This document shows positions 1-64,000 of a stretch of DNA of 64,000 bases, one piece after another. Origin of the DNA: an uncultured Candidatus Saccharibacteria bacterium. Lineage in GTDB: Bacteria > Patescibacteriota > Andersenbacteria > UBA10190. The notes under the pieces were generated by a model. That model was not told where the DNA came from. It did not search any database and worked only from the letters and a program-made list of their open reading frames with translations. The stretch's first letter is position 1; the number at the start of each line of letters is the position of its first letter. The position numbers were made by a program, and so were the translations under genes. The DNA lies in assembly GCA_964371255.1 (NCBI GenBank), contig CAYJKV010000002.1, forward strand, positions 66,553 through 130,552, given 5' to 3'.

Positions 1-80
1 CTGACGCACATATTACGAAACATCGCTGAGCGAGCTTTCTTTGTCCGCCCTAATGTTTTAAATTTTTTCTTGTGACGCAT
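1..80 (-). CDS. rplQ: 50S ribosomal protein L17, N-terminal part (gene runs off the window start)
   Basis: Reverse-strand translation from the ATG at 80..78 gives MRHKKKFKTLGRTKKARSAMFRNMCV, which matches the conserved L17 N-terminus (MRH.K.GRKL.R...HR.AM.RNM). It lies 19 nt downstream of the rpoA stop, the canonical position. Not in the ORF track because it is truncated. Confidence 0.75.
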   Translation of the reverse strand, partial: MRHKKKFKTLGRTKKARSAMFRNMCV

Positions 81-99
81 ACTAATATCCCCCTCTGCA

Positions 100-1062
100 T
101 TATTTACTGTCTTCCTCTGAGTGCGTCTTGGCGTACTTATCACGGGCTTCGATAATATCATGCACTGCCTTTTCGCCCAATCCTGGTATGTCTTGAATCT
201 GTTCTTCGGACAGATCAATCACTTGCTCTACCGCCGTTATACCAACTCTCTCCAACGCGTTATGTACGCGTGAAGGTAGCTGCAACAAATTCAATGTATT
301 CTCGGTTTGGGTCATCTCTTCATCTACCTCTGCCTTTTCTTCCACTACTTCTGGGCGCTCGCCGGTCAACTTGTCTTCAAAGTCCCCCGTTAGCTCCTTA
401 AAATGATCGGTGAGAATTGACGCTGCTTGGTTCAATGCTTCTTTCGGTGTAATAGTTCCGTCCGTCTCGATGTGTATGTTGAGCTTATGATAATCAGTAG
501 CCTGTCCCACCCGGACATTCTCCACTTTAAAACTGACCCGGACTACCGGCGTAAAAATAGCATCTAACACGATTGTTCCAATCACTTCCTGCTCTGAGTC
601 TTGCATTTCCAAGGGCTTATAGCCCCGCCCTTGTTCCACTGTGCAGCGCAGCTCTAAACTTGCTTTCTTGTCCGTCAAAGTCGCGATTGGCGTTGCCCCG
701 TTACTAATACTAACCTCTGCTGGTAATTCAAAATCACTCGCGGTAATTTTCTTTTCTCCGTTTACTTTTAACTTAATCACTACCGGTTCAGCGCTGCTTG
801 ATGACAGTCGCACTCTCTTCAGGTTTAACGTTAATCCAATCATGTCCTCTTTCACGCCTGGTAAAGTCGTAAATTCGTGATCAACCCCTTCAATCTTTAC
901 TTTAGTAATCGCCGCCCCGGGGAGGGATGATAACAAAACGCGTCGCAATGCATTACCCACTGTTGGGCCGTAGCCTGGATAATAAGGATAGATGCTGAAA
1001 CTTGCGCTGTTCTTGTCCTCTTCCTCAATGTTTATTTGTTCGGGTAAGTAAATGGGTTCCAT
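100..1062 (-). CDS. rpoA: DNA-directed RNA polymerase alpha subunit
   Basis: 320 aa with the GNALRRVLLSSLPG motif of the alpha N-terminal domain and a C-terminal alpha-CTD helix-hairpin-helix (LNLLQLPSRVHNALERVGITAVEQV). ATG at 1062 and TAA at 100..102 were checked in the sequence. Confidence 0.95.
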   Translation of the reverse strand: MEPIYLPEQINIEEEDKNSASFSIYPYYPGYGPTVGNALRRVLLSSLPGAAITKVKIEGVDHEFTTLPGVKEDMIGLTLNLKRVRLSSSSAEPVVIKLKVNGEKKITASDFELPAEVSISNGATPIATLTDKKASLELRCTVEQGRGYKPLEMQDSEQEVIGTIVLDAIFTPVVRVSFKVENVRVGQATDYHKLNIHIETDGTITPKEALNQAASILTDHFKELTGDFEDKLTGERPEVVEEKAEVDEEMTQTENTLNLLQLPSRVHNALERVGITAVEQVIDLSEEQIQDIPGLGEKAVHDIIEARDKYAKTHSEEDSK

Positions 1063-1085
1063 AATATAAATTAAGATTTAAGCGC

Positions 1086-1613
1086 TTATCTAGACAAAAA
1101 TTCAACAATCTCTTGGATGGCAACACCAATCCCGGTTTGGTCAACCTCGGGTTTGCCCACGACTTTGAAGCCGTAATTTTTTACATCCAGCTCCAGCCAC
1201 TCGGCTAATTGTGTGTTTTGCATCCGTTTATCAAAATTAGTAAAGTATGATTTTTTCCTCTTGCCTTCTTTTACTTGCACTACATCACCCTCGCTTAGCA
1301 AAATTGACGCCACGTTCACCGAACGACCGTTGACACTAAACAGTCCATGACTAGCCATCTGCCTGGCTTGTGCTCGTGTCGTCGCGAACCCGGCGCGATA
1401 AATCGCATTATCCAATCTCCTTTCTAGCCGCTCTATTAAAGCCGGCCCTGTTTCCGCGCTGGATTTCTTGGCAGCTTTATAATAATTTTTGAGCTGGTTT
1501 TCAGCCACCCCGTAAATCTCCTTTAAGTTCTGTTTCTCTTCTAATTGGGCGCCGAAACGGCTCTTTGGTTTCCGCCGGCCTCTTGATTGCTGTTGTTGTG
1601 CTCCTGCTGGCAT
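1086..1613 (-). CDS. rpsD: 30S ribosomal protein S4
   Basis: 175 aa with a basic N-terminus (RGRRKPKSRFG) and an S4 RNA-binding domain (LIERLERRLDNAIYRAGFATTRAQARQMASHGLFSVNGRSVNVASILLSEGDVV). Sits between rpsK and rpoA as expected. Confidence 0.9.
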   Translation of the reverse strand: MPAGAQQQQSRGRRKPKSRFGAQLEEKQNLKEIYGVAENQLKNYYKAAKKSSAETGPALIERLERRLDNAIYRAGFATTRAQARQMASHGLFSVNGRSVNVASILLSEGDVVQVKEGKRKKSYFTNFDKRMQNTQLAEWLELDVKNYGFKVVGKPEVDQTGIGVAIQEIVEFLSR

Positions 1614-1622
1614 AGTCGTAGC

Positions 1623-2018
1623 TTAGACCCGGCGCTTTTTAGGCGCTCGCACACCGTTGTGTGGAATCGGTGTCAGGTCTTTAATTAATGTCAAAGTTAA
1701 ACCGGCCACATTCAAGGAACGAATGGCTGCCTCGCGTGCGCTGCCAATTCCTTTTACAAAAACACATGCTTCCTGTACGTTAAAAGGCTTTAATTTTTCC
1801 ATGACATCAGCCACCGCTTGTTGGGCGGCGTATGGCGTTGCTTTCCTTGTGCCGCTAAAACCAACGTGCCCCGCGCTGCTCTGGGCCAGCACATTACCCT
1901 GCGTATCTGTGGCTGATATCAAGGTGTTATTATAACTGGACTTAATATAAATCCTCGCCTGCTTTACAGTTGCTGGCTTTTTGCTCTTCTTGTTAGTTTT
2001 TCCCTTTGTTTCACCCAT
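1623..2018 (-). CDS. rpsK: 30S ribosomal protein S11
   Basis: 131 aa with S11 signatures (ARIYIKSSYNNTLISATDTQGNVL...SSAGHVGFSGTRKATPYAAQQA). Canonical position. Confidence 0.92.
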   Translation of the reverse strand: MGETKGKTNKKSKKPATVKQARIYIKSSYNNTLISATDTQGNVLAQSSAGHVGFSGTRKATPYAAQQAVADVMEKLKPFNVQEACVFVKGIGSAREAAIRSLNVAGLTLTLIKDLTPIPHNGVRAPKKRRV

Positions 2019-2057
2019 ATATGAATCGTAATTGCTTTTAAAATCTGCAGTATCAGG

Positions 2058-2450
2058 CTATGTCTTTTCCGCCGAAGCCTTACGTCCGCTGCCGGCTGTC
2101 TTTCTGACATTACCTCGCACCGTCCGAGAATTTGTTTTTGTCCGCTGGCCGCGCACTGGCAGGTTCTTGCTGTGTCTGGTACCGCGATAAGTGCCGACGT
2201 CTTTCTGGTGTTTGATATTTTGCATGACGCTGCGGCGCAAGTCTCCTTCCACTTGGATGTTTTCTTCAATGTAGTCGCGCAGCTTTTTTTCTTCTTCCGG
2301 GCCTAGCTCCTTAGTTTTCAATCCCTCATTAATTTTTAATTGCCCCAAAATTCGGCCGCTCAGAGATCGCCCAATCCCATAAATACTCATCAAACTGATG
2401 ACAATCTGTTTGTTGTCTGGTAGGTTAACTCCGCTAATACGAATTGGCAT
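2058..2450 (-). CDS. rpsM: 30S ribosomal protein S13
   Basis: 130 aa beginning MPIRISGVNLPDNKQIVISLMSIYGIGRS, the S13 N-terminal consensus (ARIAGV.LP..K...ALTYIYGIG), followed by a basic C-tail. Confidence 0.92.
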   Translation of the reverse strand: MPIRISGVNLPDNKQIVISLMSIYGIGRSLSGRILGQLKINEGLKTKELGPEEEKKLRDYIEENIQVEGDLRRSVMQNIKHQKDVGTYRGTRHSKNLPVRGQRTKTNSRTVRGNVRKTAGSGRKASAEKT

Positions 2451-2471
2451 ATATATAAATCAAATATCAAA

Positions 2472-2585
2472 TTATCCTTGTCTTTGCTTGTGCCGCGGAT
2501 TTTCACACAACACTCGCACTCTCCCTTTGCGTCTTACCACAGTGCACTTGGCACATATTTTTTTTACCGAAGATCTCACTTTCAT
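2472..2585 (-). CDS. rpmJ: 50S ribosomal protein L36 (37 aa; too short for the ORF track)
   Basis: Manual reverse-strand translation from the ATG at 2585..2583 to the TAA at 2474..2472 gives [37 protein letters not shown]. This is the L36 zinc-ribbon consensus (C..C...C..H), located between infA and rpsM. Confidence 0.85.
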
Positions 2586-2587
2586 AT

Positions 2588-2806
2588 TTATTCCATTCTT
2601 TGCACTATTCGTCCTTTGGTCAAGTCGTAGGGGGACATTTCCACCCGGACCCTGTCTCCCGGTAAGATCCGTATGCGATGAACCCGCATTCTGCCGCTTA
2701 AGTGGGCCATGATCTCCTGACCGCTATCCAGCGTGACTTGGAACTGCGTGTTCGGCAGGCTCTTTTCTACATCCCCTTCGACGGTGACAGTATCTTGCTT
2801 AGACAA
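2588..2806 (-). CDS. infA: translation initiation factor IF-1 (probable TTG start at 2806; the maximal ORF extends to 2854)
   Basis: 72 aa from the TTG at 2806..2804: [72 protein letters not shown]. This is an S1-like OB fold with the IF-1 consensus (G.V.E.L.N..F.V.L.NG....A..SGKMR...IRIL.GD.V..E.SPYDL.KGRI..R). The 88-aa version in the ORF track adds a non-conserved N-extension. Confidence 0.85.
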
Positions 2807-3161
2807 ATTACTATAATTAAAAATTATCCCTCGCTCCATAAAACTTGGGACCATCAGCTGCTTTGTTATGGTGCACCTGCTTACCCAAAGTCCTGGCGTG
2901 CGATTTCCATAGCTTAGTTAAACACACCTCTTTTGTCAAATATCTTTTTCCCGCCGCCGGTGCCATTTCCGCCTACTGAGGCCGCCCGGGGCCTATTCGT
3001 TCTTGGCCACCAACTGCCCAAAACCCTCGGTCGGTCAATTTCTATGCTGCCAAAAGCTCACGCTCCGAATTTTCGTCAACCAGCCCGCTGGCTTGAATTT
3101 CCGGCCATCGCCTTCACGATTTATTTCTGATTTCCCTCGCGCCCGACTTCGCACTTTATTC

Positions 3162-4601
3162 CTATATTTTCTTTTCTGACTCCAACTGAATATCCACCCG
3201 TCTTTCTATACGCGGTATTGATTTTACCCAAAAAGGCCAAAGTTTAATCTCCGTTGATCTAACTCCAGGCAGCCCTTCCAAATATTCACGAGCCTCTGTC
3301 ATTGAGCGGCCGGCTAGTTTTTGCCGCAACGTCTCCACCGCCAAGTTAGGCACGGTACTATGTGTGACTCGGACGGCAACGGTCGCCTGTGCCTCGTCCC
3401 AGTTTATGTCTTTAACACTAACAGTGAAAGAAATCGGCCCAGGAAACAGCATATAGTCCTTGTCTAACCGTCCCTCCAGTTTTTCCTTCATCCTCATTTC
3501 AAATAGCGCCTTTTCAAACCCAATCACCCGGACGACTATTTGTCCTTGGTAATCCATCGCCGGCACCTTATCCCCTTCTTGGCTGGTGCTGGTAAAATTC
3601 ACGACTTCCGTATTCCAACTTTCCTCCAATAATTCCCATCCTTCTGGTAACTCGTCCTTGATTTGCTGGGTCGCTTGTTGCCGGGCCTGATTCCCAGCTT
3701 CCTTGCTGGCCGCTGCCAGATCTTCTTTCCCTACCACCGCCACCGCTTCCCCACTTCCGCCGCTAAACGATTGCTTAGCTTCCGCCCAGACCACTTGTTG
3801 TGATGCTTCATCAAACGCCACGAAGTCAAGGCGCTGTCCCTCAATATTCCCCTCTTCCCCTTCCTCGGCAGCCAGCACTTCCACCGGGACTCGCCCGTTC
3901 GGTGGCACCATGGCATGCTTTTGCATATAAAACAGCCGGCCATCCTTAGTCTCCAGACGGCTTTGTTCCTTGATCTTTTGCTCGGTACCCGTGTTGTTCA
4001 CGATATCCACAACGCCGCTGCTTTTGCTGCCGATAATCTCACGATTTTGTACTTGCCAATTCCCCCGCACAGCAATTTCCCGATAAAAACTAGTCCCTGG
4101 AATGATTTGGTCGTTATTGTTGGCTTGGCCGATCAATACTTCCTCGTCAGCCAGCAAAGGTGCCGTTCTTAATTTAAGATCGATCGCCGCGGTCGGTAGA
4201 AAAATAATACTGGAGATCAAACCGGCAATCATTACTAAACCAATCAATCCCAACATAATCTTTCGCTCGGACTGTCCCATCCACACCCGCTGTTTCTTTG
4301 CCAAAGGTGCCGCGGCGAATAATGGTCGTCTTTCGGCTTGTGTCGCTTCCTCGGTTACTGTGCTAGGTTGGGCTAATTCCTCGGTCCTGATTTTTGCTAA
4401 AGGTACGCTTTTGCCGCTCAAGTCCATTGTCTTTTTATTTGGCGCACCGTCAGGGCCAACTCTACTGGCCGACTGCTTCAGCTTATCCTTGCTCGCCTGG
4501 CTGGCCTCAAATAATTCAATTTCTTCAACTTTGCCAATATCCAACGGCGGCAACCCGGTCTCGTTCTTATTGTCGCTGTTGCGCTTTATATCTCGCATCA
4601 T
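3162..4601 (-). CDS. hypothetical single-pass membrane protein (Lys/Glu-rich cytoplasmic N-region, one TM, large extracytoplasmic domain)
   Basis: 479 aa with a single hydrophobic helix LGLIGLVMIAGLISSIIFLP around residues 125-145. I recognise no catalytic motif. It occupies the position where secY-adk-map usually sit upstream of infA. Confidence 0.45.
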   Translation of the reverse strand: MMRDIKRNSDNKNETGLPPLDIGKVEEIELFEASQASKDKLKQSASRVGPDGAPNKKTMDLSGKSVPLAKIRTEELAQPSTVTEEATQAERRPLFAAAPLAKKQRVWMGQSERKIMLGLIGLVMIAGLISSIIFLPTAAIDLKLRTAPLLADEEVLIGQANNNDQIIPGTSFYREIAVRGNWQVQNREIIGSKSSGVVDIVNNTGTEQKIKEQSRLETKDGRLFYMQKHAMVPPNGRVPVEVLAAEEGEEGNIEGQRLDFVAFDEASQQVVWAEAKQSFSGGSGEAVAVVGKEDLAAASKEAGNQARQQATQQIKDELPEGWELLEESWNTEVVNFTSTSQEGDKVPAMDYQGQIVVRVIGFEKALFEMRMKEKLEGRLDKDYMLFPGPISFTVSVKDINWDEAQATVAVRVTHSTVPNLAVETLRQKLAGRSMTEAREYLEGLPGVRSTEIKLWPFWVKSIPRIERRVDIQLESEKKI

Positions 4602-4700
4602 ATTTTAATAATTATATTATCTCTTCACATCCTATCTCAAATTGCCCCATCAATCACATACTTATGTCCGCGTCGTTTGTTTTAGCTTGTGTAGACTCAT

Positions 4701-6479
4701 TTATTCCAGGATAGCTTTAATCCGTCTGATGCCGGCTGCCGCTGCTTCTTCTTTTATGATCCTAAACTTCCCTAGCTCGCTGGTGTTACCGGCGTGGGGA
4801 CCGCCGCATATTTCCAGGGACACGTCACCTATTTTATAGACGCTTACATTTTTCTCGTATTTTTCTTTGAACAATCCCACCGCGCCCATAACTTTAGCCT
4901 GCTCTAAGGTTGTTTCTATCCGCTCGACCTTGATCTGATCGGCTATCGCTTGATTGATAAACTCCTCAATTCGCCTAATCTCGTCCGCATTTAATTTACG
5001 ATCGAAATTAAAATCAAAACGCAATCGCTCCGCTGTAATGTTACTGCCTTTTTGATTTATGTCTTGGCCCAGCAGTGTATGCAGCGCTGCATGCAGCAGG
5101 TGTGTCGCTGTGTGGTATTTTCTTGATTGCCGACTCTCATCGGTGAGTCCCCCTTTGAATTTATTGCTTGATCCGGCCCGGGACTTAGCTTGGTGTTCAG
5201 CGAATTGCCGTTGAAAGTCTTCGAGGTCCACTCCTTTGCCCACTTCACTTGCCAGTTCAGCGGTTAACTCCACTGGAAAACCGAAACTTTGTAATAGCAA
5301 CAAGGCGTCATTGCCGCTGATTTTATTCGGGCTTATTTTTTCAATTTCCTCGAACTTCTTCATTCCCCTGTTCAATGATCTCGCAAACTTAATAATTTCC
5401 TGTTCGACCGCAGCTTGCGCGGCCGGTAAATTGCTTCTCATTTGCGGGTAAACTGATTCGTACTCGTGCACCACTTTTCCCATACCTGTCACAAATAGAC
5501 TCGTTAAATCCTGCCCGCCCAGGCTTTGCGCCGTGACTACAGTCCGTCTAATCAAGCGCCGCAGCACGTACCCTTGCTCCGTATTGCTGGGAATAACATG
5601 GTTTTCATCAGTCATCACAAATGTCACCGCTTTTAGATGGTCAGCCATTATTCTTAATTTTTTTTCGTTCACCGCCGACCCTTGCCAATACTCGTCGCGT
5701 AACCACTTCATCAAGGGTCGGTATGTATCGATCTCATAAATACTATTAAAACCGCCCAGTGCCATCGCCGTCCGCTCCAATCCCATGCCGGTATCAACAT
5801 TCTTCTGCTGCAGTGGTGCTAACTTTCCCCCATTGCTCCGCGTATATTCCATAAAAACGTCATTCCATATTTCCACCCATTGCTTGTTGTTCGGGTCGAA
5901 CTGCTGGGGTGCGGCTGCTGTTCCCGTCCAATAAAACATTTCCGTATCGGGTCCCTGCGGACCACTTTCTTTGCCTCCCGCCGGCCACCAATTCTCCTCA
6001 CTATTCAAAAAAGCGATCCGTTCCTTAGGTAAGCCGACCTCTTCCCATTTCTTCGCCACTCTCTCATCTCGCGGTGCGTTCTCATCGCCGGCAAATACAC
6101 TTACCGCCAGCCTCTTGGGATCGATGCCCAGCCATTGATCGTCGGTTAAAAATTCCCAGCTTAATTTAATCGCTTCATCCTTGCCATAATCACCCAGCGA
6201 CCAATTACCCAGCATTTCAAACACCGTCGCGTGCGTCTCATCTCCCACCTCATCGATGTCGGTCGTTCGCAAGCATAGCTGGACATCTGTTAACCGACGG
6301 CCCTGGGGGTGTGTTTGGCCCTGCAAGTAGGGCACTAGCGGATGCATTCCGGCGGTCGTAAACAAAACAGACGGATCATTTTCCGGAAGCAAAGAACTGC
6401 CGGCAATCCGCTGATGACCGTGCTTTTCGAAAAATTCCTGATATTTCTCCCGCAGCTCTTGACTGCTTATTTCAATCAT
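4701..6479 (-). CDS. alaS: alanine--tRNA ligase, short form (catalytic, tRNA-recognition and editing domains; no C-Ala domain)
   Basis: Class II AlaRS N-terminus (FFEKHGHQRIAGSSLLPENDPSVLFTTAGMHPL), GNWSLGDY, and the editing-domain metal site HTATHLLHAALHTLLG...CGGPH. The most likely start is the ATG at 6479 (MIEISSQELREKYQEFF); the maximal ORF starts at 6521. About 592 aa against about 870 aa for typical bacterial AlaRS. Confidence 0.9.
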   Translation of the reverse strand: MIEISSQELREKYQEFFEKHGHQRIAGSSLLPENDPSVLFTTAGMHPLVPYLQGQTHPQGRRLTDVQLCLRTTDIDEVGDETHATVFEMLGNWSLGDYGKDEAIKLSWEFLTDDQWLGIDPKRLAVSVFAGDENAPRDERVAKKWEEVGLPKERIAFLNSEENWWPAGGKESGPQGPDTEMFYWTGTAAAPQQFDPNNKQWVEIWNDVFMEYTRSNGGKLAPLQQKNVDTGMGLERTAMALGGFNSIYEIDTYRPLMKWLRDEYWQGSAVNEKKLRIMADHLKAVTFVMTDENHVIPSNTEQGYVLRRLIRRTVVTAQSLGGQDLTSLFVTGMGKVVHEYESVYPQMRSNLPAAQAAVEQEIIKFARSLNRGMKKFEEIEKISPNKISGNDALLLLQSFGFPVELTAELASEVGKGVDLEDFQRQFAEHQAKSRAGSSNKFKGGLTDESRQSRKYHTATHLLHAALHTLLGQDINQKGSNITAERLRFDFNFDRKLNADEIRRIEEFINQAIADQIKVERIETTLEQAKVMGAVGLFKEKYEKNVSVYKIGDVSLEICGGPHAGNTSELGKFRIIKEEAAAAGIRRIKAILE

Positions 6480-6528
6480 AAACTTATCCTGCCACTGACT
6501 TATGGCGGCCGCAACCCTCACTCAGAGC

Positions 6529-7218
6529 TTAAAAGTATTTTCTTTCCTTTGACTTAAATACGATCTCGACCGCCTCAGCAGCGTTGTTCACTATGTTGTA
6601 CAAACCCAATTCGCTTTTATCAATGGTCTTATATTCTTGCACTAACACCTGTCTGATCCAACTGTCTAGCCCTTCCCAGTAATCATGCCCGACACAAATA
6701 ATCGGCACCGCTTCCATTTTTTGGGTTTGCACCAGGGTCACCATTTCAAAAAATTCGTCTAGTGTGCCGTATCCTCCGGGGAAAAAAATGTAAGCCTGGG
6801 CCGAGGCTGACAGCATAACTTTGCGTGTGAAAAAATAATGGAAGCCTATACCTTGCTGAACGTATTTATTCCGGCGTTGTGCGCTTGGCAGTTCAATATC
6901 AAGCCCCACAGATTGACCGCCCCCTTCTACTGCTCCTCGATTAGCCGCTTCCATTATGCCTGGCCCTCCGCCGGTAATAATCGTATAACCTTGTTCTCCC
7001 AGCATTTTCCCCATCATTCTCGCTTCTTCATACCAGGTTGAGCCAGGTTCCAATTGGGCCGATCCAAAAACTGTCACTTCCCGCCGCAGTGGATAAAGAA
7101 ACTCAAATCCATCCACAAACTCAGCCATAATGCGGAAGATTCGCCAATTCGCATCCTCCGCAAAATCAAAGGGCTTATCAATGGGGACTTTTTGCTTCAG
7201 CTTGGCAGTATCCTTCAT
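6529..7218 (-). CDS. LOG-family protein (cytokinin riboside 5'-monophosphate phosphoribohydrolase / TIGR00730 Rossmann-fold nucleotide-binding family)
   Basis: 229 aa with the LOG signatures TGGGPGIMEAANRGA and PGGYGTLDEFFE. Confidence 0.85.
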   Translation of the reverse strand: MKDTAKLKQKVPIDKPFDFAEDANWRIFRIMAEFVDGFEFLYPLRREVTVFGSAQLEPGSTWYEEARMMGKMLGEQGYTIITGGGPGIMEAANRGAVEGGGQSVGLDIELPSAQRRNKYVQQGIGFHYFFTRKVMLSASAQAYIFFPGGYGTLDEFFEMVTLVQTQKMEAVPIICVGHDYWEGLDSWIRQVLVQEYKTIDKSELGLYNIVNNAAEAVEIVFKSKERKYF

Positions 7219-7258
7219 AGGTTAAATTATACCAGTCTTCTCCTAATTCGAAACATGA

Positions 7259-8938
7259 TTACCTGATAGACGGTGGTCGCGGCCCCCCGCTAAATTTCTG
7301 CTTATTAGTGGCAGCCATATTTATTTTTCCGCCACCCTGCAATTTTCTGCTCTCCTCCTGCCTCTCCGTCTTAAGTTTCTCGTAACACTCCCGGCAATAA
7401 ACCGGCTGTCCCGCCTTGGGCTCAAACGGCACGTCCGTATCTCGTCCACAACGATCGCATTTCACATGCACTAATCTCGGTTTTAATAAACTGGCCAGAT
7501 CGGTGATTTCCTCTGTGCTTTTTTCTACCCGCATCTCCTGTAATACTTTTTCCGCCTGGCTGGGTGCCGGCAACATCGGCTTATCTTCCCGCCGCGACTG
7601 TGTTTGCCTGCCTCGTGGTTGATTACCGGCTGTGCGATGGTCGGCCGCAGCATTGAAAACAACTCCGCTCCATCGTGCGATCTTATCCTCCACGATCGCC
7701 CGCGGTCGTCCGTACCGTTCCCGGGAGACGTTTATTACAGTTTCCTTCTTATCAAATCCTTCTCGACTGGGCGCAACAGTTTGCATGCTGAAAGCCTTAC
7801 TCGTGACGCCGTCAATCATTAACTTGATATAGGCATTGTACTTATCCAAGTTGACCAAATCGGTTTCCATGAATGTTGGCGCGAATTCTTTCTCCAAGAA
7901 CTCCGCGTCAGCCGCGCCTACCCTGAAACAAACTATCGTACCGGCGTTGCCAAAAACTGCGCCGCGTACCATTTCATCCTCCATCTGTTCAATATACTGG
8001 TGGGCCATTGTCAGATTTAACCGGTATTTACGCGCCTCCGATAAAATGCTGGCAAATGATTCGGTAGCAAAATTTTGGAACTCATCGACATACAAATAAA
8101 AATCCTTCCGCTGCGCTTCCGGTATTTTAGCCCGGTCCATGGCGGCTAATTGCAGGCGCGTTATGAGCATGGCTCCTAATAATGATGAATTATCTTCTCC
8201 GATCCTTCCCTTACTGGCATTGATCAGCAATATCTTTTGGTTATCCATCACATCTGTCATATCGATCGTGCTTTTGGGTTGAGCGACAATATTGCGGATA
8301 ATCGACGACGTTAAAAATTGCCCCACCTTATTCTGGATCGGTGAAATCGCTTCCGCTCTAAACCGTTCATTGTAATTGGAAAATTCGTTGAGCCAAAAAG
8401 ATTTGACGACCGGATCTTGAATCTTTTCCACGACTTTTTTACGGTATTGATTATCCCCTAACATCCGCAAAATTCCCAGCATAGTGCTCGCGGGATAATC
8501 CAGCAGAGCTAAAATCGTATTTCTTAAAATGTATTCCAGCCGCGGCCCCCAGGAGTCTGCCCAGATTTTCTTCAATGATCCAATTAAACCAGACGAAACT
8601 AAGTATTTATATTGCGGATCAACCGCCTCCAGTACGTTGAAACCGACCGGATATTCCACGTCCGATGGATCAAAATAAATCACGTCGTTGATTCGTTCCG
8701 GCGGGATGAAATCAAGTAAGCCCTCAGCCATATCCCCGTGTGGATCAACTAAGGCCACGCCTTTACCCCGCATAATATCCTGTTTGATCATCCCTTCCAT
8801 TAACGTTGTTTTTCCAACACCCGTTTTCCCAATGATGTATACATGCCGTCGTCGGTCATCGCTATAAATCCCAAACTGCCGTTCCTGTCCCCGGAACTTG
8901 GTCACCCCCATTACGGTTATGTCGCTGTCGTCTGCCAT
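7259..8938 (-). CDS. P-loop ATPase resembling type IV secretion coupling proteins (VirD4/TraG/TraD-like), with a C-terminal zinc ribbon
   Basis: 559 aa. Walker A is YIIGKTGVGKTTL followed by VALVDPHGD. Walker B is FYLYVDEFQNF, and an arginine-finger-like segment ARKYRLNLTMAHQ follows. The C-terminus carries CDRCGRDTD...VYCRECYEK (CxxC-N17-CxxC). The family is assigned from motif layout only; the ATG at 8938 was checked. Confidence 0.5.
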   Translation of the reverse strand: MADDSDITVMGVTKFRGQERQFGIYSDDRRRHVYIIGKTGVGKTTLMEGMIKQDIMRGKGVALVDPHGDMAEGLLDFIPPERINDVIYFDPSDVEYPVGFNVLEAVDPQYKYLVSSGLIGSLKKIWADSWGPRLEYILRNTILALLDYPASTMLGILRMLGDNQYRKKVVEKIQDPVVKSFWLNEFSNYNERFRAEAISPIQNKVGQFLTSSIIRNIVAQPKSTIDMTDVMDNQKILLINASKGRIGEDNSSLLGAMLITRLQLAAMDRAKIPEAQRKDFYLYVDEFQNFATESFASILSEARKYRLNLTMAHQYIEQMEDEMVRGAVFGNAGTIVCFRVGAADAEFLEKEFAPTFMETDLVNLDKYNAYIKLMIDGVTSKAFSMQTVAPSREGFDKKETVINVSRERYGRPRAIVEDKIARWSGVVFNAAADHRTAGNQPRGRQTQSRREDKPMLPAPSQAEKVLQEMRVEKSTEEITDLASLLKPRLVHVKCDRCGRDTDVPFEPKAGQPVYCRECYEKLKTERQEESRKLQGGGKINMAATNKQKFSGGPRPPSIR

Positions 8939-8968
8939 AGAATTATTTGCAATTAAAGGTCGTCAATA

Positions 8969-10393
8969 TTATACGTATGGCACATTCTCTGGTGCTCCGC
9001 CGACACCCGCTTTAGCACGTTCAAAAGCTGGCGCCTTTGAGTACTTGGTGGGGAAGTGGTAAAGCGTGGCTAGCTCTTCGTCACTCATCATATAACCGTC
9101 TTCATAACCCCAAAAATCACGCCATTGAAAAGACAAAAATATTTCTCTCTTTCGTCTATATCGGCGTGTCTTCTTCATCACGTAATTTGGCCCGTTAGTT
9201 TTTGTGTTCGGATCGGGCTTAAAACTGTTGAGATTATATGTATTAAATTGCTTAAAACCGCCAATCGCTCTGGAAATATTAGGCTTAGTAAGCTGGCCCA
9301 AGGGCGCTAAATAAAGCACGCGTATTTTTACCCGGTATCCGCCCTTTGATACTTTCCTCAATATCCCATCCATTTTGGCTGTGTCGCCCGCACTCACCTT
9401 GGGAAAGTCCAGGCTTGTTTTTCCCGCGGCTTTGCCAGCTTCTAAGGGTCCGCTGACACCGGCCTTGATCGCGTCTGCTGGGAATTGGGTCATCGCTTCC
9501 ATGGATTTACTCAACAGGCCTCGGGTTTTTTTTGTCTCTTTACCCGCTAACTTATCAATTTCTTCGCCGCCCTTATCCGCCCATTTCCTAATATCTTTAC
9601 CGTCGATCGGCCTGATTAATATTTGCACCCAAAATTGTTCACCCTCGTTGATATTAGTATACGCTTCCACTAAGGCTTGGTGCGGATCGATAAACTTCTC
9701 TTCCTCAGCGAAGACATCCTCGTAATCATGATAAGTCTTCACCGGATAAACATCATCTTCGGTCAATGCGATCTCCGAACCATACAGATCAAAAGTCTTA
9801 TCAATGTCTTTGTAATCATAAATCTGGGTATAATCTTGCGTTTCTACTACCTCTGCTTCTGGATATTGTCCGTACACAACACCTTCAAAAAACGTTTTGT
9901 GCATAGTCGGCACCACTAAGATATACCGAGCGCGCCCTTTTGTGCAGACTAATTCACAGCTGTACCAGGCTTCCAAATATCCTTCAAAATATCTTTCGAC
10001 TAAATCAGGGTTTTTATGAATGCCGTCAAGGACTGAGAAAATATTCTCCATTGCCTTCGGCGTTTGTTCTGAATCCTCTGGTACTGTTACTTGCAAGAAC
10101 GTCCAGCTGATCGCCGATACATAATCAACCATCTTAATATACAAATATATTTTCCAGATTACCCAGAGCATTAAACCCACCACCACCAGCCAGCCCCAAC
10201 TGAAAATGATATTGGTGCCGGCTTCTAGGTTAGATATTAAGCTGGCGGCCATCATGCCTGTGGGGTTTATATTAACTCGATGCCTGTGCATGACTCTATT
10301 ATACGTAAAGGTCAGGTTATCGGCGAACCTTACTGGCAACGTACCCCCAGCTTTTGCCAGACCTGTCCCGGGCCCCAACCCTGAATACCACAA
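8969..10393 (-). CDS. hypothetical membrane protein (N-terminal TM helix, highly acidic middle region, basic C-terminus); likely partner of the upstream ATPase
   Basis: 474 aa as the maximal ORF, which starts with TTG. More plausible starts are the ATG at 10291 (preceded by TATAAT) or the ATG at 10255 (MMAASLISNLEAG). TM segment IIFSWGWLVVVGLMLWVIWKIYLYI; acidic stretch DYKDIDKTFDLYGSEIALTEDDVYPVKTYHDYEDVFAEEEKF; basic tail KKTRRYRRKRE. No family recognised. It is 30 nt from the ATPase gene. Confidence 0.45.
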   Translation of the reverse strand: MWYSGLGPGTGLAKAGGTLPVRFADNLTFTYNRVMHRHRVNINPTGMMAASLISNLEAGTNIIFSWGWLVVVGLMLWVIWKIYLYIKMVDYVSAISWTFLQVTVPEDSEQTPKAMENIFSVLDGIHKNPDLVERYFEGYLEAWYSCELVCTKGRARYILVVPTMHKTFFEGVVYGQYPEAEVVETQDYTQIYDYKDIDKTFDLYGSEIALTEDDVYPVKTYHDYEDVFAEEEKFIDPHQALVEAYTNINEGEQFWVQILIRPIDGKDIRKWADKGGEEIDKLAGKETKKTRGLLSKSMEAMTQFPADAIKAGVSGPLEAGKAAGKTSLDFPKVSAGDTAKMDGILRKVSKGGYRVKIRVLYLAPLGQLTKPNISRAIGGFKQFNTYNLNSFKPDPNTKTNGPNYVMKKTRRYRRKREIFLSFQWRDFWGYEDGYMMSDEELATLYHFPTKYSKAPAFERAKAGVGGAPENVPYV

Positions 10394-10423
10394 GCAGCCT
10401 TAGCTAATTGCTTAAGGCTGCTT
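10392..10423. promoter_or_regulatory. perfect 11-bp inverted repeat (AAGCAGCCTTA-N10-TAAGGCTGCTT) between the HTH gene stop and the membrane-protein start
   Basis: Seen directly. It lies 29 nt after the stop at 10452 and overlaps the TTG of the maximal downstream ORF. It is T-rich on the plus-strand side only, so it is a stem-loop of unclear function (attenuator, RNA stabiliser or weak terminator). Confidence 0.3.
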
Positions 10424-10451
10424 AGAATAATGATTTATTTTTGCTGCTCTT

Positions 10452-11528
10452 TTACTTAGTCTCTGGTGTGCTGATATTCCTCAACGTGTACCGATCGTCT
10501 TCCACCTTCGCAAATTTATTACTATTTTGCAGGCCGAGAACGACGGTCGTTCGCTTCACCATGCGCTGTTTCATCACTTCCGCTAACAGCTCATCTTTCT
10601 TCATCGGTTTACCAGACTTGCTCAAAATTGCTTCCAGGACATCTGCGACCGTACCGGGCAAAAAGCCCCAATCGCTTAACCCATACATGCCTCTTCCCAC
10701 CAACACAAAGCGCGGATCTTTTATTAGTTCATTATGCACCGTCTGTTCATGAGCCTTCTTGTGGTCAAATTTCACTTCATTAATTTGCGCGGCGATATCT
10801 CGAAAATGCATTGGTTCACCGTTGCGGCGCAGAACAATATAAGCCTTGTCTCCAACCCCTCGGGGTGATGTTTCTACCCAATCCTTTAGTCCCCACTCGC
10901 TGAAAACTGTCCGCTTTAGTTCTTTGCTAGCTTCTAGCAGGGCTTTCACGCAAGCATCAGGTAGAACTTCTTCTGATACGCCGACTTGTTCTCTGATCTT
11001 CATTAACATCTCATTCTCCATGATTGGCTTTTTTGCCTTGCGCAAAATATTATCTGCCGCATTGACTACTTGGTCGGCATAAGTGTGATGTAACTTGGGG
11101 TGAGACCAATGCGGGCGAAATTTGTCGGAACGGGTCACGCGTTCATAATTTGGCAAAATATCCAAGAAGAACATCACCATGGTTGCTCCTGGCGCCTCGG
11201 TGAAACTCTGACCGACAACTAACATCAAATAATCCTCTGTTAGTATCCCCCCATACTGAGCAAACAGCGCTTCTAAGGTTTTAGCTACATTTTTTAACAC
11301 ATCTTCGCGTCGGGCCAGTAGCTTCTTAGCCTGTGCCTCAATCTGTCGCACCCTTTCCCGCGTGATGCCATATTCTTTGCCTATGCTGTCCAATGTTTCG
11401 ATTTGCCCTGACTCTAAACCGTAACGACGCTTAATAATATCCTGCGATCTGGTATCTAAAATGCCTAAAAGAACTCTCACTATTTCGTTGAGTTCACCTG
11501 CTTTGCTTATTGTTCTTTCTTGCTCCAT
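10452..11528 (-). CDS. sigma-70 region-4-like HTH protein fused to a C-terminal HARE-HTH domain
   Basis: 358 aa. The N-terminus, SQDIIKRRYGLESGQIETLDSIGKEYGITRERVRQIEAQAKKLL, matches the sigma-70 region 4 consensus (L..RE..VL.LRYGL......TLEEIG...GVTRERIRQIE..AL.KL). The C-terminus, KAYIVLRRNGEPMHFRDIAAQINE...KAHEQTVHNELIKDPRFVLVGRGMYGLSDWG, matches the HARE-HTH fold seen in RpoE/delta and in restriction enzymes. Sigma regions 2 and 3 are absent. Confidence 0.6.
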   Translation of the reverse strand: MEQERTISKAGELNEIVRVLLGILDTRSQDIIKRRYGLESGQIETLDSIGKEYGITRERVRQIEAQAKKLLARREDVLKNVAKTLEALFAQYGGILTEDYLMLVVGQSFTEAPGATMVMFFLDILPNYERVTRSDKFRPHWSHPKLHHTYADQVVNAADNILRKAKKPIMENEMLMKIREQVGVSEEVLPDACVKALLEASKELKRTVFSEWGLKDWVETSPRGVGDKAYIVLRRNGEPMHFRDIAAQINEVKFDHKKAHEQTVHNELIKDPRFVLVGRGMYGLSDWGFLPGTVADVLEAILSKSGKPMKKDELLAEVMKQRMVKRTTVVLGLQNSNKFAKVEDDRYTLRNISTPETK

Positions 11529-11588
11529 AAAGTTTAAAATTGCCGATAAACATTAATAAAATAACCTCTCTAATTGCCTTACGCTTGC

Positions 11589-11617
11589 AATATAGACCTT
11601 TCTTGACCATATGTCAA
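11589..11617 (-). promoter_or_regulatory. sigma-70-like promoter (TTGACA-N17-TATATT) for the HTH-fusion gene
   Basis: The minus strand reads cTTGACAtatggtcaagaaaggtcTATATTgcaag. The -35 is the reverse complement of 11612..11617 and the -10 is the reverse complement of 11589..11594, with a 17-nt spacer. It lies about 55-60 nt upstream of the ATG at 11528. The -35 sits inside the palindrome CTTGAC-N5-GTCAAG (11602..11618). Confidence 0.4.
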
Positions 11618-11688
11618 GTTTTTGTGCAGGTACTTTTCTGCACAACCTCACACTATAGTGATTGGCCTATATTTTGTCCAGTTTTCGT

Positions 11689-11708
11689 TGTCTGATATAT
11701 GTCAGACA
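11689..11708. promoter_or_regulatory. palindrome TGTCTGA-N6-TCAGACA immediately 3' of the murC stop; candidate operator or RNA hairpin
   Basis: Perfect 7-bp arms around an ATATAT centre, 11 nt from the murC TAA at 11719..11721. Not followed by a U-run on either strand, so not a canonical intrinsic terminator. A second hairpin, GTGCAG-N8-CTGCAC, lies at 11624..11643. Confidence 0.3.
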
Positions 11709-11718
11709 ATTCTGACAC

Positions 11719-13026
11719 TTATTTGGGACGCAATATAGTGCGCAACATCCCGTCTAAGTCCCCTGCGCTAAAAGCAATGGCTATTCCGAAAGATCCGGCC
11801 GCTTTCGTTAAGACATTATTCATGGCCTCGCCCTTTTTAACCTCTGCAATAAATATATTGTCCTTCTGCCAGCCGTTAATTAAATCAGTTTTTAGCTGCC
11901 CGGCCTGTGCGTCTGTATTTTCTCTTCCGCGCGGCATAAAAATTGGCGTTAGAATCACCCCGTCAGCTTTCCTAAAGGCACTAAGAAATTCCGGCAGGAA
12001 ATTTCGCAATCTTTCTTGCGTATGCGGTTCAAAGATTGCCACGATCCTTTGTTGTGGATATTTTTCTCTGGCCGCTTCCAACGTACGGGCAATCTCCGTC
12101 GGGTGATGGCCATAATCGCTGATTACTTCCATGCCTTGCCAGTCTCCCAATCTTTCAAACCTGCGTTTGATGCCGGTGTATGAGGCCAGATAGCCCGCCA
12201 GCTTTTGTTCCTCAGCGCCGGCCCAGCCTGCTATCCGCATGGCGATTAAGCCGTTCGTCTTCATATGTTGCCCGGGTGTACTTACCTGTACCTGGCTAGC
12301 CTCTTGTTCATCTAATACAATCGTATTGGCCGGCCATTCTACGGTCGGATGGTTTTGTTGTATGCCTTTCAATGTCATCACTACCCCAGCTTGTTTTCTA
12401 TGCCTGATAAACTTGCTATACGCTTCCTCTGTTTGTTCGAGCGAATTAAAAAAGTCCGGGTGGTCGAAGTCAATCGATGTGATAGCTATCAAGTCAGGCC
12501 TTAATGTTAAAAAATGTTCCCGGTACTCATCAGCCTCGAGCACTAAAATGTCGTTCGCGCCCATTCGCGCGTGTCTGCCTCCCCATTCCCGCATCGCTGC
12601 GCCAATCAACACAGTCGGATCGAGTCCCGCCGCAATCATAATATGCGCTGCCATGGCACAGGTTGATGATTTACCGTGCGTTCCGGTAACGGCGACCACG
12701 CGCTTGAAGCCTTTGGCAAAATTGCCGACTGCCGCCTGGTAATTTATTTCGCGCTTCAGATCACGGGCTGCCTGTCGCAGCCTGTGCTCTTGGTCGACCG
12801 CGTCTGAAAAAATCACCTCCGTAAAACCGCTCATTTGCTGTTTGAATTTTTCCTCATCAACCAGTTTGAACGGTTCGTCCTTCAGTAATTCCTTGGTCTC
12901 TTCAAGCTTGGCATCAGTGCCCACGACGTCTAAATCCTGCTGGCTTAATAGATATGCCAACCCGCGCATGCCGCTGCCGCCGATACCCACCATTCCCACT
13001 TTTTTCTGGCTTTGGCCCAACCTCAT
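11719..13026 (-). CDS. murC: UDP-N-acetylmuramate--L-alanine ligase
   Basis: 435 aa with VGIGGSGMRGLA, the Mur-ligase P-loop AVTGTHGKSST, and DYGHHPTE (the DYAHNP-type motif of MurC/MurD). Confidence 0.92.
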   Translation of the reverse strand: MRLGQSQKKVGMVGIGGSGMRGLAYLLSQQDLDVVGTDAKLEETKELLKDEPFKLVDEEKFKQQMSGFTEVIFSDAVDQEHRLRQAARDLKREINYQAAVGNFAKGFKRVVAVTGTHGKSSTCAMAAHIMIAAGLDPTVLIGAAMREWGGRHARMGANDILVLEADEYREHFLTLRPDLIAITSIDFDHPDFFNSLEQTEEAYSKFIRHRKQAGVVMTLKGIQQNHPTVEWPANTIVLDEQEASQVQVSTPGQHMKTNGLIAMRIAGWAGAEEQKLAGYLASYTGIKRRFERLGDWQGMEVISDYGHHPTEIARTLEAAREKYPQQRIVAIFEPHTQERLRNFLPEFLSAFRKADGVILTPIFMPRGRENTDAQAGQLKTDLINGWQKDNIFIAEVKKGEAMNNVLTKAAGSFGIAIAFSAGDLDGMLRTILRPK

Positions 13027-14246
13027 GCCTTGTCTTTTACAACCAGCTCAGCCTGCTTTTTCATCGCTTTTCTTATGGACTGGAAGGGTACCAAGCCCCT
13101 GGCTAGCCTGAAGGTCAGCTGCGCGATATCTCGCGCTGCGTTTGGATAATCAAACCGGCCAATATTCTGGCGCAGTACTTCCCGGATCTCCTTATCGTCT
13201 AATAGATTTCGGATATTTTGCAATAAAATATTACGTCCCAGATTTTCTTGACTGATCACCCGTACGGCTTCGGCTACTTCCATAATTTGCGCGTTTATCC
13301 TTTGGTGGTCTTGGGCCGCATTGGCCAGGGGGATGAGAATCGCTGCTTTTCGTAAATGTGCTAATTCCGCTAATGAGGTGGCGCCGGCTCGTGATATCAC
13401 TAAGTCAGCGGCCATTAGAGCCGCGCCCATCTTATCCGTCAACGCGCCAAATATTTTATATTTTTCTTGCCGACCAACCGATCGTAATATTCGATCAGCT
13501 TCGGTTTTAACGGCGGCTGCGTTAGTGACGCCTGCTAAATGAATGAGACCGGCCTGGGTGATTAATTCCGGTAAAATTTGCAGTGTTAACTCATTGATCT
13601 TCGCTGCTCCCTGGCTGCCCCCCATAATCAATACGACCGGTTCGGTTTCTTCAAAACCAAATAAACGCTTGGCGCTCGCGCTCGTTTCTCGCGCCAGACC
13701 CGGCCGCACGGGCGTCCCCGTCACGATGGTCTTTCTCTGGTGGTAACCCATGTCATGACGCGTCGCCGCGAAACCCACCGTAATAACTTGGGCCCAATTG
13801 GCTGTCAGCCGATTAGCCAAACCTAAAACGGCATCCGACTCGTGCACCAATAATGGAATACGATAAACAAACGCCGCTACGCAAACCGGTATACTCCCAT
13901 AGCCGCCTTTGCTTATCACGGCGTCCGGCATGATCCGCCACATTTGCCAGAGGGCTTTACTCAATCCGATCGGCAAGCGCCACAATATGTCGGTGACCGT
14001 TTGCCAGGCCGCGTAACGGCGCAGTTTTGCCGCCGGTATGTTAATTGTTTTCAGTCCCAACCTGTTAAAAAATTCACTATTCTGCTTATCCAACACTCCT
14101 AAGAAGTAGATATCTAATCGTTCACGGTCAATCCAAACTGGTAATTGGTCCTTGGTTTCCTGATGAACTGTCCTCAACATTTCCACCAGGGGTTCTAAGG
14201 GGATCATATGTCCGCCGGTGCCGCCGCCTGTCAATACAATGCGCAT
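13023..14246 (-). CDS. murG: undecaprenyldiphospho-muramoylpentapeptide beta-N-acetylglucosaminyltransferase
   Basis: 407 aa with MRIVLTGGGTGGHMIP and a GT28 C-terminal domain (IMGGSQGA). 4-nt overlap with murC. Confidence 0.92.
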   Translation of the reverse strand: MRIVLTGGGTGGHMIPLEPLVEMLRTVHQETKDQLPVWIDRERLDIYFLGVLDKQNSEFFNRLGLKTINIPAAKLRRYAAWQTVTDILWRLPIGLSKALWQMWRIMPDAVISKGGYGSIPVCVAAFVYRIPLLVHESDAVLGLANRLTANWAQVITVGFAATRHDMGYHQRKTIVTGTPVRPGLARETSASAKRLFGFEETEPVVLIMGGSQGAAKINELTLQILPELITQAGLIHLAGVTNAAAVKTEADRILRSVGRQEKYKIFGALTDKMGAALMAADLVISRAGATSLAELAHLRKAAILIPLANAAQDHQRINAQIMEVAEAVRVISQENLGRNILLQNIRNLLDDKEIREVLRQNIGRFDYPNAARDIAQLTFRLARGLVPFQSIRKAMKKQAELVVKDKA

Positions 14247-14358
14247 AATACTTGATTTCCTAATTTATCTTTTAATATATCACCTTATCTGCATCCTACC
14301 TCATTAACCTGTCAATATAAATCATCGATCCCAATCCCTTCTTCGCTATTTACTCGCT

Positions 14359-15504
14359 CTACTCTTGTGTATATTGGCTGATATTGAGCAATACCCCTGA
14401 TGCGAATAGCAACGTCGCTAGCGCTGAACCGCCGTAGCTGATAAATGGCAAAGGAATGCCGGTTAATGGCGTCAGGGCTAAAATTGACCCGATATTAATA
14501 AAAGCCTGCAATAAAATCCAAGCCGTTATGCCGGTCGCCAGCAGACGCCCAAAAACATCAGGGGCCTGCCGCGCGATCAACCAGCCCCGCCAGCCAATTA
14601 AGCCGAATACTAATATAACCAAGATTGATCGAATCAATCCAAACTCCTCAGCTAAAACAGCAAAAATTGCATCACCAGCCGGCTCTGGTAAATAGTAATA
14701 TTTTTGTCGGCTGCGCCCGAATCCCAAGCCCCACAAACCGCCAGTCCCAACTGCCAATAAAGCTTGGTTTATCTGATAACCAATCCCTTGCGGATCCAGT
14801 TCGGGATGCAAATAAACCATAATTCTCTCCAAGCGATAACGTGCTGTATTTAAAAAGACAGCGAACACGGCCAGTCCACCCAAGGCAATCATTATTAAAT
14901 GGCGCAACTTAAAACCGGCTACGAAAATCATGCTGGACGCCATCAGAGTAATTAACAGGAGCGTTCCCATGTCCGGCTGCATCATGATTAAGGTGCTAAG
15001 GATTGCCATCATAATCAAAAAAGGGATGACACTCTTCTTGAAATCCTTGACATCCTCACCCTTTTTCTCCAGCAATGCGGCTAAATATAAAATAAACGCT
15101 AACTTCGCTACCTCCGTGGGCTGCAGGGTTAAAGGCCCAATACCAATCCAGCGTGATGCCCCTCCCGCCGATACTGATAATCCAGGTACAAATACTAGCA
15201 CTAATAAAACCAAAGCCAACACAATAGCTGGGAACGCCAATCGTCTCCAGAATCGATAGGGTACAAAATAACCTACTAAAAACGTACCTAGTCCTATCAG
15301 GCCGCCATATAACATCTGGTGCTTCACGAAATAAAAAGCATCATTAAAGTATTTTTGTGCTAATACGGACGAGGCCGAAGCCAGCATCAGCCACCCAAAC
15401 ACCGTGATGCCGGCAATGGCCAACAACAACAAATGATCCCCGGCGTGCTTATGAATTTGCATGCTTGGTTCTGCTATATTATTTTTTTTAGTTACCTTAC
15501 GCAT
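14359..15504 (-). CDS. ftsW: SEDS-family peptidoglycan polymerase / lipid II flippase FtsW/RodA
   Basis: Polytopic protein with SEDS signatures (QINQALLAVGTGGLWGLGFGRSRQKYYYLPEPAGDAIFAVLAEEFG). The start proposed at the ATG at 15504 (MRKVTKKNN) abuts the murD stop; the maximal ORF starts at 15558. Confidence 0.85.
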   Translation of the reverse strand: MRKVTKKNNIAEPSMQIHKHAGDHLLLLAIAGITVFGWLMLASASSVLAQKYFNDAFYFVKHQMLYGGLIGLGTFLVGYFVPYRFWRRLAFPAIVLALVLLVLVFVPGLSVSAGGASRWIGIGPLTLQPTEVAKLAFILYLAALLEKKGEDVKDFKKSVIPFLIMMAILSTLIMMQPDMGTLLLITLMASSMIFVAGFKLRHLIMIALGGLAVFAVFLNTARYRLERIMVYLHPELDPQGIGYQINQALLAVGTGGLWGLGFGRSRQKYYYLPEPAGDAIFAVLAEEFGLIRSILVILVFGLIGWRGWLIARQAPDVFGRLLATGITAWILLQAFINIGSILALTPLTGIPLPFISYGGSALATLLFASGVLLNISQYTQE

Positions 15505-16903
15505 GCTTCTGCAAATTCCTGACCGCCTCTTTAAACTTATTTCCACGATCAAACTCATTCTTGAAAGAACTAAAACTAGTGGCGCCTGGAGACAGTAGTA
15601 CTATATCTTCAGCTTGGGCAATCTGTGCCGCACGGCGTACAGCGTCCGCCATGTCTGTCGCACTTTCGGCTTGGCTGCGTCCGCCAGCCCGTTCATACGC
15701 TTGCGCCATTTTTTCCGTCGCTGTTCCGGGCAACCAAATAATATGCCTGACATTAGCGATCGCTTCTTGCTGCGCCCAGGGTGCGAACTCCAGTACCTTA
15801 TCATTACCTCCTAAAATATGGACGATGGTTTTTCCTTGCAGCGCAGCTAAGGCTGCGATTGTGGCATCGGGCATGGTGGCGGCGGAATCATTAATGAATT
15901 CTACCTTGCCTATCACCGCTACTGTCTCCATGCGATGCGGTAACAATTTTACTTTTCGAAGTGCGCCGATGATTTGTTCCTTGTCCATCCCCTGTTGCCA
16001 AGCCAAATAAATGGCTGGTAATAAGTTACGAATTTCGTGTTCATATCTGGCGGGTAGCTCGTCTGTGTCCATCAGCCTTTCTTCACCCTTCAGTTCGCGT
16101 ACCATCACATGATTATGCTTGATGAAAATTCCTCTGGTTTTGTAATCCTTGATTGAATAACTTATGACTTGGCTGATCAGCTTGGTTGACCACGCGCGCA
16201 ATCTCTCATCGTCGAAGTTTAATATCGCCCTATCCGTCGGTTGCTGCCATTTAACAATTATTTTCTTTACATCCATATACTCTTCCCAGGAGGCATACGT
16301 GTTCAAGTGGTCTCGATAAATGGCAGTGATGATTGCTGTCCCCGGACTGATTTGTTGTGCCGCCAAAGGTTCTAACCGCCAGCTTGATAACTCAAAAACA
16401 ACTTTCTTGTCGTTATTAAGTTGCTCAAGTTGCAGTAATGGCGACGTACCTTCAATACCGATTGCCGGAATACCTAGTAATGCGGCGATGGCAGTCGTGG
16501 TGGTAGATTTTCCTTTCGAACCAGTAACGCCAATGATTCGGCGCCGGTCAAACCACCGGAAAAATAAACTACTGTCCATCTCTACCGGCACCCCAGCTGC
16601 TCGAGCGCGCAACAAGAATGGTAGATTTCGGGGAACTCCGGGATTAATTATAACCAAATCAGCCCTAGTAAAATCCTCGGCCCGGTGCTCACCTAGCACC
16701 CATTCAATCCCCTTATCCTGTCCGACCATTTTGATACTCTCCGCCAATTGTTCTGCATTCTTCAGGTCAGTCACCACCAACCTAGCGCCTTGTTTATGTA
16801 ACCAAAGTATATTACCGATTGCCCCTCCATGTTCTCCCAAACCAACAACCGTCACTCGTTTACCCTTGACATCATTCATCTTGCTCCAATCATTTAGTCT
16901 CAT
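15497..16903 (-). CDS. murD: UDP-N-acetylmuramoylalanine--D-glutamate ligase
   Basis: 468 aa with KRVTVVGLGEHGGA (N-terminal Rossmann fold), the P-loop IIGVTGSKGKSTTT, and a C-terminal Mur-ligase domain. Confidence 0.9.
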   Translation of the reverse strand: MRLNDWSKMNDVKGKRVTVVGLGEHGGAIGNILWLHKQGARLVVTDLKNAEQLAESIKMVGQDKGIEWVLGEHRAEDFTRADLVIINPGVPRNLPFLLRARAAGVPVEMDSSLFFRWFDRRRIIGVTGSKGKSTTTTAIAALLGIPAIGIEGTSPLLQLEQLNNDKKVVFELSSWRLEPLAAQQISPGTAIITAIYRDHLNTYASWEEYMDVKKIIVKWQQPTDRAILNFDDERLRAWSTKLISQVISYSIKDYKTRGIFIKHNHVMVRELKGEERLMDTDELPARYEHEIRNLLPAIYLAWQQGMDKEQIIGALRKVKLLPHRMETVAVIGKVEFINDSAATMPDATIAALAALQGKTIVHILGGNDKVLEFAPWAQQEAIANVRHIIWLPGTATEKMAQAYERAGGRSQAESATDMADAVRRAAQIAQAEDIVLLSPGATSFSSFKNEFDRGNKFKEAVRNLQKHA

Positions 16904-16948
16904 GTTTTTTTCATTCCTTATGCCTCGTTTACTCTACGTCTCGATACG

Positions 16949-18010
16949 TTACATTCCCAACAAACCAACCAGTAAACCGAGGGCTGAACTAACCGCCGCC
17001 ATAATCCAAAAACGCATGGTCACTTTTGTTTCCGGCCAACCAATTGCCTCAAAGTGATGATGTATGGGGGCAGATAAAAATATCTTCTTGCCTCGCCACT
17101 TTTTTGACAACACCTGGATGATGACAGAAATAGATTCCAGCACGAGCGGAAACGCGATAATCGGCAAAACCAAAGCAGAATTGGTCAACATGGCAATGAT
17201 GCCCAGGGTCGTTCCCAAACTCATGGCGCCGGTATCCCCCATAAAGAACCGCGCGGGATGTACGTTGAACCATAAGAAAGCGAGCAGCCCGCCGCCAATG
17301 GCGGAGCAGAAAATAGCTAACTCCATTCTTTCCATCCCAAAGGAGAGTGCCGCGTATGCAGCATAACAGAATAATAGAATTCCTCCCGCTAAACCATCTA
17401 ATCCGTCGGATTCATTCACAGAGAAGGCCGTAGCGACAATCACCAGTATAAATATCGGAACATACCATAAACCAATTTCAAAATCGCCGAAGTAAGGGAC
17501 GTGCAGCAAACTCCAGTCCAGTTTGAAATAAAACCACCAAGCCCCAATCGCAGCCACGGCCGTATATAACAACAAACGGTGCCGCATATTCAATCCGCCG
17601 CCATCCGGGCCGATTTTTCTCACATTAAGATAGTCATCCAACAAACCGACTAAGGCAGAACCAAGTAGTGCTCCTAGTGGCAGCAACGTTTGCGCCCGAC
17701 TTAAAAAATTTAATTGCTGCGTAATCCATGAAGGCCAAATAATACTTAATAGCCAAAAGAATACGGCCATCATCGTCACCGAAACCCAAACAATTATCCC
17801 GCCCCCGACTGGTGTGCCGGCCTTAGCGGCGTGTAGCTTCGAATAAATCGGTGTTTGGCCGGAGCTTCTGATGCTTTTCCCAAAATGGTATTTATATAAA
17901 AAATGCGTTAGTAGAGGCGTCATCCCAAACGCTACTAAAAACGTTAGGATCCCCATAATCACAATCCGGCCGACATCAATTACTAGATCAATGTTTTCAA
18001 ACTCATGCAT
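16949..18010 (-). CDS. mraY: phospho-N-acetylmuramoyl-pentapeptide transferase
   Basis: 353 aa polytopic protein with GTPVGGG, NESDGLDGLAGG and FFMGDTGAMSLG, the MraY/GT4-family polyprenyl-phosphate transferase signatures. Confidence 0.93.
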   Translation of the reverse strand: MHEFENIDLVIDVGRIVIMGILTFLVAFGMTPLLTHFLYKYHFGKSIRSSGQTPIYSKLHAAKAGTPVGGGIIVWVSVTMMAVFFWLLSIIWPSWITQQLNFLSRAQTLLPLGALLGSALVGLLDDYLNVRKIGPDGGGLNMRHRLLLYTAVAAIGAWWFYFKLDWSLLHVPYFGDFEIGLWYVPIFILVIVATAFSVNESDGLDGLAGGILLFCYAAYAALSFGMERMELAIFCSAIGGGLLAFLWFNVHPARFFMGDTGAMSLGTTLGIIAMLTNSALVLPIIAFPLVLESISVIIQVLSKKWRGKKIFLSAPIHHHFEAIGWPETKVTMRFWIMAAVSSALGLLVGLLGM

Positions 18011-18057
18011 AGCTATAGCTTAATACAAAATTGATCACCATACTTTACTTCCTTGTC

Positions 18058-18960
18058 TTACGGCCATTCATAACTGCGTTGCACCCATTCCACTACTGTT
18101 TTAATGTCCTGGAATCTTGATTCACTGCCCAAGACCACCGCCCCGATCCTTTGCCCTTTATCGCCATAAGTCATGACGACCAGGTTTTCTCCCGCCTCAG
18201 TGGTGTATCCTGTTTTAGCTGCCAAGACCGGAAAGTAAGTACCCAGCAGTTGATTAGTTGATTTGAATTTACGTGTTGCTCCGTTCTTGGTCGTTAGTGT
18301 ACCGTCTTCGGAAACCAAGAAGTTGCGCAATATTTTATCCCGATAATTGAGTTGAAACAATTCTTTGATGTCCCTAGCTGTCGAGTATTGTTCACCTCCA
18401 GCTAGGCCGGTCGCGTTGCTGATTTTTGTCGAATAAATACCGTTTTGTTTGATGAATCCATTTGCGGTATATACGAATTCATCTTCTGATCCTGATAAAC
18501 CATACGCCAAACTAACCATCGCATCATTAGCCGAAGCAATTAAGCCAGCGGCTAATAAGTCATCCGCCGACACCACGTCGCCGACCGGTAACTTAATGTT
18601 CGCGCCCATGCGCTGTGCCTTCAATGCCTCTGGTGGTATGGTCACCATCGTATTCATTGGCAAATATTTTCGTATCGTTAAAGCGGTGACTAATTTGCTT
18701 AGACTGGCTACCGGTCGTTTTTCATCAGCATTTTTTTCATACAAAATTATCCCAGTGGATTCATCCCAAACCAAGACTGCTCTAGCCGATAATACCACGT
18801 CAATCGCCTCGCCAGTTTTCATCGGCACCACCGGCCCATTAGTTACCCCCGCCACCGCCCCGGCATCTGTTGTCGACATTTTATCCTGAAGACAATCACT
18901 GCTTTGGTTGCTAACCAATAAGCAACTAATAATAACCACGGCCATGTTTAAGATCGACAT
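18058..18960 (-). CDS. D-alanyl-D-alanine carboxypeptidase (S11 / PBP5-family low-molecular-weight PBP)
   Basis: 300 aa with a signal-like N-terminus, SxxK (ASLSKL), SxN (SANDA) and KTG (KTGYT) active-site motifs. Confidence 0.8.
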   Translation of the reverse strand: MSILNMAVVIISCLLVSNQSSDCLQDKMSTTDAGAVAGVTNGPVVPMKTGEAIDVVLSARAVLVWDESTGIILYEKNADEKRPVASLSKLVTALTIRKYLPMNTMVTIPPEALKAQRMGANIKLPVGDVVSADDLLAAGLIASANDAMVSLAYGLSGSEDEFVYTANGFIKQNGIYSTKISNATGLAGGEQYSTARDIKELFQLNYRDKILRNFLVSEDGTLTTKNGATRKFKSTNQLLGTYFPVLAAKTGYTTEAGENLVVMTYGDKGQRIGAVVLGSESRFQDIKTVVEWVQRSYEWP

Positions 18961-18967
18961 ACTCAGC

Positions 18968-19786
18968 TTACTGATTGGCTTGTCGCCCAGCCGGTTGCGC
19001 GCGGTATTTCCAGAAATATTTTAAAGCTGACTTGATGTGCTCCCGCATTACCCAGTTAGTTGCTAGTCCCCACAAACCCCCATGCTCGCTGGTCCTCTGG
19101 TGGTAATGCGAAAACTTAGCCGTCGGCAAGTACTGAACCTTCCACCCCTTCATCCAAAACCTCCGGCACCAATCGACATCCTCGAAATAAAGGAAGAAAT
19201 TCTCATCCATGCCGCCCACTTGCTCTAAAGCTCTGGCATTAACCATCAGGCATGCACCCATTAACCAATCCACATCAGTGGGCGTCTGATGGTCATAATC
19301 TTTCATTAGAAATTTACGAACGGCCTGCTGTCCATTTTTTGTTTTACCCAACCACGTCCGCCGATATAGTACAGTTAATGGCCGGTAAAATTCATAACAA
19401 GAATATTGCAGCCGGCCGTTCGGTGAAAACAATTTACCGCCCAGGATACCTACCGCCGGATTCGCTTCCATGTATTCAATCATGGACATAATCGCTCCCT
19501 CCAAAACGACGATATCAGGGTTCAATATCAGCCTAAACTCTCCGGTGGTTTCCTTCAGGCCAACATTCACTCCGCCGGCTAGACCCATATTCCTGGCATT
19601 GCTTATCACTCTTATTTCTGGCCACTCAGAACGCAATAACTCCACGCTTTCATCAGCCGAAGCATTGTCCACTATCACAATCTCATATGGCCACGATAAC
19701 GTCTGCTTTAGAATCGATTGTACGCATGCTCGCGTCAGCTGGCCGGTATTATAGTTGACTATAATGATTGATAATTTCATGCCCAT
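18968..19786 (-). CDS. glycosyltransferase family 2
   Basis: 272 aa with LSIIIVNYNTGQLTRACVQSI...VIVDNASADES and the DxD region LNPDIVV, a GT-A fold. Confidence 0.8.
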   Translation of the reverse strand: MGMKLSIIIVNYNTGQLTRACVQSILKQTLSWPYEIVIVDNASADESVELLRSEWPEIRVISNARNMGLAGGVNVGLKETTGEFRLILNPDIVVLEGAIMSMIEYMEANPAVGILGGKLFSPNGRLQYSCYEFYRPLTVLYRRTWLGKTKNGQQAVRKFLMKDYDHQTPTDVDWLMGACLMVNARALEQVGGMDENFFLYFEDVDWCRRFWMKGWKVQYLPTAKFSHYHQRTSEHGGLWGLATNWVMREHIKSALKYFWKYRAQPAGRQANQ

Positions 19787-19797
19787 ATTCTTGAAAA

Positions 19798-20766
19798 CTA
19801 TCTATCTTCTTCGTGGTTATTCTGCCGCCAGTTAATTCGTTTATTCATAATTTTAGGGATGCCCATGACTGTCTCTACCAGCGTTGCTAGTAACGGCCAG
19901 TATACCGCGCCTAGCACCACAAAACCAAGTAACCGTATATCAACAAAGATTTCATGCCGCAGCGCATCTTTAACGGACGCGTTCTTTAGCATCATCCACA
20001 ACCAATTGCGCAGACCATATCGCGTTCTCTTGTCGCGTAATTTCTTAATCAGTAATACTATCCCTTCTCTCCAATTAGCGGCTGTTATTTTACCGAAGCC
20101 CCGGGCATGCACTCCCTGGGTAACGGCCACATATTTACATAGCCACCCTGCCTTCCTAAGACGCCAACCCAAATCCACATCTTCCTTATAAGCAAAAAAG
20201 TCCTCATCAAATATCTGACCATCGTTGCCCCGTACGTCTCGCAGGGCCGCCATTCTAAAACAGCCCGCGGCGCCAGTCACCGCTGCAAGCTCACGACTTT
20301 GTTGATATTGACCTGTATCGATTTCCCCTTCGCCAATCTCTTTGCCATTTAATGTCCAGGTCATCGCAATACCAGTGGAATCAATAATGTCTTGTCCTTC
20401 ACTATTTTTCCCCTTCAATAATTTGCCTTGTACTGCGCCGACTTTTTCATCGTCAAAAGCAGCTCGTAGCATCGACAAGCTTTCTTTAGCCAACACCAAA
20501 TCCGGGTTATGTAGCAGCACTAATTCTGTCGCACATTGCTTGAATCCGATATTATGGGCGGCGCCGAATCCCGTATTACGATCCAGACATATAATATCTG
20601 CTTTCGGTAACATTTGTTTGACAGTTTCCACTGATTCGTCAGACGAGTTATTATCGATATACCGAATCGTTATATCGTCTGGATAAGATGCTAATTGGCT
20701 CAAAGCCTTGGGTAATTCTGTGGCACTATTCCAGCCAACGATTTGAATGGTGAGAGTTTTTTCCAT
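19798..20766 (-). CDS. glycosyltransferase family 2
   Basis: 322 aa with IQIVGWNSATELPK...YIDNNSSDES, NPDLVL and a C-terminal amphipathic/TM segment. Confidence 0.75.
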   Translation of the reverse strand: MEKTLTIQIVGWNSATELPKALSQLASYPDDITIRYIDNNSSDESVETVKQMLPKADIICLDRNTGFGAAHNIGFKQCATELVLLHNPDLVLAKESLSMLRAAFDDEKVGAVQGKLLKGKNSEGQDIIDSTGIAMTWTLNGKEIGEGEIDTGQYQQSRELAAVTGAAGCFRMAALRDVRGNDGQIFDEDFFAYKEDVDLGWRLRKAGWLCKYVAVTQGVHARGFGKITAANWREGIVLLIKKLRDKRTRYGLRNWLWMMLKNASVKDALRHEIFVDIRLLGFVVLGAVYWPLLATLVETVMGIPKIMNKRINWRQNNHEEDR

Positions 20767-20842
20767 AATTGTTGTTTATGCTGCTTCCTTTCAATATATG
20801 GCCTAGTCAAAATTACGTCACTTTATTACTCCTAACACACCC

Positions 20843-20870
20843 TTGCTTCACTCAACGTAAGGTGTATAAC
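20843..20870 (+). promoter_or_regulatory. candidate promoter TTGCTT-N16-TATAAC upstream of the MurF-like gene
   Basis: Hexamers at 20843..20848 and 20865..20870, about 24 nt before the ATG at 20894, inside a divergent intergenic region. Confidence 0.3.
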
Positions 20871-20893
20871 CCATCCATACGCAAAATACAACC

Positions 20894-22423
20894 ATGGACA
20901 CCATAACCTTAATTAGCCTTCTGCTGGCCACACCAACTATAATCTTTTCTGCCCTATCACAAATATATGTCTGGCAGCGCAAAGAATATCGGTGGGACCG
21001 GGTTCGCGCTGAACTCTCTGAGCGTGGGCTGTCGGCATCTGTTCTAATAATGTCTTTGGCTTATGTGCTGGCTCTCATCTCCTGGTGGTTAAACTTTCCC
21101 TTGCTGGCTGTTCTTTCTCTTGCCCTGTTTCTCTTGCCCTACCTCTGGCGCCTTTTTACCCGGGGGATTTTTCGTCCTGACTGGACAAACAAAGCGCGTT
21201 TGGTCGGGCTCATTGAAGGTGTTGCTCTCTCCCTGCTTTGGCTTATAATTCTCTTCTCTTCTAGTCGTCAGGCAGTTAACTTATTAATCCTGATTATTAT
21301 CGTCACTCCTTTGACGGCCCTCTGTGTCGGTTTGGTGAATTGGCTGACCAACCCTTATAAACGCCGCGTTATTGCCCGGAGCCTCGTTCTTCGTCGCAGT
21401 CTCCCGGACTTGACCGTGGTCGGTGTTACCGGTAGTTATGGTAAAACAACAACTAAGCATCTTTTATCTGTTCTGGTGCCCTCGGCTGTCGTTTCCAGTG
21501 AGCACCGCAATTCTCCTTTCGTTATCGCTCAAGACATGCAGCAACAACTGTCCGATCAGACCAAAGTCTATATCGTGGAAATGAGCGCCTACCGTTCAGG
21601 AGAAATCCGAGAGTTGACTAATCTGACTATGCCAACCGTGGGCGTTATCACCAATATTAGCAACCAGCACCTGGCCCTATTTGGGTCGCTGCCAAAACTA
21701 ATCCAGACAAAATGGGAATTAATTAAGGCGCTACCTTCTTCCGGTATTGCGGTGCTCAATGCGGATGATCATAACCAGATAGTTCAGGCCCATTCCTATC
21801 CTGGCAAGATTTATTGGTTTTCCGCTACTAAACCGGCGGATGTCTATGCTAGTCGCGTCTCTTATTTGCCCGATCAGATTATTTTCCAGCTTCACCTGTT
21901 TTCTCGCGCCTACCCCGTGACCGTACCTTTGCTGAGCGAGGCATACCTGACCAGCCTCTTGGCCGCTGTGACGACGGCCTTAGCGGTCGGGACACCGCCA
22001 GCTGATATTATTAGCCGCCTGCCCTTACTTATGCCATATCCTCGCACTATGCAATTATTAACCGGCCCTTCCAACAGCCAAATTATCGATGATAGTTATT
22101 CAGCTAACGAACAATCCGTTCTGAATGCGCTTCGTCACTTACAGCGTTTTTCCGCCGTTGATCGACGGGTAATCATGGTGCCATTAATTGAATTAGGACC
22201 GACCGCTAAGGCCGTTCATGAGCGGATTGGTTTAGCACTCAAAGCAGCTGGTGCTAAGGTATATGTCTATGGCAGCGCTTGGCATCGCGAGCTTGACCAG
22301 CCATATTTTGCTAATCCTCGTTCTCTTAGAAAAATAGCCTGCCAGAATATATCAGCCCGCACAGTTATTTTACTCGAAGGGCGGATTCCGCCCTTAGTTC
22401 ATCAAGCCTTACATCTTTCCTAG
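20894..22423 (+). CDS. MurF-like Mur ligase (central and C-terminal domains) with an N-terminal ~170-aa polytopic membrane domain replacing the usual N-domain
   Basis: 509 aa. Residues 1-170 are hydrophobic with about 5 predicted TM helices. From residue ~175 come the Mur-ligase P-loop VVGVTGSYGKTTTKHLL and central-domain motifs (TNISNQHL). The C-terminal IIDDSYSANEQS is the MurF-type DDSYNANP signature, unlike the DYAHNP of MurC/MurD. Confidence 0.7.
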   Translation: MDTITLISLLLATPTIIFSALSQIYVWQRKEYRWDRVRAELSERGLSASVLIMSLAYVLALISWWLNFPLLAVLSLALFLLPYLWRLFTRGIFRPDWTNKARLVGLIEGVALSLLWLIILFSSSRQAVNLLILIIIVTPLTALCVGLVNWLTNPYKRRVIARSLVLRRSLPDLTVVGVTGSYGKTTTKHLLSVLVPSAVVSSEHRNSPFVIAQDMQQQLSDQTKVYIVEMSAYRSGEIRELTNLTMPTVGVITNISNQHLALFGSLPKLIQTKWELIKALPSSGIAVLNADDHNQIVQAHSYPGKIYWFSATKPADVYASRVSYLPDQIIFQLHLFSRAYPVTVPLLSEAYLTSLLAAVTTALAVGTPPADIISRLPLLMPYPRTMQLLTGPSNSQIIDDSYSANEQSVLNALRHLQRFSAVDRRVIMVPLIELGPTAKAVHERIGLALKAAGAKVYVYGSAWHRELDQPYFANPRSLRKIACQNISARTVILLEGRIPPLVHQALHLS

Positions 22424-22443
22424 CACCCATATCTATTAATCCT

Positions 22444-23682
22444 ATGCCAATTACCATTTCCCTTTCTCCCAATACACAATCCGATGATGTCTGGCGGGCT
22501 ATGCAAATTTTATTCTCGCCCTGGCGCTGGTCGGACAAAAAAGTTATTGATCAGATCTTACCCATCCTCTCTAAACACTTAGCTAATCGACCAGCTGTCT
22601 TAGTCTCCTCCGGACGTACCGCCATTTATCGCACATTGGAAGCGCTCGGCATTGGCCTGGGTGACGAAGTAATTATTCAAGCCTTCACCTGTCTGGCCGT
22701 TCCCGCTCCTATCCTATGGCGTCATGCCATACCGGTTTATGCCGACATTGATCTCTCAACTTATAATTACAACCTGGCGGATGTCGCAAAAAAAATCACT
22801 CCTCGCACCAAGGCCATCATTGTCCAACATACCTTTGGTATCGCCGGGCCGCTTGCTGGCCTCCGCCAATTAGCCGACCAACACCACCTTACTTTAATCG
22901 AAGACCTGTCGCACGCTTTTGGCGCTTTCTCTAAAGACCACCCGCTCGGCACTTTCGGACATGTGGCTATCTTAAGTTTCGGTCGTGACAAAACCATTTC
23001 CTGTGTCTACGGCGGAGCGATCGTCAGCATAGATGCTGGTCTGATTAAACATATCTCTGCTATTCAAGACTCCTTGCCGCTCGCGCCCGCCTGGTGGGTA
23101 ATACAACAATTGTTGCATCCGATCTTGATGTCGCTGATCGTCCGCTTTTATTTCTGGGGCAGTATTGGCAAAATATTTTTGGTGGGCGCGCAAAAACTTA
23201 AACTACTTAGCATGGCCGTAACCAATAACGAAAAGCTTGGCGGTCAACCCGCGTTTATTAATTGGCAGTTTTCTCCTGCGCTAGGCTTTTTGCTCCGGCA
23301 TCAACTGGGTAAATTCGGGCGGTACACTGCCAGACGTCAGGCCATTGCCCAGCAATATTTGACTCAGCTTCCGGCCGCCAAACAACTTACGCCCGCCAAC
23401 AAACCCAATTGGCTGCGCTTTCCTTTGCGCGTTAAAAACCGAACCCCATTATTGAAGTACGCCCGCCAACATCATATTTTGCTGGGCAATTGGTATGATC
23501 AACCCGTCACCCCGATTAGTTGCCAAGCACCTCATGTCTCTGGCTATCTTCCCGGTTCCTGCCCACAGGCGGAACTGGCAGCTTCTACTACCATCAACTT
23601 ACCGACTAATCCCAGTCTTTCTGACCACCAGATTTCCGAGATTATTGCGGTTTTATCCAAAGCCCGCTGGGCGCGTATTTAA
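22444..23682 (+). CDS. DegT/DnrJ/EryC1/StrS-family PLP-dependent sugar aminotransferase
   Basis: 412 aa with SSGRTAIYRTLEALGIG...GDEVIIQAFTCLA and the Schiff-base lysine region SFGRDKTIS, typical of aminotransferases acting on keto-sugar nucleotides. Confidence 0.8.
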   Translation: MPITISLSPNTQSDDVWRAMQILFSPWRWSDKKVIDQILPILSKHLANRPAVLVSSGRTAIYRTLEALGIGLGDEVIIQAFTCLAVPAPILWRHAIPVYADIDLSTYNYNLADVAKKITPRTKAIIVQHTFGIAGPLAGLRQLADQHHLTLIEDLSHAFGAFSKDHPLGTFGHVAILSFGRDKTISCVYGGAIVSIDAGLIKHISAIQDSLPLAPAWWVIQQLLHPILMSLIVRFYFWGSIGKIFLVGAQKLKLLSMAVTNNEKLGGQPAFINWQFSPALGFLLRHQLGKFGRYTARRQAIAQQYLTQLPAAKQLTPANKPNWLRFPLRVKNRTPLLKYARQHHILLGNWYDQPVTPISCQAPHVSGYLPGSCPQAELAASTTINLPTNPSLSDHQISEIIAVLSKARWARI

Positions 23683-23699
23683 TTTGCCACCTTATATCT

Positions 23700-24716
23700 A
23701 TGGACATTCATCCAATATCCGATCAGCAGTCATGGAACAACTTTGTCCTCTCCTGTCCTGATCAATCATTCCTGCAATCGTGGCAGTGGGGCCAGGTGCA
23801 GCGTCAAATGGGTGAGCCCGTCGATTATTTAGGCTTTTTCTCTGCTGACCGTTTGATTGGCGTTGCCTTGATTATCACTGTGCGCGCGCGGCGAGGTTGG
23901 CACTATCTTGTACCGCATGGTCCCCTAGCCGCGAACAATGAAACAATGCGAAGAATCATTCCTTTCTTAGTTGATTATTTAAGACAACACGCACCGCGTC
24001 GTCTTTCTGCCATCCGTCTCGCTCCTTTCTTGCCGTCGACCCCCGAGCATACCGATTTTTTTAAGCATCAGCGTTTTATCTCTGCTCCTTTGCACGTTCA
24101 CGCGGAACAAACCTGGGTGCTCGATATCAATCGTCCGGACGCTGAATTACTGGCGGGTATGCGGAAAACTACGCGTCAGGCTATTCGAAAAGCCCAACAA
24201 CAAAATGTGACAGTTGAGCTTGTCACCGACGACGCGGCCCTACCTGTTTTTTGGGAACTCTATCAACAAACTAAACAGCGTCACCATTTTGTACCGTGGT
24301 CACATGACATGCTCGCCGCGCAGCTCTCCGTCTTTTCCGCCGCCAATAATGTATTTTCAGTCACTGCTCGCGTCGCTGATCGCCCGGTAGCGGCGGCTAT
24401 CCTAATTCATTTTGGCCATACGGTTTATTATTACCATGGTGCTTCCATCAGGCTGCCCAATGCCGCGCCTGCCAGCCAATTACTACAGTGGCACGCTATT
24501 CAAACAGCTCGCGCTCGCCAGGCTAACCTTTACAATTTTTGGGGTATTGCGCCAGACAACCAACCGCACCACCCTTTTGCCGGCATTACTACTTTTAAAA
24601 AGGGCTTCGGTGGTCGAGCTGTTAATCTTCATCACGCGCAAGACCTGCCCTTAACTTGGCGCTACTGGCCTTTGTTTATAATTGAAAAATCACGCCAGCT
24701 GCGCCGCGGTTTTTAA
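23700..24716 (+). CDS. FemAB-family aminoacyl-tRNA-dependent peptidoglycan peptidyltransferase (FemX-like)
   Basis: 338 aa with the N-terminal FemAB signature FLQSWQWGQV...GW...PHGP and two GNAT-like halves of the FemAB fold. Confidence 0.7.
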   Translation: MDIHPISDQQSWNNFVLSCPDQSFLQSWQWGQVQRQMGEPVDYLGFFSADRLIGVALIITVRARRGWHYLVPHGPLAANNETMRRIIPFLVDYLRQHAPRRLSAIRLAPFLPSTPEHTDFFKHQRFISAPLHVHAEQTWVLDINRPDAELLAGMRKTTRQAIRKAQQQNVTVELVTDDAALPVFWELYQQTKQRHHFVPWSHDMLAAQLSVFSAANNVFSVTARVADRPVAAAILIHFGHTVYYYHGASIRLPNAAPASQLLQWHAIQTARARQANLYNFWGIAPDNQPHHPFAGITTFKKGFGGRAVNLHHAQDLPLTWRYWPLFIIEKSRQLRRGF

Positions 24717-24870
24717 AAAATACTTTCTGTCCTTATCCCCCAATTATTATATCTGCCTCTTTCCGATCAATTGATCATTGCTCCTTACCTAGTACCTCAT
24801 TGATTACAAATACTCGGGCAGCATTTCCTTTTCGATTTATTTATCAAAAGAGCCGCCTTCGTGTGTGTGA

Positions 24871-26343
24871 TTATTCTTCTTGATCGCCGCGTTCACTGTC
24901 TGTCAAAATGACCTGCCTGCTGGCTGCCGTTAATCCGGCCACAATCCAAAACATCGCGTTGGTCGGCCAAATATCCCAAATGTCAATAAAAAACGCCTGC
25001 ATAACAAAGGCTGCCAGCCAACCAACTCCCCACAAACCAATGATTTTACTGGTCGCGTTCGTGGCGCCGATTGTGTCGAAACAACTCAGCAAAAAACGCC
25101 AATATAACCAGCCATATAATAATAAACCAGCTAAACCCATCTCGACCATTGTTTTCAAGTATTGGTTGTCAACCAAGGTCTGGTTCTTGATCAACTGCAC
25201 GTCGCGGCTATTGCCCGTCGCGATGTCATAAATCTGAATATCATCTTGTCTGAAATTTTGCATCATCACGTCACCCAGTCCCTTGCCTACTAACGCTTCC
25301 GTGTTGGTCATGGGTCCGATTAGTCTCGCCATAAATTGCAGCCGCTCCTCGTTACTGGCATAACGCGGGTCGATAAATGATCGGACGTAAATACCGGCGC
25401 GTGTGTAGTGCATCATGCCCAAGGTTCCGCCAACCATAATCACGCCGGCCACTACAATGATTTTTACTAAGGATTTCCGGCTCATTGTCTTGGCTAGCTC
25501 TGTCATGCCCCAAGTGACAATTACCGCACTCATGCCGACTATGAATCCTATCCAAACAGCCCTTGAATAAGTCAGCCAGATGAACGGTAAAATTATCAGC
25601 CACAAGCCCAGCCAAACCAACCGCTGCTTTTTATTAGTCCAAACCATGCCTATGGCAGCCACTAATAAGCAAATACTGACGATGTACTGACCAAAAATAC
25701 TGGGATGTGCCAGTGTGCTGGAAATTCTGGGGATCCAAATCATTCGCACCGGGTCAAATCGCAGCACCGCGCTATCCATGGCCCATAACCACTGATAAAT
25801 ACCTAGTAGCGCCACCACCCCCGCACTATTTAATAACCAGACTAATCGCTGCTTCATCCGTTGCTGTGAATGCGGTAGATACAGTACTCCGAAGTATAAG
25901 AAAGCGTAAATAATAATATCTCGGGCTCGCAGGATTCCCAGCACTAAACCATTATCTGCCCGCAGCGCCTCCATGCCAGTCCAAATTATCAACCAGATAA
26001 TTGGTGTTGTTAGCGCAGCTCTCCGGTAGGGCAATGTTTGCCTGATAATTGGCCAAAGAAATTGCCGTGTGAATAAAGTAACAATAATTACATCTTTAAC
26101 CAGCGTGGCCGTACCAATAGTTTGCGTTATCTTCAGCATTGGCAGGATCGGCGCTAACACTATCAGCAGCCACAATCCTTGTTCCGGATTTTGCCAAACC
26201 CACCAGGCCGTGGCCATAAACAATAGACAGAAAAATCCCAACTGCCAACTCAGAAACACTGCAATAAAACTTGCTACCAAACCGGCTACTATAATCCAAC
26301 TGATACTATTCACCGACTCTTGCCAACGAGATGTCATGTTCAT
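24871..26343 (-). CDS. O-antigen ligase/polymerase-like (Wzy_C-type) polytopic membrane protein
   Basis: About 490 aa with at least 10 TM helices and a Wzy_C-like motif region (LTYSRAVWIGFIVGMSAV). The start chosen at the ATG at 26343 avoids the 49-nt overlap with the upstream GT2 gene; the maximal ORF starts at 26397. Confidence 0.5.
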   Translation of the reverse strand: MNMTSRWQESVNSISWIIVAGLVASFIAVFLSWQLGFFCLLFMATAWWVWQNPEQGLWLLIVLAPILPMLKITQTIGTATLVKDVIIVTLFTRQFLWPIIRQTLPYRRAALTTPIIWLIIWTGMEALRADNGLVLGILRARDIIIYAFLYFGVLYLPHSQQRMKQRLVWLLNSAGVVALLGIYQWLWAMDSAVLRFDPVRMIWIPRISSTLAHPSIFGQYIVSICLLVAAIGMVWTNKKQRLVWLGLWLIILPFIWLTYSRAVWIGFIVGMSAVIVTWGMTELAKTMSRKSLVKIIVVAGVIMVGGTLGMMHYTRAGIYVRSFIDPRYASNEERLQFMARLIGPMTNTEALVGKGLGDVMMQNFRQDDIQIYDIATGNSRDVQLIKNQTLVDNQYLKTMVEMGLAGLLLYGWLYWRFLLSCFDTIGATNATSKIIGLWGVGWLAAFVMQAFFIDIWDIWPTNAMFWIVAGLTAASRQVILTDSERGDQEE

Positions 26344-26348
26344 AACAG

Positions 26349-27236
26349 TTAACCTCTCATTTTTTGCCGCCATTGCTTCATCGAGGCCGGTATCCACAAA
26401 CTAACATTGATGATACTCAATAAGTAAATCAGCATAACAGACGGTGTATTAAAATATTTTCTAGTGTAGCGCAACATACTCTTTAACCACGGCCAATTCT
26501 TTCGGATGCCAATTACCTGCCGAAAACTGACCCCACCCAAATGAATGCCTCGGGCGCTTGGCGTATACCACACTTCCCAGCCCAAATCTGCCGCCCGGTG
26601 ACAATAATCCACTTCCTCAAACCAGACGAAAAATCCGTCATCAAGATACCCCACCTGCTGCCCGCACGTATTCCTAATAAGAAAAATCGCTCCCATGACT
26701 TGATCAACCCTCTGCTCCTGATCGTAATTAATCGTTGCCTCCTTCACCATCAAGCCCAGCTTAAGGGTGAAATAAACCATGTCCTTGGTATTTGGGAAAT
26801 GTCTGACGGAAGGTTGTAGTGTCTGATCGCTGTTTAGGATTTTTGGCCCCACGATCCCGATGCGTTCGTGACGATCCAGCAAGGATACCAAATTGGCTAT
26901 CATCCCAGGCAACGCGACCGTGTCCGGATTTAACAATAAAACGTGGGCGACCGATCCCCGCTCTTGCTGCCTCCTTAAGCCGATATTATTAGCGGCCGCA
27001 AAGCCTAGATTCCGGTCATTCATGATAAACCTGACGGCCGGTTTGTTGTTCAGGTCTGATACCGCCTGTTTTGCCTCGACCACAGATCGATCATTCGACG
27101 CGTTATCGACAACTATTACTTCCTCAATCATTTGCCTCTCCGGCAGGGCCGCTAGTGATCGCACACAATCTGCCAGACAGTGGCCGGTATTCCAGTTCAC
27201 TATTATAATTACGACCGTGCGGTTATCTGCAGTCAT
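26349..27236 (-). CDS. glycosyltransferase family 2
   Basis: 295 aa with VVIIIVNWNTGHCLADCVRSL...VIVVDNASNDRS and LLLNPDTV, a GT-A fold. Confidence 0.8.
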   Translation of the reverse strand: MTADNRTVVIIIVNWNTGHCLADCVRSLAALPERQMIEEVIVVDNASNDRSVVEAKQAVSDLNNKPAVRFIMNDRNLGFAAANNIGLRRQQERGSVAHVLLLNPDTVALPGMIANLVSLLDRHERIGIVGPKILNSDQTLQPSVRHFPNTKDMVYFTLKLGLMVKEATINYDQEQRVDQVMGAIFLIRNTCGQQVGYLDDGFFVWFEEVDYCHRAADLGWEVWYTPSARGIHLGGVSFRQVIGIRKNWPWLKSMLRYTRKYFNTPSVMLIYLLSIINVSLWIPASMKQWRQKMRG

Positions 27237-27282
27237 ATCCGTTATCTATTAAAAAACTAATCCTAATCCTACTTTATATCTA

Positions 27283-28038
27283 ATGACCAATCTACAACAA
27301 ATAAAAACCTATTTAGACGATTATCTCAATCTCGCCAGCTTTAGTGATGACTCTTGGAATGGGCTGCAATACGAGGGATCGTCTCAAATTCATAAGATCG
27401 CTTCAGCTGTTGATGCCACTTCCCAAGCGTTCGCGGCGGCCGGGGAGGCGGGTGCAGATATGCTCTTAGTCCATCACGGCTTGTTCTGGCACCAGTCGAA
27501 TCCCTCGTTGGTTGGCTGGCAAAAAGATAGGCTAGATTTATTAAGGAGTCAACAAATATCTCTTTATGCTGCTCATTTACCCCTCGACCAACATCCAGTC
27601 GTTGGCAACAACGCCCAAATTTTGAACCTGCTTAAGGCCCAGCGTACGGTTGGATTTTATCCCCACGACAATAATAACATCGGCTGGATAGGTCAGGTAA
27701 AACCAACCGCCCTATCGACCATTACTGACCAGTTAAACACAGGCCTGGCCGCTGCCTGCCGGGTTTTACCATTCGGCAAAAAACAGGTCACAACCATTGC
27801 TGTTTGTTCTGGGAGTGGCGGTTATGCCGGCTTTTTTGCTGCTTTGGCTGCCCATGTTGATCTGTACATCAGCGGCGACCCTGTCTACGTGGATCCTAAC
27901 GCGAAGGAAGCCCGGCTCAATGTCATATTTGCCGGACATTATGCGACCGAAACATTGGGTGTCATAACCCTGTCGGAGCAGTTGTCCCGGCAATATTCAC
28001 TGCCGCATACGTTTCTGGAACTGCCACCTGATCCCTGA
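27283..28038 (+). CDS. Nif3-like dinuclear metal-centre protein (GTP cyclohydrolase 1 type 2 / YqfO family)
   Basis: 251 aa with DSWNGLQ, LLVHHGLFW, LYAAHLPLDQHP and the C-terminal GHYATE. Confidence 0.8.
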   Translation: MTNLQQIKTYLDDYLNLASFSDDSWNGLQYEGSSQIHKIASAVDATSQAFAAAGEAGADMLLVHHGLFWHQSNPSLVGWQKDRLDLLRSQQISLYAAHLPLDQHPVVGNNAQILNLLKAQRTVGFYPHDNNNIGWIGQVKPTALSTITDQLNTGLAAACRVLPFGKKQVTTIAVCSGSGGYAGFFAALAAHVDLYISGDPVYVDPNAKEARLNVIFAGHYATETLGVITLSEQLSRQYSLPHTFLELPPDP

Positions 28039-28101
28039 TCATTAGTTCTGCCATCTTTGAGTGCTCGCTAAAAACGATAAAAAAAAGCCGACCTGCAATG
28101 A

Positions 28102-28590
28102 TCAGCTATAAGACATGGTTGCTAAAACAGCTTCGTGTCGCGTCCTTAGTCCATTTTCTCTTTCGGCAATGCTAACCAGCCAGTCTCTGCGTAACTCCTC
28201 AATTAATGCGGCCTGTACTGCGCTATTTTCATCTTGTAGAGCAAACAGCAATTCACCGTACGTCTGGATTAATCCGGGAAGCGCTATGGATAATTTGCAT
28301 CCTTCGCCGTGTTGGTCGTGACATCTTAATATCGTCCTCGCTACCAACTTTATCGCACTAACTTCCGGCCAATAAAAAATCATCATTCCTTTACCGCACC
28401 GGCAATATCCAACATTGCGTAGCTTATTATTGGGCATAGGTTCCAATGGATCCCAGCCAACAGTCGAGAATAATTCCGGGTTGGCTTCCTTATTACCTCC
28501 TGGCAACAACACTCCGCCTTGTTTTCCTACCAAAATAAAGGGAATGATCACCTTTCGCATTGCGTGTCTCCTAATAATAGAAAGAACCAC
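28102..28590 (-). CDS. hypothetical protein (Cys/His-rich; no recognised family)
   Basis: 162 aa as the maximal ORF; the start is probably the MRKV ATG at 28560. Contains CRCGKG and CHDQHGEGC. It sits antisense to the flanking operons. Confidence 0.3.
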   Translation of the reverse strand: MVLSIIRRHAMRKVIIPFILVGKQGGVLLPGGNKEANPELFSTVGWDPLEPMPNNKLRNVGYCRCGKGMMIFYWPEVSAIKLVARTILRCHDQHGEGCKLSIALPGLIQTYGELLFALQDENSAVQAALIEELRRDWLVSIAERENGLRTRHEAVLATMSYS

Positions 28591-28626
28591 TTAACCGCGC
28601 ATCATATTATGATAAACGATAATTAA

Positions 28627-29733
28627 TCAACTCTCAATTATCGCTAGTGTTTGTTTGGCTGTCTTGTCCCAGCTTACATTCTTTATTCGTTGCCTTCCCC
28701 TATTGATCAACTCTGCTCGTCCATTGATCGCTGCTTGGATACCATTTTTGATACTTAAGACATCAGTTGCTTTAATGATTTGCGCTGCGCCGCCCGCTAC
28801 ATCTGGTAACGCTGAATTATCACTTGTTACTACCGGACAGCCACAGCTCATCGCTTCCAATATTGGCATGCCGAATCCTTCATACAAACTGGGCAGCACA
28901 AAAACCTCTGCTCCCCAATATAAAGCGCGCAGCTCATTGTCCTTAACTGTTCCCAGGCGGTGAATTCTATTTTTAAACGGTGAATTATTATAAGCGTTAT
29001 CGATTGTTTGGCGTTTCCAGCCATGCCCCCCGGCCAATACTAATTGCCAATTATGATTCTCCGGCGCGAGCCGGTTAAAAGCTTTGATTAGTCTGACCAA
29101 ATTTTTTCTCGGCTGTATCTGCCCGACGTATAGAATATAAGGCTTGGTAATTCCCAGCTTCTGATTGATTACACCCATTGCCAATTGTGCCTCTTGCTCA
29201 TCCCGCGGCAAACGCCATTGCTCTTGATCTATGCCGTGTCCGACCACTCTAACTTCGCGGGTTCGCCGATAGTATTGAGCGATATCCCTGGCTGTCGCTT
29301 TCGACACCGCGATGATCTTCGTTGCTTGCCGGCAAACCTGAGCGCTGAATAGGTGCAGCAGCAGCCAGTCTTTGAAAGTAAATTGCCGGGGAAATTTGTG
29401 AATGGCTAAATCATGTACCACGGCTACCGTCTTCATTCTCGGCCTTAAAATCGGTAACTGCTGGATCGGCATGAATAATATCTCGGGTCGATACCGGTAA
29501 AGTTCCCATGGTAAACGAAGCTGCGTCCAGTATTTTGGCCAAGGTGATTTTAGTATTTTTACATTAGCGGCGGTTATTTCCTTTTCTACCCCTGGCGATA
29601 AAGAGGGACAAAAAAATAACCATTCATGTTTCGGTTGTAACTTTGGCAGCCTCTTCGCCAGCTCTTTGGTATATCTAGTCGTACCGTCCGCCCGGTTACT
29701 CGCTAAGTCTGAAATATCAAAGGCAATCTTCAT
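28627..29733 (-). CDS. glycosyltransferase family 4 (GT-B, retaining)
   Basis: 368 aa with the GT4 C-terminal signature SLYEGFGMPILEAMSCGCPVVTS. Confidence 0.85.
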   Translation of the reverse strand: MKIAFDISDLASNRADGTTRYTKELAKRLPKLQPKHEWLFFCPSLSPGVEKEITAANVKILKSPWPKYWTQLRLPWELYRYRPEILFMPIQQLPILRPRMKTVAVVHDLAIHKFPRQFTFKDWLLLHLFSAQVCRQATKIIAVSKATARDIAQYYRRTREVRVVGHGIDQEQWRLPRDEQEAQLAMGVINQKLGITKPYILYVGQIQPRKNLVRLIKAFNRLAPENHNWQLVLAGGHGWKRQTIDNAYNNSPFKNRIHRLGTVKDNELRALYWGAEVFVLPSLYEGFGMPILEAMSCGCPVVTSDNSALPDVAGGAAQIIKATDVLSIKNGIQAAINGRAELINRGRQRIKNVSWDKTAKQTLAIIES

Positions 29734-29756
29734 AGTTCCACCTTATCACACTCCGC

Positions 29757-32396
29757 TTAAAGCTCACGGATAAGTTTCAGCAAAGTGGCAACTCGGTTAT
29801 CCCAGTCGTGCGGCTCTGCTGCCTTGATTCTTTCCCGGCCGCCTGCCTCAGGTGCTCGATATGCTCTTCGAATACCATTTATAAAATCACGCTCGTTTTT
29901 GGCATAATTAATTAAATTGACGTATTCTCTCAGCTCGGGTAACCCCGTGACAACAATTGGCTTGCCCGTCGCCATAAACTCCCAGAACTTTAAGGGAAAA
30001 CTCGCTGCGTTGTATTTATTGGCGCGATAAGGAATAACGCATACATCAAAACAGTGGACAAATTGAGGCACCTGCGCTGGCGGTATTGTCCCCAGTAAAC
30101 TAACATTCTGAAGGCTCGCTAACTTTTTTAAAAGCTTCTTTTTTCTATCGATAATCGGTGAGCCGATAAACACAAAACTCCAGTCAGGCTGTGCCTGTGC
30201 TGCCCGATACAATAGCTCAAAATCCACCTTATATTCGTCCAGCGCCCCCACTGATCCAATAATTGGTTTCTGGAGCTTGGCCAACTCCTTAGGACATTGG
30301 CTCTCTGGCCGGCTGAATAATTTTGTGTTGCCGGCATTGAGCACTAATTTCACGTTGCGCCCTTTTTTGCTTTTACTATGAAAGAGACGTTTTGACGTCA
30401 CGCAAATTAGATCGGCCCGCTGCATAATCCTCTCTTCTTCCTCCTTTACCCGTGTCGGGTTTCTGTCTACGCCTGCTTGCGCCGCGTGGTCGTCTACACA
30501 ATCATAGATGACTTTGTCACCCTTGAAGGCGGATAAATATTCGGCTGCTTCAGTATCGTATACCCACATTATTCTCTCTCCTCGCTTGAATTTAAGCAGC
30601 GTCGCTATGTTTAAAACATTATAGCGGTTCAGTAGATGATTAAACCTGGCGACTGCACCCAGCTCCCTTGATCCAGGGATTAAATTAAACTGTGCCTTGA
30701 TATACAGGTTGTCATTTATTCGCTGGTACCAGAACAATCGCTTGCCATAAGACCAGATTCTTCCCGGCCTGCCTAAATTTTTCCCAATATATTTAACTAT
30801 CCACACCCGAGGTTCAACATACAGAACTGGTATATGGCAGCTAATTCTTGACATCACGTTTTGTCGGTTGGTCCATGTATTCGCGCCGTATTCAGCGCCG
30901 GCAAAACAAACAATTGTGTTCCTTACAGGCATTTTCCCTCTCCTGACCTCCCTCCGGCCCATTAAGGCTAACTCTTTGACGCCTGGTATCAGACGGCTCT
31001 TTCTGGCTTCGAACCAGACAAATCCTCCCAATAAAATAAACGCCATCAATCGCCATCCGAAAGGTGGATCAAAAAATAACCAACAAAAACTTACGGCTAG
31101 TAATAACAGAAACAGTAGCAATTGCCTTGTGAGTACACTGACGCCAAACTTTGTCTTGGCGATCGTCACCATCAGCGCGTAAGACAGCAATACGCCCCCT
31201 AACACGGCCCAGGCTGATAACAAAGGGTCTGGTTTCACAAATAGTAAACCGGTCATAATCACCCCTGTCACGCTGGTCATTAACAGGTATGTGTAAGCCC
31301 GTAATTTTGGGGCATCGGCTGGCACGAACACGCTGCTAGTCCCAATGTCGACTAACGTATAGAGGAAAAAGCCAAGGGTCATCACCAGGATTATCTTATG
31401 CGCTGCCAGATATTCTGCGCCGATTACATATTGTAAAATTTCTGGTGTGAAAAATAGCAGCAGCAACGCAATTCCCATCATCAACACCAATACCCGCTGC
31501 ATGTTACGAGTGACTACTTGGGCGAATTCGCCCCTTTGCTTCGTATAGAGGGAACTCATCCAGGCCAGATTCACCTCAGATAAGGCCATTGCTATTATCG
31601 TCATCTTCGAACCGAAAGTTTGTGATACATTCAAATAGCCCAGCTGTTCAGCCGATAGCACGCCACCTAACATGAGAATCGGCAAGCGCTGCCATAATAT
31701 AAAGAATATTCTGGCTGCGTACATATAAGCGCCAATACGCATCACGCGCCAGCCATATTTTTTTACGTCCGACCAGCTAGGCAACGCGAGATTCTGTTTC
31801 AACGCTCGGGTAATCAGCCAGAACAACAAAATAATCATTAGGGTGGTGGTTAACACAATTGCCCAAAAGAAACCAGCGACGCCAAATTTCCAAGCCATAT
31901 AGCCAAACACCGCCACGTTAATTGCTGCCGTCACAATTTGCACTACATAAAGTTCAATGAACTTCTTCATGCCAGTCAGCGTCGCGCCCATTACGTCCTG
32001 TAAGCCTTGCAACACTAACACGCCAGCGAACACTTCTAAAAAAGTTTCAATCTCGGGACGTCCGTATACTCGGCCGGCAATTAAACCTGCCAACAACAGC
32101 AATCCTACTGATAAGGGGATAGTTACGATTTGTCTAACCAGATGCGACACCCAAAATACCTTGCCAACCTCGCGGTTATTTTCTAAGACCGCGATCTCTC
32201 TGATCGCGCCATCGACAATCCCTAAATGCTGCGATACACCAATCACACCGCCAATTGACATCACTAATCCCACCAAGCCATATTCAGCCGGCGAAAATAT
32301 CCGAATAATTATAATGCTTTGTATGATGCCCAGCGCGGTTGTTACCGTCTTGGCTCCGATTGATATCGCTTGAATTCTACCCAGTTTGAACGGCAT
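29757..32396 (-). CDS. fusion protein: N-terminal Wzx-like polysaccharide-biosynthesis membrane domain (MOP superfamily, ~470 aa) and C-terminal GT-B glycosyltransferase domain
   Basis: 879 aa. Residues 1-~470 are polytopic (12-14 predicted helices) with the PST-family layout. Residues ~480-879 are soluble, with a GT4-like nucleotide-sugar-binding motif (FPLKFWEFMATGKPIVVTGLPEL). Confidence 0.6.
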   Translation of the reverse strand: MPFKLGRIQAISIGAKTVTTALGIIQSIIIIRIFSPAEYGLVGLVMSIGGVIGVSQHLGIVDGAIREIAVLENNREVGKVFWVSHLVRQIVTIPLSVGLLLLAGLIAGRVYGRPEIETFLEVFAGVLVLQGLQDVMGATLTGMKKFIELYVVQIVTAAINVAVFGYMAWKFGVAGFFWAIVLTTTLMIILLFWLITRALKQNLALPSWSDVKKYGWRVMRIGAYMYAARIFFILWQRLPILMLGGVLSAEQLGYLNVSQTFGSKMTIIAMALSEVNLAWMSSLYTKQRGEFAQVVTRNMQRVLVLMMGIALLLLFFTPEILQYVIGAEYLAAHKIILVMTLGFFLYTLVDIGTSSVFVPADAPKLRAYTYLLMTSVTGVIMTGLLFVKPDPLLSAWAVLGGVLLSYALMVTIAKTKFGVSVLTRQLLLFLLLLAVSFCWLFFDPPFGWRLMAFILLGGFVWFEARKSRLIPGVKELALMGRREVRRGKMPVRNTIVCFAGAEYGANTWTNRQNVMSRISCHIPVLYVEPRVWIVKYIGKNLGRPGRIWSYGKRLFWYQRINDNLYIKAQFNLIPGSRELGAVARFNHLLNRYNVLNIATLLKFKRGERIMWVYDTEAAEYLSAFKGDKVIYDCVDDHAAQAGVDRNPTRVKEEEERIMQRADLICVTSKRLFHSKSKKGRNVKLVLNAGNTKLFSRPESQCPKELAKLQKPIIGSVGALDEYKVDFELLYRAAQAQPDWSFVFIGSPIIDRKKKLLKKLASLQNVSLLGTIPPAQVPQFVHCFDVCVIPYRANKYNAASFPLKFWEFMATGKPIVVTGLPELREYVNLINYAKNERDFINGIRRAYRAPEAGGRERIKAAEPHDWDNRVATLLKLIREL

Positions 32397-32646
32397 ATGA
32401 ATAAATTAAATAGTACATCATAATCCACGCATTTCCCTGATCCGTCAAATGCTGATCAGTGCTTGCCTTAATACTTCAGCAAGGTTAACCGCGGTGCTTA
32501 TTATTAGTACTACTCAAGCCCTTTCTTACTACTCACCCTTCACTTAAGGTTTCATCTTCCCGAGGGTTTCTATTATTACCAAAAAACAAACCGCCCCCCG
32601 CCCTTCTTCACAAATTTGGTTATCGAAGGTTTCAGTTAATTAGATT

Positions 32647-33858
32647 TTACTGTGCCACTATGCCCAAAATGGCCTGCTCAATAACTTTGATCCTCTCTTC
32701 CCACGTGAATTTCTCCCTTGCCCTTTTCTGTGCTGCCCGCCCTAATTTTTCCCGAAAATTCTTATCCCTTAAGATTTTAGCCATGGCCTTTTCTATCGCC
32801 TGGGTCTCGCCGGACTCGACTATTATTCCCGTCCCTCCATCTATCACGGCTTCCGGAATCCCGCCGGTTCTGGTTGCCACAGCCGGTACGCCTTGGGCGG
32901 CTGCTTCCAGATAAACTATACCGAAGCCCTCGATGTCATCACCTAATGGTTTTGGCGTCAGTGCGAATAAAACTGCACCCGCATATAGCGCCGGCAAATC
33001 TGCGTTTGGTACCTCGGGTAAAAATAAAACGGCGGGATCAATTAATTCCCGCTCTACTGCCTTCTGCAGCGCTGACAACTGTGGCCCATCACCAACTATT
33101 ACCAGTGACGTATTACCAAATTCTGTCTGGTCCAATCTGGCAAAAGCCGCAATTAGCTCATCCCATCCCTTGCGTTCAATTAACCGCCCGACGCCAATCA
33201 CGTATGGTCTCCTGATATCATATTTCTTCAGCACCTTAACAATGTCTTCCTCGGCCACTGCACTGAAAATTATGTCATCTACTCCCGGCCAGGCCTTAAC
33301 AATTTTTTGTTCATTCACACCAATTTGTTTCAAGCTATCGCGGATCTGATCATTCAGGCAAAAAACTGCACTCGCTTCTTTGGTCACCATCCTTAATTTT
33401 TTCTTTTCTCGCCAGTGCTGGCGCCACCTTTCGATTTCCATGCCATATGTAAATATCACATACGGGATACCCAGTTTTTGTTTGATTAAATAACCGACCA
33501 ATCCTTCGAATAATCCTTTGCCACATAATACCGCGTCAAATTTCTCATCTTGGGCTCGCTTCTTTATCCACCAGTAAAGTCTTAGCCATCGGGGACGAAA
33601 CATTTTATTATAAAACCTCTTTCTAATAACTGCCACCTTGCGCCCTGTTTTGGGTGATCCGCTTGAGGTAATTACCTTAAATAGCGATTCTTCTCCGCTT
33701 TTCTCCGCTGTCGAATCCAAAAATTCGTGGTCATGTTTTAGTGCCACGACCGTGACTTCATGCCCATTCACCGCTAGATAATTAGCTATATGCCACAGAT
33801 AATTTTCTATTCCGCCAACATGCGGTGGCCAATTTTCAGTCAACATCAACAATTTCAT
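32647..33858 (-). CDS. glycosyltransferase family 4
   Basis: 403 aa with an N-terminal GT4 domain (MKLLMLTENWPPHVGGIENYL) and C-terminal EGFGIVYLEAAAQGVPAVATRTGGIPE. Confidence 0.85.
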   Translation of the reverse strand: MKLLMLTENWPPHVGGIENYLWHIANYLAVNGHEVTVVALKHDHEFLDSTAEKSGEESLFKVITSSGSPKTGRKVAVIRKRFYNKMFRPRWLRLYWWIKKRAQDEKFDAVLCGKGLFEGLVGYLIKQKLGIPYVIFTYGMEIERWRQHWREKKKLRMVTKEASAVFCLNDQIRDSLKQIGVNEQKIVKAWPGVDDIIFSAVAEEDIVKVLKKYDIRRPYVIGVGRLIERKGWDELIAAFARLDQTEFGNTSLVIVGDGPQLSALQKAVERELIDPAVLFLPEVPNADLPALYAGAVLFALTPKPLGDDIEGFGIVYLEAAAQGVPAVATRTGGIPEAVIDGGTGIIVESGETQAIEKAMAKILRDKNFREKLGRAAQKRAREKFTWEERIKVIEQAILGIVAQ

Positions 33859-33989
33859 ATATTTACATCCATACTATCACTTCTCGCTCGTGTTTACTCA
33901 ATACACAAGCTATCCCATTTGCTGACAATGCCCGATATTCCACCATTCGGCCTATTACTAATCCGCCGCTAATACGATCTAATGGAATA

Positions 33990-35432
33990 TTAATACGCTT
34001 TAACTAATCTTATGTTTTGATAGAAATACTTTAATATCTTCTGGTAGCTCCAACCGTCTTTATTCGCGAAACCATATGCTCCTTGCGCGCTCATGCCCAC
34101 GCAGTGTCCCTTGCATGAACTGGCCACGTGATGAGGGTCACTAACAGACTTTTGCAGGTGCGGAAACCGATCGGTGTTCCAGGCTTCCTTGGCTGACCGC
34201 GTCCGTCCATCAGAGTCGGAAAAGTACACGGTCGATACTGGCGTATCGCCCTCGCTATCTGCCACAATTATCCCCTTGACCTTATTAAAGACGGTGGCCA
34301 TTCTCGGCGTTATTATTTCATATTCGTAACCGCGGTAAATCTGATCAGCGGCTGTTTTCCCTATGTCGTACCCCCGGTTCACACTCCGTCCGCCCGTCAC
34401 GGCTTTGTGGTAAAGCACGTATGTTCTAGCCGCGATACTGAGTGCCTTGAGATACTCCTCCGGACCTTCACCAGACGTCTCCGCCAATCCGCGCAAGTAA
34501 TATTCTGTCCGAAGTTCATTGATCGCCCAGAGTTCATTAATCCCATCGCCTTTTCGTATCTCTATAATCCCGCGAAATCTATTATAGTTTTTCCCCGGAT
34601 AAGTAGCTGATGGATCAGAATAGCTTTTAATTTGCATGACCGCTTGATCTAGCGGTACTAACCTGATTTTGTTTATGGTATCAAAGCTTACGCCGCTGCC
34701 CCTGACGTGGTATTTGCCATCCGACCAGCTCACCTGCACAACATCATCTTTGCCTAACGTACTTAGTATTTTGCTACCGCCTTCCCGAATCTGGTATTTG
34801 CCGCTGCTGGTTAAACTGATGGCTGAGCCATCTGTGCCATAGATCCCTATGCGTACTTGGTCGCCCATTGGATGAGTGCTTAATCCAGACACGCTCCGGC
34901 TGGTCACCCCCGTTTGTGCCTCACTGCTCCCCGTCTGCCCGCAAATTGTATCCTTACCTTTCCTGACGTTCTTTTGTTTATGAAACTGCATCGAACTTAT
35001 CAGGGCCTTGGCCGTTTTAATTTCATTACAACTAATTCGTTTCCGCCACCACGCCTTCTCGGCATTACTGGGATTGCTGCCATAAATATTAATAAAAACC
35101 GGCAACACATCCTTGATTAGCTGTTGTTTATTGTCGCCCGCCGCTGTTGCTTTTGTGCTGCTGCTCTTAGTACTCACTGCTGTTGTCCCGACTGTGAGTC
35201 CTTTCGATTTTTGGTACGACATCGCCCCCACCAACGAGTTCCAGTCATTCTTCTCACCGCTTAGCACTCGTTTCGCCCAATAGGTATTTTCTGCAGCTTG
35301 TGGATTTCTGCCATAAACAAAACGAAAAGCTTCGTTCACTCTATTGACCAGAGACTGCGCTTGGACCGGTCTAAAACCAATTATTCCAGCGCTTAATATC
35401 ATGACGATTGCTATCACTTTTATTTTAATCAT
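33990..35432 (-). CDS. secreted SpoIID/LytB-domain protein with two N-terminal ~50-aa tandem repeats
   Basis: 480 aa with signal peptide MIKIKVIAIVMILSAGIIGFRPVQA. The repeats FRFVYGRNPQAAENTYWAKRV and FINIYGSNPSNAEKAWWRKRI look DUF4214-like (low confidence). The C-terminal SpoIID/LytB consensus is EYYLRGLAETSGEGPEEYLKALSIAARTY. Confidence 0.65.
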   Translation of the reverse strand: MIKIKVIAIVMILSAGIIGFRPVQAQSLVNRVNEAFRFVYGRNPQAAENTYWAKRVLSGEKNDWNSLVGAMSYQKSKGLTVGTTAVSTKSSSTKATAAGDNKQQLIKDVLPVFINIYGSNPSNAEKAWWRKRISCNEIKTAKALISSMQFHKQKNVRKGKDTICGQTGSSEAQTGVTSRSVSGLSTHPMGDQVRIGIYGTDGSAISLTSSGKYQIREGGSKILSTLGKDDVVQVSWSDGKYHVRGSGVSFDTINKIRLVPLDQAVMQIKSYSDPSATYPGKNYNRFRGIIEIRKGDGINELWAINELRTEYYLRGLAETSGEGPEEYLKALSIAARTYVLYHKAVTGGRSVNRGYDIGKTAADQIYRGYEYEIITPRMATVFNKVKGIIVADSEGDTPVSTVYFSDSDGRTRSAKEAWNTDRFPHLQKSVSDPHHVASSCKGHCVGMSAQGAYGFANKDGWSYQKILKYFYQNIRLVKAY

Positions 35433-35642
35433 GTTATTTCATCCTACCTTACAACGCTTTGTTTGTTAACAACCTTACCTGAATCTGTGACTTGGACTTA
35501 TTCACTAAAACAGATAATCGCACGAACCGCCGTGCTATACTTTAGCTGTGTTTGCAGATTCTCCAGATACCTGGCTGGACACAACACTCTATTTGACAAT
35601 TTCGGAACTATCAAGCATATTAACACCTCATTTAATCATTTC

Positions 35643-36704
35643 ATGCGTACTCATAACCCATCCCCAACCCCTTCTTGCCTGTCGCCAGCAACTTTAATGG
35701 CGCAGCATAGTCAGTCTGGCGCCAAACCGAATTCGGCCTCCCGCCTGGCAATCATTCTACCTGCCCTCAATGAAGCTAAAACCATCGGCTCGGTCATCGC
35801 GCGCGTACCGCATAATATTGCTGGCATTATCGACGTTACTGTCATTGTCATAGATGACGGTTCGACCGACTTAACCGCCGACATCGCCCGCTCCTTTGGC
35901 GCCGTCGTTGTCTCGCACGATTTAAATAAAGGGGTTGGTGCCGCTTTTCACACTGGCCTGCGGACGGCCTTGGCGTCAGGTGCGGACATTATTGTTAATA
36001 TAGATGCTGACGGACAATTTAATCCGAGCGATATCCCCTCCCTGATCAAGCCCATTCAATCTGATCAAGCCGACTTTGTCACCGCTACCCGTTTTGCCGA
36101 TCCCGCCCTGACGCCCCAGATGCCAGCGATCAAACTGCTTGGTAATCACCTCATGACCGCGATGGTGAATTTTATTACCAAGAAAAAATTTACCGACGTT
36201 TCCTGCGGTTTCCGTGCTTATTCGCGGGAAGCTGCGTTGCGACTGACTTTGTTTGGTTATTTTACTTACACTCAGGAAACATTTATCGACCTGGCCTTCA
36301 AGCAGATTAGGATGGTGGAGGTGCCCCTGGCTATCCGCGGCGTCAGGCAGCATGGCCGCTCTCGGGTGGCTAATAATCTTTGGCGTTACGGTTTGAAAAC
36401 GACTACTATTATTTTCCGTGCGGCGCGTGATTATCGTCCGCATTATTTCTTCGGATTGCCAGGCTTAGTAATTTTTGCCAGTGGGGTAGGCAGCGGTCTT
36501 TTTTTGCTGCAGCATTTTTTACGGACTGGCCAAACATTTCCCTATCGCTCACTAGTACAACTGTCCGGTATTCTAATTATTGTTGGTTTTTTGCTGCTGT
36601 TCCTGTCCTTGCTGGCTGACATGATGCATCGCAACCGCATTATCGTGGAGGAGGCAGTTTATCATGCCCGCAAAGCTTCCTACCAGAATACGGATCTCCG
36701 CTGA
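35643..36704 (+). CDS. GT2 polyprenyl-phosphate sugar synthase (Dpm1/GtrB/ArnC-like) with C-terminal TM helices
   Basis: LAIILPALNEAKTIGSVIA...VIVIDDGSTD...DADGQFNP (DxD), followed by two C-terminal TM helices as in GtrB. The maximal ORF starts at 35463; plausible starts are the ATG at 35643 or 35697. Confidence 0.75.
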   Translation: MRTHNPSPTPSCLSPATLMAQHSQSGAKPNSASRLAIILPALNEAKTIGSVIARVPHNIAGIIDVTVIVIDDGSTDLTADIARSFGAVVVSHDLNKGVGAAFHTGLRTALASGADIIVNIDADGQFNPSDIPSLIKPIQSDQADFVTATRFADPALTPQMPAIKLLGNHLMTAMVNFITKKKFTDVSCGFRAYSREAALRLTLFGYFTYTQETFIDLAFKQIRMVEVPLAIRGVRQHGRSRVANNLWRYGLKTTTIIFRAARDYRPHYFFGLPGLVIFASGVGSGLFLLQHFLRTGQTFPYRSLVQLSGILIIVGFLLLFLSLLADMMHRNRIIVEEAVYHARKASYQNTDLR

Positions 36705-36734
36705 ACAGCCTTTCGCTGTCTAAATTTCTATCTT

Positions 36735-37856
36735 GTGCCAGCGTCAACCTCGTCGACCATCAAAATATTGTTTATTTCCCGGGGCTGTCGTCTCTCCGCC
36801 GGAGGCATGGAGCGTTTTAGCTACGACCTCATCCATGCCGCTCACCGCCAACCGGATTTATCCGTCTCTGCTATTTATCATCACGGTCATCGCTTAACCT
36901 CCCCTCTTTTTTCTATCCTTGTCATCCCTCGTGTTCTCTGGCAAGCCCGCCGTTTTGATGTCGTCCATCTGGGCGATCCTATGTTAGCTCTGGCTGGCTG
37001 GCTAGTAAAAACCATCTGGCGGAAACAAGTGGCAGTTTCCGTTCATGGTCTGGATATCACGTATCCCAATACTTTCTATCAGTTATACCTGCGCTTGTTC
37101 TTTTGCCAGCTCGATCAATATTTCCCCATTAGCTCACATGTTGCGAAATTACTGCGCTCATTTAATGTGACTGGTCATGTCCATGTTATTAATCCGCCTC
37201 TTTCCATCGACTACTTCGATCCTACTATCAATCGTGCTCAACTTTCATCCTGGCTGTCGCGTTTTAACATTGCTTCTCCTGCCGCTGACAATGGCGATCG
37301 CCCGATATATTTCTTAACCACGGGTCGTCTGGTTAGTCGCAAAGGCCAAGCCTGGTTCATCCAGTCTGTCCTGCCTCATTTACCTGCTCGGGTGCAGTAC
37401 TTGATTGCTGGCAGTGGACCGTTGGATCAATCCTTGCGCCAATTGATTAAGACACTGCAGCTTGATGATCGTGTTCACTTACTAGGACGTGTTTCGGTTG
37501 ATGATTTGCGTCTTCTCTACAACACTGTTGACGCCTACCTGCAGCCCAACATTCAAACCAAGAACGATGTTGAAGGATTCGGCCTGGTCGTGCTGGAGGC
37601 AGCTGCTTGCGAGCTGCCTGTCTATGCCTCCGCTGTCGACGGTATACCGGATGCCATTATTGATAATAAAAATGGCCGCTTGCTGCCAGCTGGTGATCCA
37701 CTCTCGTGGCAAACTGCTTTGGAGCAATACATATTAAAACCACACCGTTCCCCGGCAGCGCGCGCTTACACCCTCCAAAAATTCAATTGGACTTCTTATC
37801 TACAAACAATGCTTAATGCTTTAGGCCAGGATCCGGTGTCGCACAGTCGTTACTAA
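36735..37856 (+). CDS. glycosyltransferase family 4
   Basis: 373 aa with VEGFGLVVLEAAACELPVYASAVDGIPD, the GT4 EX7E-type region. Confidence 0.8.
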   Translation: MPASTSSTIKILFISRGCRLSAGGMERFSYDLIHAAHRQPDLSVSAIYHHGHRLTSPLFSILVIPRVLWQARRFDVVHLGDPMLALAGWLVKTIWRKQVAVSVHGLDITYPNTFYQLYLRLFFCQLDQYFPISSHVAKLLRSFNVTGHVHVINPPLSIDYFDPTINRAQLSSWLSRFNIASPAADNGDRPIYFLTTGRLVSRKGQAWFIQSVLPHLPARVQYLIAGSGPLDQSLRQLIKTLQLDDRVHLLGRVSVDDLRLLYNTVDAYLQPNIQTKNDVEGFGLVVLEAAACELPVYASAVDGIPDAIIDNKNGRLLPAGDPLSWQTALEQYILKPHRSPAARAYTLQKFNWTSYLQTMLNALGQDPVSHSRY

Positions 37857-38513
37857 TCTTCCGATGGCGCCGGATCGTCCCGCATCAATTTCTCTGCGAT
37901 ATGATGGCAACGCCAGCATTTCATACGTGCATCGTCCGTCATAGTTAATTTTGTTGGGATGAATTTCCCACTCATCAAAAAAATATTGTAGCGCAGTTTT
38001 GAGTGATAAATAAATGGATCCATGGTGCCAATGTGTCGCCCGGCCGAACCGCAATCGGAACCGGCGCAGCATCAAACTCTCATGCGAATAAGTATTATGG
38101 AATTCACAGATATGCGGTCCCACATAAATGTTATCAATTTCTTTTGGTTCCAGATAATTTAGCGCATTATCCAACAGGCCGTTTACTATCGTTTTTCTGC
38201 TGACATGCAATGCCAGCACTTTCTCTTCCGTCATTATTATTACCGGTGCGCAATCTGCCGTATCAATGCCGATCACCCGGTCATCATCGATAGATAGATA
38301 AATTCCATCTGCTTCTGTCTCGCTAGTTATATGTGCCGCCCGCACGATATTGCCGCCGTGTGTCTGGTTAACTTTGACTATTTGATCGTCTGTTGTTTGG
38401 TCATTTATTTCTGATACGATCCATCGTCCGAATGTTTTACCTTCAGTTTGTTTTGGCTCCCGAGCCACTTGTTTTATAAATGGCGAGGTCCCCATTGTGA
38501 AATACTTTTTCAT
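37821..38513 (-). CDS. PgeF/YfiH-family protein (DUF152 multicopper-oxidase-like; peptidoglycan editing factor family)
   Basis: 230 aa with VNQTHGGNI, ADG and TADCAPV motifs of the YfiH family. The 3' end overlaps the convergent GT4 gene by 36 nt. Confidence 0.65.
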   Translation of the reverse strand: MKKYFTMGTSPFIKQVAREPKQTEGKTFGRWIVSEINDQTTDDQIVKVNQTHGGNIVRAAHITSETEADGIYLSIDDDRVIGIDTADCAPVIIMTEEKVLALHVSRKTIVNGLLDNALNYLEPKEIDNIYVGPHICEFHNTYSHESLMLRRFRLRFGRATHWHHGSIYLSLKTALQYFFDEWEIHPNKINYDGRCTYEMLALPSYRREIDAGRSGAIGRLVTTVRHRILA

Positions 38514-40290
38514 AGCTCTCTAACTCCCATTTAACAATCTCCTCCTGCCTGATTAACAAATATTGCGCTGCTTGTAAAGCCTTTACCTGTGCTGCACGGT
38601 TTCCTTGATAAGCTTGTTTGACGTTTTCCAGCATATTATCCTCCGGTGCTAGCCAATAGTCTGCCCGGAGCATTGCTCGTCCCGTAAACATTGGTACCAT
38701 CCACGGTGCTTCGCTGGCGGCCAAAATAACATCGGTCGCCTTCGTATTTTGACGGATATATTCCAAAGCCTCCTGAGCGGGTAGGTCTATTCGTTGCTCG
38801 TCCTGCCGCATTAAATGATCATGCGCCCTGGCTCCACTGATAAGCGCCGGCAGCAAAAATATTGTGATTATCCCAACGCTTGCCCCAACTTGCGCCAGCC
38901 TGGTTATCGGCGGGGCAGACACATACCACAATCTGCGCCACTTATAAAATAAATTGATGGCACTCGGCAACAATGATGGGTAACCAACCATTAACGCGTG
39001 ATAGATAAACCTTTCACCGTTGGCGACAACAATATCCCTTTGCGATGTCAGGAACATTAAAGTTGCCATGCCCATTAAAGTTGCCATAGTCAATTCCGCG
39101 CCGCTACTCGTTCCTCTTTGGTTTAAAATTATCAACGCCAAAATAATCACGACGGGCGCTAAACGCATCAACGACTCGGCAGCGGTGTATGAAAAATGCG
39201 GCCAACCGAGGCCAGCGTCCCCGGCGGAAAAATTAGCAAACAAGACAAACCAGACAATTATTCCCGCCAGCCACAGCCCTCGCCTTCCTCTGGTTTGTTT
39301 GGCCGTTAATGATTTTTGTAAGTAGTAGACGATTGTGACTGCCACCGCCGCCGCCCCGGTGACTGCGTTGGTCAGCATCAACAGCAGCACCAACACGCCT
39401 GCCGTAACATACAGCCGCACCCGTTGCGGGCCTTCCTCCCTCTCCGCCTCAACTAATAATGTCAGGACAAGCAGCCACAGGCCCATAATAAAGAAATGGG
39501 TCTGTGGGTAGATATAACTATCCCAGGATACTGCCAGCGCATAACCAATAATTGCGGCTTGAATGATCAGGACACCAACCCGCGATCGTATTCCGAGCCA
39601 CCACACTTCCTTTTTTTCTGGTTCCGGCCACCAGGTATCCATTAACAGGAAAAACATTGGTATGGTTATGATAATTTGCAGATACGTTAAGGTCGGCAGA
39701 AAATGCATCCAGTCCATACCCCAGCCAAAAGCTTTTATCAGTGTGGCTAAGCCGGCGTGCCACAACGATGGATACTCCAAGTATTCATTCGCGGCAAATG
39801 GGTTACCGCTTACCAGACCTTCCTCTAATAGAGACCTTTGCACTAAGGTCACCATTGTCATCGTGTCCCCATTATAAAATCCATGCGTTACCCAGGCGCT
39901 ATTCTGGAAACCATTTCTGCTTTGCACTAACCAACTGGCCAGCAGCACGCCTGCTAATACGAACACTACCGCCGCATCCCTTCGCCCGCTGCCTGCCTTG
40001 TGGTAAGGCCATGACCACTGTTTGAATATTAACAGCCAAGGTACTAAACAAACTAAAGCGCCGGCTAAGAAGAACGTCTCCAGATTTATGGCCTGTCCGA
40101 TGGTTCTTTTAATGAGAACTAATACCAGCCATTGGGCTTCCCAGAACGTCCCGGCACAAGCCAGTAGGGTCAATGTTCGCTGATGTTTAAATAATATTCC
40201 CGCTGCTAGCACGGAAGATATCGCTAATATTACTATCGTCACCATCATATTTTCATCATCTATCATCTGCACCCAAATATCCAGTTTCAC
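38443..40290 (-). CDS. large polytopic membrane protein, GT-C-like (candidate polyprenyl-phosphate-sugar-dependent glycosyltransferase)
   Basis: 615 aa with at least 12 predicted TM helices and loops rich in aromatic residues. No soluble catalytic motif recognised. It sits between two Dpm1-like GT2 genes. Confidence 0.45.
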   Translation of the reverse strand: MKLDIWVQMIDDENMMVTIVILAISSVLAAGILFKHQRTLTLLACAGTFWEAQWLVLVLIKRTIGQAINLETFFLAGALVCLVPWLLIFKQWSWPYHKAGSGRRDAAVVFVLAGVLLASWLVQSRNGFQNSAWVTHGFYNGDTMTMVTLVQRSLLEEGLVSGNPFAANEYLEYPSLWHAGLATLIKAFGWGMDWMHFLPTLTYLQIIITIPMFFLLMDTWWPEPEKKEVWWLGIRSRVGVLIIQAAIIGYALAVSWDSYIYPQTHFFIMGLWLLVLTLLVEAEREEGPQRVRLYVTAGVLVLLLMLTNAVTGAAAVAVTIVYYLQKSLTAKQTRGRRGLWLAGIIVWFVLFANFSAGDAGLGWPHFSYTAAESLMRLAPVVIILALIILNQRGTSSGAELTMATLMGMATLMFLTSQRDIVVANGERFIYHALMVGYPSLLPSAINLFYKWRRLWYVSAPPITRLAQVGASVGIITIFLLPALISGARAHDHLMRQDEQRIDLPAQEALEYIRQNTKATDVILAASEAPWMVPMFTGRAMLRADYWLAPEDNMLENVKQAYQGNRAAQVKALQAAQYLLIRQEEIVKWELESYEKVFHNGDLAIYKTSGSGAKTN

Positions 40291-40345
40291 CTGCTGGTTA
40301 TTTGTTACTTGCTTAAAAATCCCTTAAATTTATATTCATATATCT

Positions 40346-41074
40346 ATGCTTCCCCGGCCATCCCTCACGCTTAGCTTAATTATACCCGCCTACAACGAGG
40401 CTGTTCGCCTGCCTGTCTTTTTATCCAGTATCGTTAATTTCCATCAAGCTCACCCCGGCTATATCACAGAAATAATTTTGGTCGATGACGGGAGTACGGA
40501 TGCGACGGTGGCTGTGGCTCAGCAGTCTTCTTCCCGACTCCCTCTGAAAATTATTGTTTTACCGGTAAATCAAGGTAAGGGAGCCGCCGTTGCGGCCGGT
40601 ATTAAGCAGGCCCGTGGCGATGTCATAGTTTTTATGGACGCCGACGGCGCTACCGACATTTCTGAATTACCGAAAATGATAGCCGCTTTACAAAATTCTG
40701 ATATTGCTATTGGTAACCGTTGGCTTCCCGGCTCGAACACGCAGCGACATTCGCTCCTTCGCCGCTTTTCCGGCTGGACTTACCGGCGCTATATGGGACT
40801 GTTTAATATGAGTCAGATTGATACCATGTGCGGTTTCAAAGGATATCGCCGGAAGGTAGCGGCCAGCCTGTTCGCCAATCTACTGGAGCCTCGCTGGCTA
40901 TTCGATACGGAAATTGCTTACAAGGCCACCCTCGCCGGTTACACTATTACCAATTTCCCCATTCACTGGGAATCTAAAGATGGCAGTAAGCTTGGTACCT
41001 TAACACTCCTTAAATCCGCCTTAGGAATTTATCCCCTGATTTCTAGGATAAATAAAGACCACCAGGAAACTTGA
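40346..41074 (+). CDS. GT2 dolichyl/polyprenyl-phosphate hexosyltransferase (Dpm1-like)
   Basis: 242 aa with LSLIIPAYNEAVRL...ILVDDGSTDAT...NQGKGAAV...FMDADGATD, the Dpm1/PpmI-type catalytic domain without TM. Confidence 0.85.
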   Translation: MLPRPSLTLSLIIPAYNEAVRLPVFLSSIVNFHQAHPGYITEIILVDDGSTDATVAVAQQSSSRLPLKIIVLPVNQGKGAAVAAGIKQARGDVIVFMDADGATDISELPKMIAALQNSDIAIGNRWLPGSNTQRHSLLRRFSGWTYRRYMGLFNMSQIDTMCGFKGYRRKVAASLFANLLEPRWLFDTEIAYKATLAGYTITNFPIHWESKDGSKLGTLTLLKSALGIYPLISRINKDHQET

Positions 41075-41383
41075 TGTGGTTGAATCTGACATACTATTCT
41101 GCTCTTCCTCAAGCAGCGTCAATTGCCCTGTTGGTCTGACATTTTATCTTCATCAAAATATTTTCGTCATTTTGTTTACTAGATTTTGATGCTCAATCAA
41201 TCCCGTGGTCTTTCTAACCGTCGTCCTTCGGCCACGAGACCTAGTGGCTGATCGGACGGAAGTGAATTTAGTATCGGTCGCTATCTACCTCCCGACTTGC
41301 ATACAGCCAAGATTTGCGCTATATGTCATACTTCTAATTAACTATTCCCTCTTTTCTCTCTTTCCATTTTTTGTAAACAAATT

Positions 41384-42514
41384 ATGAAAATTGCGTTTGT
41401 CACAACCCAGTCAGCTAATGGCTCAACCCTGATCGGGCGTACGTTGCCGGTTGCTAAATACATCGCGTCTAAGCATGAGGTTCATCTGTTGGCTTTTGCC
41501 CCCCTGCCGGCCGTAGCCGGCCTGACCTGTCATGCGACTGGTCGTGATCCTTTTACGCGTACTCGACATGGCAAGAAACGTTTACGGTCCTGGCCTTTGC
41601 TGTTCAACATGCTTTCCTCTGCCTTGTCTATCGCCTGGCACCTCGGTCGCATTAATCCTGACCGGGTGGTGATTGTTAAAACCTTGCCCCACAACGTTCT
41701 CGGTGTTCGTTTATGGCACCTCGCTCACCCGCGTCGTCGGGTAATCATTGACGTTGACGATTTTGAGCTAACAGCCAACCGCCTAACATCTTTCTGGCAG
41801 CGCGCCTCCATCCATTGGGCACAGCGCTGTGCAGCTCATCTGTCCAGCCACGTTATCACCGCCACGCCATTCCTCTCTGATTATTTTTCCAATCTTCGGC
41901 CTGCTGCCGCCGTCACGCTTATCCCGACCGGTCTTGATCCAATAGCCCCGCCGGTCTATTCCGCGCAGCCGCACCTTGCCTACTTCGGCAGTCTTTCCAT
42001 CTCCTCCGGCCATCGCGTCGATTTTCTAGCAGAGATTTTATCAGCCACCCTTAAATCATTTCCTCATGCTAAACTAATCATCGCTGGGACTGGCGATGAT
42101 GAACATGCCCTAAAAGAATCATTTGTCAGCCTTGGTATCGCCCAGTCTGTTATCTGGCACGGTCGTTTTTCTCAAACCGATATCCCTATGCTGATAAAAA
42201 ATACAGCAATCATAGTCGATCCTATTGATTCCTCAGTGGCTAATCGCGCGAAGAGCAGCTTTCGCGTCCTGCTGGCGGCTAGCGTCGGCTTACCGGTTGT
42301 TACCAGCGACGTCGGCCTCCGGCCAATGCTCCTTCCTTCCTCTTTGCACCACCGTTTTTTTGCCGACCCCACCCCAGCGTCTATGACAAGCCAAATTGTC
42401 AATTTATTGACCAATCCTTTATCCCCGGCCGATCGACAGCTACTAGTCTCACACACCGCCCCCTATTATTGGTCGCGGCTCGCTCACGACTATCAGTGTA
42501 TTCTTGAGTCATGA
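41384..42514 (+). CDS. GT-B glycosyltransferase-like protein (divergent GT4 / group 1)
   Basis: 376 aa beginning MKIAFVTTQSANGSTLIGRTLPVAKYI, with a C-terminal Rossmann-like half (LIIAGTGDDEH...GLPVVTSDVG). Confidence 0.5.
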   Translation: MKIAFVTTQSANGSTLIGRTLPVAKYIASKHEVHLLAFAPLPAVAGLTCHATGRDPFTRTRHGKKRLRSWPLLFNMLSSALSIAWHLGRINPDRVVIVKTLPHNVLGVRLWHLAHPRRRVIIDVDDFELTANRLTSFWQRASIHWAQRCAAHLSSHVITATPFLSDYFSNLRPAAAVTLIPTGLDPIAPPVYSAQPHLAYFGSLSISSGHRVDFLAEILSATLKSFPHAKLIIAGTGDDEHALKESFVSLGIAQSVIWHGRFSQTDIPMLIKNTAIIVDPIDSSVANRAKSSFRVLLAASVGLPVVTSDVGLRPMLLPSSLHHRFFADPTPASMTSQIVNLLTNPLSPADRQLLVSHTAPYYWSRLAHDYQCILES

Positions 42515-44835
42515 CTTGGATTGCTCCAGCTCTGCCACCCTTGGCGTCATTAGCCGTTACCTTCTTGCCCGGCCTCTTCATCATTCGCGGCACTGGGCGC
42601 ATCTCCACCTTTCTGCCCCAATTAGCTCGAGCAATTTTATGGAGCCTGACCATCAATGCTCTGCTGGCGCTGCTGTTATCGGCCGTGCACTTACCGCCGG
42701 CCTTGGTCTTCCTGGTCGGACCAATTACCGCCTGCCTGGTTTTTTCTCGCCACTGGTCTCGTATTAAGGCCCGTCATGTCCCTATCATTCTTTCTTCGCT
42801 CTTAATGTTTTTGCTAACTTTTTTAGTCTTCAGTCTTCCCTTCCTCACTATACAAAATGGTCTGCCGACAGGTGACTCGCAAAAATCTATCTATTGGGCT
42901 AAGTACATTCTCGACCAGCAATCGTTGCCGGATTATTCCCTCTCTTTTGCTCAGCTCAATCGTGATCCGGTAGATTTTTATACCCCGGCTTTACATGCTG
43001 TAACCGCCGCTGTGATGCAGGTTTCTTCCCCCGGCTCCCACCCCTGGCTTGACTATACCGCCGTTGGTTTTTTAGCCATTGCTTTATCACTCGCGACAGC
43101 AGTGATCGCCCTCTCTCTCGTGCCATTAATAATGAAACCTTCCGGCCTGTCTCTCGTTTTGGTCATTACCCCCCTCATGTTATTGACCCATTTCAGGTTT
43201 CTACGGTATTTGCGCGAGCCAGGTTATCATCTGCAAAATATCGCTGGTGAGTTATTGCTCTTCGGCGGTTTGCTCTTACTGCTATCGCTGCTGCACCAAC
43301 CTAAAAAATCAGACGTGGTATTGCTCCTGTTGGTGTCCGTGACTCTTGGCTTAACGCACCAATTCTCAGCGTTTCTATCCGCCTTTGTCTGGCTTCCCGC
43401 TGTTATTGTCCTTCTGACGACTTACTGGACGAAACTAAAATCGTCCGGCCATTTGCCCCGTCTAATTCCGCTGGCCGCTCTAGTCTTAGTTGGCTTGTTG
43501 TCGCTGTTAGTTGCTCTCGATCTGGTTCAAAAAATTCCTCACCTCTTCAATACTAAACCGCACTTGTTGATTTTAACGCCCACTCCCACTGATTATCTGG
43601 ATCTTTTGGGTGCCGTATGGTTAATGTTGGCTCTGGTCGGTTTATATTTTATTTATTATTCAAGTCATTACCTCACAGCGAAGATCTTTGTTTATTCCAC
43701 CTTACTTTTATTAGGCATGTCCCAAGCCCCGCGCTTTTATATTGATATCCCGCCGGTCCGCGCTCTCCTCTATGCCGTTGTTCCTTTAAGCATTGCTGGT
43801 GCGGTTGGCTTGAGCGATCTTTTGCTTCGTCTGATTCGCCGACATTCCCCGGCGGCGCTCGGGACTGCGCTCTTGCTCATCTTAGTCGTAACAGCGTCCA
43901 TGTTTGCGTCAGTTTCCCAGGCTTTTCAATTATCCCATAATGTTCGTACCAACTCGACGATGCTACCCGAGCATTGGCCTTTATTAACTTTTTTACAAGC
44001 ACAAACTGACCAGGCCTCCGTGTTATATGATGATTATAACCGTCGTTCGTCATCGTGGCTGATTATGTCCGGCCATCCGGTCTTCGCCCGCCTGTCCTCT
44101 GATTTGAAAGTCCAAATGCAGGAAGCAAAGCAATCTACCACTCGTCAGGCATTATATTTAAAACAGCTCGACTTCGAAAAGATCTATCTGCTCGGCAGCC
44201 AGCCGGCTATCTCCACCTTGCTTGACAAATATAATATCAAGTGGTTAGTCGGGGTGGTTAATAGTTCGAGCGAGTCTTTCACGGTTAATCCGGCTTTTCA
44301 GGTCATCCAAACCGGCAGCGACCTGACCTTGTTTTCTCCGCGGTCTAATTCTTCGCCGCTGCGTGCATCCGACACTGATTATACCAAATGGCTTTTCCGC
44401 CCTACCACGCTCGCCAACGATCTGGGCGACCCGGAAGATACCTTTTTGCATTTACCCGCTAGCCTCCGGGCTACCCGCTTGTCTGCGCCTCAAGTCAGCG
44501 GGCCAATAACGTTTCGTACATCAACTGCCCCGCTGATACCTCTCTATTTCAATATCAATGACTATGTGTCGATTCTGTGGGATCAAGACGGAAACAATTT
44601 CCCCGACAACCTAGTGCAGCTTTCTGTGAGGACCGTTGAAGCCGACGGCCAACTTAGCATTACCTTTGGCGATGGCTTAACTATAGCGCTATCGGCTGAT
44701 GGCACGCCCGCCAATATCCCGGCCCGCGCGATTGATTTATCGGCGGCCCCCTATCTGATCTTTACGATTAATAATCCCTCCCAGCAGCCTGTTAACCTTG
44801 ACCTTATTGCCCTCGGTTTGTCTCGCACGCCTTAA
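42511..44835 (+). CDS. large polytopic membrane protein with a C-terminal extracytoplasmic domain (GT-C-like)
   Basis: 774 aa with about 14 TM helices in the first ~470 aa, then a soluble ~300-aa domain. ATGA overlap with the upstream gene. Confidence 0.45.
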   Translation: MTWIAPALPPLASLAVTFLPGLFIIRGTGRISTFLPQLARAILWSLTINALLALLLSAVHLPPALVFLVGPITACLVFSRHWSRIKARHVPIILSSLLMFLLTFLVFSLPFLTIQNGLPTGDSQKSIYWAKYILDQQSLPDYSLSFAQLNRDPVDFYTPALHAVTAAVMQVSSPGSHPWLDYTAVGFLAIALSLATAVIALSLVPLIMKPSGLSLVLVITPLMLLTHFRFLRYLREPGYHLQNIAGELLLFGGLLLLLSLLHQPKKSDVVLLLLVSVTLGLTHQFSAFLSAFVWLPAVIVLLTTYWTKLKSSGHLPRLIPLAALVLVGLLSLLVALDLVQKIPHLFNTKPHLLILTPTPTDYLDLLGAVWLMLALVGLYFIYYSSHYLTAKIFVYSTLLLLGMSQAPRFYIDIPPVRALLYAVVPLSIAGAVGLSDLLLRLIRRHSPAALGTALLLILVVTASMFASVSQAFQLSHNVRTNSTMLPEHWPLLTFLQAQTDQASVLYDDYNRRSSSWLIMSGHPVFARLSSDLKVQMQEAKQSTTRQALYLKQLDFEKIYLLGSQPAISTLLDKYNIKWLVGVVNSSSESFTVNPAFQVIQTGSDLTLFSPRSNSSPLRASDTDYTKWLFRPTTLANDLGDPEDTFLHLPASLRATRLSAPQVSGPITFRTSTAPLIPLYFNINDYVSILWDQDGNNFPDNLVQLSVRTVEADGQLSITFGDGLTIALSADGTPANIPARAIDLSAAPYLIFTINNPSQQPVNLDLIALGLSRTP

Positions 44836-44883
44836 TGTGATAAAGATGCTACTAGTCATAACCCATCCTAATTTGTTTGCACT

Positions 44884-46332
44884 ATGAGTCAGTCACGTTT
44901 TAGTGGGGCCGTTTCGCTGATGATTGCTCAAGCGGTTGTCCTATTACTTGGTTGGATCACTCATCCGATCATTGGTCGCATCCTCGGGCCTGGTCCGTAC
45001 GGCATTTATGGGGTTGTCTTATCTATTCAAACCATCCTCGGCCTATTTCTGGCCCTGGGTGTGCCAATGGCCATCTCTCGTTTCGTCGCCCAAGATCCGT
45101 CTCACTCCCGTAGCATATTAATGCAGGCCTTACGCATTCAGTTAATAATTGCTGTCGGTTTGTCAGTCCTCACTTTCTTATTCAGTCCCATGATTGCCCG
45201 ATCCCTAAATGACCCTGCTCTCGATTCCTATTTACGATTTGTCTCGTTGGTGCTGCTTCTTCAGGCCGGTTATCCGATATTTGTGCAGTTTCTCAGCGGT
45301 CTGCACTTATTCAACCGTCAAGCCTGGCTTAATATTTTTTATGCGGTCGTTAAGTTAACGGGTGCCTTGTCGCTGATTTTTGTCTGGCATGTTTACGGCG
45401 CTTTTGCCGGATTTGCGATCGGCGGCATATCAGCGGCGCTCTTGGGCTGGTATTGGACTCGCCATCTGGGTTCCGGCGACCAACTTAAGCTGCCATTAAA
45501 GAATTTTCTCTCTTTCGCCGGCATCTATGTGTTGATTTCTGTTGGGTTGCAACTATTAATCAGTCTTGACCTGTTCATGGTCAAAGCCATCCTTCAAGAC
45601 AATGTCGTCGCCGGTTATTATAACGCCGCCGTCACCTTATCACGCATTTCCTTTATGCTGCTCCAAAGTCTAACTTTCGTTCTCTTGCCTAGTGTGTCCG
45701 CCTTAACTCGGCCGGGTGCCGACCATAAGCAAGCAGCGATTTTTATCAGCGATAGCTTACGTTATCTGATTATGCTGATCATCCCGGCGACTGCCTTAGC
45801 CGCCGCTACCAGTCGCTCTTTGTTGCGACTTTTTTACTCGGCCCAATACGATCCGGCCGCCACACCTTTATCCATTTTAATGATCGGTTTAGCCGCCATT
45901 GCCTTCTTTCTTTTGCTGGCCAATATCGTCTCCGGTGCCGGCCGAGCCAAAGTCGCTTTGTTTGGCACTGTTATTATTTTAGTCATCAGCCCCTTGCTTG
46001 GTTTATATCTAATCCCAAACTTTGGTTTGATCGGAGCGGCCTGGCAAACCACTATCGCTGGTCTGGTCGGCTTAGTTGGTTTGGCGGTATATACCTTCTA
46101 CACTTTTCACCTGCCCGTACCTTACCCCAGCCTGCTTAATATTATAATTGGCAGCGCCATCGCTGTTCTCCCCACTTATTTCTGGCACGTTTTGCCCCTC
46201 TTCTTGCCGTTGCAGTATCTTGTGTTGCTGTCTGTTTATATTTTGGCGCTATTTGTCCTGCGGGAAATCAGACCCGGCGACCGGCAATTAATAGCCAACC
46301 TCCATCCGCTGCTCAAATGGATCGCTCGCTGA
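44884..46332 (+). CDS. Wzx-like oligosaccharide flippase (MOP superfamily, polysaccharide biosynthesis protein family)
   Basis: 482 aa with 12-14 TM helices and the Wzx/PST-family layout with short loops. Confidence 0.65.
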   Translation: MSQSRFSGAVSLMIAQAVVLLLGWITHPIIGRILGPGPYGIYGVVLSIQTILGLFLALGVPMAISRFVAQDPSHSRSILMQALRIQLIIAVGLSVLTFLFSPMIARSLNDPALDSYLRFVSLVLLLQAGYPIFVQFLSGLHLFNRQAWLNIFYAVVKLTGALSLIFVWHVYGAFAGFAIGGISAALLGWYWTRHLGSGDQLKLPLKNFLSFAGIYVLISVGLQLLISLDLFMVKAILQDNVVAGYYNAAVTLSRISFMLLQSLTFVLLPSVSALTRPGADHKQAAIFISDSLRYLIMLIIPATALAAATSRSLLRLFYSAQYDPAATPLSILMIGLAAIAFFLLLANIVSGAGRAKVALFGTVIILVISPLLGLYLIPNFGLIGAAWQTTIAGLVGLVGLAVYTFYTFHLPVPYPSLLNIIIGSAIAVLPTYFWHVLPLFLPLQYLVLLSVYILALFVLREIRPGDRQLIANLHPLLKWIAR

Positions 46333-46916
46333 TGAAACGTTTTTTTACAATTTCCTTAATCGGCCTGGTTCTGATTATTCTCTTCTTGGCAGCAAATTTC
46401 TTCCGTTCGTCTTCAGTCGCCGCTGGTTCTTTAGAAAATATTGATGGCATACCTTTTCCATTAGACGCCAATCGTCCCTTAGTCACGGAAAAGTTAGCCC
46501 ATGCTGATCTTTACCTTAATCATTCGCGTTTTGCCAGACGTCTGGAGCTGTCCATCACTTTCACCCCCCTGGGCCTTACTGGGTTGGCCGTGGGCATTAG
46601 AGATAATTCTTTTTGGCTCAGCTATAATAAAATAAATTTGTGCTGCTCAGAGGCTGAATTAGCGCAGCCAAATATTCCCTTAACTAAACTGATCACCATC
46701 CCAGTCACAGACAAATTGGCCGACCAGGATGGCTCGCTGGACCTTATGTTTTTTGCCACCTACCCCAACAGTCAATTAACCGAAGATGAGGGAGTATACG
46801 ATCGCACGCAATGGTTATTAAACAATTTAACAATAATTAATCGACCCGCTTGGCCTGACCTATCTTCCCTCCGGGACTTTATCAAATCCTCACTGCTCCG
46901 CGAACGTGCCTTATGA
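46317..46916 (+). CDS. hypothetical protein with an N-terminal signal-anchor
   Basis: 199 aa with N-terminal TM helix FTISLIGLVLIILFLAANFF. No family recognised. Overlaps its neighbours at both ends. Confidence 0.4.
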   Translation: MDRSLMKRFFTISLIGLVLIILFLAANFFRSSSVAAGSLENIDGIPFPLDANRPLVTEKLAHADLYLNHSRFARRLELSITFTPLGLTGLAVGIRDNSFWLSYNKINLCCSEAELAQPNIPLTKLITIPVTDKLADQDGSLDLMFFATYPNSQLTEDEGVYDRTQWLLNNLTIINRPAWPDLSSLRDFIKSSLLRERAL

Positions 46917-48382
46917 AAAAATCCTTCCGTCTAATATTAATTATGCTCTTTCTTCTCTCTTCCATCGGCCTTTTTTCTATCAACACCGAGCGAGAATTTG
47001 TCAGCTATACGCCGCAAGAGGGGGAATCAGGCGTTGTGCTTGGTTCGGATGCCGCTTACCGGCAGACTTTTGTTACCGAGCGTCATTCCATTAGCCGTCT
47101 GACGTTGTTCCTACGTCCGCTGATCAGTGAGCTGCCGCCGGCCTCTTTCACCGTCAATTTATCTACTGGAGACACTGTAAGAAAAAGCACGACTGTACCC
47201 GCCTCCCTTGTTGACCGGGATGGCGCTACGCAAATCAAGTTCCCCTCTCCCCTGCCCACCACTCCCGGTGACACCATCACTCTGACTATCGATATACCTG
47301 CCTCATTACACAATTTGCTCCGCGCTCAGGTTGTCAGTGCGGCGGATAATCCTGACATATCTGACATTTCTTTTTTCGTCAATGATGCCCAACAGCCGCT
47401 ACCCCTTGCCTTCCAATTATTTTATGATTATCGACCTCCGCTGTCTTATCAATTGGCTATTTATCTGATCTTTATTTGTATTTGGCTGGCCTCTCAGCGC
47501 TCTCTCCTCCATCCCGCGATCATCACCTCATATGTCATTGCGAGTGTTCTTGCCTTCTTAAGCCCGATGATCCTGTTAACCTCGATCAACTGGTTTCTGG
47601 CCATTGCCTTTGTCCTGGCCGTGGGCGGCATGATATTATTGCTTCGGACTTACGGCCTGACTCCGCCTAGCATCTTTCTGGGGGCTAACGCCTTTGGCTT
47701 TTCCACTTATTTTGCTCTCCATGCCCAGTCCGGGCGTGATCTATTACTACTATTTTCGCTATTGCCCTGGCTGTTTTTACTGTCGCGCCCTTCCATAAAA
47801 TCGCCGCTCCGATTCATGAGCTTGGCCGTTCTGTTGTGTGGCTTGCTGATTTTTCTGCTGCTGGCCCACTACCGCGCACCAAGCGTCACTCCCCTCCTGG
47901 TGGCTAATCTTAAGGATATTTTACTAGATCCCAACCAAATCCCAACCGCAGACAAGTTTCAAGCGGCCTACTATGCTCTGCAAATACCTCGTGGCGATCC
48001 GGCCACTATTCTCGCTGCGGGTGGTTGGGATAACTTCGGTAGTTATTTGGGGTATCTAAATCTTCCCTTCGCTCTTGTTGGTTTATTATTTTATTCTAAG
48101 CAGTCTCGCGGCATCGCTCTGCTTGGGGCATTAGGATTCCTCGTCGCTGCCTTCTCGCCCCTGACTACGCTGTTAGTACCTTCGCTGTGGTTTCCGCCGC
48201 AATATTTGATCATTCTTCTGTCTTTCGCTCTGGCGTTTTTCAGCGCCTTCGGCTTGGAAAAACTGCGTCTTTTCCTTGGTTTACACCCGGTCACCACGTT
48301 CATCGTATCTTCCCTGGCCGTAATTGCCCTGTTCGATTTGCTCAACGTTACTAGCAAAACATTGCAGTTTGGCTTGCTATGA
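46913..48382 (+). CDS. hypothetical membrane protein (N-terminal anchor, beta-rich middle domain, C-terminal polytopic region)
   Basis: 489 aa. No family recognised. ATGA overlaps on both sides. Confidence 0.4.
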   Translation: MKKSFRLILIMLFLLSSIGLFSINTEREFVSYTPQEGESGVVLGSDAAYRQTFVTERHSISRLTLFLRPLISELPPASFTVNLSTGDTVRKSTTVPASLVDRDGATQIKFPSPLPTTPGDTITLTIDIPASLHNLLRAQVVSAADNPDISDISFFVNDAQQPLPLAFQLFYDYRPPLSYQLAIYLIFICIWLASQRSLLHPAIITSYVIASVLAFLSPMILLTSINWFLAIAFVLAVGGMILLLRTYGLTPPSIFLGANAFGFSTYFALHAQSGRDLLLLFSLLPWLFLLSRPSIKSPLRFMSLAVLLCGLLIFLLLAHYRAPSVTPLLVANLKDILLDPNQIPTADKFQAAYYALQIPRGDPATILAAGGWDNFGSYLGYLNLPFALVGLLFYSKQSRGIALLGALGFLVAAFSPLTTLLVPSLWFPPQYLIILLSFALAFFSAFGLEKLRLFLGLHPVTTFIVSSLAVIALFDLLNVTSKTLQFGLL

Positions 48383-49995
48383 AAACTATGGACTCATCAA
48401 CCAGCCAAGCATCTGAATTCGCTCAAACTGCCACGTCAGCCGGCATGATTGGCCTGGCTGCTTTTGCTGGTTCTCTGGTGGGGTTCTTTTTGCAGCTGTT
48501 AGTGGCCTATTATTTTGGTGCTTCTAATCAGACTGACGCGTACTTTATGGCCCTCTCCACTTCGGAGCTTTTATCCAAACTGCTTCTCGGCGGATCAATC
48601 ACGGCTGTCTTCCTGCCCATGTTTATTAGCCGCCTCGCGCAAGGCAAGGCGCAAGCCGCTTGGCACATGGCTCTTAATTTGCTTCACCTGACACTCGTTG
48701 CGTTCGTTATTTTGTTAGCCTGCCTAGCCTTTTTTGCGGATCCTTTCGTCTCCTTCATCTCCCCTGGTTTTGATGCCGCAACGCATGAATTAACAACCCG
48801 TTTGTTATTAGTATTATTGCCGTCCTTTGCCGTTCTGTACTTGGTGGAATTGACTACTTCCATGCTTCAAGCGCTACATCATTTTTTTGTGCCGGCGCTG
48901 CTGCGCATTGTTTCCCCTGTTGTTTCTATCCTAACCATCCTGGCCTTAGTCAAATCGATTGGTATTTATGCGCTGGCATTAGGTGTAGTCATTGGTGCCT
49001 TCATCCAGCTATTCATGCTCCTCTCTACGCTTCGTCGGCAGGGTTTCTCGTATTCTTTTGTTTTTCAGCCCTTTGACCCGGCTATTAAGCGTCTTATTTA
49101 TCTGACCTATCCTTTCCTGTTATCCGTGCTTATTACTCAAGGTGCCGGCATTACCTACCGTATTCTTGTCTCCGACTTAGCCTCGGGCAGTTTAGCCGCC
49201 ATTAAATTTGCAGAAAAAATTACGCAATTATTAACGATCATCTTTTTAAACTCAGTTACTATGGTTATTTATCCGATCCTGTCTGCCAAGGCTGCTCAGC
49301 ATGACTGGTTGGGCATGCGCGATACTATCGCCAGTAGTATTCGCCTTATTTTCTTTGTCACAGTCCCGGTGATTACGGGTGTCGCCCTTCTTCGTCTTCC
49401 CTTGATCTCATTTATTTATCAACGGGGATCATTTTCTGCCTCCGACGCAGCGATGACCAGTGTGGCTTTGCTCTTTCTCGCGATCGGATTGACCACCAAT
49501 GGTATTAGTTCGGTCCTCGGTCACGCCACCTTAGCCTTGCAGGAAACTAGGGCAGCGGTCGCTGTTAGTATCGCGTCGCAAGCAGTGGCCATCTCGTTGT
49601 TCGTGCTATTGGTGCCCAAGTTGGCGCACGCCGGTCTGGCCCTAGCTTCTTCCTTGGTACCTCTCGCGATTGCTCTATTATATTTCCTTTATTTAACTCG
49701 TTTCCTCCCCCATTTGTCCTCTATCTTTATTCATTCCACCTATATTAAGACGATTGTTCTAACCCTGCTCATGGGAACACTTGTGTTCCTGATTAGCCCC
49801 TGGACAATGTTGATCACGGACACCCGGCCGGTCTCACTCTTCCTTCAGCTTGCTGTGCCCGCACTCCTCGGTGCTGCTTTCTTCATAACGGCCGCTTATC
49901 TTTGGCGTATACCTGAATTAATTCAGTTGCTGTCCATTGTTCGCCTGCGCTCTTCAAAACTAACACTGCTTTTCCGCCGGTCGTCGGCCGATTAA
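48379..49995 (+). CDS. MurJ/MviN-family lipid-linked oligosaccharide flippase
   Basis: 538 aa with 14 TM helices and the MurJ N-terminal signature YYFGASNQTDAYFMALSTSELLSKLLLGGSITAVFLPMF (the FGAS..DAF.......R.....G...AAF.P motif). Confidence 0.7.
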   Translation: MKTMDSSTSQASEFAQTATSAGMIGLAAFAGSLVGFFLQLLVAYYFGASNQTDAYFMALSTSELLSKLLLGGSITAVFLPMFISRLAQGKAQAAWHMALNLLHLTLVAFVILLACLAFFADPFVSFISPGFDAATHELTTRLLLVLLPSFAVLYLVELTTSMLQALHHFFVPALLRIVSPVVSILTILALVKSIGIYALALGVVIGAFIQLFMLLSTLRRQGFSYSFVFQPFDPAIKRLIYLTYPFLLSVLITQGAGITYRILVSDLASGSLAAIKFAEKITQLLTIIFLNSVTMVIYPILSAKAAQHDWLGMRDTIASSIRLIFFVTVPVITGVALLRLPLISFIYQRGSFSASDAAMTSVALLFLAIGLTTNGISSVLGHATLALQETRAAVAVSIASQAVAISLFVLLVPKLAHAGLALASSLVPLAIALLYFLYLTRFLPHLSSIFIHSTYIKTIVLTLLMGTLVFLISPWTMLITDTRPVSLFLQLAVPALLGAAFFITAAYLWRIPELIQLLSIVRLRSSKLTLLFRRSSAD

Positions 49996-50012
49996 TCTTA
50001 ATTTATAATCTT

Positions 50013-51101
50013 ATGTCATTCGCCGTCGTTGAATATTCCAGCAAATCGGGCGACATTTGGCGTCATACACCAGAGCGGCCTAATTATTTATGCGATCCCG
50101 CCCGGGTCATGGATCCAACAAGTTTTGGCTGTTATGTTTCTGCGCTGTCGGGGGAACACATCCCGCTGACAAAAATTATTAATGCTTCCCGCTTTCTTAA
50201 TCGCGTCCACAGAAAACTCCATGGTGCCTGGCCGACCAACTATTCATTGGATTACTTCACCAAGTTTGATCGCCTGTTAGTCGTCTATGAAGCAGCGAAT
50301 AGTCGTACTTTATCCACTTTTATCCACCGCCTGCAGCGAGAATTACCAAACCTCAAGATCCTGGGCGTTCCCACGCAACCTTATGGTTTGTTGCGTTTAC
50401 AGTGGCAGATTGAACCGCAGATTAAACTTGACCTGCAAGAGTTTATCAATAGTTGCGATATTTTTATTTCTATCGTTAAAAGCACGACCGACCTCTGGCA
50501 AAGTTTTACAACGCACCCGGTCCATTATTTACCTCAGCCGTATCCGGTCGAGCACGCGCTGCGTAATTGGCAACCCCGGTCAAGCAAACAGCCAATTATT
50601 TTTGTCTCTGGTGTGACCGCGCGGCCCAATATTCAGCTCGGCCACGAGGTTGCCTCAGCCTTGCAGCAACAATTCCCTGACCACATTATTCATGTCACTA
50701 ATACGCCTGATGCGCCGCTTGATTCAACTCATCTTCAAGGTCTGAAATACGAGGTTAAGCCCTTCTTGTCTTGGTCTGATCATCTGAGATATTTATCAAC
50801 TGTTAAATTAGTTATCAATACCGACTTTACGCAAACTAGAGGCCGCGTCCAAATGGATTGCGCGGCTGTCGGCACCCCATCAGTGGGAGCGGATTCCGAT
50901 GCTCAGCTGGACCTCTGGCCACATGGCGCTGCGGCACCTGACACACCCGTTAAGACGATTATCAAATCCGCTAGCCGTCTTTTGTCGGATAGCCACGTCT
51001 ACGAAGAGTGGGTGAAGTTTGCCCGGTCAAGACTGCCGTTTTATAACTATGCGCACAGTGCAGACCGCATGAATAGTTTATACTCGTTAATTAAAAAATA
51101 G
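50013..51101 (+). CDS. hypothetical protein, possibly a divergent GT-B-fold glycosyltransferase
   Basis: 362 aa. Weak similarity only (RVQMDCAAVGTPSVGADSD resembles the GT4 EX7E region). Confidence 0.35.
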   Translation: MSFAVVEYSSKSGDIWRHTPERPNYLCDPARVMDPTSFGCYVSALSGEHIPLTKIINASRFLNRVHRKLHGAWPTNYSLDYFTKFDRLLVVYEAANSRTLSTFIHRLQRELPNLKILGVPTQPYGLLRLQWQIEPQIKLDLQEFINSCDIFISIVKSTTDLWQSFTTHPVHYLPQPYPVEHALRNWQPRSSKQPIIFVSGVTARPNIQLGHEVASALQQQFPDHIIHVTNTPDAPLDSTHLQGLKYEVKPFLSWSDHLRYLSTVKLVINTDFTQTRGRVQMDCAAVGTPSVGADSDAQLDLWPHGAAAPDTPVKTIIKSASRLLSDSHVYEEWVKFARSRLPFYNYAHSADRMNSLYSLIKK

Positions 51102-51111
51102 CGCAACCTTT

Positions 51112-52209
51112 ATGTCTAAAGCTGCCTCGGAGCGATCATCTATCCTCACCCCTAAATTCTTAGTCCGTCATCTCGGCAATATGGGTGATATGATTTTTAT
51201 TGTTCCGCCTGTCTTGGCTGCTCTCAAGACCGACTACCCGGGCTGCCACATTACCCTGGTCACGTCATGGGGATACAAACAGCCATCACGCTGGCCGTTT
51301 TCTCAAACAACCTGGTGGGGTGAACGCAACCAAAGCGGTCACAGCCTGCATTTAATAATGACCAACCCACATATCGATCAATTAATTCATTGGCATGACC
51401 GGCGGCTCTCTTTATCTGGAACTATTTGTCATGAAGATGATCGCTCTTTTCCCACTTGGAATAAGTCTTATTATGAGGAGCAAGTGCGCAGCGGGCGCTT
51501 TGATCGCGTCATTGAATTGGATTTTGGTTTGTCCGTGACAGACAATCCTCTGACGCGCGCCTACGCCCAAGCTGGCCTCACTGGCGCTCGTCCGATCGAC
51601 TACCACCTGTATCTTACCGCCTCCGATCGTCAAATTGGCGAAGCTGTCATGTCCAATTTTCCCCGTCCGCGTATTGTCTTATTGGAGAGTCTAAGCCACC
51701 ATTCCACTCGCGGTTGGGATCCGGCTAAAGTGATTGCCTTGTCGTCGGCTATCACTGAAAAATATGGCGTTGAGCCGATTTGGTTCGGTTCCAAGTACCA
51801 TCATTATTATCATGGCCGTCCGCTTTCACTGCGCGAGAATATTGCTACTTTAACCGTCTGTGATGTGGGTATCGGAGTTTTATCCGGCCCGCTTCATTTC
51901 GCCGCTGCCGCCGGTCTGCCGACGCTGACGCTATACTGCGACCACCCGCTTCGCCGCGCGGCGCCAGCTTACTTTCAAAACCCCTCCTTGCCTCCTTCCA
52001 CCGTCCAACATCGCACCCTTCTGGGTCCGCATAAGATGCCAATGAGAATTTTGAAAGGGGATCGTGATTCGCTTTGCTTAACCCCAACCGAATTAGCTGC
52101 TCAAAATTTTATTAATTGGTCAAATCCAGGCAAGCAATCCACCAAGAGCTGCTTATCTGTTATTACTGTCGATGAAATCATGACCGTCCTTTCAGATATG
52201 CTAAAATAA
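51112..52209 (+). CDS. glycosyltransferase family 9 (heptosyltransferase-like)
   Basis: 365 aa with the N-terminal GT9 motif MGDMIFIVPPVLAALKTDYPGCHITLVTS and the C-terminal LSGPLHFAAAAGLPTLTLY. Confidence 0.65.
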   Translation: MSKAASERSSILTPKFLVRHLGNMGDMIFIVPPVLAALKTDYPGCHITLVTSWGYKQPSRWPFSQTTWWGERNQSGHSLHLIMTNPHIDQLIHWHDRRLSLSGTICHEDDRSFPTWNKSYYEEQVRSGRFDRVIELDFGLSVTDNPLTRAYAQAGLTGARPIDYHLYLTASDRQIGEAVMSNFPRPRIVLLESLSHHSTRGWDPAKVIALSSAITEKYGVEPIWFGSKYHHYYHGRPLSLRENIATLTVCDVGIGVLSGPLHFAAAAGLPTLTLYCDHPLRRAAPAYFQNPSLPPSTVQHRTLLGPHKMPMRILKGDRDSLCLTPTELAAQNFINWSNPGKQSTKSCLSVITVDEIMTVLSDMLK

Positions 52210-52285
52210 CCCCCTTGCCCCTCTTTACTACCTGTCATAATTTACATATAGATCTCACCTAATTTATTCTTCCATAAATATATAT

Positions 52286-53014
52286 ATGTCACCGCCAAAG
52301 ACAGCTCACGCCAACTCCATCTGGGTTATTATTCCTACGTATAATGAGAAACTAAATATCGGCCGTTTGGTCGCGGATATTTTTTCGCTGCCATTCGCTG
52401 ACCTTTCCGTTCTCATTGTGGATGATAATTCGCCTGACGGTACCGGCTCTTTGATCACTCAGCTACAAAACAAATACCCCCGGCTGTTTCTGCTCTCGCG
52501 TCCCGTCAAAAATGGCTTGGGCCGCGCATATGTTGATGGTTTTTCTTACGCCATTGGCCAGGGTGCCACGGCCATTGTTCAGATGGATGCCGACTTCTCT
52601 CACAACCCCGCCGACATTCCCCGCCTGCTTTCGTCTCTTGATCAGCATGATGTGGTTGTTGGTTCACGCTATGCTCATGGTATTAGCGTCATAAATTGGC
52701 CTCTGCGCCGGCTGCTGCTGAGTACCGGCGCTAACATTTATGCTGGTTTTATTACTGGCATGCCTTTTAAGGACTGTACAGGTGGCTTTCGGGCTTGGCG
52801 TGTCCATGTCTTAAAACAAATTAATTTCTCCGATGTGAAGGTTGACGGCTATGGGTTTCAGATTATTATGCTCTATCGCGCCTGGCGTCAACACAGTCGT
52901 ATCACGGAGATACCCATCATTTTCACTGAGCGGCGGGAAGGTCAGTCTAAAATGAGTCGGACTATTATTGCCGAAGCTATGCTTTTGGTTTGGAAATTGC
53001 GTCTTTTTGGTTAA
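52286..53014 (+). CDS. GT2 polyprenyl-phosphate mannosyl/glycosyl transferase (Dpm1/Ppm1-like)
   Basis: 242 aa with IWVIIPTYNEKLNI...LIVDDNSPDGT...GLGRAYVDG...QMDADFSHNP. Confidence 0.85.
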   Translation: MSPPKTAHANSIWVIIPTYNEKLNIGRLVADIFSLPFADLSVLIVDDNSPDGTGSLITQLQNKYPRLFLLSRPVKNGLGRAYVDGFSYAIGQGATAIVQMDADFSHNPADIPRLLSSLDQHDVVVGSRYAHGISVINWPLRRLLLSTGANIYAGFITGMPFKDCTGGFRAWRVHVLKQINFSDVKVDGYGFQIIMLYRAWRQHSRITEIPIIFTERREGQSKMSRTIIAEAMLLVWKLRLFG

Positions 53015-53036
53015 GCACCACTGACTCTATCGTTTC

Positions 53037-55283
53037 GTGAACCCATTACCGGCCAAGTCAATCACTCAGGCTTTCCCCCTTCTCTTCCTTTTGCTGATAA
53101 TCACTGCCGCGTTTTTTCCCTTGTTTATCGGTCGTTTTTATGCCATTGGTGACATCCGTGAGGTCTATATTCCGCTGGAATATTTTTTTCATAATCAGAT
53201 ATTAGCTGGGCACTTGCCTGCCTGGCTCGCCGACGCGGCCTGGGGGTTTCCGGTTATCGCCTCAGCGCAAATCGGTTTCTTCTACCCACCCTTACTCCTG
53301 CTGCGTTACCTGCCGCCCGCCATCTATTTGTCATTTCTGCTATTAATCCATTTTTTGTGGTTCGCCTTGGGTGCGTATCTTTTTTATCGGCGCTTTGTGT
53401 CATCAGCTGCTGCCGCGCTTGGCGCCCTGTCTTTATCTTTAGGCGGATTCGTAACCTTGCATCTGACGCATCTTAATATCATTTTTTCCCTAGCTTGGTT
53501 GCCTTGGCAGTTCCTGGTCATCTATTTACTCCGCCGTTCCCTGAGTACACGATCGGTGCTGAGTTTATCAGTCTTATTGGCGCTACCCTTTCTAGTCGGG
53601 CAGATCCAAGTTCCGCTTTTAATGTTTCTAGCCGCCAGTGCCTGGCTCCTTTATCTGCGTCATCGCCATCAATTATTATGGCGCCGCTCATTGCTCATTC
53701 TCGCCGCCCTTGTTATTTTGATGATTTTTATCAGTGCTGTTCAGCTTTTGCCGACCTATGAACTCATGCAGCAATCTACTCGGGATCTCTCTTCCACGTC
53801 CTTTGATCTGACTCGCGCTAATCAGCATAGTTTTCCCCTTTATCACTTGCCAACGGTTCTGTTTCCTCGGTTTTTTGCCAATGATAACCTCTATTGGGGC
53901 CGGCGTCTCCAAATCGAATATGGTTTGTACTTTGGTACGTTCCCTTTATTAGCGGCTTTTGTCTGTCTTTTCCGTCGTCGCTTCCATCAAGCGGTTTATG
54001 CCGACCCTCTTCCCCGTGTCGTACCCTTCTTTGCGGTTTTGTTAATCTTATCGTTCCTTTTCGCCCTCGGCTCCCTGTCACCTTTTCGCCTGATAAAAAT
54101 TGAACCATCATTATGGGTCTTTTCCGCGCCGGCTCGCTGGCTGCTGCTGACCAGTTTTTCTTTGTCGTTTTTTTCCGCTGTCGGCGCCGATCGTTTTTTT
54201 CGCGATCCTGCCCCCTGGCTACCTCTTATTCGTCGCTGCGTCATCGCTCTTTATGGCTTTGTCTTGCTGAGCCAATTTGCCCTTTGGCTGCTTATCAAAA
54301 CGGTGCCCGCCTGGCTTTATCCTGGGTTATCAGTTACTCATCAGGATAAAATCGCCTCGCTTTTAAATAGTGCTTTTCATTCCGGCCTAAGCTTACTTTC
54401 TCCTTATACTTATTTACCCTTGCTCGTGATCCTGATCTTCGCCTTGCGTTTTGTCCTCCGGCATCCGGCCCGGTGGGCTCTGTCGCTGACCGCTCTAGAA
54501 TTATTCATCCTCTTTATTACCACCACCCCGACCGTACCCTGGCGTGATATAACATCGCCGCCTGCTTCCTTAGCTGCCCTGCCTGAGGTTATCCGAACAG
54601 GACAAGCGCGCTTATATTCTATTCGTGACGGTGGCGATACCGGCGCCTATTTTACTGATCCTTCATCCCGCGCCAACGCCGCCATTCGTCAGCAGCAACG
54701 AGAATTACTCATACCCCTGATTCATACCCAATTTAACTTAGCCGGTATTGAATGGCCGGCCTCACTTGATTTATCAAATCATTCCGCCATTTTTTCCCAT
54801 CTTCGCGCCAATGACAGCTATCAATTAACGAATGCCGTTTTATCAAAAGAACTAAATATCGGCGCTGTCCTGACTTACAGCGGCCAATCAGCCCAAATTG
54901 AGGCTTTGGATTTCTCGCCTCGATTGGAAATAATTTCGCCGCAGAATATTTCCTCTCCTTTGCCCTATCCTTACTCGCCGGACGGCTCGTTTTCTATTGA
55001 CCTGCATGTCACCGAACCTTCGCGCCTGGTCGTCCGCGACTCTTTTTATCCTGGTTGGCGTGCTACTATTGATGAAAAACCAACACCGATCACCGCTTAC
55101 CGGGATATCTTCCGCCAGATTGCTCTTCCCGTTGGCCGTCACCACGTCTCTTTTTCCTACCGTCCTGTCTATTTATATGCCGGTATTATCATCTCGGCAC
55201 TGACCGCCAGCCTCATTCTGATTTATGTCTTGATTACTTACACCCATGATCGCCGATCCATCAACCTAACAGACAATCTATGA
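53037..55283 (+). CDS. large polytopic membrane protein (GT-C / YfhO-like candidate glycosyltransferase)
   Basis: 748 aa with about 14 TM helices across the first ~500 aa, a soluble domain and a terminal TM. It lies immediately downstream of a Dpm1-like GT2 gene. Confidence 0.45.
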   Translation: MNPLPAKSITQAFPLLFLLLIITAAFFPLFIGRFYAIGDIREVYIPLEYFFHNQILAGHLPAWLADAAWGFPVIASAQIGFFYPPLLLLRYLPPAIYLSFLLLIHFLWFALGAYLFYRRFVSSAAAALGALSLSLGGFVTLHLTHLNIIFSLAWLPWQFLVIYLLRRSLSTRSVLSLSVLLALPFLVGQIQVPLLMFLAASAWLLYLRHRHQLLWRRSLLILAALVILMIFISAVQLLPTYELMQQSTRDLSSTSFDLTRANQHSFPLYHLPTVLFPRFFANDNLYWGRRLQIEYGLYFGTFPLLAAFVCLFRRRFHQAVYADPLPRVVPFFAVLLILSFLFALGSLSPFRLIKIEPSLWVFSAPARWLLLTSFSLSFFSAVGADRFFRDPAPWLPLIRRCVIALYGFVLLSQFALWLLIKTVPAWLYPGLSVTHQDKIASLLNSAFHSGLSLLSPYTYLPLLVILIFALRFVLRHPARWALSLTALELFILFITTTPTVPWRDITSPPASLAALPEVIRTGQARLYSIRDGGDTGAYFTDPSSRANAAIRQQQRELLIPLIHTQFNLAGIEWPASLDLSNHSAIFSHLRANDSYQLTNAVLSKELNIGAVLTYSGQSAQIEALDFSPRLEIISPQNISSPLPYPYSPDGSFSIDLHVTEPSRLVVRDSFYPGWRATIDEKPTPITAYRDIFRQIALPVGRHHVSFSYRPVYLYAGIIISALTASLILIYVLITYTHDRRSINLTDNL

Positions 55284-56488
55284 AACTACTTATCTCAGTA
55301 CCAAGCGGTTATCATGCGCGTGAAATATTGCTCCCCTTGCAAACGCTATTAACAGCGGACAGCGCCATTGAGGCCGTTTATGTCATCACGCCGGCTGCCC
55401 CTTGGCAGACGGAACTTTTCCCTGGTTTTTCCGCTAAATTTTCCTGGCATACCAATCCTGCTACAACCTCAGGTCACGACGCCCTTCTCACCACGCTTAA
55501 ACCAGACCTAGTCTTAACCCCCACGATGGGTTTGGACCTGAAGGATACGCCTATTATTATATCTGCTCGTCAGTTTAACATTCCTACCCTCACCTTCATT
55601 TCCAGCTGGGATAATGTTTTCAAAATTTCGCGTCTCATGCAACGGGGTTATGCCAAGCATGTAAAAAATCACACGACCCCATATGCCATGCCTGATTACT
55701 TTGCCGTCTGGAACCAGCTCAACGCCGATCATCTCTTTCGCCTCTTCCCCTCCCTGCACCCGGCGCAAGTGGTTATAACCGGGCCGCCTCGTTTCGACTA
55801 CTTCTCCCATACTGACCGCATCCCGGCTAAGGCAGATTTATTTGCCTATCTTAATATCACTGCCGACCCCTCTGACACTAGCCTCATCCATTGTGCCACG
55901 ACCGAGCTCTACCCGTTAAATTACGTGATTAAACGTATCCATCAGGCCGCCCTGCGGCATCAATTAACTGGCCCGGTTAGTTTGTATGCTTCCGTTCATC
56001 CCGGCGGTGACATATCGAAACATTCTTACCAAAAATACGGCGCGTCCGTCCGCTACTCATTTGGTCGCCGTGCCGTCTCTCCTCATCCCGACTTTATTTA
56101 TCTACCCACTGTCCAGGAAATATATTTATTAGTCGCGTTGTTCCAGCATTCGTCCTTATTAATTAACCAGTCATCTACCGTCGCTATCGAATCGATGCGG
56201 GCTAATAGACCAGTCATCAATGTGATGTACGGCCGCGCTTTTGACTGGTGGCGTTGGCGGCGCTCCATGGTCTATCGCGACTTTCAGCAGCATTATCGAT
56301 ATATTACCAACAACCATGGCACTACCCTCGTCAAGCATTCACGATCTCTAATACCGGCCATCAATGACTATTTAACAAGGCCGACGCTGCATAGCCATGA
56401 ACGCCGCATTACTGCCCAGAAATTAATCACTTACACGGATGGTAGTTCAGCTCGTCGGCTAATTGATCTGGCTAAGTCCATTGTTTGA
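55280..56488 (+). CDS. hypothetical protein (possibly a GT-B-like or glycerophosphotransferase-like fold)
   Basis: 402 aa. No confident motif. Confidence 0.35.
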   Translation: MKLLISVPSGYHAREILLPLQTLLTADSAIEAVYVITPAAPWQTELFPGFSAKFSWHTNPATTSGHDALLTTLKPDLVLTPTMGLDLKDTPIIISARQFNIPTLTFISSWDNVFKISRLMQRGYAKHVKNHTTPYAMPDYFAVWNQLNADHLFRLFPSLHPAQVVITGPPRFDYFSHTDRIPAKADLFAYLNITADPSDTSLIHCATTELYPLNYVIKRIHQAALRHQLTGPVSLYASVHPGGDISKHSYQKYGASVRYSFGRRAVSPHPDFIYLPTVQEIYLLVALFQHSSLLINQSSTVAIESMRANRPVINVMYGRAFDWWRWRRSMVYRDFQQHYRYITNNHGTTLVKHSRSLIPAINDYLTRPTLHSHERRITAQKLITYTDGSSARRLIDLAKSIV

Positions 56489-56535
56489 CAGTGACGCGTA
56501 TTAGTTCTTTAATGATTGCTCTATAGCTATTTTTT

Positions 56536-57399
56536 ATGAAATTTCATTATATCTCACATCCGCGCCGCAATCCGACAATTACCGCCTCCCTACGCCAAGC
56601 TTGCCGCCGCCGGGGAGTTGAATTTGTGCTGGTTAATCCCTTCCATTTTGACTTCACGGATCCAGAGTCTTTACCCCGGTCGGGTGATGCTGTTTACCGC
56701 TCATTAGCCAGGACGGCTGGCAACGGTTTATCCAGAACCGTTGAACGATGGCTCCTCCACGAACAAGTCGCTACTTTTTATACCTCTTATGAACGAGCCC
56801 TTAGTCAATGGCCTCAATCTTATGTTATTCACGCCAAGCATGGTTTGCCTCAGCCGCTCACTGTCTGGAACGTGCCGCGCGACCGTCAGTTGATTGATCG
56901 TTATGTCGATTTTGTGCAAGGCTACCCGGTCATCATTAAAATCACCGGCGGCAGCCATGGCGTCGGGGTTTTAAAAGCGGACTCCGCGTCTTCCCTTTAT
57001 TCAATCATTGATTATCTCCATGGCATCAACACTCCCGCCATCATCCGCCAGTTTATACATGCCAGACATTCAGCGCGCTTGATTGTCTTGGGTGATAAAG
57101 TGGTCGCCAGTATTGAATATAGCGCTCCCGAACATGATTTTCGTACGAATATTGGCCGTCACCCCATCGTTAAACCCAAGGAATTTCCCGCCGCTATCAA
57201 ACGCCTAGCCGTGCAGGCAGTCTCAACCATGGGTAACCAATTTGGGGGCGTAGATATTTTGATCGATTCAAACGGCCGGCCCTACATCACCGAGATGAAT
57301 TTCCCCTGTAATTTTGCCCGCGCTGCCAACGCTACTAATATCGACATCGCCGGACTGATGATCGATTTCTTAATATCCAAATCTTTACCTCATGTTTAA
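56536..57399 (+). CDS. ATP-grasp ligase (RimK / D-Ala-D-Ala-ligase-like fold)
   Basis: 287 aa with YPVIIKITGGSHGVGVL, ARLIVLGDKVVASIEYSAPEHDFRTNIG and GGVDILIDSNGRPYITEMNF, which map onto the ATP-grasp B-loop and Mg-binding motifs. Confidence 0.7.
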   Translation: MKFHYISHPRRNPTITASLRQACRRRGVEFVLVNPFHFDFTDPESLPRSGDAVYRSLARTAGNGLSRTVERWLLHEQVATFYTSYERALSQWPQSYVIHAKHGLPQPLTVWNVPRDRQLIDRYVDFVQGYPVIIKITGGSHGVGVLKADSASSLYSIIDYLHGINTPAIIRQFIHARHSARLIVLGDKVVASIEYSAPEHDFRTNIGRHPIVKPKEFPAAIKRLAVQAVSTMGNQFGGVDILIDSNGRPYITEMNFPCNFARAANATNIDIAGLMIDFLISKSLPHV

Positions 57400-58051
57400 G
57401 CGCGGTTATATATCAATAGTCTTTGATGATGGCTATGAAGCAGTCTATCAAAATGCCCTGCCGGCCTTGCGCCGCTTTAACCTGCCAGCAGTTTTTGCCT
57501 TGCCGCTAAACGGGGAAAAACTAGCAAAAACAGAACGTCGCGCCGTTCGTCCTTGGACCCAATGGCTGTCGCTTGTGCGGGAGGGTCATGAGATCGCTTC
57601 GCATTCTGTCAACCATCTGAACCTGACTCGTTTGTCTGCCGCTGAACTGAATCTTGAGCTAACCGAATCTGCGCAAAAACTCAACGCCGTAACTTTAGTC
57701 TATCCAGGCGGTGCGGTTAATGATGACGTCGCCCAAGCAGCCTCGCAATATTATCAAGCCGGCCGCACCGTTCATTATGGTTTTGAAACGGTCCCCCCCC
57801 AAGAACCGATGCGACTGCGCTCATACAATTTTTCCCGCCGTAATTTCACTGTCTGGAAGGCTAATCTGTTAGCCCTGTGGGCGTATTTAAGCGATAGCTG
57901 GTTAATTGAAACCTACCATCTGGTCGATGACTTAGATCAAATAACCGTTCATAACGTTCCCACCAAAGACTTTGTTCGCCACCTCTCTTTTATTAAGCGC
58001 CTGCCTGTCCGGGTGCAAACTATTAAAGATATTATTAATTTATCTAAATAG
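57392..58051 (+). CDS. polysaccharide deacetylase (NodB homology domain, CE4)
   Basis: 219 aa with SIVFDDGYEAV (Asp-Asp metal/catalytic motif) and EIASHSVNH (His motif). Contains a C8 homopolymer at 57793..57800. Confidence 0.75.
   Translation: MFKRGYISIVFDDGYEAVYQNALPALRRFNLPAVFALPLNGEKLAKTERRAVRPWTQWLSLVREGHEIASHSVNHLNLTRLSAAELNLELTESAQKLNAVTLVYPGGAVNDDVAQAASQYYQAGRTVHYGFETVPPQEPMRLRSYNFSRRNFTVWKANLLALWAYLSDSWLIETYHLVDDLDQITVHNVPTKDFVRHLSFIKRLPVRVQTIKDIINLSK
57793..57800 (+). repeat. poly-C(8) homopolymeric tract inside the CE4 deacetylase CDS
   Basis: Seen directly: gtCCCCCCCCaag, encoding VPPQ. The only 8-nt G/C homopolymer I noticed in the window. Confidence 0.9.
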
Positions 58052-58059
58052 CTGCCGAC

Positions 58060-58905
58060 ATGCTTTCCGCTATTGTCATTACCCGCAACGAAGAGGACTC
58101 CATTGCCGGCTGTCTCGCAAGTTTATCCTTTGCTGACCAGGTTGTGGTGGTCGATTCCGGCAGTACTGATAATACCGTGTCAGTCGCGCGGCAGCGCGGT
58201 GCCCAAGTCTATACCCATGCTTGGTCCAGCTATGGTGATCAGAAAAATTTTGGCGCCTCCAAAGCATTAGGGCAGTGGCTATTGTTTATTGATGCAGACG
58301 AGCAGGTCTCCCCTGCCTTAGCTACCACCATCACCGCCTTGGTCGGTAATACTGCCGCCGCTCCGCCTCATGATTTTTATTGGCTGCGCATTATTACCGT
58401 CTTCCTCAATCGTCCGCTACCTCATTTATTTGGCAATAACGTCCGTCTATTTAAAAAATCTGCCGGCCAGTGGGACACGGCCCCCGTTCATGAGCAAGTC
58501 CTGACCGCGACTGACCAGACCATTAAACTCGGCGATCAATGGTCAGGCCGGCTTTTCCCGCCCCTGTTTCATTACTCGCATCGCACAGTGACCTCATATC
58601 TTACTAAGATGTATCACTATACTACTCTCGATGCCCGGCACATGTTCCGCACACAGCGTCATCGGTCCGGTAAAAAATATTACCCCTCGGTATTTCTGCC
58701 CTATCGATTATTTGTTCGTCAACTGGTTAAACTGCTTTTTTACCGGCGTGGTTTTATGGACGGTTTAGCTGGCTGTCTCTGGTGTGTGTTGTCTGCTTAT
58801 TATGAATTTGATATGGCCAAAAAATATAATCGGCTTAGCCGAACGCCTCCTCAATACCCGCTTCAGGCTGCCGCGCCTGATCAGCCAGCAGAAAAAGCGG
58901 ATTAA
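58060..58905 (+). CDS. glycosyltransferase family 2
   Basis: 281 aa with LSAIVITRNEEDSIAGCLASL...VVVVDSGSTDNT and FIDADE. Confidence 0.8.
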   Translation: MLSAIVITRNEEDSIAGCLASLSFADQVVVVDSGSTDNTVSVARQRGAQVYTHAWSSYGDQKNFGASKALGQWLLFIDADEQVSPALATTITALVGNTAAAPPHDFYWLRIITVFLNRPLPHLFGNNVRLFKKSAGQWDTAPVHEQVLTATDQTIKLGDQWSGRLFPPLFHYSHRTVTSYLTKMYHYTTLDARHMFRTQRHRSGKKYYPSVFLPYRLFVRQLVKLLFYRRGFMDGLAGCLWCVLSAYYEFDMAKKYNRLSRTPPQYPLQAAAPDQPAEKAD

Positions 58906-58913
58906 TTATTCTT

Positions 58914-60065
58914 ATGCGGATCGTCCATACTTGCTTGCGTTACCCCCCCGCTACTGGCGGTGTGGAAACCTATGTACAACAACTGGTCACTCGCACCCGT
59001 AATATTGAGCAGCAGATTGATGTCCGAGTCCTCACCAGTAAAATGCGCACCCATGGTCCGATTTCCGACTTGTCACCGGACTTATTGTTAGACGATCCGC
59101 CATACGTGCAGCGCCTCCATCACCTGGCTACTCCCTTTGTTTCCTACCCTCGTTTGCAGGCCCTCAAATATTATTTGACCCATCATAACCCTGACATTGT
59201 TCACGGCTACAGCTTTTGGTACCAGCCGGCCGATGTCGCTGCCCGCTGGGCAGCCCAACATCGCCGCCTCTTTATTTTTCATCCGATGTACTACGAATCA
59301 GTCAGGCGAAAGAAACTCACCTGGCAGATTTATTGCCGAACCATCGGCTATCGGACTTTCGCGGCCGCTGATGCCGTGGTCGTTATTTCTCCTTATGAGC
59401 AAAGCCTGATTACGCGGGCCGGCTTTCCGGTTAAACGGTTTTATCTAATTCCACCTGGCATAGACATTTCTGAATTTAATCATCCCGGTATCAATCCATA
59501 TCCTTCGTCCTCGTCGATCGCTCCTATTATCCTTTGTGTCTCACGTTTGTCGGCTGAAAAGAAACTTCAGGACGTAATATCCGTCATGCCGCAAGTGCTG
59601 CACCATGCTCCCCACGCTCATCTTTTTCTAGTCGGCGAGGATTTTGGTTATCAGTCAGAGCTCCGGGCCTTAATAAATAAACTTGACCTCTCCGGCCACG
59701 TCCATTTTCTTGGCCGCCTCAGTCGTCAGCAGCTGCTTGGTGCCTATCAACATGCCGATCTTTTCATTCATCCTTCTAATTATGAAGCTTTTGGCATTGT
59801 CGTGGCAGAGGCGATGGCCGCTCGCCTGCCTGTCATCGCTCGCGACACCTCTGCCATACCATACGTTGCCCCGCATCGTCAGGCCGCTCTTCTATTCCGT
59901 ACTCAAAACGATCTCACGGCCAATATCTTGACTGTGCTTAGAGACAACAAATATGCACAAACTCTCACCAACAACGCCTATCAACGAGTTCTGACGAACT
60001 TCACGTGGGATTTAACTCAAAAAAAAGTGGCCGATCTTTACTCAGGGTTACTGACTAAAGATTAG
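58914..60065 (+). CDS. glycosyltransferase family 4
   Basis: 383 aa with SNYEAFGIVVAEAMAARLPVIARDTSAIPYV. Contains a C7 tract at codons 10-12 (58943..58949). Confidence 0.85.
   Translation: MRIVHTCLRYPPATGGVETYVQQLVTRTRNIEQQIDVRVLTSKMRTHGPISDLSPDLLLDDPPYVQRLHHLATPFVSYPRLQALKYYLTHHNPDIVHGYSFWYQPADVAARWAAQHRRLFIFHPMYYESVRRKKLTWQIYCRTIGYRTFAAADAVVVISPYEQSLITRAGFPVKRFYLIPPGIDISEFNHPGINPYPSSSSIAPIILCVSRLSAEKKLQDVISVMPQVLHHAPHAHLFLVGEDFGYQSELRALINKLDLSGHVHFLGRLSRQQLLGAYQHADLFIHPSNYEAFGIVVAEAMAARLPVIARDTSAIPYVAPHRQAALLFRTQNDLTANILTVLRDNKYAQTLTNNAYQRVLTNFTWDLTQKKVADLYSGLLTKD
58943..58949 (+). repeat. poly-C(7) homopolymeric tract at the 5' end of the GT4 CDS
   Basis: Seen directly: taCCCCCCCgct, encoding YPPA at codons 10-12. 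Confidence 0.9.
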
Positions 60066-60469
60066 TCACTGAACGCCAGGTTGTCTTGTCCACTCGCGGC
60101 GCAAAGCTGCTCGGCTAAAGACAGGAGGGAATGCGATTGGATGTGCGCAATTTGTCTGGGATGAAATTCCTGGAAATCAACAAACTTGGTTAAATGTCGA
60201 TCATCATCACCAACCAAAATCACGACAAATGGGCCATGCGCATTTTGCTTAAGGGCCTCCTCCGCATTGCTGATCTCTGTTTGTTGCTTGACGTTTCTGC
60301 CCAGTCGATTCACCTCATCCAATACAACCATGTGCACATTATCATAAACTTCATAGAGGCCTTCCCACTGTTCAAAACCCAACACGCTGACCTGAAAACC
60401 TGCCTGTGCTAAAGTTCCAACAATGCCGGTTGGTTCGTCAGATACTACAATTGCCTTCCTGTCTCTCAT
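60062..60469 (-). CDS. hypothetical stand-alone receiver (CheY-like)-fold protein
   Basis: 135 aa with an alternating beta/alpha pattern and acidic residues at receiver-like positions (VVSDEP...VVLDE...VVILVGDDD...TKF). Weak call. Confidence 0.35.
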   Translation of the reverse strand: MRDRKAIVVSDEPTGIVGTLAQAGFQVSVLGFEQWEGLYEVYDNVHMVVLDEVNRLGRNVKQQTEISNAEEALKQNAHGPFVVILVGDDDRHLTKFVDFQEFHPRQIAHIQSHSLLSLAEQLCAASGQDNLAFSD

Positions 60470-60551
60470 TTTCCTACCCTCTTATAAGTTGGTGAGAGAA
60501 CGAAAAAACCTTACAATATGACTATCTAAACTATTATACTTTTGTATTGCC

Positions 60552-61625
60552 ATGTCAAACCTTAACTATCTCATCCTGTCGCTCTCCGGCATCGGTAACT
60601 ATCTCATGCACACCGCTCTTATTCACGCCATTAAAGTACATCAGCCAACCGCTACCATTACTCTCTGGGTGGCCCCTCGTCACACGGCGGTTCTCGCCCA
60701 GGCCAACCCCGACATTGATCATGTTATTAAGGCTCCTATCAAGCGCTCATTGTTGGGCCACCTGCAACAAGTTATCAGGTTGCGTCATTTATCCCCTGAC
60801 ACGGGATTCATTCTTTACCCGGGACAACTTTGGAAGAGTGCGCTCTACGTTTTTTTAGCGGGGGCTTACCGGCGTGTCGGACATCGTTATATGCATCTAG
60901 GTAATCCTGACAGTTCATTATTACTGACTAATCCGGTCAATGTTAATCCCGCGCTGCATGATATTGATCAAAATCTCGCGCTGCTGCAACCGTTGTCCAT
61001 CCCAATTCCGTCTGCCCTGCCCCCTTATTTTGTCACGATACCGACCCATTATCAGCAACAGGCGAAATCACTTCTAGCCCGCGTGCACCATTCATCCCCC
61101 GCCGCTAAAATTTACTTCGGTCTTCACCCCGGCTCTGCGCCAGATTTTGCCTGGAAACGCTGGCCGATTGAACGATATGCCAGCCTGGCTAAGCAAATAA
61201 TTAAAAAGTATCACGCTCATGTTTTAATATTCGGCGGCGCTCAAGAACTTACGCTCATGAAAAACCTTCGCCGTCTCATCGGCCCGGACCATTCGTCTAT
61301 AATGTCTGCCCACTTGCTCACCGTCGCGGCCCTGATGAAAAATTGCCAATTATTTATCGCTAATGACTCAGGGCTAATGCATCTTTCCTCGGCCTTGTCT
61401 GTTCCGACTATTGGTCTATTTGGTCCCACCAATGAGCGTCGCACGGGTCCTCGCGGTCAAGGCAGCGTGCCACTGCGCGCTCCCGGCACTGCCCCTGTTT
61501 ATGACGTCAACACAAACTACGCCCTGGGCTCAAGCCCTCATCCGTTCATGTTGGCTCTTAACACTTCCCTGGTTATGGCGGCAGTAGAAAATATACTAAA
61601 TCAACCCCCGGCTCAATCGTCGTAG
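60552..61625 (+). CDS. glycosyltransferase family 9 (heptosyltransferase-like)
   Basis: 357 aa with LILSLSGIGNYLMHTALIHAIK and the C-terminal IANDSGLMHLSSALSVPTIGLFGPTN. Confidence 0.7.
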   Translation: MSNLNYLILSLSGIGNYLMHTALIHAIKVHQPTATITLWVAPRHTAVLAQANPDIDHVIKAPIKRSLLGHLQQVIRLRHLSPDTGFILYPGQLWKSALYVFLAGAYRRVGHRYMHLGNPDSSLLLTNPVNVNPALHDIDQNLALLQPLSIPIPSALPPYFVTIPTHYQQQAKSLLARVHHSSPAAKIYFGLHPGSAPDFAWKRWPIERYASLAKQIIKKYHAHVLIFGGAQELTLMKNLRRLIGPDHSSIMSAHLLTVAALMKNCQLFIANDSGLMHLSSALSVPTIGLFGPTNERRTGPRGQGSVPLRAPGTAPVYDVNTNYALGSSPHPFMLALNTSLVMAAVENILNQPPAQSS

Positions 61626-61630
61626 CACTT

Positions 61631-62596
61631 TCACCCCGCTTGTTTTACGCCGGGTTTTACTGCCTTTTCTTCTCGCGCGACATCATTCGTGTCCATTCTG
61701 TTAATGGCATATCTAATATCCCGCCAAGAACCTATTGTTTCCCCACCTTTTGTAGTAAAGGCGGCAGCACAACCTAGCTTCTTCAGAATTGCCTCAGTTT
61801 CTTTATTGTATGAGCCATAGGGATAACACATCGTCCAGCCAACCTCGGGAACTCCAATACTAATCAGCGCCCTTAAAGCTTGATCAATTTCCTCTTGTTG
61901 TTTCTCCCGTGACAATTTTTCCAACCAAACATGATTATAACCATGGTTGCCAACTGTCATGCCGTCTTCCAGCAACTGCTTAACTTCACCTACCTTCATG
62001 TAAAGCCCATCTGCGATTGATCTTTCATCTTGCCCCACGTGTTGAGCAAACATCTCATTAATAATTAACGTTCGTACTCGATCCGGCAGCGCGAACTGAA
62101 GCATGCTTTTGATATATTTAATTTCCGCGCTATCAAATCTTCCGGGTTTGCCATATTCTCGCCAATATTCACTAATTTGCCACAACGTGTCTTCTCCGCG
62201 TCGCTGCTCAATCATCGCATGCATCGTCTTAATTATATCAAGAGGCCTGATTCCTCGGCCCAGTATCAATTGAATCTTATTTGTTTCTGTGATCTTTCTT
62301 TCCCACACCGCCCGGCTAGAGATAAAAAATATCGCGGCCACCTTTTCTTCCGCCAAAATCGGCCTTACAGTCGTAAAGTGCTCCCGGTAACCGTCATCGA
62401 ATGTCAATAATATATCCGTACGTGGCAACACCTTATTTTGCTTTACGCTCTCCAAAAAATCCGTTGGGGTAATAATTCTGCCGCTCCTCCTGAGTAAGTT
62501 TAATTGCCGCCGAAATTGATCAACGGATAACGCCTTCAGCTGCGGCCACTTACTACCCGCCACGTCTCTCACGTAGTGGTAGTTAACTATGCGCAT
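61631..62596 (-). CDS. polysaccharide deacetylase (NodB domain, CE4)
   Basis: 321 aa with ILLTFDDGYREHF and VGNHGYNH motifs. Confidence 0.8.
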   Translation of the reverse strand: MRIVNYHYVRDVAGSKWPQLKALSVDQFRRQLNLLRRSGRIITPTDFLESVKQNKVLPRTDILLTFDDGYREHFTTVRPILAEEKVAAIFFISSRAVWERKITETNKIQLILGRGIRPLDIIKTMHAMIEQRRGEDTLWQISEYWREYGKPGRFDSAEIKYIKSMLQFALPDRVRTLIINEMFAQHVGQDERSIADGLYMKVGEVKQLLEDGMTVGNHGYNHVWLEKLSREKQQEEIDQALRALISIGVPEVGWTMCYPYGSYNKETEAILKKLGCAAAFTTKGGETIGSWRDIRYAINRMDTNDVAREEKAVKPGVKQAG

Positions 62597-62618
62597 GTCA
62601 GCCAGCTTTAATTGTCAT

Positions 62619-63527
62619 CTAGTCTTTAACACCATGAATCATAAACGCGGAGGCTTGCCCGATCAGTCTTAAATCATGAGCATACTCCTGCAGGAGATTC
62701 GCTATTTCAAAATGAATACGAGGCTCGCTGGTTTTAAAACTGGGCGGACCGCAATGGATATGCACCGGGCCGACACCATCAATCCTGAAACCTTCGCGAT
62801 CCATAATTTTCATCAACTGGATCGGCGTATATTGATAGCGTGAGCCCACGGCAATGCCGGTGTTGGCATGAATCATCTCTTCGTTCTGCATCGGCGCAAC
62901 CGTCATCTCGAGCAGCTCCCGCACCGGTCGGTGGTCATTGAGCGCCACAATTTCGGCCGCCAACGTTTCCACTGTTCCCTCGGCTATTTCGCCGGCCGTG
63001 TATTCATTAGCGGACATCATATTAAATAATCGATTACGCGAGCTCACGACCAATGACCCTCCTGGCTTTAAAATACGGTAAGCATCATTAAAAAAATCGT
63101 CCCGTTGCTCATAGGAGATATATTCGATAAAGCCATTCGCGACCACCACGTCATAACTTTTATCCTCGACGTGCCAATCAAAGAAATCGGCCAAAATAAA
63201 CTCCGCCAAGCTTATTTTATCGTCTATCGCCCGCTGATGAGCTAAGTCCACCATTCCCCCCGCGATGTCAATCCCAGTCGCTTTAATCCCCATTTTCGCT
63301 GTTTCACAAACTAGATCACCTACCCCGCTGCCAATATCCAATAAATACTTAGTCTCTGTCCGTTTCTTTAATACTGCGAGCACGTAATCATTGCGCTGCT
63401 TTATGACATTCACTTTATTTATAACCAGTCCATCTGCCTTACGCTCCCAATCCTGCGCCTTTTCGTCAAAAAATCTCTTTGCTTCTTCTTGCTGCTTGGT
63501 GCGTTGAATTTTTTCCCGTATGTTCAT
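62619..63527 (-). CDS. class I SAM-dependent methyltransferase
   Basis: 302 aa with motif I LLDIGSGVGDL and post-I/II motifs GIDIAGGMV and ILKPGGSLVVS. Confidence 0.8.
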   Translation of the reverse strand: MNIREKIQRTKQQEEAKRFFDEKAQDWERKADGLVINKVNVIKQRNDYVLAVLKKRTETKYLLDIGSGVGDLVCETAKMGIKATGIDIAGGMVDLAHQRAIDDKISLAEFILADFFDWHVEDKSYDVVVANGFIEYISYEQRDDFFNDAYRILKPGGSLVVSSRNRLFNMMSANEYTAGEIAEGTVETLAAEIVALNDHRPVRELLEMTVAPMQNEEMIHANTGIAVGSRYQYTPIQLMKIMDREGFRIDGVGPVHIHCGPPSFKTSEPRIHFEIANLLQEYAHDLRLIGQASAFMIHGVKD

Positions 63528-64000
63528 TGTTTAGATATTACTTGTTTATAAAATACTTCATACTGCGATGCAATCCTTTCTTTAGTGAGATTGCTGATCA
63601 CCCATGCCCTCGCCTCCCTGCCCATGGCTTGCCTTTCTGTATCATTCATCCGCAGTGCCTTGATTATAGACTCGCTCAGAGCTTCCCGGGAATTGCGCTT
63701 AAAAAGCAGGCCAGTCTTTCCAGTTTTGATCATTTCGCTTGGTCCGCCGACATCGGCCGCTACTACTACTTTACCTCTAGCCATACCTTCTGCCACTGTT
63801 CGTCCAAACGGTTCATGCCAAATATGCGGCGCCACAACGATCTGTGCCTGGTTATATTCCCTGATCGTTTGATCCCACGGGACCGGCCCGATCAATTTAA
63901 CTGAGTATTGTAAACCGTATTTTTCAATCCTCGATTCGTATTCCTGACGATTTCTCCCCTCGCCGACTATTCTTAATGATGCCTTAGGTTCCTTTTGTAT
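63524..64000 (-). CDS. glycosyltransferase family 4, C-terminal part (gene continues beyond the window end)
   Basis: The C-terminal GT4 region is HEPFGRTVAEGMARGKVVVAADVGGPSEMI. The frame stays open upstream of the track's TTG at 63895 all the way to position 64000. Confidence 0.7.
   Translation of the reverse strand: MQKEPKASLRIVGEGRNRQEYESRIEKYGLQYSVKLIGPVPWDQTIREYNQAQIVVAPHIWHEPFGRTVAEGMARGKVVVAADVGGPSEMIKTGKTGLLFKRNSREALSESIIKALRMNDTERQAMGREARAWVISNLTKERIASQYEVFYKQVISKQ

Follow-up and report, generated by a model that had tools for sequence, protein, structure and literature searches.

A predicted cell-envelope glycan locus of Candidatus Andersenbacteria with three candidate lipid-sugar synthases and at least three large candidate membrane glycosyltransferases

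A stretch of 64,000 nucleotides (the window) from an uncultured Candidatus Andersenbacteria bacterium (Patescibacteria/CPR) contains a chromosomal locus, adjoining the dcw cell-wall cluster, that is predicted to be a cell-envelope glycan locus encoding three lipid-sugar loaders and at least three large candidate membrane glycosyltransferases. We consider it reasonably probable that the three GT2 enzymes make lipid-phosphate sugars, that these are flipped by MOP flippases, and that GT-C enzymes (M1, M2, M3 and possibly M4) use them to glycosylate an envelope glycopolymer. An earlier sequence-only reading had proposed that Dpm1/GtrB-type synthases feed extracytoplasmic GT-C enzymes, and this central idea is supported by DPMS/ArnC-like GT2s, by the GT-C fold of the M1 and M2 models and by the assignment of M3 to the YfhO family. 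All six ORFs on which that reading was based are present at the coordinates given; the start of GT2a is most likely 35643 and not 35463. The relevant features, whose junctions are tight or overlapping from 41384 to 60065, are as follows.

35643..36704, + strand: GT2a, candidate polyprenyl-phosphate-sugar synthase of the GtrB/ArnC/AglJ type, 353 aa and membrane-anchored, with two TM helices at the C-terminus (PF00535, PDB matches)
36735..37856, + strand: GT4a, cytoplasmic GT-B glycosyltransferase, 30 nt downstream of GT2a (PF13692/PF00534)
37821..38513, - strand: Cu-oxidase_4/YfiH-type protein, neighbour of M1, found in most related loci (Pfam PF02578)
38443..40290, - strand: M1, candidate GT-C-fold membrane glycosyltransferase, 615 aa (AlphaFold2 model, Foldseek)
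40346..41074, + strand: GT2b, candidate soluble DPMS-like synthase, 242 aa (PfDPMS match, motifs)
41384..42514, + strand: GT4b, GT-B glycosyltransferase (PF13692)
42511..44835, + strand: M2, candidate GT-C-fold membrane glycosyltransferase of 774 aa, bearing a C-terminal alpha/beta domain and a CBM-like beta-sandwich (AlphaFold2 model, Foldseek)
44884..46332, + strand: Wzx-type MOP flippase, always directly 3' of M2 (PF01943/PF13440, synteny)
46317..46916, + strand: h199, bitopic protein with one N-terminal TM helix, kept after Wzx
46913..48382, + strand: M4, fourth polytopic membrane protein (TM segments, local YfhO-like module)
48379..49995, + strand: MurJ-family flippase inside the operon (PF03023, 217 bits)
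50013..52209, + strand: h362 and a GT9-like glycosyltransferase, kept upstream of GT2c (synteny, family searches)
52286..53014, + strand: GT2c, candidate soluble DPM1/Ppm1-like polyprenyl-phosphate-sugar synthase, 242 aa (PfDPMS match, motifs)
53037..55283, + strand: M3, YfhO-family polytopic membrane protein, 748 aa (PF09586, 38.7 bits; GA 28.5)
55280..56488, + strand: TagF-like (Glyphos_transf) protein, weak match (PF04464, 28.4 bits; GA 22.1)
56536..60065, + strand: operon tail with a RimK-type ATP-grasp protein, a polysaccharide deacetylase, a GT2 of the ordinary, non-DPMS-like kind and a GT4 (family searches, GT2 BLAST comparison)

The window contains seven GT2 genes, three of which (GT2a, GT2b and GT2c) are DPMS-like: in a local BLAST comparison of all seven, only these span about 211–223 of the 223 DPMS residues used. 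Their best solved relative is PfDPMS (5mlz), matched over the whole catalytic domain with E-values of 2e-13 (GT2a), 7.5e-22 (GT2b, residues 6–222) and 2.7e-31 (GT2c, residues 11–238 aligned to chain residues 24–246). ArnC follows, and its alignment with GT2a takes in the TM region. The motifs NE, DDxSxD, DAD, D..GF and G.SK are kept in all three proteins (MDADFSHNP in GT2c). They are small and have no multi-TM channel, which separates them from processive synthases. GT2b and GT2c lack a TM helix, and neither has an evident partner in the membrane. Paralogy of three GT2/membrane protein pairs, as had been suggested, is not borne out. The GT2s share only 24–28% identity with one another, GT2b (34%) and GT2c (36%) being closer to archaeal DPMS, with which GT2a shares 24%, and no significant BLASTP match was found among M1, M2 and M3, for which hhalign gave probabilities of 8.8%, 0.9% and 25%.

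M1, M2 and M3 are indeed polytopic, with about 12–14 hydrophobic segments each. The AlphaFold2 model of M1 (pLDDT 91.5, pTM 0.92) was compared with the PDB using Foldseek; the top 19 matches, all with E<1e-3, are GT-C enzymes (STT3, DPY19, AglB, AftA, ArnT), and the next match has an E-value of about 0.4. For M2 (pLDDT 89.5) the top 14 matches are again all GT-C enzymes (STT3 at 1.6e-7, AftA, DPY19, AglB, PglB, ArnT), 12 of them at E<=1e-3, followed by ArnT at 1.1e-3 and 3.1e-3. The TM-scores of these GT-C matches are moderate (0.37–0.47) and the rmsd values large. Separate matches of M2 were obtained with CBM35/CE2 and with the C-terminal globular domain of AglB. Residues invariant among homologues include N140-G141-D142, E172 and R418/R427 of M1 (35 homologues), D122, D152, D155, E236 and E247 of M2, and, after the first TM helix of M3, G38-D39 and E48. 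Judging from the positive-inside pattern, the invariant Asp/Glu residues of all three proteins would lie in long loops outside the membrane.

These results also bear on the view that the large membrane proteins are transporters or polymerase/ligase-type proteins, which lie near GT2 genes through a general clustering of envelope genes. The GT2/membrane pairing is loose, as described below, and would agree with it. However, no transporter fold matched M1 better than E 0.4, the confident matches of M2 are GT-C enzymes and then carbohydrate-binding/esterase-type domains, with no MFS, ABC or other transporter fold among the confident matches of either model, and the invariant acidic residues in the loops are a usual trait of GT-C enzymes. 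We regard this explanation as very improbable.

The three candidate GT-C enzymes, which had been thought to carry no recognizable sequence signature and to represent possible new families, differ in this respect. M1 and its distant relatives gave no Pfam or NCBIfam match, and a search of 1.84 billion proteins yielded only 167 representative clusters; M1, alone of the three, belongs to no described family and could be a new GT-C family. M2 scores 21.7 bits against the Pfam family DUF6541, below the GA of 29, but 17 of its 47 homologues match this family, which marks M2 as a divergent DUF6541 relative, recognizable from its sequence less readily than M3. The Pfam YfhO match of M3 covers residues 672–720 only (49 residues), and the family is matched by 36 of 38 M3 homologues (best 1.8e-22); NCBI gives homologues the name "YfhO family protein". 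A further polytopic protein, M4, had been overlooked. It has no Pfam match, but hhalign of the M4 (A4) and M3 (A3) alignments gave a probability of 92.6% over 79 columns. M4 is variable or absent among related loci, and 6 of 23 loci have no ORF at its position.

YfhO proteins are described as GT-C-fold teichoic-acid glycosyltransferases, and YfhO glycosylates teichoic acids in concert with a flippase and the GT2 CsbB (PMC8035078). The same study weighs against another reading, offered as an example in the sequence-only reading, in which the GT-C enzymes act in the manner of PMT, DPY19 or TMTC to O- or C-glycosylate S-layer, pilin or other surface proteins, since the characterized YfhO enzymes modify teichoic acids (PMC8035078). 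DPY19 and STT3 are among the top fold matches, one M3 homologue also matches a TMEM260-like protein O-mannosyltransferase family, and PMT-family genes adjoin YfhO in a related genome. Nevertheless, no S-layer or pilin gene was recognized within the operon or next to it, the locus abounds in genes for polysaccharides (Wzx, GT4, GT9-like, TagF-like, deacetylase), and the CBM-like domain of M2 suggests a glycan acceptor. Protein glycosylation is therefore quite improbable here.

Synteny was analyzed in 34 related loci. The gene order is kept in 32 Andersenbacteria loci (33–84% protein identity) and, in a reduced version, in two Parcubacteria loci, so the arrangement is not due to chance. It also redraws the pairs assumed in the sequence-only reading, which had placed each GT2 next to its membrane protein. 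Direct adjacency holds for GT2c and M3 alone (same strand, 22-nt gap). GT2a and M1 lie on opposite strands with two genes between them, 1.0–2.8 kb apart across loci, while GT2b and M2 are separated by GT4b and a 309-nt gap. The actual neighbour of GT2b is M1, divergently transcribed across a 55-nt gap (median about 50 nt in 26 loci), which suggests that M1 is its partner. If one-to-one partners exist, our best guess would be M1-GT2b, M2-GT2a and M3-GT2c. Strict pairing does not hold: of 15 informative loci, 7 have no M3 behind GT2c, and in one of these genomes YfhO is located about 47 kb from there, next to two PMT-type GT-C genes and no GT2. GT2c is kept whether or not M3 follows. Genomes with several GT-A/GT-C pairs have been described before, in Bacillus and Lactococcus.

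In related loci GT2a is always followed by GT4a (kept in 20 loci), and GT4b adjoins M2 in 31 loci, Parcubacteria included, its stop overlapping the M2 start by 4 nt. In distant Parcubacteria, GT2a-GT4-GT4-M2 is contiguous, with Wzx and a UDP-glucose dehydrogenase gene ahead of it. The gene order suggests that GT2a-GT4-GT4-M2-Wzx is an older module. With two GT4 genes between GT2a and M2, this module is no less compatible with a pathway that builds oligosaccharides than with one based on monosaccharide donors. An oligosaccharide pathway could resemble archaeal Agl systems: GT2a (AglJ-like) would place the first sugar on polyprenyl monophosphate, the two GT4s would extend it in the cytoplasm, Wzx would flip the lipid-linked oligosaccharide and M2, acting like an oligosaccharyltransferase (OST), would hand over the entire glycan to an acceptor in a protein or the wall, with GT2b/M1 and GT2c/M3 supplying the last sugars externally, in the manner of AglD/AglR/AglS of Haloferax. 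AglJ (TIGR04182) is the best NCBIfam model of GT2a (144.6 bits, nearly full length), but this is far below the equivalog cut-off of 325 bits. In structure M2 is closest to STT3, then AglB and PglB, and it separately matches the AglB C-terminal globular domain, but DPY19, AftA and ArnT, which transfer monosaccharides, match about as well, and M2 has neither a WWDYG-type motif nor sequence-level similarity to any OST. The Parcubacteria module follows the AglR/AglM/AglJ/.../AglB order (PMC3871713), and the GT4b/M2 overlap suggests translational coupling. A scan of the ORFs at 18–62 kb revealed no initiating phosphoglycosyl transferase of the WbaP/WecA type, though one could lie outside the window. 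On balance, an Agl-like en bloc pathway seems unlikely.

The GT4 enzymes are also relevant to lipoglycan assembly of the mycobacterial LM/LAM type, in which PimA/PimB-like GT4s would build, in the cytoplasm, a glycan on a membrane lipid anchor and, after flipping, GT-C enzymes would polymerize or branch this glycan outside with polyprenyl-phosphate sugars, one synthase feeding several GT-Cs without fixed pairs. The best PDB match of GT4a is PimB' (5.8e-13), AftA is among the top fold matches of M1 and M2, GT2c is of the soluble Ppm1/DPM1 type and kept independently of M3, and further unpaired GT-C genes (YfhO, PMT, PMT_2) are clustered in Andersenbacteria genomes. The PimB' similarity, however, is generic to GT4 and confined to the C-terminal half, GT4b has no PDB match, genes for inositol or a lipid anchor are not evident, and the presence of TagF-like genes speaks for a wall polymer. 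We consider a lipoglycan improbable.

The favoured mechanism, itself well known, would comprise three steps: (i) GT2a, GT2b and GT2c charge polyprenyl phosphate (presumably undecaprenyl phosphate) at the cytoplasmic face, each probably with a different sugar, since their mutual identity is roughly 25%; (ii) the lipid-phosphate sugars are flipped, the Wzx or MurJ-type MOP flippases of the operon being candidates because no GtrA-type protein was found in the window; and (iii) M1, M2, M3 and possibly M4 move the sugars outside the membrane onto a glycopolymer that the operon's GT4, GT9-like and TagF-like enzymes would build. The donors and the flippase are thus putative assignments. Points against the scheme are the missing GtrA-type protein, the lack of TM helices in GT2b and GT2c, the loose pairing, the two GT4 genes between GT2a and M2, the moderate TM-scores, the short YfhO match of M3 and the weak TagF-like match. 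MOP/MATE flippases that move polyprenyl-phosphate sugars have precedents in GacK (PMC8035078) and ORF14 (PMC11127046), as does a GT-C enzyme carrying a CBM (PMC11127046), and the MurJ-family gene is kept in every locus reaching that far. Our preferred guess for the acceptor would be a teichoic-acid-like, glycerol-phosphate-containing wall polymer. The TagF-like gene is coupled to M3 (with a 4-nt overlap between the M3 stop and its own start) and directly follows GT2c in loci without M3, and Parcubacteria locus L033 carries a strong TagF (249 bits), GpsA and a nucleotidyltransferase beside the GT2a-GT4-GT4-M2 module.

Two proteins of the operon, h199 and h362, gave no match in Pfam or NCBIfam. 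Upstream of the GT2a start, a promoter-like site (10/12 match) is located at 35593–35621.

The 35.4–60.1 kb part of the window is a dense glycan-biosynthesis locus in which three predicted lipid-sugar synthases occur together with three MOP flippases and three to four proteins of GT-C-like type, arranged as follows.

35643–36704, GT2a, a GT2 glycosyltransferase resembling dolichol-phosphate-mannose synthase (DPMS), 30 nt ahead of GT4a
36735–37856, GT4a, a GT4 glycosyltransferase
37821–38513, opposite strand (−), PF02578 protein
38443–40290, opposite strand, large polytopic membrane protein M1
40346–41074, GT2b, second DPMS-like GT2, divergent from M1 with 55 nt between them and a 309-nt gap downstream
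41384–42514, GT4b, opening a tightly packed, often overlapping gene run that reaches 60065
42511–44835, membrane protein M2
44884–46332, Wzx
46317–46916, h199, an ORF without a family
46913–48382, + strand, membrane protein M4
48379–49995, + strand, MurJ
50013–51101, h362, an ORF without a family
51112–52209, GT9-like protein
52286–53014, GT2c, third DPMS-like GT2
53037–55283, membrane protein M3
55280–56488, TagF-like protein
to 60065, end of the run, ATP-grasp protein, deacetylase, GT2d (an ordinary GT2) and GT4c

Promoter-like sites occurred at chance frequency (15 observed vs 13.5 expected) and terminator-like sites were modestly above it (16 observed vs 9.3 expected, sd 3.3); operon boundaries were therefore drawn from gene spacing only. 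An Rfam scan of 33–62 kb gave no match.

Upstream of the locus lie dcw genes (MurC/D-type ligases, MurG, FtsW, MraY), a gene for a Wzy_C-like protein and a Wzx-GT4 fusion. The latter is an 879-aa ORF (29757–32396, − strand) with a Wzx-type flippase domain (Polysacc_synt_3) at residues 30–332 and a C-terminal GT4 domain at residues 703–845, an unusual architecture. The interval from the dcw genes to the glycan locus contains a small cluster (20894–24716, + strand) of an extra Mur-ligase-like gene, a DegT-type aminotransferase gene and a FemAB-family gene, which suggests that the stem peptide or cross-bridge of the peptidoglycan is non-standard. The MurJ-family match inside the glycan operon is strong (217 bits) and the gene is kept there in all related loci; it may encode either the lipid II flippase of the organism or a dedicated flippase of this glycan pathway. 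The end of M1 is overlapped by the PF02578 (Cu-oxidase_4/YfiH-type) gene, and most Andersenbacteria loci keep this gene between M1 and GT4a. GT4b had no match in the PDB.

A full DPMS catalytic domain could be aligned in only three of the seven GT2s of the window, namely GT2a, GT2b and GT2c. Their best solved relative was the Pyrococcus DPMS (PfDPMS, 5mlz; E 2e-13, 7.5e-22 and 2.7e-31, respectively), with ArnC second. The alignments covered chain residues 22–24 to 233–246 and, in the case of GT2c, residues 11 to 238 of its 242. MAFFT alignment revealed that the NE, DDxSxD, DAD, D..GF and G.SK motifs are kept in all three proteins, and the DAD metal site, D..GF, G.SK and the whole catalytic domain, including the interface-helix region, place them in the DPMS/GtrB/ArnC family. 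Processive synthases are effectively excluded on domain size. GT2a carries two C-terminal TM helices, like ArnC and GtrB, and its best NCBIfam model was AglJ, with a score below the cut-off. GT2b and GT2c (242 aa each) are soluble proteins of the DPM1/Ppm1 type with no TM helix. Such synthases associate with the membrane through C-terminal TM helices (GtrB, ArnC, PfDPMS) or a separate partner (DPM1/DPM3, GacI/GacJ); no gene for a small membrane partner of GT2b or GT2c was found within the locus. The mutual identity of the three proteins is 24–28%, and their identity to the archaeal DPMS is 24% (GT2a), 34% (GT2b) and 36% (GT2c), GT2b and GT2c being nearer to it than to each other. Judged from these alignments, they are ancient lineages, not recent duplicates, and their sugar specificities probably differ.

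M1 had no Pfam or NCBIfam match, and neither had ten of its most distant relatives. These ten relatives, which also belong to no Pfam family, provided no bridge to a known family beyond a weak C-terminal DUF6798 signal. Only 167 relatives of M1 were retrieved when 1.84 billion representative proteins were searched exhaustively with its profile. The AlphaFold2 model built from 35 homologues (pLDDT 91.5, pTM 0.92) gave 19 significant Foldseek matches in the PDB, all of them GT-C enzymes (STT3, DPY19, AglB, AftA, ArnT), with the next match at E 0.4. M1 is an orphan GT-C-fold protein and a candidate for the first member of a GT-C family not yet described.

For the M2 model (pLDDT 89.5), the first 14 PDB matches were all GT-C enzymes (STT3, AftA, DPY19, AglB, PglB, ArnT), 12 of them at E≤1e-3, followed by ArnT at 1.1e-3 and 3.1e-3. 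The C-terminal region separately matched CBM35/CE2-type beta-sandwiches and the C-terminal globular domain of AglB. The score of M2 against DUF6541 (PF20176) was 21.7 bits, below the gathering cut-off (GA) of 29, yet the match spanned model positions 1–499, and 17 of 47 M2 homologues matched DUF6541 at E≤1e-3 (best 5e-8). On these profile scores, M2 is best described as a divergent relative of DUF6541 lying outside the family by the curated cut-off. Literature searches on DUF6541 and on Andersenbacteria glycosyltransferases found no paper.

M3 matched YfhO (PF09586) with 38.7 bits (GA 28.5), the match being confined to residues 672–720, which correspond to the C-terminal end of the model. YfhO was also matched by 36 of 38 M3 homologues (best 1.8e-22), which are named YfhO family proteins by NCBI. 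A tblastn search with M3 against plasmids for an annotated YfhO to compare gave no match. The fourth membrane protein, M4 (489 aa), which the sequence-only reading had overlooked, consists of an N-terminal domain of ~150 aa, probably extracytoplasmic, and ~9 TM segments. It had no Pfam match, but hhalign aligned 79 columns of it with the YfhO-like family as a shared local module (probability 92.6%). Its conservation is poor (22–58% identity), and an ORF in this place is missing from 6 of 23 related loci.

Every PDB match of the M1 and M2 models at E≤1e-3 (19 and 12, respectively) was thus a GT-C enzyme, as had been proposed from the sequence, and the models place both proteins in the GT-C superfamily, whose members combine a polytopic TM core of GT-C architecture with an extracytoplasmic domain. 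No transporter fold was among these matches, and a transporter reading is effectively excluded on the fold of M1 and M2. The proposal that these proteins are paralogous fared differently. Pairwise BLASTP of M1, M2 and M3 revealed no significant similarity and hhalign between their profiles gave probabilities of only 8.8%, 0.9% and 25%, and paralogy was therefore rejected. Nor did the claim that the GT-C candidates lack recognisable motifs stand, given the YfhO match of M3 above the GA and the DUF6541 matches among the M2 homologues. Alignment profiles of M1, M2 and M3 found nothing meaningful among PDB sequences even at E up to 10, and no oligosaccharyltransferase (OST); Pfam proxies of CAZy GT-C families (PMT, PMT_2, STT3, Arabinose_trans and others) did not match them either. 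The WWDYG motif of OSTs, searched as W[WYF]D[YFWN]G or WWD, was absent from M1–M4. M1 and M2 therefore resemble OSTs (STT3/AglB/PglB, GT66) in fold alone, not in sequence.

Invariant acidic residues were identified in M1 (NGD142 and E172), M2 (GD122 and D152-x-x-D155) and M3 (GD39 and E48), in each case in a long loop close to the N-terminal helices; in M1 and M2 it is the fourth rather than the first predicted helix that precedes this loop. In the short loops the Lys/Arg content alternates (positive-inside), which would place the acid-bearing loops outside the membrane. By the same positive-inside reasoning, rather than by superposition, these residues may be equivalent to the catalytic Asp of GT-C enzymes.

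Metagenome bins of Candidatus Andersenbacteria/Patescibacteria are the source of all close homologues of M1, M2 and M3. An M2 profile scan of 185,579 species genomes yielded 34 loci, which were mapped by tblastn. The order in Andersenbacteria is SpoIID / GT2a, GT4a / (PF02578), M1 / GT2b / GT4b, M2, Wzx, h199, (M4), MurJ, h362, GT9-like, GT2c, (M3), TagF-like, deacetylase. M1 adjoins GT2b in 26 loci (median gap ~50 nt); GT2a, directly followed by GT4a, is always 1.0–2.8 kb from M1. The GT2b–GT4b interval carries insertions of up to 4.4 kb, and GT4b and M2 are always contiguous. After GT2c comes M3 in 8 loci, and in 7 the TagF-like gene follows it directly. In a genome without M3 after GT2c (L035, 2573–8271), YfhO is located ~47 kb away, beside two GT-Cs (PMT_2; PMT/PMT_2) and with no GT2 near; small Andersenbacteria genomes evidently carry many GT-C enzymes.

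Two distant Parcubacteria loci contain, of this set, only GT2a-GT4-GT4-M2, with Wzx and UDP-glucose dehydrogenase upstream and with strong TagF, GpsA and a nucleotidyltransferase flanking the module. One of them (L033, 3939–16738) comprises Wzx, UDP-glucose dehydrogenase, a GT2a-like protein, two GT4s, a short M2-like GT-C of 513 aa that lacks the CBM-like tail, and a third GT4; TagF (249 bits), GpsA and a nucleotidyltransferase-HAD fusion are encoded on the opposite strand. It looks like a compact ancestral form of the module in linkage with genes for a glycerol-phosphate polymer.

Gene order across these loci favours partners other than those first proposed (GT2a/M1, GT2b/M2 and GT2c/M3): M1 would go with GT2b, GT2a-GT4-GT4-M2-Wzx would form an older module, and GT2c-M3 would be a facultative pair. 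The original pairings, which are not strict, were therefore positional guesses. The genes, their families and their conservation had been correctly recognized; the adjacency and the paralogy had not.

All functional assignments in the locus are predictions. In the preferred reading, a GT-A enzyme would make a C55-P-sugar, a Wzx- or MATE-type flippase would export it in place of the missing GtrA type, and a sequence-divergent GT-C would transfer the sugar to a wall polymer. The underlying mechanism, a lipid-P-sugar synthase acting with a GT-C, holds up as proposed, GT2a/b/c being DPMS-like, M1 and M2 having a GT-C fold and M3 belonging to the YfhO family. No scanned ORF matched the GtrA family (PF04138) and no small multi-TM ORF was found in 35–61 kb; a GtrA-type flippase could be encoded elsewhere in the genome. 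Precedents for Wzx-/MATE-type flippases of polyprenyl-P-sugars are GacK (PMC8035078) and ORF14 (PMC11127046).

The same succession of GT-A enzyme, flippase and divergent GT-C acting on a wall polymer has been reviewed (PMC8035078). Three GT-A/GT-C pairs are described in B. subtilis (CsbB/YfhO, YkoT/YkoS, YkcC/YkcB) and three in L. lactis (CsdAB, CsdCD, CsdEF, with one common flippase) (PMC8035078); several pairs per genome are therefore established biology. The Firmicutes three-component (multi-component) transmembrane glycosylation systems compared (CsbB/GtcA/YfhO, GtlA/GtlB, L. lactis CsdAB/CsdCD/CsdEF with CflA, and GacI/GacJ/GacK/GacL; PMC8035078) share with the present locus a GT2 C55-P-sugar synthase and a polytopic GT-C, high sequence divergence of the GT-Cs, several pairs per genome, a YfhO-family member and possibly a Wzx-type flippase (GacK there). 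However, the present locus differs in (i) its CPR host, (ii) the location of all components in one conserved ~25 kb locus beside the dcw cluster, (iii) the lack of a GtrA-type flippase and of strict pairing, (iv) the soluble 242-aa DPM1-type form of two of the three GT2s (CsbB and GtrB are membrane-anchored), and (v) M1, which has no family, and M2, which is DUF6541-like, not PMT_2. The targets in Firmicutes are wall glycopolymers, the kind of target preferred here too. The TagF-like gene coupled to M3, together with the true TagF and GpsA beside the module in L033, points to an acceptor that may be a glycerol-phosphate-containing, teichoic-acid-like polymer.

GtrA/GtrB/GtrC and ArnC/ArnT serve O-antigen glucosylation and lipid A modification, respectively, in Gram-negative bacteria. 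The donor logic is the same, GT2a aligns to ArnC including the C-terminal TM helices, and ArnT is a significant fold match of M1 and M2, but with sequence identity of only ~10–13%. Unlike these systems, the locus has no GtrA or ArnE/F flippase, and the window showed no lipid A/LPS genes; its genes of peptidoglycan and teichoic type would fit an envelope of the Gram-positive type.

A pathway to an LM/LAM-like lipoglycan is possible, though unlikely. As in mycobacterial Ppm1/PPM-dependent mannosyltransferases and AftA-D/Emb, there is a soluble DPM1-like synthase (cf. GT2c) for several GT-Cs, carbohydrate-binding modules are attached to the C-termini of GT-Cs, the fold matches include AftA, and PimA/PimB-type GT4s occur in the pathway; in contrast, membership of GT83, GT85, GT87 or GT53-type Pfam families is absent at sequence level, and phylum and envelope differ. 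GT-C enzymes with a CBM also have a precedent in the GT136 pentofuranose three-component systems, where a GT-C that had not been classified before carries an appended CBM and works with a MATE/MOP flippase instead of GtrA and side chains are added after polymerisation, but the donor synthase is PRPP-dependent and UbiA-type, not a DPMS-like GT2 (PMC11127046).

The most interesting rival is that GT2a-GT4a-GT4b-M2-Wzx could work like the Agl N-glycosylation pathway of Haloferax volcanii (AglJ, AglG/I/E, AglB and AglD/AglR/AglS), in which glycan assembly on dolichol monophosphate begins with AglJ and continues with soluble GTs and, after flipping, AglB transfers the glycan en bloc, the final mannose being added from Dol-P-Man by AglD, AglR and AglS (PMC3871713). 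The gene order speaks for it, that of L033 resembling the agl cluster; both systems have at least two GT2s of DPMS type, soluble GTs that act after the first GT2 and before the final GT-C, flippases of Wzx type, a terminal enzyme with an STT3/AglB-like fold and an extra GT-C adding the last sugar from a lipid-P-sugar. AglJ is the best NCBIfam model of GT2a, and no WbaP-/WecA-type initiating phosphoglycosyl transferase was found among the ORFs scanned (18000–62000); the sole PF00953 protein is encoded by the MraY-position gene (16949–18010) of the dcw cluster. However, the lineage is bacterial, M2 has neither WWDYG nor sequence similarity to AglB or other OSTs, the AglJ score of GT2a falls well short of the equivalog cut-off, and GT-Cs transferring monosaccharides match the M2 fold equally well. 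We consider it unlikely that GT2a-GT4-GT4-M2-Wzx of Andersenbacteria and other Parcubacteria is a bacterial Agl counterpart, in which an AglJ-like GT2 would start the glycan on polyprenyl monophosphate with no phosphoglycosyl transferase, an STT3-fold enzyme lacking WWDYG would transfer it en bloc, and M1 would found a new CPR-restricted GT-C family decorating the product. Protein glycosylation is a possible, though unlikely, reading.

The mechanism itself is textbook and the value of the finding therefore incremental; what is new is the CPR host, the single conserved dcw-adjacent locus for all components and M1 as an orphan GT-C-fold family. Attached to host cells, CPR/Patescibacteria rely on surface structures for their way of life, and to our knowledge almost nothing has been established experimentally about their cell envelope. 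A conserved ~25 kb locus beside the division/cell-wall cluster suggests heavy investment in an extracytoplasmically decorated surface glycopolymer. M2 would offer a first functional handle on DUF6541 and M1 is a candidate founder of a GT-C family, both being concrete targets for heterologous expression.

Elsewhere in the window, at 3162–4601 and 7259–10393 (both − strand), a weak Baseplate_J-like protein (21.6 bits) and a coupling ATPase of TraG/TrwB-like type, which ends in a treble-clef zinc finger, are encoded among housekeeping genes (alaS, rpoA); the ATPase gene is adjoined by that of a 474-aa orphan with N-terminal hydrophobic segment(s). All 2-kb bins of the window (1–64000) have a negative GC skew, from −0.11 to −0.28, whichever strand the genes occupy, and the AT skew is also mostly negative.

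Follow-up and report, generated by a model that had tools for sequence, protein, structure and literature searches.

Background

The RimK-family ATP-grasp enzymes that have been characterised (RimK, LysX/ArgX, MptN and CofF) activate the carboxylate of a large substrate and add to it the amine of a free amino acid, and in cyanophycin synthetase (CphA1) the G and M domains extend carboxylates. Deacetylation followed by acylation is known from the pairs NodB (a cytoplasmic CE4 enzyme) and NodA, MshB and MshC, BshB and BshC, and LpxC and LpxD. For the sugars of O-antigens, capsules and flagellar glycans, the enzymes of amino-acid attachment are, to our knowledge, mostly unassigned, and we know of almost nothing on the surface chemistry of CPR bacteria (Patescibacteria), which live attached to other cells.

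Among the TupA-like amidoligases, the C-terminal domain of Cj1438 from Campylobacter jejuni amidates a surface glycan (PMC11800379), and in the teichuronopeptide of Bacillus halodurans an ATP-grasp enzyme links poly-glutamate with polyglucuronate (PMC8153356). Amino-acid or peptidyl amides on a sugar amine are found in Leg5GluNMe7Ac of C. botulinum and in the C. difficile type B peptidylamido-Fuc3N glycan, the locus of the latter containing a D-Ala-ligase-like gene (PMC5207245), and the sfmABCDE operon for nonulosonate modification in Shewanella contains an ATP-grasp gene (PMC3765264).

A gene pair within a glycan operon

The window, i.e. the whole 64-kb stretch of DNA that was analysed, comes from an Andersenbacteria-like CPR bacterium and contains a long operon for a glycan of the cell envelope. 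Within this operon, the gene of a RimK-like ATP-grasp amide ligase of the q-type (56536..57399, forward strand; 287 aa, ATG start, soluble, pI 9.7) is followed by the gene of a cytoplasmic CE4 (NodB-type) deacetylase (57392..58051, forward strand; 219 aa, ATG start). Both ORFs are real and intact genes; of the scored candidates, 432 are homologues of the ligase and 259 of the deacetylase at E<=1e-3. As the earlier note had claimed, the stop of the first gene overlaps the start of the second: the overlap of 8 nt (57392..57399, forward strand, ATGTTTAA), read directly from the sequence, comprises the ATG of the CE4 gene at 57392-57394 and the TAA stop of the ATP-grasp gene 2 nt further 3', at 57397-57399. 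It is kept as ATGNNTAA in the orthologous loci L006, L097 and L013 (ATP-grasp identity 59-76%); the corresponding junction is an overlap with a GTG start in L008 and a 2-nt spacer in L024. Of the translational coupling that had been proposed for the pair, the overlap itself stands, but it is generic in the operon and not specific to these genes, since overlaps are found at 6 of the 15 junctions between same-strand genes in the interval from 40346 to 60065. In loci that lack the ATP-grasp gene, the upstream TagB-like gene overlaps CE4 in a like manner, and we therefore regard the overlap as a sign of co-expression within an operon and not of a specific partnership. Scans for Rfam families, tRNAs, promoters and terminators returned nothing informative, with no promoter or terminator between the genes.

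Upstream of the pair, a polyprenyl-phosphate-sugar synthase-like GT2 (242 aa; PF00535) and a YfhO-type membrane glycosyltransferase (748 aa; PF09586), which together span 52286..55283 of the forward strand, precede a TagB/TagF-like transferase (Glyphos_transf, BFO_1060-like; 55280..56488, forward strand; 402 aa; PF04464, 28.4 bits). The matches of the 242-aa GT2 to the PpgS/AglJ/ArnC-like models of NCBIfam are all under cut-off. The TagB-like protein scores 48.4 bits (cut-off 200) against the NCBIfam model BFO_1060_trans, BFO_1060 being a nonulosonic-acid transferase family of Tannerella with a TagB domain (PMC5420450), and orthologous cassettes in L028 and L031-33 adjoin genes for NeuB and CTP_transf_3, with NeuB present in L025 too; we regard it as a candidate for the transfer of a CMP- or CDP-activated sugar. 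A search of PDB sequences with this protein gave no match, either by single sequence or by profile.

Downstream of the pair, and also on the forward strand, the operon continues with the core glycosyltransferases GT2 (58060..58905; 281 aa; PF00535), GT4 (58914..60065; 383 aa; PF00534/PF13439) and GT9 of the heptosyltransferase family (60552..61625; 357 aa; PF01075, 99.6 bits), the last of which scores 103.8 bits against the NCBIfam model of heptosyltransferase II, under its cut-off. A small, fast-evolving gene that belongs to no family (60062..60469, reverse strand; 135 aa) is confined to the main clade of loci bearing the ATP-grasp gene, being absent from L014-L016 and undetectable beyond close relatives; its product was considered as a LysW/S6-like carrier and rejected as such, its C-terminus not being conserved. 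Convergent with the operon are a second CE4 (321 aa) and a SAM methyltransferase (302 aa), assigned with Pfam (61631..63527, reverse strand) and kept in L006 and L097. Genes for uronic-acid or nonulosonate synthesis, including UDP-sugar dehydrogenase, are absent from the 64-kb window, as are a p-type ATP-grasp partner and any gene resembling the G or M region of cyanophycin synthetase.

The RimK-like ATP-grasp ligase

The ligase matches the RimK family of Pfam (PF08443) over residues 98-278 with 85.9 bits (cut-off 21; E 3.6e-24), and its scores stay under the curated NCBIfam cut-offs, with 108.2 bits vs 143.4 for rimK_fam (TIGR00768) and 91.1 vs 331 for the RimK equivalog (NF007764). A profile search of the PDB retrieved RimK (5zct, 117 bits), aligned only from residue 89. 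The AF2 model (pLDDT 92.3) shows a three-domain ATP-grasp fold, for which Foldseek returned the same RimK structure with E 2e-22 and a TM-score of 0.81. The best matches in sequence and in fold are amide ligases (RimK, ArgX/LysX, Ddl) and not carboxylases, in agreement with the class assigned to the protein before the present searches. Residues K135, D240, E253 and N255 do not vary in sets of 22 and of 119 homologues, and they align to RimK; by analogy, K135 is expected to be the ATP-binding Lys and the other three the Mg-binding positions, roles that we regard as putative. No Pfam hit to the Rimk_N domain (PF18030) was obtained and the N-domain does not align to RimK, while the HRGG and SPG loops of RimK are replaced in this family by xGxxP and FPC(F/N)F. 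No TM segment was found in the protein. We also considered the TupA-like and the sugar-transfer-associated ATP-grasp families and rejected both for want of a qualifying Pfam match: ATPgrasp_TupA (PF14305) is absent among the hits at E<=0.01, and PF14397 reaches 21.3 bits, under its gathering threshold of 31.4.

The RimK-family branch to which the ligase belongs is spread CPR-wide, with about 446 representative clusters at E<=1e-30, and most members of the ligase family lie outside glycan loci, usually in tandem arrays with cyanophycin-synthetase-like ATP-grasps. A scan of the genome collection with the ATP-grasp profile yielded at least 5 loci. Homologues with 40-51% identity are found in arrays of 2-5 ATP-grasp genes without glycan genes (L098, L002, L001, L009 and L010), the array of L098 consisting of p-type, q-type and p-type ATP-grasps followed by an M23 peptidase, and others stand alone (L011, L012). 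Among the best 150 and the best 120 hits there is no fusion to CE4 or to a glycosyltransferase; the only fusions among them join the q-type ATP-grasp with a second ATP-grasp or with a 2OG-Fe(II) oxygenase. The clade linked to CE4 retains all family invariants, and only loops of the N-domain set it apart from the other members, a pattern that would fit a change of partner substrate with the chemistry left as it was.

The CE4 deacetylase

The deacetylase matches Polysacc_deac_1 (PF01522) with 67.1 bits (cut-off 23.1; E 1.9e-18), and its best match among PDB sequences is PplD (6dq3). With the AF2 model (pLDDT 96.1), Foldseek returned CE4 enzymes with a (beta/alpha) barrel at probability 1.0. The catalytic Asp-His-His metal triad, which had been named as a point to be checked, is present: D13, H71 and H75 do not vary across 17 homologues, and in alignments they coincide with the motifs of PplD and PgaB. 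Invariant are also D12 (FDDGY, together with D13), the Y104-P-G-G107 stretch, R125 and H176, H71 and H75 being part of HSVNH. From the order of the motifs, D12 would be the putative catalytic base and H176 the putative catalytic acid. Motif 3 reads V-Y-P-G-G and lacks the canonical Arg (RxPY), as it does in PplD/PgaB-like alignments, and the invariant R125 might stand in for it. Neither a signal peptide nor a TM segment was found in CE4; as this is true of the ligase too, and as the ligase needs ATP, both enzymes should be cytoplasmic. In suggesting that the deacetylase could leave the carboxylate of a uronic acid free, the earlier note made a chemical error.

Distribution of the cassette in related loci

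Comparison of the related loci reveals a conserved core cassette of the form [TagB-like transferase]-CE4-GT2-GT4-GT9, with synteny of the GT2 gene in all loci of the family. The ATP-grasp gene lies directly 5' of CE4 in the window, in L006/7/17/18, L097 and L013, and in L008 and L024 (45-79% identity). In these last two loci it overlaps the upstream TagB-like gene by 4 nt, and CE4 is immediately followed by a further ligase-like gene, encoding in L008 a 332-aa protein that matches the G region of cyanophycin synthetase (196.8 bits) and in L024 a 437-aa protein that matches its M region (183 bits). An ATP-grasp gene next to CE4 is missing from at least 13 related loci (L014-16, L019-21, L026-27, L025, L028 and L031-33), and in the first eight of these the TagB-like gene overlaps CE4 directly. 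The ATP-grasp gene is thus an accessory, lineage-restricted insert between the TagB-like gene and CE4, and the pair is not obligate; CE4 clearly functions without the ligase in related bacteria. It follows that deacetylation with subsequent re-acylation is not the basic logic of the cassette, and that the free amine is not made for the ligase.

In distant loci, the slot 5' of CE4 is occupied instead by a CMP-sugar synthetase, a NeuB fusion, a 4,6-dehydratase or a UDP-sugar dehydrogenase. Cassettes with a NeuB-family synthase and a CMP-sugar synthetase are those of L025, L028 and L031-33, and a UDP-sugar dehydrogenase directly upstream of CE4 is restricted to the distant loci L028 and L029. As genes for nonulosonic and uronic sugars take this position, we regard the slot as a precursor-making one. 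In a bootstrapped NJ tree of the ATP-grasp family, two subclades linked to CE4 have support of 98% and 100%, their union has 30%, and the member from L024 is unplaced.

A possible role of the ligase in glycan biosynthesis

Gene context argues that the ATP-grasp ligase probably adds an amino acid or a peptide to an amino-sugar or acidic-sugar precursor of the glycan, as an accessory decoration. Our preferred version, which is tentative and held with less than even confidence, is that it aminoacylates the amine freed by CE4, yielding an N-aminoacyl amino sugar in the envelope glycan. CE4 would then act as a metal-dependent cytoplasmic de-N-acetylase of an N-acetylated sugar on a nucleotide-activated or polyprenyl-linked precursor, a step that would be needed with or without the ligase, while the latter would be a RimK-like amino-acid ligase recruited from the CPR-wide family into the precursor slot. 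With ATP, it would convert an acidic amino acid, most likely glutamate if the RimK family is a guide, into an acyl-phosphate, which the amine unmasked by CE4 would attack. The resulting N-aminoacyl sugar would be incorporated into the glycan by the TagB-like transferase and by GT2, GT4 and GT9, and in sister lineages the G-like ATP-grasp of L008 or the M-like Mur-type ligase of L024 would lengthen the added residue into a short peptide. Acylation of the amine is favoured by the position of these extra amide ligases, which abut the other side of CE4; the polarity of the characterised RimK-family enzymes, opposite to that of sugar-amine acylation, counts against it. Which substrates are used, with which polarity the ligase joins them and how its reaction is linked to the product of CE4 are points that we infer, the identity of the substrates entirely from gene context. 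Of the deacetylation and re-acylation envisaged in the earlier note, what holds is that both enzymes are intact and cytoplasmic and that their adjacency is kept down to about 45% identity, but the occurrence of CE4 without the ligase in at least 13 loci speaks against a general scheme. The proposed amino-acid or peptidyl decoration likewise gains from the peptide ligases that follow CE4 in L008 and L024 and from known precedents (PMC5207245, PMC3765264), but is weakened by the location of most of the ligase family outside glycan loci.

It is conceivable, though in our opinion doubtful, that the ligase instead activates a carboxylate of the precursor (uronic C6, nonulosonic C1, or a lactyl or pyruvyl group) and adds to it the amine of a free amino acid, so that cyanophycin-synthetase-like ligases would extend from the new carboxylates and CE4 would be a mere neighbour. 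The closest characterised relatives of the ligase all activate the carboxylate of the large substrate, and the domains of CphA1 that are matched in L008 and L024 extend carboxylates; in the same two loci, the ligase gene is tightly coupled to the upstream TagB-like gene. The NeuB, CMP-sugar synthetase and UDP-sugar dehydrogenase genes of the distant cassettes indicate that the glycan family includes acidic sugars, and an ATP-grasp amidoligase, Cj1438 of C. jejuni, is proven to act on C6 of GlcA (PMC11800379). The present ligase, however, is not TupA-like (no PF14305 hit), the ligase genes all gather specifically around CE4, and uronic- and nonulosonic-acid synthesis genes are absent from the window and from the Andersenbacteria-like loci; the lack of a uronic-acid gene in the window also tells against the amino-acid-amidated uronic acid that had been suggested for this locus.

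A role unrelated to the glycan appears rather unlikely. The ligase would in that case synthesise or lengthen a small peptide or a poly-amino acid, or act on the C-terminus of a protein, and would only be co-expressed with the operon. Such a role would agree with the arrays and stand-alone homologues that have no glycan genes around them, with the fusions to a second ATP-grasp and to a 2OG-Fe(II) oxygenase, which suggest amino-acid or peptide substrates, with fold neighbours that act on proteins or peptides, and with the family invariants retained in the CE4-linked clade. Nevertheless, the position of the gene in the operon is kept over deep divergence in small genomes, extra ligases gather at CE4 in L008 and L024 too, the window holds no p-type partner, and the 135-aa neighbour has no conserved acidic C-terminus that could be used as a carrier tail. 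That the protein is a true RimK that polyglutamylates ribosomal protein S6 is highly improbable: RimK is the best match in sequence and structure, and one database source labels a homologue 'S6 modification protein', but both curated scores fall short, Rimk_N is missing with an N-domain that cannot be aligned, both loops are replaced, and the gene is surrounded by glycan genes rather than translation genes. On the cut-offs and the divergent loops, we discarded RimK proper. Even less credible is a graspetide (RiPP) maturase, which would cross-link the side chains of a small precursor peptide through ester or amide bonds. Although PsnB is among the fold matches (TM about 0.7), a peptide-maturase model of NCBIfam (TIGR04187) is weakly matched, and graspetide clusters are known in which RimK-type ligases adjoin deacetylase/GT2 fusion genes (PMC11912497), the score is 29.5 bits against a cut-off of 350, the 47-nt gap 5' of the ligase gene and the overlap at its 3' end leave no space for a precursor gene, and no precursor-peptide gene is conserved in the syntenic loci; we rejected it on the curated cut-off and the absent precursor gene.

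If the ligase does aminoacylate a sugar of the glycan precursor, the locus would mark a switchable decoration of a conserved envelope glycan with an amino acid or peptide, introduced by an enzyme of the RimK family that belongs to a CPR-wide and as yet uncharacterised branch. As sugar-aminoacylating enzymes are mostly unassigned, a tractable ligase of 287 aa with its partner deacetylase would be a useful handle, and relatives with and without the ATP-grasp gene provide a ready-made natural comparison. The practical value is moderate, in that the logic has precedents and the substrate of the ligase is a candidate only. A bolder and improbable extension is that in some CPR bacteria a sugar of the wall glycan receives an oligo- or poly-amino-acid chain, started by the RimK-like enzyme and extended by the stand-alone G- and M-like ones, with the amine freed by CE4 or a nonulosonate or uronate carboxylate as the anchor. 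This would amount to a peptide-glycan conjugate built without ribosomes, tRNA or the Mur pathway, and the ATP-grasp arrays of CPR would be a free-standing version of the same peptide-making machinery.

Comparison with known systems

The present ligase resembles the RimK family (LysX/ArgX, MptN, CofF) in its fold (TM about 0.8), the DFRSN loop, the Lys/Asp/Glu/Asn positions and the length of ~285 aa, and by analogy presumably has the acyl-phosphate amide-ligase chemistry in common with it; it differs in the scores under curated cut-offs, the divergent N-domain, the replaced loops and the context of a glycan operon or an array. With the TupA-like amidoligases it has in common that an ATP-grasp enzyme is encoded among glycosyltransferases, but it belongs to another ATP-grasp subfamily, is not fused to a glycosyltransferase, and has no uronic-acid gene nearby in the window. 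The cytoplasmic or lipid-facing CE4 enzymes ArnD, HfsH and PplD agree with the deacetylase in fold and motifs, with ArnD among the fold matches, and the polyprenyl-P GT2 and the GT-C (YfhO) gene of the operon recall arnC and arnT; the scores of the deacetylase are, however, far under the equivalog cut-offs, and the TM-scores are only 0.55-0.74.

As in NodB/NodA, MshB/MshC, BshB/BshC and LpxC/LpxD, the proposed pathway would unmask a sugar amine in the cytoplasm and acylate it anew. Neither step is dispensable in those pairs, whose second enzyme is of another family, whereas the ATP-grasp ligase is optional and missing from most related cassettes. CphA1, in which G is an ATP-grasp and M a Mur-ligase-like domain, has stand-alone homologues of G in L008 and among the p-type partners of the arrays, and of M in L024, but the ligase of the window is RimK-like and not CphA-like, and the window itself is free of G- and M-like genes. 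Among the systems with amino-acid-bearing sugars, the ligases are no more than predictions and come from different subfamilies of ATP-grasp enzymes, and the window differs from them in having no nonulosonate synthesis genes; their loci nevertheless also combine ATP-grasp or D-Ala-ligase-like genes with methyltransferase genes (PMC5207245, PMC3765264), and the cassette family described here is linked, in its distant relatives, to NeuB and CMP-sugar genes.

Genomic setting of the gene pair

In the window rpoA and rpsS4-type genes come first, a dcw-like cell-wall cluster is next, and past about 24.8 kb there are glycan genes almost throughout: GT2, GT4 and GT9 transferases, Wzx- and MurJ-like flippases, a Wzy_C domain protein, and YfhO- and DUF6541-type membrane proteins. 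The operon studied here encodes, in order, a hypothetical protein, a GT9-like protein, a polyprenyl-P GT2, YfhO, a TagB-like transferase, an ATP-grasp protein, a CE4 deacetylase, GT2, GT4, a small minus-strand gene product and GT9. The ATP-grasp ORF (56536-57399, plus strand, 287 aa) matches the RimK-like ATP-grasp domain (PF08443, E 3.6e-24), and the CE4 ORF (57392-58051, plus strand, 219 aa) matches Polysacc_deac_1 of the CE4/NodB family (PF01522, E 1.9e-18). Both proteins have hundreds of homologues, the nearest named ones of the pair being from Candidatus Andersenbacteria and other Patescibacteria, and both yield confident AF2 models (pLDDT 92.3 and 96.1, respectively); ORFs, Pfam matches, homologues and models thus agree that the overlapping pair is real. 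The CE4 ATG lies within the final codons of the ATP-grasp gene, with an 8-nt overlap (ATGTTTAA). The overlap, which the earlier note treated as a mark of this pair, is generic: between 40346 and 60065 there are 15 junctions of same-strand genes, and 6 of them overlap. A scan for promoter-like and terminator-like sites between the operon genes around the pair found none.

Several other features of the window deserve mention. Three minus-strand genes lie between the housekeeping genes and encode a Baseplate_J-like protein (3162-4601), a TraG/VirD4-type coupling ATPase bearing a treble-clef zinc finger (7259-8938), and a sigma70_r4 plus HARE-HTH protein (10452-11528). By the dcw-type cluster, at 20894-24716 (plus strand), is an unusual trio: a Mur ligase resembling MurF (509 aa), a sugar aminotransferase of the DegT/PseC/ArnB-like type (412 aa) and a transferase of the FemAB family (338 aa). 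The combination hints that the peptidoglycan precursor or bridge is modified. A single 879-aa ORF at 29757-32396 (minus strand) fuses a Wzx-type flippase (Polysacc_synt_3) with a GT4 glycosyltransferase domain. After the operon, at 61631-63527 (minus strand), a second, longer CE4 (321 aa), which has an N-terminal motif like that of PgaB, forms a pair with a SAM methyltransferase; this pair is conserved in two of the related loci (L006 and L097). The GC skew is negative in all 2-kb bins of 1-64000 (-0.11 to -0.28), regardless of which strand carries the genes.

Sequence and structure of the two enzymes

The ATP-grasp protein is of the ligase type, because RimK leads both the sequence and the fold comparisons and the residues K135, D240, E253 and N255 and the DFRSN loop are invariant in the family. 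In a PDB search with a profile of 22 homologues RimK was the top match (117 bits, residues 89-276), followed by ArgX/LysX, PsnB and Ddl, and Foldseek gave the same order (RimK, TM 0.8). Biotin carboxylases were far weaker in the profile search, so the kinship with a non-ligase enzyme that the earlier note had considered is not borne out. The protein scores below the cut-offs of both the RimK family model (108 bits against 143.4) and the RimK equivalog model (91 bits against 331). We do not take the protein for a RimK orthologue, because its N-domain fails to align, a Pfam scan found no Rimk_N domain, and the HRGG and SPG loops are replaced. Within the RimK family it falls in a CPR branch that is still uncharacterised.

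The deacetylase has not lost its catalytic triad, the second defect that the earlier note had considered, since D12-D13 (FDDGY) and H71/H75 (HSVNH) are kept in 17/17 aligned homologues, as are YPGG, R125 and H176; it can be aligned with PplD and PgaB over the first two motifs. Both enzymes should act on the cytoplasmic side, because neither was found to contain a hydrophobic segment or signal peptide and the ligase requires ATP.

Relatives of the ATP-grasp protein outside glycan loci

Homologues at 40-51% identity occur not beside CE4 but in arrays of ATP-grasp genes, which combine the window's family (q-type) with a partner family of about 310-340 aa (p-type). An exhaustive profile search retrieved 446 representative clusters at E<=1e-30, and the only fusions among the matches listed were to a second ATP-grasp (564-620 aa; P0241, P0255, P0328, P0329, P0338) or to an N-terminal 2OG-Fe(II) oxygenase domain (P0354, P0356, and L004 7284-8801 from Polyangium jinanense). 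The p-type partners resemble cyanophycin synthetase in its G (ATP-grasp) region (197 bits), and also match N-acetylglutaminylglutamine synthetase and GshF over their ATP-grasp parts. Judging from this context and these matches, the family at large looks like machinery for ligating amino acids or peptides. The CE4-linked clade retains all family invariants and differs solely in N-domain loops, by an insertion with P47 and by S84, R87 and S95.

The CPR tandem arrays contain three to five ATP-grasp genes of the window's family and its cyanophycin-synthetase-G-like partners. Their orders are p-type, q-type, p-type, then an M23 peptidase in Andersenbacteria (L098 2831-5656); q-type, p-type, p-type in Kerfeldbacteria (L002 8001-10734); five consecutive ATP-grasp genes in Parcubacteria (L001 4874-10021); and DUF218, two further ATP-grasps and a q-type in L009 (4044-6867). 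Another locus has p-type followed by q-type (L010), and two have the q-type gene alone (L011, L012).

Distribution of the pair among related operons

The ATP-grasp gene lies directly upstream of CE4 in the same operon of L006/7, L097, L013, L008 and L024 (76%, 63%, 59%, 52% and about 45% identity to the window's protein, respectively). Eight related operons, picked up via CE4 homologues of similar distance, keep the deacetylase without the ligase (L014, L015, L016, L019, L020, L021, L026, L027), and in these there is a 4-nt overlap between CE4 and the TagB-like gene; no ATP-grasp of the window's family occurs within ±7 kb in L014-L016. The deacetylase is therefore not dependent on the ligase. 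CE4-GT2-GT4(-GT9) forms the invariant core, which the TagB-like gene usually precedes, and the ATP-grasp gene is an accessory insert. In the CE4 tree the loci with an ATP-grasp gene make up a single group nested within those lacking it, with L024 apart; the ATP-grasp tree fits either one recruitment with later losses or several recruitments. The small gene between GT4 and GT9 (60062-60469, minus strand) encodes a fast-evolving 135-aa protein of no family, whose C-terminus is not conserved; it is limited to the main ATP-grasp-bearing clade (the window, L006, L097, L013 and probably L008) and absent in L014-L016.

Three observations link the ligase with this stage of glycan assembly. Its position beside CE4 is fixed over deep divergence. 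Two loci add further genes directly after CE4: a 332-aa p-type ATP-grasp homologous to the cyanophycin synthetase G domain in L008 (7457-8455, minus strand), orthologous to the L098 partners (42-46% identity), and a 437-aa Mur-ligase-like protein matching the cyanophycin synthetase M region in L024 (5612-6925; 183 bits). Thus three kinds of amide ligase cluster at CE4. These G- and M-domain homologues are stand-alone genes within glycan operons.

Third, in distant cassettes (CE4 at 35-43% identity) precursor genes fill the space from the TagB-like gene to CE4. They encode a CMP-sugar synthetase (CTP_transf_3), a fusion of a NeuB-family synthase with a TIM barrel, and a 4,6-dehydratase (L025, L031-33) or a UDP-sugar dehydrogenase (L028, L029); none of these genes is found in the window. 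The slot of the window's ATP-grasp gene is thus the one that relatives use for genes making the activated sugar, and the glycan family takes in sugars bearing both N-acetyl groups and carboxylates. The TagB-like protein weakly matches the BFO_1060 family, a Tannerella pseudaminic/legionaminic-acid transferase (PMC5420450). The NeuB fusions (592-632 aa; L025 2-1780, L028 1369-3261, L031 154-2052, L032 991-2871, L033 1771-3648) join a NeuB-family synthase and SAF domain to an AP_endonuc_2/xylose-isomerase-like barrel and adjoin the CMP-sugar synthetase and dehydratase genes. In L032 (2926-4962) the 678-aa 4,6-dehydratase gene is split by a LAGLIDADG-domain insert, which looks like an intein.

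Predicted function of the ligase

A glycan-decorating role of some kind for the ligase is fairly probable. In the preferred reading, CE4 would free the amine of a sugar precursor in the cytoplasm, and in lineages with the ATP-grasp this enzyme would form an acyl-phosphate on an amino acid, by default guess from family membership glutamate, which the sugar amine would attack; in L008 and L024 the added ligases would extend the attached residue. That the ligase acylates the CE4-freed amine in this way is a possible reading, short of an even chance. Its main rival, somewhat doubtful, keeps the RimK polarity and has the ATP-grasp amidate a carboxylate on the sugar, in the way that Cj1438 amidates glucuronate with its TupA-like domain (PMC11800379); carboxylates are present in the glycan family. 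The earlier note credited the deacetylase with freeing the carboxylate of a uronic acid, which is wrong, as deacetylases do not do this. A non-glycan job for a ligase merely co-expressed with the operon is unlikely; the array-borne relatives sit comfortably with it, and the fixed place beside CE4, in a slot for activated-sugar genes, speaks for a glycan role.

The idea of deacetylation followed by re-acylation is only partly supported: the genes are real and the idea reasonable, but the ligase is optional and the overlap generic. Precedents for such a product, and for an ATP-grasp-type gene in the locus, are Leg5GluNMe7Ac of C. botulinum and the peptidylamido-Fuc3N glycan of C. difficile (PMC5207245), and the Shewanella sfm operon (PMC3765264). 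ATP-grasp ligases that decorate surface glycans with amino acids and the deacetylate-then-acylate logic are already known, and the pair would be a variant of these, with a ligase from the uncharacterised CPR branch described above.
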